Source: Strigamia acuminata
Lineage: Eukaryota
DNA length: 64,000 nt
Assembly: GCA_949358305.1 (NCBI GenBank)
Contig: OX442314.1
Coordinates: 17,112,001-17,176,000, forward strand
Reading direction: 5' to 3'
Part shown: positions 1 through 64,000 of the stretch, one piece after another
How positions within the stretch are numbered: the stretch's first letter is position 1
Layout of the letters: every line of letters begins with the position of its first letter
Notes under the pieces: generated by a model
Told to the model about the DNA's origin: nothing
The model's database searches: none
Seen by the model: the letters and a program-made list of their open reading frames with translations, nothing else
Translations under genes and position numbers: made by a program

Positions 1-472
1 TAGTTGTAACCGAGTTGATAGAATTATGGTTCAAATGCATCGGAGGTACGAGCTGGAAAACATAAAACAAAATAAAACAAAATTCAATCAAGAAATAAAT
101 GGTCAAACTTACCTCTGGGTAATACGAACAGTCCGGTTGCAGAGCTCTTTGATCTCTGTAATCTCTTTGCCAAACTCGTGCCTGGAATGACATTTTATTT
201 GTAATCGATAATAATTAGGGTATCGGAAAGCAATAAATATACGATACCTGCAACTGGTGAATTATAGCGGAGTTATAATCGATGGTTTTTCTTACAACAG
301 CTTTTCTTAAGCGTTTGCCATCAAATTCTATATTTTGTGCAGGCTGCACGTTCCCCCCATGTTGTTTATAAGGATGTGGGTTGAAATAGTTATTTCCCTT
401 TTGAAAATTTGAATTGAATCTTGGAGTGTGAAAAAACCGCTGCTGCGATTGATTGGGTGGAAACGCCTGCAT
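1..472 (-). CDS. WDR33: pre-mRNA 3' end processing protein WDR33, N-terminal exons (gene continues beyond the left edge)
   Basis: Exons 472-248, 181-113, 52-1 with GT-AG introns translate to ...FDGKRLRKAVVRKTIDYNSAIIHQLQ|ARVWQRDYRDQRALQPDCSYYPE|LVPPMHLNHNSINSVTT, the characteristic WDR33/Pfs2 N-terminus. Confidence 0.93.
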
Positions 473-876
473 CTTCTCTTGTTGAAACGAAGAGACTAAA
501 AAAAGTCAATCAGGAACACGCTTTGGACATTAGCGACTACTGCGAACCATCAACGAAATTTCATTTATTACCTTGCATTTGAATTGTTGAGTTAGTTTAA
601 AACTATAAACGAATTAATAATTGTAAAATCTCTCGATTTTAATTAAATCATTAATCTATCCGTAACGAAGATTAAAATGAAATTCGGGCTTTAGCCACAC
701 CGCGTAACTACAAGCTCTTGTCTGCCGCCATAATAGAATGGCATAAAAAGATAACGGCCAATCACGAAGCAAAAAGAAATGTTTTCCGTACAATCGTATA
801 AATGTAATGTTAATCTTTTTCCAGATGATTTGTAAATCTTTTTTTTTCTGGTTAGATCGAGGGGGGCGACATTCGA

Positions 877-992
877 CCGAATCTCTGACAATGGCTTCCG
901 AATCCCGCCCGAATCTTTCCGAATCCCACCCGAATCTTTCCGAATCCCACCCGAATCTTTCCGAATCCCACCGAATCTTCGAATCTCGAATC
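877..992 (+). repeat. left subterminal tandem array of the MITE (CCGAATCTTT/CCGAATCCCA units)
   Basis: Direct 10-11 nt repeats with a GAATC core. Confidence 0.9.
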
Positions 993-1346
993 TTTAAGTT
1001 GTATACAAATCGAGAAAAATAAAAACAAAATTTATGATTAAAAAATGTAATAATATTTTTACAAGAAACTTCCTTGAAATTGTCCTTGAAATTGTCCGTA
1101 AAATCATCATCGGAAGAAATTATACCTGCGCACCTCGCTGCGCGGTATCTGCGCATGCGCATTTACGATTTAGCGCGAACTTCAAATTAATCCCGGAATC
1201 GAGCCCGGAATTCATCATTGTTCGCAATTGTGATTGCATTTGATTGCGTGCTATTTTACCTCGTATTTTACCACATTTCACTAAGAGTTAAAATTAAAAT
1301 TAAAAAACATTCCCACTTCACTAAATTTATTTGAAAAAAATCATAT

Positions 1347-1582
1347 GAATCTTTCTGAATCCCATCCGAATCCCGCCGAATCCCACCGAATCCCGCCGAA
1401 TCCCACCGAATCCCATCCGAATCTCCCCGAATCTCATTCGAATCCCCCCCGAATCCCCCGAATCTATCCGAATCCCCCCGAATCCCAGCCGAATCCCCCG
1501 AATCTTTCCGAATCTTTCCGAATCTTTCCGAATCTTTCCGAATCCCATCCGAATCTTTCGAATCCCAAAGAAGATTCGAATC
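1347..1582 (+). repeat. right subterminal tandem array of the MITE (CCGAATCCCC/CCGAATCTTT units)
   Basis: About 20 direct 10-11 nt repeats with a GAATC core, same orientation as the left array. Confidence 0.9.
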
Positions 1583-1725
1583 TCTGACAAGCAGATTCTG
1601 ATTGTCGCACCCCTCGGGTTAGATAATAATAAATTTTGATAAACCTTACGAAAGTCAACTAGATTTTGAATTTGAAGATTATTTTCTGCTGCACTACAAT
1701 TCGACTGCTTTCTTGAAAGCAGACG

Positions 1726-3004
1726 ATGGGCGATTCTCATACGGAACAAGGAATTTTAAACCCAACATTTGCAACAGAATTTCTGGAAGAATGGTTTATT
1801 TCATTGGCTGCTTCGAATGCTGCAACTATCAATTTAGCCGAGGAAAATGCACAACTGGTAATTTAATCTTTAAAAATTATCCAAAAAAAAAATACTAACG
1901 AACATTTGTTGTTGTGCCGCAGATTAAGTTCAAAAGCAGAAAGTTTGTCGAAATGATATTTCTCATATGTGAAAAGCTAAAACAGCCGATCGAAGTCAAA
2001 TATTTAGCTTTAGAAATATTTTCCAGGCAAGTTGTAGTATTTGAATACGGTATTTTTGTTCTTAAAAATACAAATTTTTGTTTCGACGTCAGATTTATGT
2101 TGAAACACCTGAAAGAACTTCATTCTCACGCCGTAACCGTGCAAAAAGATAATTCCAAACGTTTTACTGAATGGAATCGAATTATGTTTCGAATCGAAAA
2201 GCAGGTGTTTCTTCGAGCAGCTTCTTGCGTTCAGATAGCCAGCAAATTGGTATCTCACTACAAAGTGAGTATCACATTCGCAGCAATAATAATTATTTTT
2301 GTTACATCAGAATTTTAATTGTGATTTATTTGTTAAGATTATAACTTCGGCTAAATTATGCTGTCTGATAAAGGAGGCTGGTTACAGTTTTAATTCCAAC
2401 AGTATTTTGAACTCTGAATTGCGAATTCTCAAAGCTCTCAATTATCAAGTGAACATTCCTTCAGCGATTGCATTCTTGGATTTCTTTTTGCAAGTTTTAA
2501 GTATTACTTTTTTTTATTTACTGTAATCGATAACGCACAAAACAATGCGTCTTTCCAGTACACAACGAACCAATGATAAATGCAGATATTTTGAGAACCG
2601 TTTCGTTGAAAGTGATGGACATCATCTGTCTGCAACAGAAGGAAGCGTATTTATACTTGTACCTCAGCGTTACAAAAGTCCCAAATCCAAACAAGTAACT
2701 TTTAAATACGTTACCATAATTAATATATTTAATTTGAGGCGTACATTATTCCTTTACTTCAATAGGGCGCAATTTGCTATAGTAGAAAACGACTTGATGT
2801 ACTTTGCCGTTACTATTATTTCGTGCGCTGCATTTCTGATAAACGAAGAAGATAGTGGAAAAGTAATTGTTTCGGTGTTGTCGCACAAATAGCATTTATT
2901 TCTTTTATTTTCAGATTAGACAGCATTTGCACATCATAACGGCAATTCCGCAGAAGGATATAACCGATTTCACCAGAATTCTAATTCCGTTTATTATAAA
3001 TTAA
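1726..3004 (+). CDS. CNTD1: cyclin N-terminal domain-containing protein 1 (COSA-1 family meiotic crossover factor)
   Basis: Seven exons (1726-1857, 1923-2026, 2093-2263, 2338-2500, 2559-2694, 2766-2862, 2916-3004) give an open frame with FVEMIFLICEKL..VKYLALEIFSRFM..LRAASCVQIASKL..ILNSELRILKALNY..VENDLMYFAVTII, matching the CNTD1 cyclin fold. Intron 2 is GC-AG. Confidence 0.85.
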
Positions 3005-3071
3005 CAATTACAATTCAAAGTTAATTAAAAGTTGATAAACGTTCTGTTCTATATTACAACCTACAAATACA

Positions 3072-6000
3072 TTAATCCTTATGTAAAAGGTAGTGGCGTG
3101 CAAACGTGTCCAATTCGCTTATCACGTATCCAGCTTTGTTCCTAGAAAAATACGTTGTTGTTTTCAATGTTAAAAAATTATTCTTCAACTTTGCAATAAA
3201 ATAAAATTAAAAGTACCTCAGCTTCTTTGCAAAATTCGCCCGTTCCTCTAATTTACAAACTTCCTTCTCCAATTGACTTATTTCTACAGCCATTTCCTGT
3301 TTCGCTTCATCCACCAGATGACACAGGCGTGCAAATGTACTTGACAGCTCCCTAAACAAGTTTGTCATCATCATTAACAAGCATTATTGGTCATTTTAGG
3401 CCGTTACGCACTGTTGCACTTGGTGGCTACAATTAGCGCTGGTTAAGTCGACAATAAGTCGCAATTTCCTAGTTGCATGCTGCACGTACTGGCGTTTAAA
3501 CGCGCGCTCTTTAGCTTTGTTGGTCCAAGTTAATCGCTCATACACGTAAAGAACTCCGTAAATGCTTCCAGTCAAAATAAGCACACGCCATCCAATTGCC
3601 CTCATTAGCTGAAATAACAAACCATTAGTTGATGCGGCGATATCTTCAAAACATGTACTAACTACTCCTCCGAGTACGATGATTCCCACGGCGCCTTGCG
3701 AACTCACGGATGCAATTGCAAATCTGGACAGCCAAGAGAGTTCCTCGTTTGAAACCAAACTACGTTCTGCGGGCAGTGGTGTTAATGGAGTCGCGGGTAG
3801 TGGACGCGGGACCTAAGAACAGAAATTAATTTTAATGTAAGAAATTAAAGAAGAAAAAAAAGCACACACCGATTCTGGATAACCCAAAATCGAAAGTTTT
3901 CCTCCATGATGTCCCATAAAGCGATTAATAAGGCACGTGATGCCCAAAGAGAATCGAAACTCGATATCTTCTTGGAAATCAGAGCACAAATTATCACAAT
4001 TGAGTCGATATAGCACCTCGAAGTCGCGGCGTGGTAAGACGTTCAGTGTTTGATGCTTTCGCTCGACCGGCAGAAGGGCAGACATTCGTTCTTTGAAAAA
4101 GAAAGAATCATTCAAGTGACCGCATTATATAATTTCAAAAATCTCGAAAATAACCTGTCATGTCCTTCTGCGTACTCTCCATTGAAAGTGAGAGTGCAGT
4201 AGACAAGCGACTACGCAAGTTGCTTCCTAAACCCAACTCAACATGAGCATTCAACTCTTTTTTGTAAACATTTAAAACCAAGAGATCAGGATGAAACGAA
4301 TTGGAGAATTCGTCGACCAAAACAGACAAACGACGAATTTCTTCGTTCAATGCATTAGCCACTTTCTGTTCAACTTCCTCCACCATTTGATTGATTTTAT
4401 CTTTAACTTCGTGCGTGAGTAAGGCGAGCTGCTTTTCGGTGAAATCAAGTTGGTCCGACATTTCTTTGTGGCCGATTTCTTTTTCTTCTCTGCGAAAAAG
4501 AAAAAAAAAATTAACAATTTTCTACGTGTCGACTGTCGAGTTTCATTTCGCATTACCTCGATCTCCATGCTTGTTCAAACACATGGTCCATTATAATCTG
4601 TAAATCACTGCAGATATTTTTCCCTCGTTGGACATGCTGCTCAAACTTTGTTTCAACCGCAGACTTCGAAATGCATTCCTCAAATTTTCTTTCGAAGTTT
4701 TCGAATTCAAAATACCTCACTTGAAAGCCATCTGCCAGCGCCCCAGCTAAGTCAACATTTGAATAACGTCACAATCCATTTCAAATTACATTTCGAACGA
4801 CTGCTATTTACATGCTAAAGGCTGCCCTTTTTGATGTTGAAGTCTCGCTTGCAGAGCCTCCTTAGCCGACACAAAAAACACCCGATCTTCAGCTTGCTGC
4901 CTCGTTACCACGTTCAACTCGTCCACAAGAAAGCTTATATTTCTATCCAAATGTTGCTTGTGAACCTAAATAAAAACAGAAATTAGTAATTTTGCTTTTA
5001 TTTTCCTAACTGATGCATTTTGATTACGATTCCCCATTTGCAGCTCAAAATATAAATTAGAAATTAGAAATACTCACGGCCATTTGGCAATCCTACGAAG
5101 CAATAAAAAAAGGAAAAAACAATAAATTTTTCTAACTTGGAACAAGAATGTTTCCTACTACCTTAACCATTTAGCCTCAAATACAATGCATTTAGATTAT
5201 TTGCTACGTATTTTTAAGCAATTAAGCTGCAAAATGAGAATACAAATCTAAAAAATCATTATATTACCATCTCCAAGAAGTCTGGCTCCGATGCAGATGC
5301 GTCCCAACGATTATTTAAAATGAAAATATTTGGCTTAGACAACCTTGCACTGACTTTGTGAAAAAAATTCTTTTCCTAAACAAAAAATCTATTTTTAAAA
5401 AAATTGAAATATCAAATTTACTGCGAAACGTAACTGTAACCATCAGTGTGGATTCGGCATTAGCTACCAATACAAAAACATCTGCATCGAGGCAATGTTT
5501 GTCAATCCATTCGTCCAAATTCGGAGAAACATCGATACCAGGACTAAAAAAAAGAAATACAAATTTTTATATTTTAAATCTTTTTAACTTGATAAAATTT
5601 ACCTGTCCACTAAAACCACATCGTCTCTGAGTAGTGTGCATTTGTCTTTTGGCCAAAATATGCGTACAAGAGCACTTTCTCCAAGTTTCTCAGAACACAA
5701 CGCGTGTCCTAACTGGCCCACCGACTAAATTAATAAAAAATGCAGCTTTAATTATTAAAAATAAATTAAAAATAATATTTTAGGCGTACCTTCACGTTCT
5801 TCTTTTCCTTCGAATCTTCCGTAATAAGAAATGCTTCATCGCTGTCAGTTCCTTCAACCTGCAGAAAGCAATTGGTCGTGTGGCCAATTCCACTAGGCAA
5901 TATCTTATCCTGCAGCATTGCATTAATCACCGTGCTTTTTCCATTGCTTGTTCTAAACATCCAATTTAACATCCCCAATGTATTTATATGTTAAATTAAA

Positions 6001-6420
6001 TTAAAACCAAATAAAATTGACCTGCCAAAAAATGCGACTTTCATGTGATCTCGACTGAGAACTTCACGAATGCCTGCGATTTTGCTCTTAAACGTGACCG
6101 CGTCTTGAACTTGTTCACCAGTAACTAGTGACGAATCTCGAGGTAATCCTTTGAAACAAATATTAAATATTAATTAACGAATCAGTATTAAAATGAGCTT
6201 TTCGATTACCCTTTAAAAAATCTCTGCTTTCCATAACGTACGCGTCGATTTCCGTAAAAATGTCATTAATTTTCTTCTTGGCGAGTACGAAAATTTTGAG
6301 AGGAGAAGCAGCTGGAGAATCTCTATGCCTAGAGTCTCCATTTGTACCAACTTTTCCTGGCAAAGAAACAGGTCCACCAGCGTCTACCATGGAAATTGAA
6401 CGATTGAGGAAACCAGACAT
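3072..6420 (-). CDS. Marf: mitofusin (transmembrane GTPase Marf / MFN)
   Basis: Multi-exon; [18 protein letters not shown]1 motif [86 protein letters not shown]; stop TAA 3072-3074. Confidence 0.97.
5078..5092 (-). CDS. candidate 15-nt alternative microexon of mitofusin (DCQMA)
   Basis: ttttttattgcttcgtag|GATTGCCAAATGGCC|gtgagt, phase 0-0, inside the only long (about 300 nt) intron of the gene. Confidence 0.65.
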
Positions 6421-6941
6421 GGCAACACTAATCAAATATATGTTAAATCAGTTTCAGTTTCTATTTATTATTACATATTTACTTTACCTAGTCACAATCC
6501 ATTACACTTAAATCTTAAACGAACAATTGGAATTTTTATTTCCCAGAAGAAGCAGAATTTAAAATAGAATTCAAAGAAACGGGACTGATCTGACTCTACC
6601 CTCTCAGGCCTAGCGGACGACAGAACGTTTAGCAAGTGGGGAAGCACTAAAACCCGAATTTTAAGAAAGGTCTTAACTACGTCTATGCTTTCAGAATAAT
6701 AATAAGATTTTTATCTCCTCTTTTTGTATTATAATTTCAAATAAATAAAAATATTAAAAGTATTATTATTATATAAAACTATCATCGAGCTGTTTTGAAT
6801 ATCTTTCCTGAAATTATGGCAATTTCCAAAGCGTATCACATTGTAGGGTGGCCAATTGTGATCTCGTAAAGTCTCGTGCATTCACCTTGTTGTGGAGTTG
6901 CAAAAGTGGTTAGTTGTGTTTTGAAATTTGGATGTCTGTAA

Positions 6942-7794
6942 ATGCCACAAGATTTGAAGATTGCTGTTGTATGCTCCAGCAATCAAAACAGGAGCATGGA
7001 GGCACACGCCTTTCTAAGGTTTTTAAATCTTCTGTGCTAATTTAAACTCAATTTGTTAATTTTAATCGTCTATGTTTTTCTTTTTCTTTTTTTAGCAAAA
7101 AGGGATTTCGTGTTCGATCATTTGGCACAGGTGACAGAGTAAAGTTGCCAGGGCCAGCTCCAGATCGACCAAATGCGTACGAGTTTAGCGTTACTTACGA
7201 AGAAATGTATCAAGATCTTCTCTCCAAAGACAAAAATTTGTAACACCGATTAATCTATTTTGTGATTAATTCTGAGATGTTTTTGATGTTGTTTTCGTTA
7301 TTTCAGATACACCCAAAATGGAATTTTGTACATGTTGGATAGAAATCGAAGAATTAAACCAAAACCAGAAAAATTTCAAACATCTCATGACAAGTTTGAT
7401 ATTGTCGTAGCATGTGAAGAACGGGTTTACGATCAAATTATAGAAGGTGATTTTCATACCGAAATAGTTAATTGAGTGCAGACTTATTTTTATTTTCTAT
7501 TTTTAGAATTGGAAAATAGAGAACCTCAAGATAATACACCCGTTCATGTCATTAATATAGACATTCAAGATAATCACGAAGAAGCGACAATTGGTGCTTT
7601 TCAGATATGTGAATTGGTTACCAGGGTACACACACACACACACACAAATTGTTTAGAATTAAATAAATAACGTTAAGAAATTGTTTTTTCAGATGTCCGA
7701 AAGTGACGACTTGGACAATTACATTGATGATATCATTCAAGAATTTGAGACAAAAAACCAGCGTCCAGTTTTGCATACCGTTCAATTTTATTAA
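6942..7794 (+). CDS. SSU72: RNA polymerase II CTD phosphatase SSU72
   Basis: Five exons; MPQDLKIAVVCSSNQNRSMEAH (CX5R active site), VRSFGTGDRVKLPG, YTQNGILYMLDRNRRIK, DIQDNHEEATIGA, ends VLHTVQFY-stop; AATAAA at 7803-7808. Confidence 0.97.
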
Positions 7795-7833
7795 ATTGAT
7801 TCAATAAAACAGATTTCAAATTCAGTCAATTTA

Positions 7834-10117
7834 TTATTGGTCCAAATGAGAAAATTTCTTCGCTAATTTCGTCCGTTTATTTTTATTGTAATGCTTTTTC
7901 CACGGTTTGTGCGTTCCATCTTCACGAGACTGGGGATTTTGGACAAGTTTATTGCTCTTTATGTGGCCAGACAAATTGATTTGACTAAAAAATGAATCCA
8001 AGTCATCTGGCGATGAACTACGAATCTGGAAAAAGTTAACATATATTTAATTTAAAAAAAAAAAAAAAACTTACGGTAATTCCGTTTATTTTTATACCTC
8101 GTGTAATTCTGGTGGTGGCGGAAAAAGGTGATAATCGTCTTGATTTATGTCGGGTGGACCGTGGCAGTACAATAATTTACCCTAAGAAAAAACACCGACA
8201 TTCGAAAGATGATAAATAAAATTTCAAATTTCAAAATTTCATTTTTCTTACATTAATATAATCCTTAAGCACATAACGAGAAGACCGGGCTTCATCAGGT
8301 AATCCTCTCTGTGTTGTATACCCACGCGTTACTGTTCAAATCAAATAGATTTTTAATGGAAAAATACATCGATACGATAACTTACGTGCATAAGTTTGAA
8401 GTAATTTGTGACAATCTTTCAGATACATCGCTTCTTGAGTTTGTTGTAATCGAAATCCATAAATGTTTTCCAAAACATGGATTGGAATTCGTGATACCAT
8501 GTATTTAACATTAAGAAAGATAGTAAAATTAAAAAAATCTTACAATTAAAAAAATTATATAGAAAGGATATCAAATTAATTGAAGGAACATAATCGGTCA
8601 ATTGATCAATCGATAAAGTGCCCCCAAGAACGAGATCTGATTTGCTGTTCACTATGGAAGGCATCACCAAACCAGGACAATCACAAACGCGTACTTCTGG
8701 TTCAATAAAAAATGTCTGTTGGCCAAACAAATTTAAAGAGTCAATAAATAATCTCTAAACAATTTTATTTTTTACCTGGAAATGTTTGGTTTTACCCGGA
8801 GTGACAGATGTGCTAACTCTTTTCGTTCCAAGTAAAGCATTCACTACGGAACTCTTCCCAACATTCGGGTATCCAATCTTAAGCAGATTCCACCATTAGT
8901 ATTAAAAACCTGCAGGATATTTTAAAGCACTCACAAAGCCCAACGTTAAAGTTGAATTTTCTGATTTATAGCAATCTCTTAAATGATCAATTAATTGTTT
9001 TCGGCCTAACATTAAGCCGTCACCGTCCTCTTGACCTTCCTTCAATAAAAAATCAAAATCAGTATCAAAATAATAACAAAAGATTTCAATCTTACAAGCT
9101 GAAGAAGTGCGGAAAAAAAAGCACATTTGATTCCTTGCTGCTCGAAATAATCGGCCCACGTTTGTCTTTGCGTTTCGGTCAGCAGATCTGATTTGTTGAC
9201 TAAAACTGTGCTTCGTTTCGATGGATCCACTTCTTGCAAATATTTCTCCAAATCAGTTGAAAAGTATAGCAACGGATTACGAGCATCTACGATTTGTATC
9301 ACAACATCACTAAAGAAAAAGATAAATCGTTTCATCATCAAGTTCAAAAAGAAATTAATTTAATCGTACCTTTCGTCAACTACGTGCCATAACTGACGCC
9401 ATAACTCAAAATTTTTCTCGAACGGAGTTAACACTATATCCGCGTGTTCCTGCAAACTGTAAAAATTATTTCAGTCGAAAACTATTAACGAACTTTTAAA
9501 GCCCCAAACTGTTCCTCTTACTCAGCCAAATCACGTCGCCAATCCATAAAAGAAGAAAATTCCAATTGGTGATATTCTACAGCACTCATATCTTCACTCC
9601 ACTTGGGCCTACACAGAAATAACATTATAAAAACGTTTGAAAAAGATTTAAAATGATGTCATACTTTCGGGGAATGGGCAGAGATTCAGTTTTAGATGTT
9701 AATGCATTTTCTCCGGTGTATCCATAAGCTGGTAGAACAAAAATAACATCATCTCGTTCTAAAATAAAATAAAATTTATTAATTAAAGTTACGCGCAATT
9801 CTTTAAGTCATAATCCACGGATGGGTTATTAACCTTCAAACTCTTTGCTGGCAGCTTGAGCAGTACACAGGAATTCATCTAGTTGTTTATTTTCTGTTAT
9901 AGAATTAGGTGTTGGTAATGCTTCCCCAGTTGGTGCTATCTGTGTATTAATTCATAATTTAAAGTTAAGAAACTTACAAGGACACTTTATTCCGATTACT
10001 ATTGTAACTTACAATAACCAACTCCTTATTTTTCAATCGTCTCTGTTTTTCTCTCGTTTTCTTATCTCTCACTAAACTCTTTCCCAAATTTATTCCGTTT
10101 TTCGATACACTAGCCAT
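7834..10117 (-). CDS. LSG1: large subunit GTPase 1 homolog (60S export GTPase)
   Basis: Multi-exon; LTPFEKNFELWRQLW, SDVVIQIVDARNPL, NKSDLL, GYPNVGKSS, TPGKTKHFQT, CDCPGLVMPS, KPWKKHYNKNKR; circularly permuted GTPase motif order. Confidence 0.95.
8501..8571 (-). other. U12-type (minor spliceosome) AT-AC intron in LSG1
   Basis: 5' end ATATCCTTT, branch-like TTTCTTAAT about 10 nt before the terminal AC; removal joins DYVPSINL|MVSRIPIHVLENIYG in frame. Confidence 0.92.
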
Positions 10118-10334
10118 TTTGTAAACTCAAAACCACGTTTATTAATGATGGCAGCTGGGCAGCTTCCTTCAAGTCGAGCCTACTAGGAATCTCTTAGTCG
10201 ACTTTTGCACACCCTAACGGTGATTTTAAAAACGACTAATTTCAAACTTCGAATTCCAAATCCAAGATTAATAATTTATTTACCACAAAATTACAACTTT
10301 CAAATAAAATAGATATTATTTTTTATTCGTCATT

Positions 10335-10802
10335 TTAAAGAAATCTTTTCATCGCATCATTTTCTGTTCCTGAGTCCTCAACTTCACGTTCCGCCGGCTT
10401 CTTGACAGTCACATCACGTTCTTTGGTGAACACATCATCTGTTCAAAACAGCGATGGGGGGGAATAAGGTTTTATTTTCAACTAAAACTATATCTGTTCT
10501 TGAAAATCACAATATTTTAGCGAGACTTACCGAGCGATGTCACTATGGGATCTTTAATTCCGTACAATAATCGACGAGGATTTTGATCCGGTGTTTGCTC
10601 TACCTAATTTCGGAAGTCGATTTTATCTCTATTTTAATTTAATAGTGAAATAGTTAGCAGTTACTTGAATCGGAGTGCGCACGATTTCCACGGTTGGCGA
10701 TCGGGGATCCACGTTGAGAACGCGACTGGCCATTTCAGAATTCGCAATATGCGATTCACCAGTAACCTTAATATCCCTTACTTTGCTAGTTGTTACACCC
10801 AT
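10335..10802 (-). CDS. CDCA3: short CDCA3/Tome-1-like protein (104 aa)
   Basis: Exons 10802-10665, 10603-10531, 10438-10335; MGVTTS (myristoylation-like start) and VDPRSPTVEIVRTPIQVE, resembling the CDCA3 DPRSP..I.RTPIQVE motif. Confidence 0.65.
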
Positions 10803-12258
10803 GTCTTAAAACGACTCAAAAACGAACAAAATTCGACAAAATGATTTTTTTAGAAAAAAGGCCCGACGGTTCTTAATCCATAACAAAACACGAGCAAACG
10901 GCTCTTCCTACTTGGCGCCATCGACGGCAGCGCCACACACTATTTGCGGCTAACAAAAACGAGTGTAAGAGCGCTTCATCTAAGAGAAAAACTTATCGAT
11001 TAGAGGGTTAAAGATGAGTGAACACTCGAGCGTTGATCCGATTAAAATATTATTCTTATATATTTTTTTTAATTTAAAAAGAAATTATTAAACAAAAGAA
11101 AATAATGAAGAAAATAAAAAATTAAATGAAAAGTTTTTGTTTTTTTTATTTCCTACCGCCGTCTATGCCACAAAACACGTCGAGTTCTGTAATTTCTATA
11201 CACATACATATGACAGGACGAAATGATACATTTTCTAACATGGTAATTTAGCAGTATTGATGATTATTTTTTTTTGTTTACTACCAAAAGTCAAAGTAAA
11301 GAAAAAAGCGCCCAATAGGGTGCACGGATTATTTGTTCAAAGGACTACTAAATAATTTCACATAAATCGCAGGAAGACCTATCTGATTTTTCAGATTTAA
11401 TTTAAAAAACGAAAAACGTAAAACAAAAAAAAACAAAAAACAAATTAAAAATTTTTTTTTGGAAATCCCAGTTTCAATAAAGTCTATCAGGTACTAACAA
11501 GAATAAAAAATAAAATGAAAAACTTTGTAAAAAGTAACGTGTAAAAATATTTTCAAAATCGAACATGTAAAATGAAAAGGCAAAAGCAGAAAAAGCCCAC
11601 GTATTTACGTATACGCACGCACACATACGGTACAGACGAAAATCTACAAACAACGTCTCTAAATATCGTTAGTATGCAAAATAAAAGTAAATGATACAAT
11701 TTTGCATAAGATTGCATCAACATGTACATTCCAATATGGCAGGTAATTTAAGTAGAGTACATTGAAAAAATACATACAAAGTTTTGCATCACAGTAGATT
11801 CGGTTACATCTAAAGATACGTATACAAAGAAAGAGCCCAGTCTAAAAGGAGCTAACGGGTTATATCAGGGAGGAGAAAGGAGGACACGACACGGGCGCCT
11901 CAAAGATCATGATCGACGGAGTCCAATCGCAACTGAATCCAAGATCGAATCGAATCGAATCAATCGAATTAAAGTGTAAACGCAACAAACAACTGTGTCA
12001 CAACTCAAATAGATATCCTTGCATCTATCTAACATCCGAAACCACATGACAGTTGACCGTAAGAAAAAACGCAAACTGCCAGTCGTAAACTCGTAATTTG
12101 ATTGAGGCCAAAGGCACAGGCCAACGCCGACGCCGACGCCACCCGCCATTCCCTGCCGCCCGTCTGCTTCATCGCTGTACGCACGGACGCAGCACGGACA
12201 TTGCTACGAACGCAGCGATGGACGCGGGCGGCTTATCACAGCTGAAGTTTGCGACATT

Positions 12259-15200
12259 TCACAAATTTTGTTGGTGTTGCTGGTGTTGTTCGTGTTGCTG
12301 ATGAGGATGATGCTGGTGTTGATCGTGTTGCGAGTGATGGTGTTGGGATGACAAGTGTGCGCCCAGATTCAGAGGACCCGGTGGAGGTCCGGCTGTTGCT
12401 AGAGCCACGTGGTTGTCGTCGTTGGCGGAAATTCCGTTGTTGGTGGCACCCGAAGAAGCGGCGGCGACGGCAGCGGCGGCTGCCAAAATCGACTCCCGTT
12501 CCCTCCGCTCCGCGGCCGCTCGACTAAGCACGTACTGCGCAGCAAACTGATGCTTGGGATCCATGCGCATGTGTTCCATGTGACTCAACAAACCTGCGAG
12601 AGTTACAAGGATCGAAACGCTGACCCCTCGACTCGGACACACCCCCTCCAAACATCATCATCCACTCACCTGACTCCTGAGTGAAGACGCTCTGGCACAC
12701 GCTGCACGGCCACATTCGCAGCGGGGACGCCATACTCGACGTTTCGGGATGACTGGCTATGTGTTTACGTAAAGAACCTTCGTTCACGTAAGTCTTCCCG
12801 CATACTGGACATGGATGATTGGCCATACGACGTTTGCCTAAACCGAGAAATAAAGCTAAGAAGAACAAAAACACTCAAAACTCTCAAGTAGGGCTAAAGT
12901 CAAATCATCAACTCTCCCGCTCGCTCGCTAGCTCGCCTCGCCTCGCCTCGCCTTTCCCGCGCTTCCAACTTTTCTTTCGCATTGCACGGATTTCCAATTC
13001 CTCTTCTAGCTTGTCAGTGTATACACTTACCTTGCTTCGCTACAGTTAATATAAAAATGCAATGACAGAAAACTGCACTTACGAGTTACGCACTCTATAT
13101 ACATCTATATCTATATCTATTGTAATACATATTAACACATTCACGGCTATACGCATTTACACTTTAGGCATATATACTTGTACTTTCACTCATTCGCTCA
13201 TTCAGTTCTTATTTGTGTTGTAAATTGAGTGTGTGTTCTTCACTGTGATATAAAAGAACCCTTTGAGCGAACGCACTGAAAAAGGACAAGGAAAGGAATT
13301 AGGAAACCGCGCCTACTGTTCTCGTTTAACAAACTCGAATTCTAATTCCAAGCACTCAAATTGAGATTTTGTTTTTTTGCAAAAGAATGGTAATAAAATA
13401 TATACCGTGTATATATATATATACTATACATAAGTAACTGCACTAAAAGTAAAATATAAATAGAAAACGAATAGATGTTTATGGGACTCAAATGCGGGGG
13501 ACTCAAAGGGTTCCTCCTCCAGTGAGTCGGAATCACAGCACAATCGCTCAACCGGTTATTTCCTTTTTAAAATCATTTTTTATTTCAATAATAATTGCAA
13601 GTCAAAAAAAATGGAACATTGTTTTTTTTGTTTCGTCATCAGTTTACAGTAAAATTGGATTAATTAATTAATTAATTAATTTTTAATTTACAGCAGATTG
13701 AACACTGCATTAGTCAACTACAAAAACCAACTGCGCCCTCAAAGTGCCTTCCGCCATATTTGATACACACAAATTACACTAATATTTTGTATATAATAAT
13801 TATATTATTATTATATATATAAAAAAAGAATATCTTGTTTCGACAACTACCACTTATCAATCGATTAACCTAAGTGAGAGACGAGGGCGCGACATATTTG
13901 AGTGATGAGGTAGTAGACAAAGTGAACCACCCAAAATCGAGCGAGGAACTCATGGCACCGAGGAACAAAACTCGCCACAAAAATGCAAAAAACCAGACAC
14001 ACATTCCTGAATTTGAGCAGAAAAGCAACACCGTAGTCGCCATTTTTCGTTTTCTTTAGTTTTTTTGTTTGTTTCTTTTTATCCAAAAAACTATTCTACT
14101 TAGGAACATGATAGTCATAGTCAGTAGTTTGTTTATTGCCACACACACACACAAGAGTGTCTTTTTGTTTTAATTTTTCAAAATGTCTTGTCCTCGACTT
14201 CAGATTTCAAAAAATGTAAAATGTTTTAAATTTAAAAAAAGAAATCTTTTAAAATAAAATAAGAAAAAAAAAGACTAATTATTAAAAGAAATAATAATAA
14301 TAATAATAATAATAATGATAATAATAATAATAATAATAATATTAAAAATAAGAAAGAAAATAAAACAAATAGAGGTCAATTGGGACGAAATGATAAATTG
14401 TCAGGCAGGCGAGTGACTTTCGGTGCCCAATTTTATTATTTTGTTTTAATATATATATATACATATAATATACTGTATCTTTATATTTTGATTGATTCAT
14501 TTTTTTTCAAAATGTTTTTAACAACAATTTTTATTTTTAAATATTTTGATTTATTTTTAATTCATAAATTTTTAACTTTTCAAGTTGCTTATAACTCTAA
14601 TTTGGACAGCACTATTCAAAATTGGGCTGCCGTTTTTGATATGATATTAATAAGGAACGTGGTAGTGGATGGTGATGATTTAAAACTAATTTCTTTTTAA
14701 ATTACAGTAAAACAAATAAAACAAATATAACAAATAAAACAAATAAAAATAAAAATAAAAAATTAAACAAAAAAAAACAACAACAAATAAAGCAAATAAA
14801 GAATAAACAAAAAGTAATTAATATTTATATATAGTTAAAGATAAGATATGGATATTATATGATCGTATACTGGGGGAAAAGAGTTGAGCAACGCGCACAT
14901 GGCGTCCGCACGAACACTTTGGCATTGTTCGATCATCAAAAACTGATCAACACATTGGTATACATACCGGAAGCAAGTTCAAATTAGTCAAGGCGGTATA
15001 TATATAATAATACATTATTATATATAGATATATATATATATATATATTTATATATTTTTTAATATAAGTTTGCGACTGCAGCCACTCCCCAATGAGTATA
15101 CAAATGACCAACATTTGAGTCCCATAAGCAAAAAAATGTACAAACATCAGGTGCAAATGACCAGCGCCAAAATCGAAAAGAAAATAAGTAAAATTAATTT

Positions 15201-18200
15201 TTTGTTTCTTTCAAAAAAAGAGTGGGGGCGAAAAATGTCAACAACGACAACGTCATTATTATTAAGTGAAAAGAGAGAGAGAGAGTTTGCAGAGTCAAGG
15301 TGACAAACAGAGAAAGTTCGAGACAGAATAAGTTGTACTGACACAGGACAGGACAAAGGACCTTTTGAGTGCTTGTTACATAGGAAATAAATATGTAAAA
15401 AAGAAAAGAAATCACGGCAATGTCCTGTTTGATCTTTTAGAAAGACGGACGAATACTTGTTTAAATTTCTATTTGATTAGTGTCCGATTTGCCTACGACC
15501 GATATCGGTGAGCATAAATGGCGCGGAGTACGGGGAATATGAGTGGTGTTAAAGGGGTGAAAGGTAAGACGGGTTCTAGGTGAACGGGAGGACGGAGAAA
15601 GATAAAGAGAGAAAGGAAGTCACTGGTGGATGGGGGGCTCGCCTGCCTGGGCATCTGGGGCCCCCGTGACGTAAGATTACAAGTTCAAGAAGGAGGGGCC
15701 AGTGGACAGAGGTGGAGGCGGCAAAGGCAGTGGCCTTGCCGGCGGATGCGGAGGAAGGAGGGGAAATGCGCGGGCGTGGGTGTGGCCGCCACCCCCTCTC
15801 TTGCGGGCTCTCTTACTTGCGACCCCGGTGGCATTAGGATCCTTGTGAGCTGTGCGCATATGATCCATCAGTGCTTCACTCCCGAGAAACATCTTGTGGC
15901 ACATGGGACACGATTGCGAATTTTGACCGCCAATGAGAGCTGCGTGTTGCTGTTTTCGTGAAGAAGCAAATAAGAAATGGTCATCATTAACACCGCGTTT
16001 CAATTTCAAGTAGGTACAATATTTGCTTCATTAAATTCCTTCTAAGTTCTAACCTTGGAAGTATGTGTGCGCAGGCTGCTCTCAGAGGCGAAACCTTTGC
16101 CGCAAATAGAGCAGTGGAAGGGTCTATTCTTGGATCTTTCTACTTGGCTGTCGTGATTTCGAAGATGTTGTTGTAAGTTGGACAGCTGGATAAAGGCGCG
16201 TCCACATTCTGGTAAATGGCATTTGTAAGGTCGTTCTCCTGTGAAATAGATCGAAAAACAACGAAATGTAGAAGAAAAAATAATAATAACAATAAGAGGA
16301 ATTCGGGGTGTGCACGCAGTTGTCGCTTTTCGCATATAGCCAGCGTCAATTAACGCTGCGTCAATGTCGGATTAGGTCCATTTGGTCTAATGGAATTGCC
16401 AACCGAACAGTCCTAGGTCGATTTAACTGCGTTTGCTAGGTGAATCGTTCGTACATTACTCATGAGCCCTTCCATCATCCGTCTCTTGACTCATTCAACC
16501 CTTTGGTGCGACGTGACCGGGCGACGCGCCGCTCGAAAAGGGGGAAGCGCGAGTGCTTTTTCATGTTTTGTCCGAGCATGTAAATAAGGCGAATGACGTC
16601 AGTGGATGAGAGAGACTCGAGTCTCTGACACCTCATGAGAAACCAAAAGGGGGCGGTATACGAACTGCCCTCCTTCTTTGCCCCGACACTATTAAAAATG
16701 AAAGGCGGCAAGCCACGAGGCTCCCCTCGAGGGCGTGGTGCTCTCGTGCCTGGGAAAGCGAGCGCGTGCAAGGTCAAAGGTGCACGTGGCACACACGACG
16801 GGACTCATCACGGAAACAACAAAAACCCACGCAAACTCTTTGCCTACCTACTATCATACCTCAATCCCTCAATTTATTAAATTAAACCTTTTCCTTTCTT
16901 TTTGATTACATTTTTTTAATTACGTTTCTACAAATTGGCTTTCTACATGTATATCAATTAATTCTATTTCATTAATTATTATATATTTTAATTGCAATAA
17001 GGAGTAAAAAATTAAGGTGTGTCCACCAAAAGCAATGGCTGCTATGGGGTTCCCTTTCGCGCTCACTCTCACTCTCTCTCTCCCTTTCTTTCTTTATGAC
17101 GTTGATGTCCACTGCCAATGCAGATGGCGCTCCCTTGGCAGTGGCTCATTTACATGCGGGCGTCTCCCCCATACCTGGCGGGAAGGGCTCGCCATCCATT
17201 ACCCTTTGTATGCCTCTCAAGATGAATTCGGCTGGTGGGCCCGCAGAATAACCTTTTGGCGCGCGATAAATCACGAGCTCCGTGGCATCCCCCCTTCTCT
17301 TCTCACAACAACAACAACAGCCGCTGCCTGCCTTCGCTTCGGCGTTCGTTCGTTCGTTCGTTCGTTCGTTCCTTCTTCCTTCCTTCCTTCCCCACCCTCC
17401 TCATCCTGGTTGCGCCTCATGCAAATGAGTCCTTTGTTCCCCATCGCTGGGCCCATTGGCGAGCCCAGTTCGCTTCCCCGAGGATTTACCCGAGTCATAG
17501 TGGCCGTTGGCCCATCTGCGCCTCGTCTCTTGTGTCCAACACTGACCGTTCACCCGTTCCTCCCCCCATTTCTTATCGCCCAACGTCCGTGCGTCCCCCC
17601 ACCCCCCGGTGCCCGCATTTTTCTCGCTAATTAATTAAAAGCGCTAAAAAATTAATCTCATGTACACTGGCAATGAGATTCAGGCGAGGAACGACCAATA
17701 CGGAAGCGGCTTGGAAATCTCACCCTTCGACAGCCAATGAGGAGAACCGGCTTAAATAGGATTCCAATTAATCACTCGAGTTGAGTGACGCGCGCGCGTT
17801 GCAATGGGGGTTTGCATACTGACCCCTAATCTCCCCCCATCGCATCCCTCGATTCCCACTTGGAAACATTTGTTCTCTTCTCGGGTCGCTCGAGCAGCGG
17901 AACCAATCGCGCCTACTGCAACGGGACCCCTCAAGCCGACACCCAGGGCGACCAAGCAAAAAAACAACAAAAAACAAAAGACACTTTAAAAAAAAAATTG
18001 AAAGAAAGAAAGAAACAAAAAGAAAAAAAATTCGAGGGACCGGTTACCGAACGTGACGTCACTTTTTCAATGGCTTACCGTACGCTTAAAAACGTGAAAA
18101 TGTAAACTAGGTGATAAGATAAAATAAAGATAGGGCAATAAATGTTTCTTTTCTTTTTTTCTCGAGAGAACGAGAGACAGAAAAAGCGGGAGACCGGTTT

Positions 18201-20636
18201 GCTAAACGTGAGTTAATTTTTAAAAAGATTACGGTGGTTTGAAAAAAAATTAGAAAGGTGTGTATAATTGCTGGGTTTAGAAGCTGTGATAAAAAATGAA
18301 GATTGGACCGGTTAATAAATATAAGCCCATTTCCTTGCACGCAAAAAAAGAGTAAATAAAAATGGCGACAACGAGTGAGTGTGAGCGGAGAAAAAATAGA
18401 CGCAGTTTACTGTTTAAACAGTGGCTTTTAGGAGAGTTGTTAAACGTGTTGTGGTTTTTTACAATGTGAGAAAAAAATTGAAATGCTAATAAATCTTGTT
18501 TAAGTAAACCGAAGAATTAAATGAAATAAAAATCTGTTTTTTTCTTCTTAATTTGTTGTTTTGTTTTTCTGTTTCTTATATAGATAAAGAGAAGAATTAT
18601 AAAATTTGGTGAATGTTTTTTGCTTTACATTTAATTCTATAGAGAAAAACTAAAAAATTACGCAAAATTGAATGCGATGAACTATAATTATCGTTAAAAA
18701 AATATTTATTGGACTAAATTTGCATGTATTTCAATGGAGCAATAAGATATGTTTTTCCGTTTGATAAATTCGTTACCGACAATCACCGAAATCTAAAAAT
18801 GAACTGAAATTTTTTTAAACTAAATATTCAAACTATAGAATATAACATGGAAAAAGTACAAGCACATTCAATACACCAATCTAAATGGAAGATTTCACAT
18901 GTTAAATTTTCAATTTCAATTTACACCGGCTTAAAATCTAAAAACAAGTTTAAATGAATTTAAAAACGCGTCTAGTATTCCATAAATCAAAGACTAATTC
19001 AACAATAAACCCTTGTTTTGTCCATCATTGAGCTATCAAAGAATTTTTCATTTTTTCTGAAACACTCATCCGTGCAATTAAAAAAAAATACGACCAAAAA
19101 AACTACACGCACACACCACACACGAAAGAAAAAAGAATGGACAAAAACTGGTTGTAACAAACAACCGAATTAGCGTGAAAAAAAAACACAAATAAGAGTG
19201 AAAAAATGAACATGAGGTTATATTTTATATTATCAACGGCAGCCGGAAAATAACGGTATACCCACAACCCATAAGAAGCTGAAATTCGGCTGAAATTACA
19301 TCCGAGCGAACATCAAGTTACGAAACCATAAACTCGACTAATTCCTAAGATTGTATTTAATTAAAAACCCGTAGTAGTATATTTAAAGTAACCGGAACAA
19401 TTGACCAAACTAGAGTGTTATTCATTGGCCAATATTAACAACATTCTGGTTCTCCCCAGCCGCAATGTGCAGTGTCCAGTCTCTCTCTCGCTCTCTCTCT
19501 CCATCTCCCTCTCCCACTAGCCATCCAGATCGTGTCCACTCACCATTCATTCACCAATGAGAAGGAAGGGTTTAATTTCTTACCTGTGTGTAGTCGTGTG
19601 TGCTGCTGGACATGAGATAGTTGCTTGAATCTTCTTTCACAGTAGGAGCACTTGTAGGGCTTTTCACCCGTGTGGATTCGAATGTGCTGAACCAACTGAT
19701 GGTTACTGGAGAACGACTTGAGACATTGCTGGCACTGATGAGGCTTCAACTCGCCGCGATGAACCTCACGAGCATGGTGCTGCATGGCCGACTTGTGCAA
19801 AAAGATCTGCACAAACAAACACACACACAAAACTGACCACACCCGACGAAAACCACACCAACAACAATAACAAGATATAACCCATAATAACAAAAACAAA
19901 CTACCACGACTATGAGTGTGAGCAACCAAAAGGAGTTTAAAAAAAAGGATAAAAAATAAACCCCGAACCACAAAGTAATAACCCTTTGGTCTCGTCCATC
20001 ACGACTCTAGCCGCCATCTTGAAGAAGACCGGTTTCACGACAACCCTTTAAGCTCCAACCGATTTATTTCGCACCTGCAACGAACTCAACGTAGGCCCAG
20101 AAGCAAAAGGCGAAGGACGGGGACCGCCACATGCGATCGGGGAAGAGTCGACCGAATCGGCCTCAGATCGCGACACGGCGCGCTGGGATGGACCCACCGC
20201 GTTCCCGTGAAGCGAATACGAGCCGCCGCCGCCGCCGCCTCCGCCCCCGCTCCCGTTGCCCGTGCCTGATCCATCGTTGTTTTGTTGTTGGCCATTGTTC
20301 ACCTGAGGAACTCCGCTGTTTGTACCCTGAAACGACAAAAAAAGCAAAATTGATTCGAAAAAAGTTGGCGATAAAAAGAATGTAGCAGAAAGACGAACAA
20401 AAAAGTATAAAGAGAAAAAACAATGTTGGAAAAAAAAGATACAGCAAGAGGCCATGAGCGAAACACGCAAGTGAGACGCGGCGCAGACGCCGGAAAGAGA
20501 TCGACCGCGGGTTGCGTAAAAAAAATAAAAAAGGACAGCAAAGCCGGGAGTCTTTCGGCCGACGTTGTGTAAAGACTTAAAAGGCATCGATGGACACGGG
20601 ACTCACCTGATGAGAAGAGGAACCCAGAGGAGCCAT
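12259..20636 (-). CDS. dati: datilografo-type (LIN-29/ZNF384/ZNF362 family) C2H2 zinc-finger transcription factor: 7 complete fingers plus the C-terminal half of finger 1
   Basis: Exons 20636-20607 (tentative start), 20326-20075, 19806-19584, 16238-16054, 15949-15817, (13039-13031), 12837-12670, 12593-12259, all phase-compatible; [88 protein letters not shown]. Confidence 0.85.
13031..13039 (-). CDS. candidate 9-nt microexon of the dati-type unit
   Basis: cattgcatttttatattaactgtag|CGAAGCAAG|gtaagt; phase 1-1 as required by the flanking exons, changing S to TKQG before KRRMANHPC. Confidence 0.6.
14290..14340 (+). repeat. (AAT)n microsatellite
   Basis: About 17 AAT units with one GAT interruption. 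Confidence 0.9.
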
Positions 20637-21186
20637 GGAGAGCGCAATCCTTTGCGCTCAGCGTCGGCAGCTCATGAAGAACCGCTCGGTATTAAGCATT
20701 TACATTTTTTAGATGAGGAGAAAATCAATAATTTTTCCAAAGCGGCGTTCAAGCGTGCGTCCCTCCCCCAACCAGAGAGAGAGAGAGATGTGCGCGCGCG
20801 CAAAAAAGGGGCGCCTCGAGCCGAGCCACATGAATACTTGTCCTGCTGGGACAAGATGGCGGAGGGTGGGGATGGGGACAGCAAGAAAAAGGTGCCACAA
20901 ACGACAACGGGGTGTTTTTATGATAAACAAAACAAGCCATTAGTGCGACAAAAATAAGCATACACACCCTCCCTTACCGACGTGCAATGGACGCGCCGAA
21001 AACGCAGCTGAAAGGGGTTGATCATTTTGACACCGAGGGAGAGAGATACCACGTTCAACCCTTTGGTCCCAACAATCAGGGTCCGGGAACGCAGCGTCAA
21101 AAAATCAAAATGGTTGAAACGTCAATAATGAATGAGGAAAAACGGGCTCCACAAAGGGCGACCACATTCAAAAAGAACCCCAAAAA

Positions 21187-21217
<31 letters not shown>

Positions 21218-24200
21218 AAATGAAAGAATGAATGAAAGTTAAAAAAATAAAAAAAATCTGAAAAAGTGGTTTCGCGTTTCATCTTACCATTGGAGAGGAC
21301 TCGAGTGGTATTTGTAGGATTTGACTTGACCACATTTTGACTTTTGTGAGGTGAACCAACGCCAGCGCTTTCTTAAGGACGCAAATCCCCCGCACCTCAC
21401 CTCAAAAGTCTCACACACCACCCCCACAATGCTACCGTTCTCACCTGAAACTATGTGGGAACTCGATGGTCGAGCTCGTTATCAGATCCAAGAGGTAAAC
21501 AAAGACACAAACACACAATCACATACACAACCAACGACACTTTACAGCAAAAAATATTGCTTCGGAAAAAAAACGACACACCCCCGCGCCATGAGGTGAA
21601 GCACCTGAGAAATAATCAAGCTTAGGCGCCACTTTTTCTTACCGCCTGGCTTATCCCAGGTGAGTCAGCCCCGATTGCCCTTAGCGTCTCTTTGCTAAGA
21701 TTTATAGGCTGTAATTTCAACAAAGTATTGTAATTAAGCATAGCGAACCACAAGAAAAACTCATCAACGTGGACTTCTTTTGACAAGAACCTGTCCCTCG
21801 TCATCAGTGAACGCTAGTGTACGCTACCATAGTGTGTTTTAATGAAGAAAATGTGATTCCGTGTGCATAAAAAATACAGGGCTTCGTTTTCAATTAAAAA
21901 ATAAGAGAGAAAAAGAGAAAAAGAGAGCGAGGAGGAGAGAAAAGAAATTGTGAATCGGTCCCCGTTACCCTTCATTTCGCTCGTTTTCGTGTAGCGTTTT
22001 TGCCCACCCCCTTTGGGTGCCATTAATTGGCTCGGTTAATAAGAGATCGCCCACCCAGCCGACAATTACGAGGCCAAGGTACGTATCTGGTAAAGAGGGA
22101 GGTAAAAGGAGGAGAGGAGAGGAAAGGGGGTTGTGAGGGAGGTGCTAATTTGTGCTTTGTTTCCGCACTAATTCAATTTATACAACTCGAAGACACTCCG
22201 CCGCCATTAAAGTGAAGCTAACAGAATTTCGAGTTGGATTGACGAGCCGTGCCAAAAAACACCCACTGGACACACAAATTAATAAATGATAAAGAAGGAA
22301 AAGGGGAAAAAAAAGAAGGAGAAAGAGAAAGGATAGAGAGAAACAAAGATGGTGGAAAGCTTTGACGTCATCATGTTGGTCAACATCTCCCCTCCCTCTC
22401 CGTTCAGCCTCTAAACATCAATAGGACCAAGGGGCGGAGGATGTAAACAAGAGACACGAACGCAGCTGGTCACAACAGCACAACGGACTCAACGGGTTAA
22501 GACGTTAAGACAAAGGAAGGAGCGTGAAAAATATGGCGACCGATGTCGGATTTAGGAGCTGCGGGATCAAAGGTGAGAAAAAAGTGACCGGTTTCTGTGG
22601 GAGAAGATGAAAACAGAGCGAGGGGAACGAGGAGGGGGAAATTCTCATTAACGATCCGAGATGACTTCATCTTAGGAAATTAATAAATTAATTAAAGATG
22701 AACGTCTTGGGGCTTACGACTTATTAAAAACTAGAAGCGAACGCGAAAGGCCAAAAATCTAAAAACGCATATGGGTGGGTAGAGAAAAAATTGCCGAAAA
22801 AAGGGGAACGCTTCGAAAAAATAATTAAAAAAACAGAAAAACAAACCATGCAAAAGAAACAGTCACAGAAAAAAGTTTTTTCTTTTTTTTTCCCGTAACC
22901 TTTAATTAACATGTAGTGAAATAATTAAGAAGACGGAATATTCGAAAACTGAGTGGCGGGTTTCTGAAGTGAGTGTTGAACCCCACGAAAAGCCACCCCT
23001 AAGACACCCACCTCCACTCCAAACAGAAAAGAAATTTCCCCTCCCCCGTTCCACTCACTGTTGCGGGGAAAGAAAAGGGAGTCGTGGAATCCCACTTGAC
23101 TCAACCTGGCTCCTCACCTGGCCATTCCAGGCACGTGCTACCACTCTACAAAAGGTAACCTGCGACTATACCCGATCGCGCCACTATTTCATATACCTAA
23201 TTCTGCATTCGGGCCGGATTTAATTCGATTTATTCATGGTATTTCTAATTCTTGCCTTATTCTTTATTTATTTATTTTTCCTGCAGAGAATTAAATGCGG
23301 AGAAATTGAGAGACAAAGATGGTTTGAAGATAAGCGAAGACAATACGGCAATGGGAGAAAGATGAACGTGTTTCTATCCGTTAGAAACCACTCGAGTTGG
23401 ACCGGATTTGAAAGCTGTTGTTGGTGCTTTGGTTTTGGCTCCGTGTTGACTGTTTGCTGTGAGACAAAAGAACCCAACCCCCAACCAACCGATTGAAAGG
23501 ACGTGCAGGACAAAAATGGCCGCCCCAACTCAAGTGACAACTTGAAGAGGATTTGGATAAAACAAAAAAAGCGTTTTGGATTTATAAGATGATTTCGTAA
23601 CTGAGGTTTTATAAAAATCTGCGAATTAGGGTTCGAACTTTCGGTCCGTTTTACCGACATATAAACTAGAGATAAAATTTCAAACGAAAAAGAAAAAAAA
23701 AAATGGAGAAAACTTGTGCAGTGTAATTAGAGCTACCTCGAGGAAATTTTAATCACTTTTACCTGATCAAAATGGAAATTTAACTGCACTCTCACTCAAA
23801 TTAGTAGAGTTGCATTTTTTTCCCCTCATTTTTCTAATATCTTTGAATATTCAATGCAGAGCGACGCCTCATTGGTCGATGCTGGTCACACGAACCACTC
23901 AGCATGGAGCAATGGCCGCCGCGTGAATGATTGCAAATGAGTCAAATGTCAATTAGGGTTCATAGACTGGCCGCGAACGCCCTCGGACCGTTCGCAGACG
24001 CAACGGGTTAAAAATGAGAACTGAAAAGCCAAAACGATGAAGTGGAAAACGAGATGGCGATGAAGATGAAGATGAAGATGCTCCTACCTGATGTCGATAT
24101 CACGATGAGTACAGAAGAGGAGGAAGAAGATGCGCATCGTCAACAAGATGCCACAGGAACGCAAAAGTGGTGTGCACCCGCGGGAACGCTGTACAAACGC

Positions 24201-27200
24201 CGATTCACTAACAACATTGGCCGGCAGGGCACAAGGGAGTTCTTTTTCCTTCGTTTTTTTTAAAACTTTTTTTTGGTTTCAAGGAGAGAGCGAGGTGACG
24301 CAGGCCTCACGTGAAAAATCCCTTGAGTTATGAGGAGAGGCGCCATTGTTCCACTCACTGTTACTTCACCTGAATCACCCGAGCTGAAAGGGTTAGACAG
24401 GCACCTGAGGAGGGAAGGGGATTCGAAGAGGGGATCCACCGTACTGCCTCATTTGAATGTGCAAGAACCTCATTTGCATAACTTGCCCGCAGCTTTCTTC
24501 TCTCGGAACGAAAGGGTTACGCACTGATGGCACACGAGCCTCGCTCGAGGACCCGCTTCAAAGAAACTGATTTCGAGGGAGCCAACTTCCTGGCCAACAC
24601 CCACGCCCCCACGCGACCCCAAAACCCACCTAACAGATGCGAGAAAACAAACAAACAAACAATTCTCAAACCCGCAGAAACATAAACCCATCGAGCAAAC
24701 CCTGTGCGAGATATGCAGAAACGCAACGCCACTTCAAAGGTTAACTACAGTTCGCCCAATGACCCGACTCACCTGGTCGGAGGCCACATCGATCCGCCAA
24801 ACCGCGCTATAAATGATCCACCAGCCGAAAGAAGGAAAGAAAGAAAGCGAAACGAACATTAACGACAAAAAACGAGTAATACAACTGAGTAATAATAAAG
24901 ATCGTAAATAAAAAATAAACATCATGTTTTTCCGAAAAATAAAAACAATAATAAAAAGGTGTAGAAGAACGCGGGTGGTTGACAAATGTCAACTTGATGG
25001 CTCCATCAACAAAGACAAGGCACAATTTCAGGGGCTTGAAAACAGAACATTGGACTCGTACTCCACAATTACAAGGCGCACACCTGAGTTTTTCATTTAT
25101 CCCCTAAGTGGGTCTTTTTCCCTTCGCAAGACACCCGCTTCGTTATTAAAACAATAAAAAAATATTCACTTTTTTATATCAAAATGGGGATGATGAAAAA
25201 GATGAGGACAGCAGCTGGCTCACCTGGACGAATTTTAAGGAGTAGGGGCTAATTAATACATACAAACACACACACATTTCCAACGACTTTTCCCCCACTG
25301 TCTTAACGACTCAAATACTAATTCAGTAACAAAAAAATTCTGTAATGATTAAATTATTTTTTTAAAAACAAAGAAAATTAAAAATATAAAAAATATAATG
25401 ACCAAGGGGCATCTAGAAAATAATTAAAGTCAGAAATGTGCTTCATTTCCAAAGCCAAGAGAATAAAAACGCCCGAGAACGGCCGGCATGAAAAAAAATC
25501 CGGCGTTGGTGGTTTGTGTGAAGATCTAGATTAAGGGAATGATAAGAAATGTTGGGAGGAGGAATGTAAAGAGGGGGACATCTTCCTCCGCCCCTCAATC
25601 TTACGGCTGATTAGCCACACACAAGGAGGAAAGTGAGCAGCGGGTCCCTTCCCCATACGGGGTAAGCAATAAAAAAAAGAATAAAAAAGAAAAAAAGAGG
25701 GACGCGAAGGGAAGGTGGGAGAGAGAGAAAGGGAAAGGGAAGTTGTACGCAACGCACTTGGCACTTGGACATGTTGAAGTATGGGAAGGAAAAAAATTTC
25801 ACGGCCATATTTTAAACGGGAAAATAAACATAAGCCTTAATAAACGGAGCGCAGTTACGCGGAGCATCATCTAGACGCTGAATAGTCGCCATATTGAACG
25901 CGCGATGAAGTTAGAGCGGGTGGGGAGATGAGGGAGGGGTCAACGAAGGCCAGTGGTCAAATGCGATACCCACCACGTGAGCTTGAGGGGGTGGTCCTTG
26001 CGTGTTGAGTGGTCTCATGATGCGTCGTTGGTTGTCGAGCGGCGGTGCGTGGCTCATCGATGCGTCTCGGCGCGTCTCGGCGATGCGAAAAAATCACGAG
26101 CGCAAAGGGGTGCCGCCGACTCGACTCGACGACCAACACTTTTTCGTTGGGCGCGGCCATAAAAATCCCCCTCCCCCCATACCCATCTTTTCTCCCGCAC
26201 CCTACACCTCCTTGTTTATCGTCAGCAGCGAGAGGCGACGTCACAGCTCAGTGTGGCAATCAATGGCAAGAGCCAAGGTGCCTCCCTCACCGAGCGTCTC
26301 CTCCCTCATCCTACACACCCCACTTCTCATCCTCGCGCTCGTTTTCATCTTGCCTGCAATAAAATGGCGCCCTCTTTTTTATTTCTCTTTGCATTTCTCG
26401 TGTCCATTTTCTCCGTTTCTGCACAAATGGACGCGCGAGGACTTTGACTCAAGTTTCCGATATTTCGCATCCCTTAGACACTGCCGTTTATCACCCTTTA
26501 AACCCGATGTTCCGATGACGCATTCGTAACGCAGTAATGGCAAAGGATGGGTGGGAGTCGTGAGTCACGCATCGATCGGAGCTCGGCCCGAAAGGGGAGC
26601 ACTGACGTCAGAGCCGCCGTCGCCACTGAATAAAGAATATGCAAACACACGCGGAGAAGGCTGGGAAATCATCAATAATCCTTTGCTCTTCGCTTTTTTC
26701 GCTGCACCCGACACCTTCTCCGTGGTCGGTCATTCACATAATCCGAGAAAAAGATGGACACGTGTTTTATTTTACTTTTTATTTTTTTTTTTAGAATTAA
26801 AAAAAATAAAAATAAAAATTAAGGAACATTGACCTCGAGAAATTTAAATATACACAAACGACAAATCAAACGCAATTTCATTTGTCTGAATATTCTCGTG
26901 TTTCACTCAAAATTGACTCATGGCGTCTCATCAGAACAACGGATCATCTGAAGATGCGACGCGTGCCTCCTTATCAAATATTTTAATCAATTTTTTTTCT
27001 TTCTTCAAAAAATTAAATTTGATTTTTCCGTTTGCAAAAAAAAAGGAAAATGGAAATGGAAAAGGTTTGTTTGCTCACAAATTGAGAATAAAATTATATG
27101 ATTGAATGAGATGATTTCTTTGATTTGTTTGTATCACGCATATTCAAATGGCATTCAGCAAGTGCCAGGTGACAAGTTCGTGCTTGGTTGGCCAGGTGCG

Positions 27201-28693
27201 TGGTCCGTTGGTGCAAAGTATTCATTTCCTACGGAAATGAGGTAATAAGCGCTTACTGCATCTGTTGTCGTTGTATTTTTCTGGTGGGACGCGTCTCTTG
27301 ATTTGCCGATCCCCTCCACTGGACGTGCCTCCCTAGTCGGCTCATCTTTAATTTTGCTCAGACAAATCAGGCAAACAATAAATTCATTACAAATACAAAT
27401 GTAGAAAATTGTATATAAAAAAGTTAATTAATTAAAACTAAAAAAAAAAATATTATATTTAAATTTGTAAAACAAAAAAGTTGTGTCATCTGTTGTCGGC
27501 GTCGATCGCCCAGTGGGTCTCGTGACCCTGTCTTTGTATCTTCCCCGACTGCTTGGGGTTGGCGGAATAGAAGGGTTATATTCAAATCCAGCAGCAGGAC
27601 TCAAAGGGTTAGTGATGGCCATCGGAAGGAAGCGGTCCATTCAGAGTGGTTTAACTGGTCCTACAGGATCCGAGAGTTTGCCATCCACCATGCCACCCTT
27701 CCTCCTTCTCTCCCTCCCCCTCCTTCCCCCCATATATTTTTCCTTGCTCGCATTCACCTCATAAATATGACGTTGCTTGTTGTTGTTGTTTATTTTTTAA
27801 GACGCATCAGCCCAGATGGTGAGGGAAGGGGTAAAGAGCGAGATGCGATCAACGATGCAGACCACGCACACTGTTTGCCTCGCGGATAAAATTTCATCGC
27901 GGCCAGGAAACGCGCGCGAGGGACGATGCCATCATCATCATCACCATCATTGAACGAAACCGTGATCGATGTACGGGGATTCACCACCCACGCTCGCGCC
28001 GCCAATGAATAAGACACGGCCGACTAAGGCTGGGTGTTGCCATGACAATCAACGACCAATGGAAAGAATTCTCTCCAATCGCAAAACGCACGAACCACAT
28101 AAATTAACGAACGCTGCACAACGTCGACCCCGATGCAATTAAAGAAAAAGAGCTACACCTGCTACTCGGGGATCACCCCTTACTCCCCAACCCGCATCAT
28201 GAATTAAATACCCTGGAGTTGTAATAAAAGAGAATGGATTTTTTAAATAGCTGCTTACCGGATTATTTTTCAGGTGAGATGATGGGACGTTTTCAAGATG
28301 AGCTGGTCATTGATTCAGTACTGTGTGCTTCGGGCCGGTGTTATTACATCGTGTCGTGATCGTGATCGTGAATGAAGACGAAGACGGTGGAGTTGAGAAG
28401 AAGAAATTCTGACCCGTTCCCTCAATTTTGATTGCTCACACACACAAATGGTCGATGGTGGCAGTAATTGAAAAGTTTACGTTGTGTGAAATTTGGCTTA
28501 GAATCTTTTTTTCTCTCTTTTTATACTTAATTTTTTAATGTTTTTTGGAGAAGTTGAATTTTAAATTTGCTTTAGTGTTAAATTGATTTGATAAAATTTA
28601 GCGTGTCGAAATGAGAAAACAATTGATAAATAAACAAGCGGAAATGAACCATCATCGACCAAATATACGAAGAAATAAGCAGGAAATAAGGCA

Positions 28694-28745
28694 GCTTACC
28701 TGTAAAAAAAAAAAAAAAAAAAAAAAAAGAAAAGAAAAAAAAGGT
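28694..28745 (-). other. candidate recursive splice site (ratchet point)
   Basis: Minus strand reads T25-ACAG|GTAAGC, junction 28700/28699. Confidence 0.6.
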
Positions 28746-31700
28746 GAGACATTAAAATATAAATGTAAAATTTTCGAAGAAGTAAATGTTTCTTTAAGAG
28801 ATAAGGAGGAATAAAGGTGAAAAAAAGAGACAGGAATCGACAAAAACGGAGGAACAAATAAAAGTCCAAAATAATATTTTTATGCATTTAATAAATAATT
28901 TTATTAGTAATTAATCGGAGAAAAAAATAGATATTTTATTTTTAGTAAAGGTTTTGTTTTATAGTTTTAATTATATATTTTATTAGAAAACGTTAATAAC
29001 TTATACACGTTTGACTGAATTAAACGAGAAGATTTCAAACAAGGATAAATGTTAATTCATCAACTACCTTTACATACTAATGTTTACAAAGCTTTGATTA
29101 TATTATCTATAAATGTCGTAATATACGCAACTGCTTTTATAAAACTGCAAAAAAAAGAAGAAAATAAATAAAGAAATAAATAATTCAACGAGCAGTTTGC
29201 AATTAAATTTTTTTCTCGATGTTATTTTAAGTTTAACAATTTTATGACGGCATATTTTTAATGTCACTTCCATTCTGTAATTTGTACTTTTTTTTCTTCT
29301 TTCCAAGTTAATGTAACAGATGTTGTCGGATAAATATTTATTAAATAACCCCTAACTGTATCATTATTTTTTTTCGGTTTTAATTTGGTTTAGGCTTAGG
29401 TCCGAACAAAACAACATACCATTTTAAACTCGGATAGGATCCTATCTTTTGTGAAATTAATCACAATTATCCAATCCGTATGTGTGAAAATAGTATTTTC
29501 AGTTCGAAATGAGAATTATCCGTAGGTTTCCCTCACAATATCTGCCATTTCGTCTTCTTACAAAATACAGCTAGTTATTTAAATTAATGAAATAATGTTC
29601 CCTCCGAGACTAAACCTACTCTAAATTGTAACATTTTAAAAAGCCCATAATTCTTAAAATTTAAAAATCCCTAAGAGCAATTCAGGGAAGTATACAAATG
29701 AGTATTACCGGGTTCCCACTTAAAACGCATTTTTACCTATATTCTACTAGAATTTTATCCTCAAAAACGAGTCATTTAACCTGCTAGAATTCTCTGAATC
29801 TAGTTGCGTTAATTGCGTATTCAATCCACTGTACTGCAATTCTTATAGATACGCTTCGGAGATAGGTTTAGAATAGCTAAACGTGAAAATTCTGATGTTT
29901 TACGCCAAATGTTACAATTATTGTTTCTTTATTCACTTCAAATTTATAAAATATAAATTCACGTAACTAAGAAAACATGTATCCAAAACCAGAGATGAAA
30001 TAGTTTCAATGTAAGATGAATTATAAAAGCTGGTTTTACATTCGTTGATTGGAATCTTTCTCTAAAATAGCACAAAACATCGAAATTCTTCCACGTAATT
30101 ACAAATTTCACTTTTATTAAACCGTGACTTTCGGAAACAGTAGATCGCAATCTAATTAATGGATTTTCAGCAATCATTTTAGATGTTTTATTTCTAAATT
30201 TAGTTTAAATAACAAGCTGAATTAATTTTTTCAGCAGTTTTTTGTCGGTCAAAATGAAAAAGCTACTCTGTATAGCACGGCGTTATCCTTGAAGAAACGC
30301 TTATTTTAGTCGGCGTTTCATTTCACTTTATACAAACCTAAAATTTAACAGTATTAGAAAATATACTAAATTTTAATTCTACAAACAAACTTACCGGTAT
30401 TAAATTGCTATTACCCCGCTAGAATTTAATGCGAAATGCAATATCCAAATACAGAATACGACGTGCACCGTATGGATTTAAATATAATTTTGGATATGCA
30501 TAATTCGTTGAAAAAACTAAGAACAAAACAAAACTTTTATGGCAGTTTTTGGAAGAGGAGTTGCTCATGCAAATCCGGCCATTGTTTTGTGTATATACTA
30601 TAACCGTAATAGCCTTTATTAGTTAGTTTCACGCAAGGAACAGTTAATAGCTTTTTTCGCTAAGAAATAATCCTTAAAAATGTTTAATAATATTTTCATT
30701 CAATTTTTTGAAAAACGACCTTTTTAGCGCAAAAAGTACCGATAAAAAGCCACTGCACGAAAACACCTAATTATCTTCAAAAACTCATCGACTGTGTATT
30801 AACTGATATCAAGTTTAATAAAAATTCAAGTGTACAATTTCGGTATAATTTACGAGCATAATTGTACCACGTTTTCCAATTTTAAATATTTTATTTTCTC
30901 TCAATCTAAAGACTAAGCCTCAATTTTGCCCAGACCACAGCGAGCTGGAGGTCGATTTTTCATATTAATCTGAACCTCTAATAAAGCCGTAAATTCATCT
31001 TGGAAAAATTGTGAGCTCGTTTTTTTTTATTTATTTTAAAATGTTACATTAACTTAAAGGTGTGAACAAACAGATTTAATCGGATTGAATGCTTCAATCC
31101 AATTGCATTATCACACCCGTATAACTTTCGGACATAAATACGACTAGTCAGCTATTAAATGCATCCATTGATTAATTTTTAAATAGGCCCACGAATTTAA
31201 ATAAATCTATTTTTGGATATATATATATATATATATTTACTTATAATAAAATGATATTTATGCTCATCCTATTTTTTTTAAAAATCAAACGCATTCTAGG
31301 TACCGTAAACGATTATCTTTTGCAGTCGTAATTAAATTATTTTCTTTAGAAAATCTCCCAAATAAAGTTTTTAAAAAAATGTGCAGAAATGGTCAAATTA
31401 AGCCGATTTTCTGCCACATTTCGGCATAAATTCATTGCATAAATATTTCTCAGAAAGCTCTTCCATTCATTTAATCTAATTCTTCGGTGACTGCCCCTTA
31501 ATTTTCAAGATAAATATACAAAAAAGCTTATAAAATCCCGCTAATCGAATTGCGAAAATGGAAGAAAAATCATTTTGCAAAAAACTCCACCCTCGCAAAC
31601 ACAATAAAGCCGCCATTCGGGGGCTCGATTCACACTTTCAGCCATTTTCGATGCATAAAACGGAACTATTAAAAATGAAAAGAAAACACGACTCAAATCA

Positions 31701-32819
31701 GATTCAACTCAATCAAATTCAAGTACATACCGTAGCTGCTAATGAAAAACTAACGAAATGAGCAGCCGGCTGTTCATGAAGAGAAAACTGGTATGTGTTT
31801 AAAAACCAAAAAAAAAAAAAAAGAAAAAAAAAAAAAAAGAAAAAAAAATTCTCAAGCCGAAAAAAACGGTGTCGAGTTGCGATCACATATCGATAATGAC
31901 CGTAAGGAGGCAAAGAAGAAGACAAGTAGAATTATGGAAGACGACGGGAAATGGGGACGAAGGTGAATGCAAATAACGAGTAATTATCCCGGTAATGGAT
32001 GGTTGTACTTAACCGGAGCCAGCAACGGATGCCGGAACGCAGAAACGTGGGAAAACAACGGCCAACAGTGGCCAAAAGGGAATGATGATATACAGATGAC
32101 CCCAACCATTTTCCTTTCCAATTTTTTCCCTCCCCTTTTCCTTAGTTAAGTTCACTTTCTTCATCGCTTTCTCTCCCCTTTTTTCCTGTAACCTGTTTGT
32201 CCAGAAATCGTCTAACCCTTTGGTGCCAGTTGACAAAGCAAGCTGATGGTGGTGAATACAGCCGCAACCCTTCCCTTCCATCTCTGCAACCCTTTCATCC
32301 CGAGGTTCGAGGAAAGGGTTGAGCTCGATGTGTTAAAATCAGCAGAATAAATAAGCAGAATGTGAGGAGAACGCCGGCGTCGTGGGAACGGTTCCTGCTC
32401 CGACTCGGCCTATGCAGCCTTAACCCTTTCAATACAAAAGGGGATCGAGCTAAAAGAGGGTCCACCTGGAATGCCAAAAAAACTGGTCAGAGTGGACGCG
32501 GGCCAATGGATCCCCCTCGTCGCGCATCAGCAATTCGGCTCAGTTTAGTGGACACTATGCAAATCAACGCCGCACCCTGTTGGCAACACCTGCCCTTTCC
32601 TCCATCCCCCACTTACGGCCCAAGAGACGTTTTTCTTTGTTTGTTTGTTTGTTTGTTTGTTGTGCTTTAAAACGCGCGTCTCTCTCTCGAGATATCTGCG
32701 TTATTCCATCCATCAAGGCGACACATTTTTCGTCATCAAAAGTAATCAACTTTGATGTATTTCTAACTAGGTCCAAGTTCGATTCCCCTCGACAGTGGAG
32801 GAGGAGCTGCGTCCCTCAC

Positions 32820-32965
32820 GGGGGCCAATATGGGCGCCCGTGCCACGAGCCCTCGTCACGACGCCACTTCCCTATTGGAGGGCTGCGCGTTCGCCCGTCC
32901 AATTGGGGGACGTCATATTAATGAGCCACGAGGGGGACGCGGGCGTAAACCAACGCCCAATCAGC
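32820..32965. promoter_or_regulatory. CCAAT-box cluster in a GC-rich island, possible promoter/enhancer between the two zinc-finger units
   Basis: CCAAT/ATTGG at about 32825, 32874, 32899-32906 and 32957 within CpG-rich sequence. Confidence 0.35.
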
Positions 32966-35900
32966 GAGAAAAAATCCCCCGTCGAATAAGACGCGCAGAG
33001 GACATCTAGAATGTCCCCCACACCGAATATACGATATCGAAAATTGGTGGGGCGAAGGGGGGAGGGAGTAAAGGAAACAAAAAAAAATCCAATCTTACTT
33101 TCTACGGCTTTTAATAAATAACATTTTATTCTCGCCATCAATGAACCCTTTATTCACAGTTGGTGTCAACGACCAAAATGGACGGTCACGCACCCCGACT
33201 CCATCTTTGAATCTGTGCTCGCAGCATCCCGATCATCCATTTCCGACTCGTGTTATAAAAAATTATACGTGAGAAAAAAATTGTTTTTTTTTTAATATTT
33301 CCGCTTTCTTCCCCTTCAGGTGCAAATTATCGTCATACCGGAGGATCTTAACACCTTTTTTTCTAATTTAAAAAGGAAATAAATTTTAATATTAAATTAA
33401 GCCTCTTAACAACTATACTTCGACCATTAACTTAAACACTTTGGAAGTCTTAAAAAAATCTAAAACTGATTGCACATTTTTTTTTTCTAAAAATATTTAT
33501 ATCGGAGTTATTTACTGGTGAATCTTTGCATCGTACAAATACCCGTAAAAATCGTTATGGAATTGTGAAGAAACGAAATGTTAGCAACGTTAATTTCGAG
33601 TTAAATATGAGCTGTATTAATGTTTTAATATGCAAAAAAGTTTCGCGGTGGTTTATAATTAATACACAGAAGAGTTAGTGGTACCTATAAAAATAATGAT
33701 AATAATAAAAAAAGACGAATGGCTTAAATGAACTTTATTCGAAGCAAATATACTGAGATAAAACTTGTACAATATGTGATTACTTGATTCGACTGACTAC
33801 TCAAAAATTACCTCAACCAGGTGTCTACAAAAGGATGACTACGCGTAACAAGAAACACGGGTGAGGTGCTGTCATGCGAATCACCTGAACGTACGCGTCT
33901 CCTCCTTAAAACGCCCGCGTCCCGACGTCTCAAAATTTTAAAAAAACGAAAACAAAAATTGCAAAGAAAAGGGCCAACCCGCCAAAAAAAAATTACGTTA
34001 AAAAGAATCAAAACAAACAGGGAAAAAATGATCAAAATGACACTTTTTTTTACAAGGTGCAAAAAAAATATATATCATATACAATATGTAAAAAAAAAAA
34101 AAATTATTATAAAATTAATAATAATAATAATCATAATAATAATTATAATAATATCATGGTCCAATAAAATATAAAAAATGGTTTTATTTTTAAGTCAATG
34201 TGGCCTCTAAGTACAATTTAAAGAGCTCGTGGCTCATTCTGTTGGTCTTAGACCTCGCTGCAATGATACACTTAACAACAATTTCACATAAACAAACCTA
34301 TTTTTTTTTCATTAAAATAAAAGAAGGAGACGCGTGTAAACCCAATCAAATTGACAAGGAATATTGAGCACGTGTATTTATTGCAGCTGCGAAAAACACT
34401 CGCGTGACGCGCATGACAGCAACACCCAAGCAACAAAAAAATTCGCCAAAGGGAGCAAATAAAAAATCAACACAAATCATTACGTATTCCTCATCAGAAA
34501 ACAATATTTTTTTTTTAAATAAACAAAAGTTCACAGCACGTTAAGGTGGAGCTGCGTCGTATATGAAAAAGTCATTGTCATTACTATGTATACTATATAC
34601 AGGTGTGTCCAATGCGCGCCACGGGTCGTGGCTCAACGTGCGAAGAGGCAAAAAATATTTGCAGGTGAAAACAAAAATTACAATTCAAACAAAAAAATTA
34701 AAGTTTACAAGGAAAGAAAAAAAGTTGCTACTTTTAATTTTTTTTTTCTTTGAAAATTTTATTTAAAGGTATAAAAAAGAAGGGAAAGAAATATGGAAAA
34801 AACGCCGCTCTCCTTAAAACGAACCCAAGACGCAGATTTTTATTTTTATTTTTTTTTTCGAAAAAAAAAGTTGAAAGACGCGCGTCTCTTAATGAATCAC
34901 TGACATCGAATGCCACGGTAATCAACTCTTTCATATTTTAGACAGCGTCTCACACTGTTTCTATCAAAAAATTAAAAATAAAATAACGGGAAAAGATAAA
35001 CAAAAATAGAAAAAAAAAGAAGAAAAAAAAAAGAAACAACCTTCAACATTACAACCCGCAACCAAAAAAAACAGCAACCAACGCCAACACCTGACGATAA
35101 ACGCGTCTTAAAAATTGGGATAATTTATTTCTTCACAAGAATTGTTTAAACTTATTTTTACTTTTTCAGATTTTCAAATCAAATTATGAAAAAAAAAACA
35201 AAAAAAAAAATTAAATTCCAAATAAAAGACCCTCTCGGTCATTAAATTTACAACCAATAATATAATAATTATTATAATAATAATAATAAAAATTAATTAT
35301 CTCTTTAACTAGTCATCGCATGACCATAATATAACATGCCCCTCTGAGGGTCTGAAAACAGCGTTTTATACCAAGACTAACAACAAACAGTTTAACTGAC
35401 AGCAAAAAAGACAAAAAAAAAATTAAAAAACAAGAATTAAAAAGAAAATAAAAATAAAAAATACATTCGAGGCCAATGCGCATATCACAGAACGAGATCC
35501 ACGGAACGCAATGAGACGCCACACAGTGTGATATCCGCATGTGGGCGGCCAAGGAAAGAGAGAAAAATATATAACAGGATTCATTATTTCTTCTAAAATA
35601 ATAAGGGATAAATCGAGTGCTCGAACATGTACACAACTAATACTCACCCACTCACACATCAAACATACAACAGACATGCGAGTGTGTGTGAAAGGAGCCT
35701 GACATATACACGTACAAAGTGTATAAAACGACCCGTTTCCACTCATGACTTTGGCTTCGAAGGGCGACAAATAATTAAAATCGAAATTAAAAATAAAAAA
35801 TCATTATCAACTAGAAAGAAAAAAGAAATATGGCGTCCGAATAAAACTGGGACGAGTTGAGCAAAAGGTTTTTTTTTTTTTAATTTTTTTTTTTAGTATT

Positions 35901-36088
35901 TTTTTAGTTTATGCTTTTTTCTTTATATGTAATGAACGTGACGCGGACGCAGCCCATAGAGTCCTACAATTTTTTTTCTTTCTTTTTCCCAAATATTTTT
36001 TTTTATATATACTTTTTTTTTTTAGAAAATGTTTTTCTAGTTGAGCACACGACTCAGCTTATTGCACGTAAAAAAAAAAAAAAAGATT

Positions 36089-36122
<34 letters not shown>

Positions 36123-36471
36123 AAAAAACCATTATAAAAAAAAACAACAACAAAATAAAAAGCAAATAATGAAGGAAAAAAAAACAAAAAAAGAAGAAAA
36201 TTAATTAGAGAACCACGATGAGGACGCGGGCGGTTTCGATTTGTGCGTCCATCCATTCATCCGTCCGTCCAACGTCCGTTGCGCGTCTCGCTCGCTGACT
36301 CCGCCCCGGAGGCACACCTCATGGCCGCCGATCGAGTTCGAGGTTAACTTTAACTTTAACTTGGTTTAAAAACTGATTTTTGTTATTATTATTCTTATTA
36401 GGTATTATTTGTGATTGAATTTGTGTTGTTTGTTAAATTAGAGTTGATTAAACTGAAATTCACACCGGCTG

Positions 36472-39400
36472 CTATTGGGTTTTCTCCTTGAGGCCGAGCG
36501 AGTGGTCCGACGCGCTCATCGTGGGCATGGTTGCATAGTTTCTAATTTGGTGCAAAGAAATGAGCTGATTTGGAAAAGAACTACCCGCGGGTTTCACGTC
36601 CATCGAAGACACCTGGCCGGGCGCCTTGGGGAAAGTAACAGGTTCGTAGGGGAAGTAGGACCGAGACGAACCGGGCATGGACAACTGTGACGTCGAAGTG
36701 ATAGGCAACATAGCCTGGATCGGGGTAAAGGCGGACGACGAGGTCTTACCGGCAGACGAGCCGATCGGACCGTCGTAAGGAACCTGCGATCCGGGCAAAT
36801 GGCGCAGATCAGCGTGATCGGAAGCGGCACCGCCCATGGGCTGCCGGTGGTCGAGCGACTCGCGCACTGACGACAGGTGGAGACGCGAGTGCTCTCCCAG
36901 CGTGGACTGCAGACACGAGTCGTTGATGGAGGAGTCGTGTTGCGAGTGCTGAGCGGCGGCTCGCAGATGCGACACGGCATCGGCCACAACGTCCTGTGCC
37001 GTGGGTCCGGGCCCACTTTTCTGCCATGCATACGTGTCGTTGGGCGTCCGTACCGATGCTGCCATCATGACGGCTGATCCGACGCCGGCCGCACCTCGTT
37101 TCTCAGCTCTCTCGGCATGTTTTTGCAAGTGCTTGTTCAGATAAGTCTCTTGCGTGTAGGACTTGCCGCAAAACTGGCAGATGTGAGTCTTGAGGTGCTT
37201 CGACTCCTTGTGCTTGGGAATATGTTCGAGTAGACTGGCCTCGTCGGCGAAACACTTGTAGCAACTGTTGCACTTGTATGGTTTGTCAGTCTGATGGCAT
37301 CGAGAATGCGATTGCAAGTTGCTCAGTTGCGAGAACGCCTTGTTGCAGCCTGGATGTCGGCACTTGTACGGCTTGTCGCCCGTGTGCGTGCGGATGTGCT
37401 GCTGCAGGTGGGACAGTTGAGTGAACTTCCGCTGGCAGATCTCGCAGCGGTAAGGTTTGATGCCCAAGTGTATCCGCGTGTGCTGAGACAGGTACGAGGA
37501 GTTGGCGAAGGCCTTGGAGCATTGCGAGCACTTGTAGGGTTTTGCTTCGCGCATGTGTATCTGAGTGTGTAGCTGCAAGTCTGCCTTGGACCCAAAGATC
37601 TGCAAAGAGCACAGAAGAGACGGATGGATGAGTGAGGTCAAATCTCGCAGAGTGAGCATAGCAGAGGCACGAGGCCCCGAGTATTGCCACTCCCACCACA
37701 GAAAAAAGCCACGACAGTAATAGAACATGAGCTAACAACGACGTCAACCAAACGACCAAACGGTCGTTTCATTAACCTCGAGGATTTTATACAAATACTT
37801 TCAAATCATTATATACAATTCTCCAAATATATATAAACATTCTCATCTAATTTTTAATTTTTTAACGCAATCATTAAATAATTGCGATCCTTCTCTACTG
37901 GCTCAACAATTTTATATCCAACCCGTGATTGACCGTGATCGACTGATGTGATTGATTTTTTTTTACATTTTTTTATGCAGACACGCGGAGGATAGAGATG
38001 AAAACCAAGGCATGCAGCTGGACACGAATCAGATGACACGAGAAAAAAAGGATAGAAAAAAAGGGTGAGGAGGAGCAACAGGGAGACAAGTGCCATAATG
38101 ACATAACACCCACGACAAGGTGAAGAGGGGTGGGGTCGTGATGGTTTGAGGTGATGGGGGGGGGCATCCCCTTCCCCAGGGAGGATCGACAACTGGCATT
38201 GAGCGCGCGCTTTCATTCCCCAACACCTCCCCTCCGACACTTTAATGAGGGAGGTTTTCAACGCGAGGGGACAGCACAATGGTGATACTAGAATGTGGGG
38301 GGAGGGGGTCTTAGAAAAACCCTGGACTCGACTGCACAAGGCCAATCGTCACTCCCCCGACACACCCACGCTTCTTAACCCACCCCGAGAAGAATTTTTT
38401 TTTTAAATTCATTCAAAAAAAAAATATGTGAAAAAAAAAATGTGCAATGTGTAAATAGAGAATAAAAAGAGTGTTTAAGAAGAGATATCCTCACATCGAA
38501 GACACCTGATAGGGGCAGTATAAAAAGGGGACACGAAAAAAATACGCAGGGGCACCGAGTCGTCACTCACACACTAAACGACAGCACACACGAGCCAATT
38601 AACACATTCCCCCCTCACCCCAAAACACTTGAGGTAACTGCAGGATTCCACCTGACACACGCGAAATGCGCATCAGACATTCAAAACTTGAGATGTTTTT
38701 TCTCAACTTTTCTTAGACATTTTTTTTCTCAAATTTTACTGATAATTCCTAATTTTTATTTCTAATTTTTTTTTTTTACTTTAAAAAAAAATAAACAAAT
38801 CAACGAGTGAGGTCACCACGGTTGACTTTAGCCTTTGTAATCACATATTAACTTAATCTACTGACCTTTGAGACACTTTTTTAAAAAAAAAATTAAAAAA
38901 GAAAAATATTTCATTTAAAATAAAAAAAATAAATAAATAAATAAATAAAACTTTTTTGAAGTGGCTCGTCTCTCATCGGTCATTGGGAGCTGTCAAGTCG
39001 AGACCACACGAGAAAATTTGTAAGGTGTTTGGAAAGGGTTAATTCATAAGATAAACGAACGGGATTTATTCGGGATGTGAGGTTAAAAGGGTTAAGTGTT
39101 ATATTTTGACAAATTACGACTTTTCTAATTCCTATTTTAGGAACAGTATCTCCTACCTGTGGACACATCTTGCATTGGTATTTTCGGCCCGAACCGTTAG
39201 CGTGGGCGTGGGCGGCGGCTGCGGCAGCGGCGGCGTTCAGTGCCGGTTTGGCCACGGCATTTATGGGCTGTGGTACGACGAGCATGGACGAGCTCGTCGT
39301 AGCCGTGGACACCGGCGGGCTGTTGCTGCTGCTTCGGTTGCCGTGATTCCCGTAGATAGAGCCGTGCATACCTGGAGGTGGCGGCAGCGGTGCTTCCATG

Positions 39401-42400
39401 CTCCCCGGCCGAGGCTGATCGTCCAACGTACCTGCAAAAATATCACATCCACATCAACAAATAGCCGCGCAGAGCGCACCGGCAAATAAACACCACCAAC
39501 TGCTGCAAAAACGCAGTCGCGATACAAAAACTGCAAACACCCATGTTTTCTCCGCTCGCCCGCTCGTTCTTTTCTTTCTTTCTAATCACCGCGTCCAGTT
39601 TTAACCCACCGGCCAATGGGACTCGGTGGTGACCACGCCTCGAATCCCCACACTCAAACTACTCGAGGACCCTTTTCTTCTCCACCGTCACTTCATTTAC
39701 ATGCCACATTCAGATTATCATCGGCTCCTTTTTTTCTTGTTTGCAAAAGCCTAACAGGTTTCTAGAGTCGCCACTCGTGACTCGATCGCCACAAAACCAC
39801 ACCTGATTAAATAACAAGCGAAGCGACCCATCGCAACTATTTTAAGAAACGCTCTTTGTCTTAATTCTTTCTTATCGCCAAATTTATTCTCTTTATTTTC
39901 GCTCCGTCTATATCTATATCGTCTATCCAACAAGTTTGTTGATATTGTTTTCCTTTGCGTTTGCTTTTTTTCCTCCCGTCGATCGTAATTCATTTTTGCA
40001 ACTGTACCCGTATCAAAAATGGATCCTCTTAAACTTTTAAGAGATGTCATCAAACAGCAAGACGGCGGTAGTCATGACAACGGGGTTTCTTTCACATCAT
40101 ATTCAAATGGTATAGAACGCGCAACTCGCCTCCAAAAATGATGGTTGGACACACGGCGGCGCCGCGTCCATCATCCACTTTTGTTTGCTCATTAAACCTT
40201 AAAGAATTTAATTAGATTCCAATCCGAAAAGGCGCATTTCTCACTGCTAGAACGCTTTTCTCTCCACATTTCACATGTGGGAGGTACCCAAAAATAACTC
40301 GCGTACAGAGCGCTAAAGGGTCACCGAAAACAAAAACAAAAACAAAAAATCACTTACCGCCTGGATATTTGTTGCCATGACTCGATCCGTTTGTGCCTGC
40401 AAAAGAATTTCAAAAACAATTTTCATTTTAAAAAATAAACACATTAAAAAAAAAAATAAAATTCATTCCTCCATAAAAAAAAAAAATTAAAAAAAAAAAA
40501 TTAAAATAAAATAAAAAATTATTTTTTTTATTAATTAGAAAAAAAAAATTCAATTAAAATAAATAAATAAATAATGCACAGAACCGAGCGAGGAAGTTCC
40601 ACATATAAATAAACAAAGAGTTTAAAAAAGATTGAGCATCCATCCACAAGACCCCATCAGTAGCACCCCCCTAAATAAAGACGATGACAGTGCACAAGAC
40701 GCTATAAAAAGAACACCACAACGAACTTACCGCTAACATTTCGGAAAAACTCCCGTAACTTGAAGAGCGAACATAACTTCATCTCAATCATTTTGTCATC
40801 TTTAGCCATGGAAGAAGAAGAAGAAGAGGAAGAGGAAGAAGAAACGAGGCCCGGAGATGAGACGCCGCTTCTTTTCCTCACTTGATCCTGATGGGGAGGT
40901 CCTGAACTCCAAGAAGAACGCCACGAGATAAGAAGAGAGAGAGAGAGCAAATTCGGACGAGCGGGGGGCACCCACCGTGCAGGGGACCCCGCGGGCCAGT
41001 AGGGAGGGAGGGGGGCTCACGATGGCCCCTGCGCCTGAGCACACAGTGCACGGCGCGCGCTCCAAACACGCCACCGACCAGCGACGCCCTTTATCGATTG
41101 GCCGACGACGACGCAGCGAGCGGCGCGCGCGAAACGCCCACGCTGGCCAACCGAGCAGTGGACCCGACCGGCCAAGAGGGGGGGAGGAAGAAAACCAAAC
41201 CGAAAAAATAAATGTTGTTTTTTAAAAAAAAAAAAATGAAATGAAACGTCGGATTCGCTTGAAAATCAATAAACGAAAGGAAGGAAAAAAACAAACTCGG
41301 AGCCAAAGAGTTAAGGAATTCGGATTTGATTTTAAAAAACAAACAAATAAATAAAATAAAATAAAAAACTGTGGTAGGAGCAAATTAAGAGGGAGTTTTA
41401 CCTGAGACACAGGTGGTACGAATAAACCTCGAGCAAATGGGGCGGAGAGTGGGGGCGGCCAAAGAAAAAGACCGAACGCCGTGGCTCTCCCATGGCAGTC
41501 TCAGCGTCGGACGCGGCTCATCACACGACTGACACGTGCGTCGGCGACTCGCGCCAAAGAGCGAATGAGACCGCAAAGCAACATGGGAATCGTGGTCAAC
41601 TCGGGTGAAGTCGACCGATGGTCGCGGGGTGGACGCGCATTCACCTCCGCCCACTCAATGGACCCGCCCGTTGACCACTCCAATCCACCCCCGTCTTAAA
41701 TTAATTGACCCATTTCACGCTGCCCTTCCTTCCCCACCCACGCGCATTCTCTCGTCAGCGTCCGTCTCGACCACGCCCAGCTCAACCCGAGACAGACGCC
41801 AGCGTTCGGACTCGACACCACCAACATTTCCAAGGGGTGAGTGTGGCCGCATGCCACAGCAAGGCGGCCGCCATGGCGTGGCCGAGCTGGTCGATCAACC
41901 TGCCTACAGCAACGTCTCCTTCCATAATTACATATCACCACCCCCGCGTCCCCGACCCTGCACGATTCGGACACTGTCGCCAGGGACGACTCACCACGGC
42001 GTCTCCTCACCACGTGTCGTTCCTTATTCGGTCGACGACCGCGTGCGTCTCAGCTGAGCCTCCTTCGCTCTACGGGGGTCCGTCTTCCCATTTTACACTG
42101 CGCGCTCGATACGAGGGGCCCGTGCTTATCTCGCACCTGTGCCCACGGACGCTCGGGGACCCTCCCGAAACCGCTCCCAGGACCTCGCTGGCCCCCGCTT
42201 TCATTTCTCACTTTGCATTCTACTCACTTTTCAACTCTTGATCCTCCACCATGGCCATACTCTTAGCGTCGACACATTTTCAAAATGGAGGGAGGCCGCA
42301 TCGTCACTGGAGAGAATAACCGATCATCCTCCTCCGCCACCCCAACCTGTTCCACGCCTTTACTACCCTCTTATTTTTTTCAATATTTCCTCCCAGACCC

Positions 42401-45400
42401 GAAATTGAATTTTTTATCTCCGAAAGAAAAGATGGAAAAAAAAAAAAATCTATAATTTTTTTTTCTTCCATTTGTTTTTCTTCAAATAATAATACTAATC
42501 ATCAATTTTAACAATAATAATAATAATAATAATAATGATATTGAAGGGATGATAAAAAAGAAGAAAAAACTCAATCCGTCTCGTTCATTTCACTTAAATA
42601 ATTTAATTCCGACTATCAAATCAGGTAAATTTTTGAAATTGTTTCATAAAGAAATATTAATTCCTCTTATATAAGCAGTCGCGTCCTCTAACACGAGGAA
42701 AATTCCGCCTCACACGTGCACTTTTCAGTCACCTGTCACATCAACTCTTTTGCCAGACCTCAAAATCATTTTTTTTCCTCTTTTCGAACACAAATTTCTT
42801 CTTTCCTAGAAGGTAATAGCTTCACTTCCGGTCAAACTTCCGGTTGGACAAAGCATCGCCTTTACATGGCTGTCGTTACTTTTATTCTCCTTAGCAACCG
42901 ACAGTCGGTCAACAACGCAGTTGCCATGACAACGAGGTCGGGCGGGAAAGAAAATCGAGTACAGTTTTGAGACACGTGGTGGCGTATCTGTGCGTGGATT
43001 CGTTCGGTGGCTATTGCAGTTGTTTTCTTTATTGATTTCACCTCGGCTCGAACGAAGAATTGAGGGAAACCACAGAAAAAACAACATGGACGACAATAAG
43101 ACTTGAGGTTCCTCGCTCGGTTCAACAAAAAGCTATTTATAGATGCAGCATCCGACTCCAATGCCAGATGCTAAATTAAACAAGTTGAAAAAAAAAAGGA
43201 GAAAAAAAAAATTGAACTTACCCTTGGGCATGAGGCCATGCTGGTCAGTTGAATTCATCTTGGTCTAAAAAGAAAAAAAAGAAAAAAAATGGCGACATTT
43301 AATGACATGTGAGAATCGTATGGTAAAACTCTCGGTATAAAGGTTAAAGAACATTTTCGTTTTAAATTTGGTTGAAAAAAGTTTCAATTTTGTCGAAAAG
43401 TTTAAATTTAAATTTAAATTTAAATTCGATAATTTCTGTTTTTTTTTTTCCTTTCATATTTTTAGAAATTTAAAAATTAAAAAAAAATAAAAATGGAAAA
43501 AAAATAATAAAAATTGAATTACTTTTAATAGCCACCACTAGGGAATTTAAGAAATCGACAACACAGAGAGTAATTAGAAAAATTAAAAGTGAATTCAAAT
43601 CACCATGACAACCGTCTACCGATCCAGACGCACGTTGCCATGACTACGGGGTAGTAACGTTGACATTTTGCAAAAAGAAGAAAAAATGAAACAAGCACCA
43701 ATGACAGTTCCATCATGGCGACGTATGATTCAAAAGAAAAAAAAGAAAAGAGAACCAGTTCGCAAAAACGCCCCCTAAGACGATCGATAAACGCTTCACG
43801 TCATAGATAGCTTTCGAGGCACTACTGGCTCCTCGTGGCAGATTTGCGAACTAGTCAACTTCTCGCCATCGCCGCTAGGGCGGCGCAAGATGGCGGACCC
43901 TTAAAAAACGAGCGAATTGTGAAATTTTATAGTTAATAAAACAACCGTTAGAGATACCGACCTCAACTCCGTTCCACATGTAGTGTACATCGTGGGGCGG
44001 ATGTGGGGTGTTCATGTGTGGATGCTCCGCCATCATAGACATCCAATGCACTAAACCCGAAGTGGCCGGCGACGGTGGGCGAGCGTTTGCCGATAAAGCG
44101 GACGACTTGACATGGGGATCGGGCGCCGGCGACCACACGAGGGCTGCCTTCTGAAAAACACACGCAAAAAAACATTAAAAATATACACTTTTAAAACGCA
44201 CTTACGTACCAAACTACACATACAACAAGATTTTAAGAAAAAAAAAATCGAAATGATAGTGTAAACTAACGGACGTAGATCGAAAAAAAAGCTCCGTCAT
44301 CTGTTACGAGAGTACATAGTCAGGAGAGTTGATAAGGAGAGCGAGCATTAGAAAGTGCTGGCGCCACGCGGCAGAAAGTGCAAACTGCACAGAGGAGGCG
44401 ACCACATTCCAGAGGAACCGAATGCAGTAGAGCGAAACCGACGCGCAACATTTTGTACTCACGCGTCCAAATGACTATGAAAGACCGGTTTGGCGGGAAA
44501 AAACACCACGGCCATGAACGCCGAATGGACGCAGGACGTGACCACACGGATGGATGAACACAAAAGAACAGAAATGGACACGATACAAAAAAAGCGCATA
44601 CATGACGACACACCTGATGATGATATTCGCAAAATCGAACAAAACAAACACGCCATAATATGGAAAGCCGGGCGCTAAATCTATTGACGTAACTATTGAG
44701 AACTGAAACTTCAACAGGATTTTAAGGGCAACGACAACAACAAGTGGTCCGAAATGGGGACACGTAGACTGGGCGGGACGTTTACACCTGACAGGTGATT
44801 TTTGGACAAATTCCTCATCCGATGACCATTATTATCGAGGCGAAAGACGCTAAGGAAGATGGAAGCCGAGGAATGCCACCTGCTGTCATCGCGGACATTG
44901 GCCCCGTGGCCGCGGGCTCGGGCCACACCCTTTTCCTGCGTCCCGAACCGAACGGCAACAATCAGTCTCTAATTCGCACCCCCGGGAAGTGCACAAATGC
45001 CCACATATCGAGTCTAAAAATGTGAAATGACGTCACCGCGCATGACGAATCCTCCCAAGACCTCGCTCTACTTGAATCGCCAAAGAATGACCCATTGGAG
45101 CAGGGGGGAAAAGAAAAAAAGAAAAAAAGAAAGAAAAAAACTCGAATTAAAACATTAGTCGCGTTTGCAATAAATAAAAAGGTGAAGTAGGAGAAAACGA
45201 AATAGTCGTCGAGTGGTCAAGCTAGTTACTTCCGGTCGTACTCACAAATCTCCACTTTTTTTTCCCTCGTTTCGAGACGCCCTCGTGCGTTGAATTATGG
45301 GCGCAAAAATCTCGCGTGTTTTCCCTTGCACTCCCCCCTCCTTTCCCCCTGCAACCTCCCGATCCCCCGCCTCACCCAACTTGATTTATGCGTCCGTTCA

Positions 45401-48400
45401 GGAAACCTCCAACGCCGCACGTAAGAAAATTATTTACCACCCCACCACAAGAAAAAGATGGACGAGGGAAATGAAGGAATTAAAAAGAATCCACACGCGG
45501 ATAAAAAATAAAAAACAATAAAAAAAAAAAACAATAAAAAAAAACACCTGCAAACAAATAATCATTCAAAATAACATTAGATGAACGTTTATGGGTTATT
45601 GCGGAAAACCCACGGCGGCAAAACGCAAAACTTTTCAACACCGAACTCCTTAAAACACCCACAACCCAAGAAAAGGGGAGGAGAAGACTAGGAGAAGAGC
45701 CAGACACCAGACAGAAAAAAACTCGACCTGGAGAAGAGGGGGAAAGAAGAAAAAGAAGGAAAAAAACACTCGTCCTCCCTTCACCCTCTTGCTGCGCTCA
45801 CCCACCCTCCCTCCCTCGCCATCACCACTACCCGCACAACTTACCCACACACGCAGGAATGACTCATTTAGAAAAAAGAGGGGAACCAGTGAAAAGTTGT
45901 TTTATTTTGACCTCCACTTGACGCCATCTTGAAATTTTTTAACCAAAAAAAGAATAGAGGAGGGGATAAGTTAGGAATTTGCGGAGGGGGGAAAAATTCC
46001 TTCATAAAATTATAAAAGTTGAATCATTTTGAATAAAAAAAAAGAAAAAGAAAAAAATAACCAAAGTTTCTCAACCTTTATATCCCACCGAGACCCAGTC
46101 GCAACTCCCACTCGGTGTCCCCTCTAACCACCACCCGACTCCTGTTTCTCCCTCCGCCCTTAGTGATGCAATTTCATGTACGAGGGGAGCGAGGGGCAAA
46201 GGAACGTCCAGCAAGTGGTGGCTAGTTGTTTATGACGTAATAAAATAACGTGTTAGTCCCAATCAAATCGGTGGAATTTGCTTTTGCCGCCATTTTTATA
46301 CGAGGGGGTCGTGAAACTGAGGGATGAGCCGAGAAAAATGAAGTTGAGGGAAGAAATGAAAAGAGGGAAAAGAATTCGCTCGTTTATTAGCCCCGGCATC
46401 TTATTCCTGTTATTTATTGACGAGAGACACACGGAATGAAATTCCAAGAGACAACAACCACGTGACAAAACCAGCACGTGATTGAATATTTTGTGAAATT
46501 AAAAAAATAAATCCACGTCTCAAAAACAAAAAAAAAAAAACGGAAAAAAATTTTTTTTTTTCGTAAATATATCAAACCCAAAAAAAAAAGTTTATAAAAA
46601 AAAAGTTAAATAGAAACCAACAACCCTCACACACGAAAAAAAAAATTAATGCGCGCGCAACGACCTTGAAGAGGGGAAAAAGCAGAAAAAAAGGTAACGC
46701 AGCTGACGAGCAAACGCCAGAACGTTGCAACACCCCCACCTCACCATCCTTCCCTCCCTTCCCTTCCCTCCTTCCACCCCAAACAACACACATACCCACC
46801 CACCCGAAAAGGGCAACGCCCTTTGTAGAGGAAGAAGAAATGAGACTGACCACTTTGTGGAGAAGAAGTCCTTGTGGAGGTCCACGTCTAGCATGGCGTT
46901 ACAGGGATGGAGAGTGACCTTTTCCTACGGCAGGAAGTTGGGATTTTAGTGGCCACTTCCTCGGGCGAAAACAAATTAAAAAACGAGCGCCACAAACATC
47001 GAACCAGCGCCAACAACTCGCAGCACAACGCCAGCTACAGAGGGCACGCGGAGCTGCGACTGGGCTCTCTCGTCCCTCCGAAGGCCATAAAAATTCCCGC
47101 CTGAGGTGAGGGCAAGTGCGTGCGTGGCGTCTCAGTCCACTCCACTCCACGCACCTCCCTTTCCCTTACTTTTTCTTTCCTTCCACCCCCGTCTCGTTTT
47201 CATTTGGCCCCACGCTGCAACTGCTCGACTTGATCCTCGTGCTGGTGGATCTTAATTACTCCTTCAACCCCGACCAGAAAGTCAATTGGTCCCCTCTCAA
47301 TGGAAACTCACGATGCCCAACCAACCAACCCCACCCCCCGCTCCATTCCAATAGCCAGGGGGCGCTGGTGTCCTTGATGGGGCCAGGGACTAATTGAGGC
47401 GAGCAAGAAAATTATTTGAGGAGGATGAGAAGCCAAAATAAACGAAACAGACGCCGCGCCCCAACGCAACCACCAAACGAGAAATGGAACAGGAAGAAAA
47501 AGGAATTTTACTCGTTTCGAGAAAGAACGAAAAAGAGAAAAAGAAAATAAAGAAAGAAAAAGAGAAAAAAACAACTACTGGCACTGGGGCTTGTGCCTGC
47601 TGCTGCTGCGAGCTAGTTATCGCTGCGGCAGTAACATTTTCTCGCACGGAAAAACTTGGTCGTAACATTCAAAAGGCACTTGCCGTGTTTGTAAGAGGGT
47701 ACTAAACATTTGACCGTTTCATGCCGTGTCGTGATTTTCTGGTTCAAATCCTCATAATGAGTAAAAAAAACCAGCGCTTCGGGAGAGAAAAAAATATTTA
47801 CAGCCTTTCTTGTTTGTCATAACCTACTAATGTTGTTTATTTTTCTCATTCAATTTTTTTCTTTCTACGCAGTAAACAGTAGCGTCGTAATATTTCAATT
47901 ATTTATAAATTAAACTGATCGTTACGCCTATAAACAATTAATGAATTTTATTCAACAAAAAAAATTACTTTTCAGTTGAATTTAGAATGGTTTGGTTCTA
48001 AAAAATTGTTTTAAAAATCCGGATAGATTTTTTTTAAAAAAAATATTCTTTACGGGTTTTCACGAATAATCTGTTAGATAAGGTCCAGAATCGACTTTTA
48101 TCAATATCGAATCTAAACACTCCATTCACCCAAACTGGAAATGGTCTTGAAAAATCAATGTATTGACCGTTAATTATCCAATCAAGAACTTTTCGCTTTC
48201 GTATACCGGTAGAACATAAAGTATTAACTACTTTTTTTTTAGGTTGTTAAATACGTTTGATTTATCGATATTTTACTCCGCATACAAATTTCTACACTTT
48301 TGACATTTTGAAAAATTTGTGTTCTATTTACATCGCATTAATTTTTTTATAGGCCTATCCGTTGCATTTTAATTCCATCATTTACTTTAAAGTTCCTGAA

Positions 48401-61928: not shown

Positions 61929-64000
61929 CTGCAAACACACGCAATAAACACAAAGCGAAAACAAAAGTCGGGAAAACACATCAAACAAGTTCAATCTTAA
62001 TTACGACAAGTATAAACTAACAACAACACGGTTTATTTGCCCTCGTTTCACTTAGGGGAACATGCCTACCCCACCCTTCTTCTCCTCCTCCCTTCCCCTC
62101 CCACTATGGCGTCCCTCCTGCACGCCCCCGCACCCTTCGTTTTCACGGTCCAAGATGCGGTAGGAGTGGCAGGAAATGGAAGTTCACTGTACCGCAGCCC
62201 CCGGTCCACGCTGCTCCGCAACAACAAAAGACACAGCGGGGCAGCCGACTCGCTGGCGGCCCGACCGGAACGCGTCGCCACTGACGTCATTTCCCGGAGC
62301 CAAGACGAGGCGCAGTGCGTTTGAGAAAAATCAAACAGCAGAAGAAAAAAAAGAGAAGAACAGGTGGAGGATGTTGACACGAAGACCAAAGTAAACTCGA
62401 GTACAGCAAATGAGCTCAACCTGCCCCCTCGGATCCTCTCTTTGATTAGCTCCGCTCCAATTAAGACGCGCGTCCCCTCCATCCTCCATCCTCCATCCTC
62501 CCACTACCAAGTCCCCCTCTCTCCTTCTACAATCACCTCGTGACCCCCTCTACTTGCACAAATTTCATTAGCGGCCAACGGATCGCTTTAGGACAGTCTG
62601 TTGTCTCTAGAGACGCAGTTTGTTTTTTCGGCTTTGGCTGCCCAAACGCCAGTCGAGCGCCGAGTGACAGACATGTTGCTGACACAACAAGCGCCTCCCC
62701 GCCCCCTTTTCGTAATAAGTTCCATCAGAGGCTCATCATTAGGAGCCAAACACGAATCGATCGATCTTCCACCATCCCCCTGGTGGACACTTCTTTTTAG
62801 ACCACTTGCTCTTTTTGTTGGCCGGCAAGCCAATTAATTGTGGGGGCGGTGTACGGCGCCCCCACCTACCCCACCCTCGCCTCTAGGCCGAGTCAAGACG
62901 AATATGTGGGCAACCGAAATGCTCATCAATTTGCCCTTCTTTCACTGATTGATTGGCCGAAGGGGATTAATAGTTAATCATGTGTCCGTGACAGCTTTCC
63001 TTCTACATCAATCCTTTTAAACATCTTCGAGTCTCTTCTCTTCGTCTACGAGTCGTGACGCAACACTCGCAACAACTTTTCTTCCATTCTTTTTTTTAAT
63101 TTTCCAACGAAAAAAGTAAATTTTTTTATATAATTTTTTCTTTCGAGGGGCAAGGATTATTTTTGTTGGTACGGTTGGAAAAAAAATTAAAAAAGATAAT
63201 AAAAAAAACAAGTTTTGGTAAGAAAAAGAATAATGTTTGTGTCCACAAAAAAGGAGAAAGAAAGAAAAAAAAATTCCACTTCTTGGCATGAGAGAAATTT
63301 CATTCATATTAAGCGACGGAAGAGAAAGAGTGAAGGGTATGGGTGGTTGAGGCTTGACAAATGAGTCCTAGCTTGTGGATCCAAGAGACGGACCAGAGAA
63401 AAACGAACCTACCCACGCACACAGCAGGAAAAAAAACAACAACAAGCAAAAAGTCATTAATCATTGGCGGATCTCTTTCAGATCAATTCCCATGGATCTG
63501 CAGCATCCATCTCCAAGTACGATGAGGAGTCCCCCCCCCCCTACCCCCGCCCCAAAAAAACAAAAAAAAGTAGGGACGCGGAAGGAAAAGACGCTTAATA
63601 AATTCGCTCGGATTACCGAGTTGAAAAGCGGCACAATTATTTTAGACGAATTAAATGAAAAGATGACGGAGTTTTGTCTGCAACTTAAGCAAGACAAAGT
63701 TGGCGCCAAAACTCGTCTATGGTCATTAATCTGACGCCAGGTGACGATGCACACGCGTTCTCACTCATTTGCATGCTGTGTGGGAGTAGGTATTAAGTTG
63801 ACCGAATACTGCTCAATGGCTTCCGGGATGAGAAGAAAAAAGAAACGAGTTTGCCGTCAAAGGATTGAGCTAGGACATAAAGGGGTTGAAAAAAACGGAC
63901 CCGGTGCAAAACTTTTCTACGTTGCACGATCTGCATTTTTTACGTACAGCGTGAAGCGTCTATTTAATAAAAGAGACCTGGAGAATGTATTTTTTTTTTG

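What the first reader, a model, noticed from the sequence alone, without database searches (positions are those of the whole stretch)
19584..39431. One locus, two DNA-binding cassettes? A shared half-finger exon can complete finger 1 of either the rotund-type or the dati-type array
Seen: exon 39431-39157 ends ...KYQCKMCPQ in phase 0. The rn cassette starts ag|IFGSKADLQLHTQIH (37599) and the dati cassette starts ag|[16 protein letters not shown] (19806), both phase 0 and both beginning ATCTTT. Either join gives a canonical finger (C-x2-C-x12-H-x3-H or -x4-H). The exon directly upstream of the dati cassette (20326-20075) ends SSLQ with no CxxC, and by eye I found no CxxC-bearing exon between 20.7 and 36.4 kb. 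Established: rn, sqz and dati are separate genes in Drosophila, and alternative 3' zinc-finger exons are known from BTB genes such as lola, fru and broad. Inference: an internal duplication of the 3' cassette made a composite gene in which splicing/polyA choice swaps a 6-finger for an 8-finger domain on a common N-terminus. This may be the state from which the separate fly genes arose.
Basis: partly seen in the sequence, partly recalled or inferred. Interest (0 to 1): 0.88.

Follow-up and report, generated by a model that had tools for sequence, protein, structure and literature searches.

The report
One ancestral gene behind rotund, dati
In this centipede, one gene start carrying half a zinc finger sits in front of two alternative DNA-binding ends that are separate genes (rotund and dati) in flies; spider, scorpion and horseshoe-crab gene models join that start to either end, so the two fly genes likely arose by splitting of one alternatively spliced ancestral gene.

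Summary
Observation confirmed. A phase-0 exon ending in the two cysteines of finger 1 precedes a rotund-type and a dati-type cassette. Both joins give open frames, and I found no credible private CxxC exon for dati. The window is a Strigamia-like centipede. In 9 of 9 chelicerate RefSeq isoform series examined, rn-type and dati-type proteins belong to one gene; 8 of 9 contain pairs with letter-identical N-termini. The rn-then-dati tandem recurs in millipede, sea spider, spider, tick and mite models. None of 120 crustacean and insect dati proteins has the CxxC half, yet 98 keep the orphan second half, which has lost both histidines in Drosophila. A composite gene is therefore likely ancestral, and dati likely split off in Pancrustacea. 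Limits: I could examine no RNA from this species, so the join here is inferred. A well-formed private leader exon (20326-20075) may also drive a finger-1-less dati. Fly Rn and Dati match similar poly-A sites. The design resembles FoxP and tramtrack; six literature searches found no description for rn/dati, and the scan had not noted it on other DNA.

The parts
54005..54124 (-). first coding exon of the common N-terminus (from ATG)
   Evidence: matches the start of Strigamia maritima T1JKT8 (P0122); GT donor; in frame
43962..44150 (-). common exon 2 (ALVWSP, HWMSMMAEH, HYMWNGVE motifs)
   Evidence: conserved in chelicerate rn- and dati-type isoforms
43222..43264 (-). common exon 3
   Evidence: AG/GT; homologous to the TKMN...KG stretch of chelicerate proteins
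40358..40396 (-). common exon 4 (39 nt, frame-neutral)
   Evidence: present in P0122; AG/GT
39157..39431 (-). shared half-finger exon: VVPQP motif, ends with the two Cys of finger 1, phase 0
   Evidence: the exon end at CPQ is conserved across arthropods
36472..37599 (-). rotund-type terminal cassette, one exon: helix half of finger 1, fingers 2-6, tail and stop; several AATAAA follow at 35.1-33.1 kb
   Evidence: fingers 2-5 are 94-99% identical to 12 other arthropod rn rows and 83% to the tick
28694..28740 (-). ratchet-point-like site (poly-T CAG|GTAAG) near the middle of the 19.35-kb skip intron; possible recursive-splicing stepping stone (inferred)
   Evidence: best acceptor of 832 AG sites and one of 7 AG|GTRAG among 833; found post hoc, 16 of 100 shuffles reach one such site
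20607..20636 (-). candidate private first coding exon for dati (ATG to a strong donor)
   Evidence: donor ranks 4 of 1150; no homolog found
20075..20326 (-). phase 0-0 open exon without CxxC: candidate private leader or finger-1-breaking cassette
   Evidence: acceptor rank 4 of 832, donor rank 19 of 1150; the only open phase-neutral exon of 150 nt or more in the interval; no match among 421 stored proteins
19584..19806 (-). dati cassette exon 1: helix half of finger 1, fingers 2-3
   Evidence: 83-96% identical to arthropod dati-type proteins
16054..16238 (-). dati exon 2: finger 4 and most of finger 5
15676..15949 (-). dati exon 3: last His of finger 5 and finger 6; donor at 15817 (long form) or read-through to a stop at 15676 (short 6-finger form)
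   Evidence: the read-through tail starts with a basic stretch and ends PSFLNL as in spider P0096, similar in scorpion-like P0093
12670..12837 (-). dati exon 4: finger 7 and first part of finger 8
12259..12593 (-). dati exon 5: end of atypical finger 8, [12 protein letters not shown] motif, tail and stop

Best explanation
The window holds a single rotund/dati locus in which common 5' exons end in the two cysteines of finger 1 and are likely spliced either to the near rotund-type last exon or, skipping 19.35 kb, to the dati-type exons, an arrangement that is likely ancestral for arthropods and from which insect and crustacean dati likely split off. Mechanism: (shown) both joins are in frame and complete a C2H2 finger whose whole recognition helix comes from the cassette. 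(Shown as annotation) chelicerate genes carry both joins on identical N-termini. (Inferred) polyadenylation after the rn exon gives the 6-finger rn protein, while read-through with skipping gives dati proteins with 8 fingers or, by read-through at 15817, 6. (Inferred, weak) the site at 28699 may let the long intron be removed in two steps. (Inferred) the locus arose by tandem duplication of everything downstream of the conserved CPQ intron before chelicerates and mandibulates diverged. In Pancrustacea an internal promoter gave dati its own start, after which the orphan half-finger decayed.
For: Open frames and canonical fingers for both joins. 9 of 9 chelicerate isoform series with both cassette types sampled contain rn+CxxC and dati+CxxC isoforms, and 8 of 9 contain pairs with identical whole N-termini of 114-284 aa; Tachypleus LOC143223043 and LOC143254306 carry both types under one gene id in the names, LOC143230575 by names plus consecutive accessions. 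41 of 56 chelicerate/myriapod-type dati half-fingers among 421 stored proteins follow CKMCPQ directly. One unnamed Logan protein (P0093) has the join in a single 536-aa frame on contigs of at most 3176 nt, which I read as cDNA. Tandem order is conserved: consecutive models in Chamberlinius (CHUAL_007129/007128), Pycnogonum (CAM1308646/647) and Oedothorax (JTE90_028797/028796), and fused rn-then-dati models in a tick, two mites and Limulus. The tree of fingers 2-5 splits 14 rn rows from 23 dati rows at 100/100; the window's dati is 93% identical to Drosophila pseudoobscura dati and 55% to its own rn. Pancrustacea: 0 of 120 dati proteins have CKMCxQ or rn N-terminal motifs, 98 keep the half-finger, none of these with CxxC before it, and 18 of 18 Drosophila proteins lack both His.
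Against: No RNA of this or any myriapod was seen. The millipede, sea-spider and Oedothorax GenBank models treat dati as a separate CxxC-less gene, and 15 of 56 half-fingers are not joined to CKMCPQ. The window has a well-formed alternative leader. Keeping both His is no proof of a join: barnacle, ostracod, louse and whitefly proteins keep them without CxxC (5 of 98 in register, 2 more with the second His one place further). A junction pattern found 0 matches in metagenome contigs. RefSeq isoforms are computed models whose read support I did not see, and many rows are isoforms of the same genes. The pancrustacean set is the best 120 of 200 hits to a louse query within 350-1117 aa and is mostly insects. 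No onychophoran or tardigrade sequence was examined, and the tree is unrooted. The ratchet-like site is not significant alone (16 of 100 shuffles).
Confidence: 0.8

Rival explanations
1. In this centipede rn and dati are already two tandem genes: dati starts from its own promoter near 20.7 kb (exons 20636-20607 and 20326-20075) and lacks finger 1, as in crustaceans and insects, and the shared-exon join is limited to chelicerates.
For: Strong splice sites and an open frame for the private leader. Myriapods are closer to pancrustaceans than to chelicerates (established phylogeny). The millipede model is CxxC-less. Many poly(A) signals lie after rn.
Against: The centipede half-finger equals a horseshoe-crab one letter for letter, including the His at +6 that crustacean and insect proteins have replaced. 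Tight tandem order is kept in centipede and millipede. The leader has no homolog among 421 proteins, and 91 CxxC-less dati leaders give no leader-like match in the interval. CxxC-less dati isoforms coexist with joined ones in Limulus (X4) and Tachypleus (X2, X10), so a leader does not exclude the join.
Confidence: 0.13
2. dati was born as an autonomous roe-type gene: the duplicated segment included an internal promoter from the intron after the CxxC exon, and splicing from the upstream CxxC exon was gained or kept only as an extra in chelicerates (and perhaps myriapods), so there was no true fission.
For: rn itself has CxxC-less isoforms from an internal start (fly roe uses a different promoter, PMC2889900 passage; stick-insect isoform X4). 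No outgroup was tested.
Against: Joined isoforms occur in horseshoe crabs, scorpions and spiders. The half-finger is intact where the tandem is intact and decays stepwise in Pancrustacea, as expected if a once-used finger lost its partner. Crustacean and insect dati leaders have no counterpart in the window.
Confidence: 0.05
3. The joined dati isoforms are annotation artefacts or rare read-through splicing noise.
For: Fused and intron-read-through models exist at these loci (P0044, P0074, P0080, P0369, P0122).
Against: Same join in 9 isoform series of 5 species, often as the majority of isoforms (5 of 8 in Parasteatoda, 6 of 8 in C. vittatus), plus a contig-derived protein (P0093).
Confidence: 0.02

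Closest known systems
Drosophila FoxP (and vertebrate FoxP1): duplicated alternative exon completing the forkhead domain (PMC3002244, abstract; PMC6372147, passages)
   Same: A DNA-binding domain split between a shared exon and tandem-duplicated alternatives; ancient; paralogues later keep one alternative.
   Different: Here the split runs through one C2H2 finger, the duplicated unit is a whole multi-finger 3' end (one exon versus five), and one ending became a free gene that left its N-terminus and half a finger behind.
tramtrack, broad, fruitless, lola (BTB-zinc-finger genes with alternative 3' finger exons; recalled, not read)
   Same: Common N-terminus, alternative terminal zinc-finger cassettes chosen by splicing and polyadenylation.
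   Different: No BTB domain (Pfam finds only zinc-finger families in P0094 and P0123); two cassettes only; finger 1 is completed across the alternative junction.
Drosophila rotund / roughened eye (PMC4683652 and PMC2889900, passages; St Pierre 2002 not read)
   Same: Same gene family; isoforms E/F and C share the last exons; alternative starts in front of the finger cassette.
   Different: Fly isoforms differ at the 5' end and share one finger cassette; here one 5' end has two cassettes.
Drosophila dati / CG2052 (PMC4188565, passages and section 18)
   Same: The window's second cassette is its orthologue by tree and identity.
   Different: Fly dati is a separate gene on chromosome 4 with no finger 1. 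That paper places the first true orthologue in Daphnia and, in the parts read, does not mention linkage to rn.
toothrin / dd4: fly paralogues proposed to take over splice isoforms of one ancestral gene (PMC11678306, passages)
   Same: Isoforms of a single arthropod gene become separate genes in flies.
   Different: There by whole-gene duplication, probably retroposition, in Diptera; here by likely fission of a tandem with a visible vestige, much earlier.

Membership tests
rotund / LIN-29 / ZNF384-362 family (rn cassette) | rn-type fingers 2-6 and the N-terminal VVPQP...KYQCKMCPQ exon | tested here: met
   87.7% to Strigamia T1JKT8 over the alignment; fingers 2-5 97-99% to most proteins named rotund
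dati (CG2052) orthologue (second cassette) | groups with insect dati; fingers 2-8 and [12 protein letters not shown] motif | tested here: met
   dati side of the 100/100 split, 93% to D. pseudoobscura dati over fingers 2-5
dati (CG2052) orthologue (second cassette) | independent gene with its own N-terminus, as in insects | tested here: inconclusive
   a candidate leader exists but has no homolog and no RNA support
C2H2 zinc finger (finger 1 of either join) | C-x2-C-x12-H-x3..5-H with aromatic and hydrophobic core positions | tested here: met
   (23.5 and 16.1 bits; 1.6 without the shared exon)
Transcription factors with alternative terminal DNA-binding cassettes (ttk/lola/FoxP kind) | common upstream exons and two or more in-phase alternative 3' cassettes | tested here: met
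Transcription factors with alternative terminal DNA-binding cassettes (ttk/lola/FoxP kind) | both joins present in transcripts | tested here: inconclusive
   annotated in 9 of 9 chelicerate series and one contig-derived protein; no reads from this species could be examined
Transcription factors with alternative terminal DNA-binding cassettes (ttk/lola/FoxP kind) | isoforms differ in DNA-binding specificity | not testable with these tools
   contact residues differ in fingers 1, 2, 5, 6 but are nearly the same in 3-4; fly Rn and Dati both match AAAAAAA
Tramtrack-group BTB-zinc-finger genes | N-terminal BTB domain | tested here: not met
   no BTB family in Pfam scans of the homologous full-length isoforms
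Recursive-splicing ratchet point | juxtaposed strong acceptor and donor inside a long intron | tested here: met
   28699: top acceptor of 832, followed by GTAAG; definition from PMC8605326 passages
Recursive-splicing ratchet point | splicing intermediate reads, conservation, downstream cryptic donor | not testable with these tools
   no RNA and no related genome available

The most novel reading that the evidence does not exclude
The centipede locus is a gene fission caught half-way: it still splices the shared half-finger exon to dati, in two steps through the ratchet site at 28699, and already has an internal dati promoter. The rn-versus-dati choice, two of the 17 shared birth-order factors of fly neurons, would then have begun as a splicing and polyadenylation switch in one gene that still runs neuronal timing in chelicerates and myriapods.
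Probability: 0.3. Interest if true: 0.82.

Novelty: new variant of a known kind. Interest (0 to 1): 0.66.

Why it matters
It gives a traceable origin for dati, a marker of late-born neurons and a regulator of female receptivity in flies (PMC4188565, PMC13538039): a duplicated 3' end of rotund that likely became independent, with a decaying half-finger as the mark of the split. Well-polarised fissions of developmental transcription factors with a graded vestige are uncommon (my judgement). Both rn and dati are among the 17 shared temporal factors of the fly nerve cord, so the locus makes testable whether a transcriptional code began as an isoform switch. Practically, gene-level expression or RNAi of 'rotund' in spiders, scorpions and myriapods would mix two factors, and orthology tables would miss dati there.

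Tried and rejected
No whole genome was held, so other rn/dati copies in this species were not checked. A degenerate junction pattern found 0 matches in metagenome contigs. The second scan returned 78 loci, of which 77 were generic poly-finger genes and one (L003) an insect-type dati exon with no rn exon on its 10.4 kb. The search of 50% representatives gave 60 hits: 4 dati joins, 4 rn joins, 44 ending at CPQ, 8 without CxxC; no new joined myriapod protein. PDB holds no close rn/ZNF384 relative among 37 matches, so no outgroup came from there. A private CxxC exon was rejected. Homology of exon 20326-20075 to crustacean or insect dati leaders or to the 22-aa horseshoe-crab insert was not found. 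Four labelled proteins, both millipede ones among them, were dropped from the tree because their models lack or duplicate part of fingers 2-5 or missed my pattern, and its bootstrap had not settled. Three chelicerate loci where I saw only one cassette type were left out of the 9-series count because only one or two clusters were sampled. Literature searches without a description of a composite rn/dati locus. Subscription papers (St Pierre 2002) and all supplements, including those of the dati and Strigamia genome papers, were not seen and could bear on novelty.
Full report
Observation. The minus strand carries a half-finger exon at 39431-39157 ending KYQCKMCPQ|gt in phase 0, an rn-type acceptor at 37599 and a dati-type acceptor at 19806. 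I traced four further upstream coding exons (54124-54005, 44150-43962, 43264-43222, 40396-40358). Joined in a script, they give stop-free frames of 597 aa (rn, 6 fingers), 569 aa (dati long, 8 fingers, the last with atypical His spacing) and 448 aa (dati short, 6 fingers, by read-through of the donor at 15817). Finger 1 is canonical in both joins, and its whole recognition helix comes from the cassette: positions -1/2/3/6 are S-A-D-L for rn and H-S-A-H for dati. It scores 23.5 and 16.1 bits on a profile of 527 unrelated fingers, against 1.6 when exon 20326-20075 precedes dati. Four chance-level C-x2..4-C-x2|GT sites lie between the cassettes (3.4 expected); none is credible.

Organism. The shared exon is 97% identical to Strigamia maritima T1JKT8, with scattered differences elsewhere, so this is a Strigamia-like centipede. 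No whole genome was held and no RNA of this species could be examined.

Chelicerates. Proteins with the dati cassette directly after CKMCPQ are annotated in Limulus, Tachypleus, Parasteatoda, Argiope, Larinioides, Stegodyphus and two Centruroides species. Sorting isoforms by accession series, contig and isoform number, 9 of 9 series where both types were sampled contain rn+CxxC and dati+CxxC forms, and 8 of 9 have pairs with identical whole N-termini of 114 to 284 aa. In Tachypleus LOC143223043, X1, X4, X5, X7 and X8 are rn-type; X3, X6 and X9 are dati-type; X2 and X10 have a 22-aa insert that breaks finger 1. That RefSeq alternative isoforms rest on transcript alignments is my own knowledge; I did not see the reads. 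One unnamed Logan protein (P0093, near a scorpion protein) carries the join in one frame on contigs of at most 3176 nt, which I infer to be cDNA. Of 56 chelicerate/myriapod-type half-fingers among 421 stored proteins, 41 are joined and 15 are not; the latter are separate or fused GenBank models, the 22-aa insert forms and a few alternative leaders such as Limulus X4. Many rows are isoforms of the same genes and are not independent.

Tandem order. rn then dati appear as consecutive models in the millipede Chamberlinius, the sea spider Pycnogonum and the spider Oedothorax, and as fused models in a tick, two mites and Limulus. A tree of fingers 2-5 (37 rows, 4 proteins dropped) separates 14 rn rows from 23 dati rows at 100/100; it is unrooted and its bootstrap had not settled. 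The window's two cassettes are 55% identical to each other, and its dati is 93% identical to Drosophila pseudoobscura dati. The duplication therefore predates the chelicerate-mandibulate split.

Pancrustacea. Among the best 120 of 200 hits to louse dati (350-1117 aa, mostly insects), none has CKMCxQ or the rn N-terminal motifs. 98 keep the orphan half-finger, none with CxxC before it; 19 models lack that exon and 3 lack the vestige. Both His stay in register in 5 (barnacles, ostracod, louse, whitefly), the first only in 58 (two of these have the second one place further), and 35 are shifted or lost; all 18 Drosophila proteins have lost both. The exon end at CPQ is conserved across arthropods. 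In a stick insect and a katydid, rn and dati are separately numbered genes on records of the same length, a weak hint of remaining linkage. In Drosophila rn is on chromosome 3 and dati on 4 (PMC4683652, PMC4188565).

How it likely works. Cleavage at one of the AATAAA signals after the rn exon (35.1-33.1 kb) would give rn; read-through with skipping of 19.35 kb would give dati. The dati acceptor ranks 9 and the rn acceptor 15 of 832 AG sites under a small weight matrix trained on this window. The best acceptor in the interval, at 28699, is followed directly by GTAAG, the form of a ratchet point (PMC8605326 passages). A second such site lies at 51126 in the 9.9-kb first intron. Two sites in the locus are reached by 3 of 100 shuffles and one in the skip intron by 16 of 100, and the plus strand has one of similar score, so this is a lead only. 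Exon 20326-20075 is the only open phase-neutral exon of 150 nt or more in the interval, and a strong donor at 20607 follows a short ATG frame. I take this as a likely internal start giving a finger-1-less dati, comparable to fly roe on the rn cassette (PMC2889900 passage; stick-insect isoform X4). It has no homolog. Such an internal start is the simplest route to the split seen in Pancrustacea (inference).

Function of the swap. Contact residues of fingers 3-4 are nearly the same in both cassettes (Q-S-H-Q in both; Q-S-N-S versus Q-S-N-Q), while fingers 1, 2, 5, 6, the extra fingers and the tails differ. Fly Rn, Sqz and Dati all match AAAAAAA in a motif table (PMC5453549). The two forms would likely bind similar A-rich sites and differ in flanks and partners. 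sqz was not tested.

Known systems and novelty. The design works like FoxP, where a duplicated alternative exon completes the DNA-binding domain (PMC3002244 abstract; PMC6372147 passages), and like tramtrack or lola (recalled), but has no BTB domain. Isoforms turning into paralogues is proposed for toothrin/dd4 (PMC11678306 passages). The dati paper derives dati from a rotund-like prototype and finds its first orthologue in Daphnia; the parts I read do not mention linkage. A tardigrade study reports a single rn in Hypsibius (PMC11562647 passages). Passages of PMC12965309 and PMC9712504 added nothing on this point. Searches found no account of a composite rn/dati gene, although the join is implicit in automatic annotation; supplements and subscription papers were not seen. 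The scan's index had no look-alike by sequence and only unrelated multi-cassette genes by words.

Verdict. Real feature, interpretation supported through relatives, junction in this species untested. New variant of a known kind; interest 0.66. It matters most as a likely fission with a graded vestige that links two fly neuronal birth-order factors (PMC13538039 passages).

Noticed in passing
window 51126 (minus strand): Second ratchet-point-like AG|GTAAG site in the 9.9-kb first intron of the locus.
   Followed up: partly
window 15817-15676: Read-through gives a 6-finger dati form; a basic stretch and a hydrophobic end (PSFLNL) recur in a spider isoform, a Logan protein and, more loosely, the millipede model.
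   Followed up: partly
P0102, P0104, P0413-P0419 (Parasteatoda, 91.9-Mb record); P0112, P0354 (Tachypleus): Some duplicated chelicerate loci showed only one cassette type in my sample, which may be independent sorting of the two forms after genome duplication; sampling was thin.
   Followed up: no
P0400, P0146, P0155, P0157, P0141, P0187: Finger 1 is also altered by inserts at the same junction: a 26-aa segment in stick-insect rn, 2-3 aa in millipede and unnamed JGI proteins, 22 aa in horseshoe-crab dati.
   Followed up: no
P0074, P0080 (trombidiform mites): Their dati cassette is strongly diverged and the fused models show no half-finger.
   Followed up: no
P0122 (UniRef T1JKT8): The Strigamia maritima model reads intron sequence between CPQ and the rn acceptor, breaking finger 1; likely an annotation error.
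   Followed up: partly
window 55300-61930 (minus strand): 3' exons of an upstream gene with long GC-rich introns; resembles the deubiquitinase USP48 (recalled; Pfam gave no hit on one 42-aa exon). Its introns may hold regulatory DNA of the rn/dati locus.
   Followed up: partly
window 1-10850: Abrupt change to compact genes with short introns: a dynamin-family GTPase like mitofusin at about 3.4-6.5 kb (PF00350), an LSG1-like GTPase at about 7.8-10.1 kb, a small CDCA3-like gene at 10.4-10.8 kb and a WDR33-like start below 0.5 kb (these three recalled; one LSG1-like exon had no Pfam hit).
   Followed up: partly
window about 700-1600: Low-complexity repeat tract giving repetitive open frames on both strands.
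   Followed up: no

Follow-up and report, generated by a model that had tools for sequence, protein, structure and literature searches.

A candidate recursive splice site in a probable long intron upstream of a dati-type zinc-finger cassette in the centipede Strigamia acuminata

A recursive splice site, or ratchet point, probably lies at 28700/28699 on the minus strand of a 64,000-nucleotide stretch of Strigamia acuminata DNA (contig OX442314.1; the whole stretch is hereafter called the window), where, judging from its letters and setting, it would split the likely 19.35-kb intron between a shared zinc-finger exon and a datilografo (dati)-type cassette into pieces of 10.5 and 8.9 kb. The minus strand is the coding strand here, and along it a CTCAC motif is followed by 40 pyrimidines and then by ACAG|GTAAGC. 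The initial annotation had described the core of this element, T25-ACAG|GTAAGC on the coding strand, as lying about 10.5 kb from the donor at 39157 and 8.9 kb from the acceptor at 19806; the letters of the minus strand confirm the motif, and recomputation gave 10,457 and 8,893 nt for the two distances. The site is found at 54% of the intron. It is also 8,900 nt from the acceptor of the rotund-type exon, and the near equality of this distance to that from the dati acceptor is treated as a coincidence.

Results

The host gene runs on the minus strand, with exons ending at 54005 and starting at 44150 and 40396, followed by the shared coding exon at 39431-39157 (Table 1). A protein of Strigamia maritima matches the rotund-type exon at 98% identity, and RNA-like contigs cover the 3' UTR of this exon down to about 33650-33720, beside an AATAAA at 33739 that precedes the candidate site by 5 kb. 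The dati-type cassette, which lies 17.8 kb beyond the rotund-type last exon and whose best named relatives include Drosophila dati/Lin29, continues into further exons at 16238, 15949, about 12835, and 12593, and all five listed changes of organism D in its first exon are synonymous. Both cassettes open in phase 0 with the second half of finger 1, and the first six letters of the two exons are identical. A Strigamia dati protein was sought in the protein search, and none was present among the best 120 of 198 hits.

Table 1. Positions of exons and candidate splicing elements in the window.
Feature	Position	Strand	Evidence
Shared coding exon; ends in CxxC half of zinc finger 1, and its donor opens the 19.35-kb intron	39157-39431	minus	97% to Strigamia maritima T1JKT8
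Rotund-type terminal exon; coding 37599-36472 plus 3' UTR	33650-37599	minus	protein matches, RNA-like contigs
First exon of dati-type cassette; second half of finger 1	19584-19806	minus	protein matches, spliced contig ends in X6 and X7
Candidate branch point CTCAC; A at 28745 is position -46	28748-28744	minus	sequence
Polypyrimidine tract, 40 nt uninterrupted; T25 at 28728-28704, TT at -5/-6	28704-28743	minus	sequence
Juxtaposed acceptor (ACAG, 28703-28700) and donor (GTAAGC, 28699-28694); candidate ratchet point	28694-28703	minus	sequence
Candidate for a cryptic RS-exon of 441 nt or, if it ends at 28414, 286 nt; the shared-exon frame reaches a stop after 15 codons	28259-28699	minus	inferred
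Second ratchet-point-like site; CTGAC at -23, TT, CCAG|GTAAGC at 51127/51126	51054-51150	minus	sequence only
Likely dati-own coding exon, fed by donor at 20607	20075-20326	minus	X7 contig breaks, third-position changes

Features expected of a ratchet point, namely, a juxtaposed AG|GT, a strong pyrimidine tract, TT at -5/-6, and a consensus donor, are all present on the sense strand at the candidate site, which is preceded by a 90-nt zone free of AG. In a search for the pattern Y12-N-YAG-GTRAG with at most one mismatch, three matches were found against 0.13 expected, none of 100 shuffles reached three, and the candidate site was the sole exact match. Because homopolymers are under-represented in such shuffles, all YAG sites in the seven intronic stretches of the host gene (35.3 kb) were also ranked by a T-rich composition score, which was trained on eight protein-supported acceptors and favors T-runs by construction. 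The candidate site ranked first among 552 sense-strand YAG sites. GTRAG follows seven of these 552 sites and GTAAG only two (ranks 1 and 14), and therefore the chance that the top-ranked site would carry a donor motif is 0.4-1.3%, a post hoc figure. On the antisense strand, used as a control, GTRAG follows 2/587 YAG sites (ranks 28 and 52, both GTGAG), and GTAAG follows none. Two further AG|GT sites rich in pyrimidines were tested and lack the TT at -5/-6 that the candidate site shares with the site at 51127. The motif statistics as a whole are post hoc, and the scanning of many windows picks out chance matches, which counts against the ratchet-point reading.

The intron at 39156-19807, running from the shared exon to the dati cassette, is likely to be real, as judged from protein models and contig ends. 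The initial annotation had taken the DNA at the site to be intronic, either within this 19-kb rn-to-dati intron or within one from a promoter near 33 kb, and the former assignment is made likely by chelicerate isoforms and by the geometry of one contig. Among 49 dati-type proteins, which were picked by motif from 356 fetched and are database annotations rather than experiments, 14 carry the shared-exon CxxC directly before the junction (13 from chelicerates and one other). The CxxC is found there in none of 29 insect and crustacean dati-type proteins, and five chelicerate models and one millipede model also lack it. Five of the 14 CxxC-bearing proteins pair with a rotund-type protein that is identical for 126-268 residues before the junction, and two of these five pairs share one locus number.

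Four contig runs, of at least 20 found, were aligned to 19550-35500, a stretch that ends short of the donor at 39157; none of the runs is on record as RNA, and their contigs carry neither strand nor level. In X6, which derives from this species (organism A), a 336-nt contig covers 19583-19809 and has loose letters on either side, and it is therefore taken to be spliced. The contig begins 24 nt before the dati acceptor. Since the first six letters are common to the rotund and dati exons, a branch in the assembly graph at the shared donor predicts 30 - 6 = 24 nt, if words of 31 letters are assumed, while other donors would predict 30 nt, and the donor at 20075 would lengthen the match to 19811 instead of the observed 19809. 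The loose letters before the acceptor match nothing in 20082-22741 or at the candidate site, where X6 gives no cover. The contig ends thus support, by way of contig geometry, a join from 39157 to 19806. Joints of 21-22 letters in X4 were judged spurious.

No joint or loose end at 28699/28700 was found among those listed for the four contig runs, with repeat rows left out. The bin with the candidate site has no X6 cover and almost no X7 cover, and X7 cover is small at 27.5-28.6 kb where that of X9 continues; both are taken as no evidence and are not read as a sawtooth profile. X6 does contain a 237-nt contig at 28281-28512 (depth 6.1) and another at 31945-32186 (depth 3.3). The alignment of organism D spans 27468-28510 and ends at 28510, and in the 532-nt bin that holds the site about 50 letters are aligned in organism D (~9%) and about 90 in organism B, so that the surroundings of the site look diverged in organism D. 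Directly downstream of the site, 27468-28510 forms a non-coding block of ~1 kb that is conserved in organism D, and the plus strand shows AG|GTGAG with TT at -5/-6 at 28273, in or near this block.

The motif might instead have arisen by chance, either as a slippage-expanded poly(T)/poly(A) tract or as the tail of an old 460-bp plus-strand retroposed insertion, abutting CAGGTAAG and unused in splicing. T25 is the longest T-run of the minus strand in the window, and a T29 run exists on the other strand. On the plus strand, the tract is an A-rich tail, an 8-bp sequence occurs at 28272 and again at 28742 as a direct repeat flanking 28280-28741, the X6 contig at 28281-28512 sits where oligo-dT capture on the A-run would give cover, and the organism D alignment fades past 28510. 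An 8-nt upstream match, however, occurs in two of the 11 A-rich tracts of the window, so the repeat is weak and near chance level. There is no second copy of the stretch within the window, Rfam gave two weak matches over 19-56 kb and none near the candidate site, and the organism D alignment runs without a break through the left edge of the supposed insertion (27468-28510). A donor motif would be expected after so few top-ranked sites, as estimated above, that its presence argues against an origin by chance, which would also leave the branch motif, the midpoint position, and the second site unexplained. We regard such an origin as unlikely.

If the site were used as a ratchet point, the rebuilt donor would have to compete with those downstream. 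The rebuilt donor, CAG|GTAAGC, matches the consensus at 8/9 positions with a U1 duplex of -11.0 kcal/mol, compared with 7/9 and -10.7 for the original donor, and the next downstream donors, at 286 nt (6/9, -6.2) and at 441 nt (CCG|GTAAGC at 28259, 7/9, -8.2), are weaker; no donor with at least 5/9 matches lies within 120 nt downstream of the site. In flies, according to PMC8605326, the donor at a recursive site outcompetes a weaker downstream donor and thereby suppresses inclusion of the RS-exon, which is ~50 nt long, a length that is typical in flies and not known as a requirement. The site might instead be a real acceptor opening an expressed poison exon of 441 or 286 nt, with part of the long transcripts directed to decay and no zero-length re-splicing. 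The matching GTAAGC donor at 28259, the conservation of 27468-28510 in organism D, and an X6 contig lying inside this exon are in line with such an exon; at depth 6.1, this contig is the deepest of the intronic ones listed for X6, the dati exon having a depth of 5.3. That contig, however, touches neither exon boundary and, like the others, gives no strand or level; the dati contig end misfits the 28259 donor, with which it would share a suffix of one letter and not three, as deduced from the sequence; and the stronger donor at the site is of the kind that, according to the same source, suppresses inclusion in flies. A poison exon therefore seems rather improbable.

The initial annotation's other proposal, an intron from a promoter near 33 kb, is left without support; the bins at 32318-32849 are empty in all four runs, and the 5' region suggested by RNA-like contigs is a dati-own one at 20.6-24.5 kb, downstream of the site. 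Contig breaks of X7 (organism D) at 20330 and 20606/20635 fit a junction from 20607 to 20326, the break at 20330 taken alone also fitting four other donors, and six of the seven listed changes of organism D in the exon at 20326-20075 fall at third codon positions, five being synonymous. Based on these breaks and third-position changes, a 5' end of its own is likely for dati as well, near 20.6-24.5 kb and thus downstream of the candidate site. One X7 contig is unspliced from 20330 to 19583 and spliced beyond, X7 cover reaches about 24.5 kb, and the bulk of dati RNA in X7 seems to originate in a 5' region on the downstream side of the site. With such a 5' end, only the long shared-exon transcript would depend on the candidate site. 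Several observations accompany this region. The intron at 20074-19807 is unspliced in X7 while the next intron is spliced. A likely dati-own start is seen at 20636-20075 (minus strand), where an ATG precedes the donor at 20607 by 30 nt and the exon at 20326-20075 follows, and this exon is in frame with 19806 and without the CxxC half, as in insect dati. Five CAG|GTGAG motifs (25224, 24773, 23118, 21445, and 20607, minus strand) occur within 5 kb and are candidates, on their letters, for donors of alternative dati 5' exons or for E-boxes. An E-box reading suits such GTGAG sites (CAGGTG) and was rejected for the site at 28700.

A dati-own transcript starting at 28.8-33 kb might also use the candidate site as a plain donor that closes a pyrimidine-rich untranslated exon. 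The look-alike at 20607, where pyrimidines precede CAG|GTGAGT, behaves as an ordinary donor in X7, and upstream lies a GC-rich stretch that contains a GTAAGT donor at 32616 as well as CCAAT-like boxes. The T25 run behind a branch motif and the 90-nt AG-free zone are nevertheless the anatomy of an acceptor, and the joints listed for the four runs include none that starts at 28700 or at 32-33 kb; we consider a plain donor very improbable. The stretch at 32300-33100, just past the rotund poly(A) site, contains a CRE-like motif in addition to the elements named above.

Discussion

In flies and vertebrates, recursive splicing has been demonstrated by experiment. If the candidate site is used in this way, transcription that continues past the rotund last exon and beyond its poly(A) site near 33.7 kb would yield transcripts in which the donor at 39157 is first joined to the AG at 28700, and the rotund last exon would leave inside the lariat. 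The join of 39157 to 28699 would rebuild CAG|GTAAGC, a donor at least as strong as the original one and stronger than the next donors. This donor would then be spliced to 19806, so that the dati half completes zinc finger 1 and no trace is left in the mRNA.

The proposed site resembles the ratchet points of Drosophila (10.1101/006163, PMC8605326, and PMC6110457) in the juxtaposition of a strong acceptor with a GTAAG donor, in TT at -5/-6, and in its near-midpoint position, with pieces of 9-10.5 kb, in a long intron whose gene encodes a developmental or neural transcription factor. PMC6110457 places fly ratchet points near the intron midpoint with pieces of about 9-15 kb, and a weaker, out-of-frame donor downstream is a further likeness to the fly sites (PMC8605326). 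TT at -5/-6 is present in 196 of 197 fly ratchet points, and fly introns with ratchet points measure 11-133 kb, a range that includes the 19-kb host intron. There are also differences. The host here is a myriapod, in which use of the site is putative; a whole alternative last exon, poly(A) site included, would lie in the first piece of the intron; the candidate RS-exon is 286-441 nt long, against about 50 nt in flies; and the branch motif at -46 is outside the range of -36 to -21 where most fly branch points lie (10.1101/006163). Large introns of other invertebrates also show an excess of ratchet-point motifs, which amounts to 4- to >10-fold in bee, beetle, and mosquito and to 8-fold in sea urchin (PMC2773006). 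The second ratchet-point-like site of the same gene, in the 9.85-kb intron at 54004-44151, has a donor 73 nt downstream, which would define an out-of-frame 73-nt RS-exon candidate.

Given its letters and setting, the candidate site is likely a further example of the known ratchet-point class. Among the papers listed in the literature search, none dealt with recursive splicing in myriapods or in last-exon choice, and no paper combined recursive splicing and centipedes. A confirmed site would extend recursive splicing to myriapods, and a first cut that removes an alternative last exon would connect it with the selection of one transcription factor over another.

The first cut at 28700, if used, removes the rotund last exon, and therefore the choice between the two ends would be irreversible there. 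The geometry makes a role of the site as commitment step plausible, and this role is putative. Fly ratchet points appear to be constitutive aids to the removal of long introns, and in neurons, as PMC10551640 describes, ELAV/Hu proteins suppress proximal poly(A) sites so that distal last exons are reached; accordingly, the site is more likely to act after the decision than to take it, and the choice between rotund and dati is more likely made earlier, by skipping of the rotund acceptor and poly(A) site. The ELAV/Hu switch is similar to the present case in that a proximal last exon (here rotund) is set against a distal one (here the dati cassette) reached by read-through; it differs in that no recursive site is tied to the choice in the accessible portion of PMC10551640, and a role for ELAV here is an analogy. 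In flies, dati is neuronal (PMC4188565). A bolder reading is that centipedes retain an ancestral single gene with rotund and datilografo as its two ends and that recursive splicing at 28700 is the switch deciding between alternative last exons: the very strong acceptor would capture the shared donor, loop out the rotund last exon, and commit the transcript to the dati-type DNA-binding domain. We find this combination doubtful. If true, a ratchet point would select protein identity in a myriapod, and the locus would be intermediate between the one-gene state of chelicerates and the two-gene state of insects and crustaceans.

The gene with a shared exon and rotund-type and dati-type ends is probably more interesting than the splice motif itself. 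It was not among the papers listed in the literature search, though it is visible in public chelicerate annotations. The two zinc-finger arrays are the same as those of Drosophila rotund, squeeze, and datilografo (ZNF384/362 family; PMC4188565, PMC2889900); in flies, rn and dati are described as separate genes, whereas here and in chelicerate annotations the two share exons and finger 1 is split. A single gene (54005-12260, minus strand) appears to have rotund and datilografo as its alternative 3' ends, the junction dividing finger 1, and the same arrangement is seen in horseshoe crab, spider, and scorpion annotations. A comparable organization, with shared 5' exons and alternative zinc-finger ends, is known from lola-type genes, which are alike in combining a shared front with alternative DNA-binding ends.

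Other features were observed in the window. The shared exon itself starts with AG|GTACGT at 39431 (minus strand) and therefore could be an expressed RS-exon. The intron between 43960 and 40397 contains, at 40822-40731 (minus strand), what may be an alternative first coding exon, and this has a GTAAGT donor. ORFs in the left flank (1900-9400) resemble what we take to be a cyclin-domain gene, a mitofusin, and an Lsg1-type GTPase, and one in the right flank (61100-62000) presumably represents a ubiquitin-specific protease, which it resembles. Two arrays of short tandem repeats occupy 650-1760, with repetitive ORFs on both strands.
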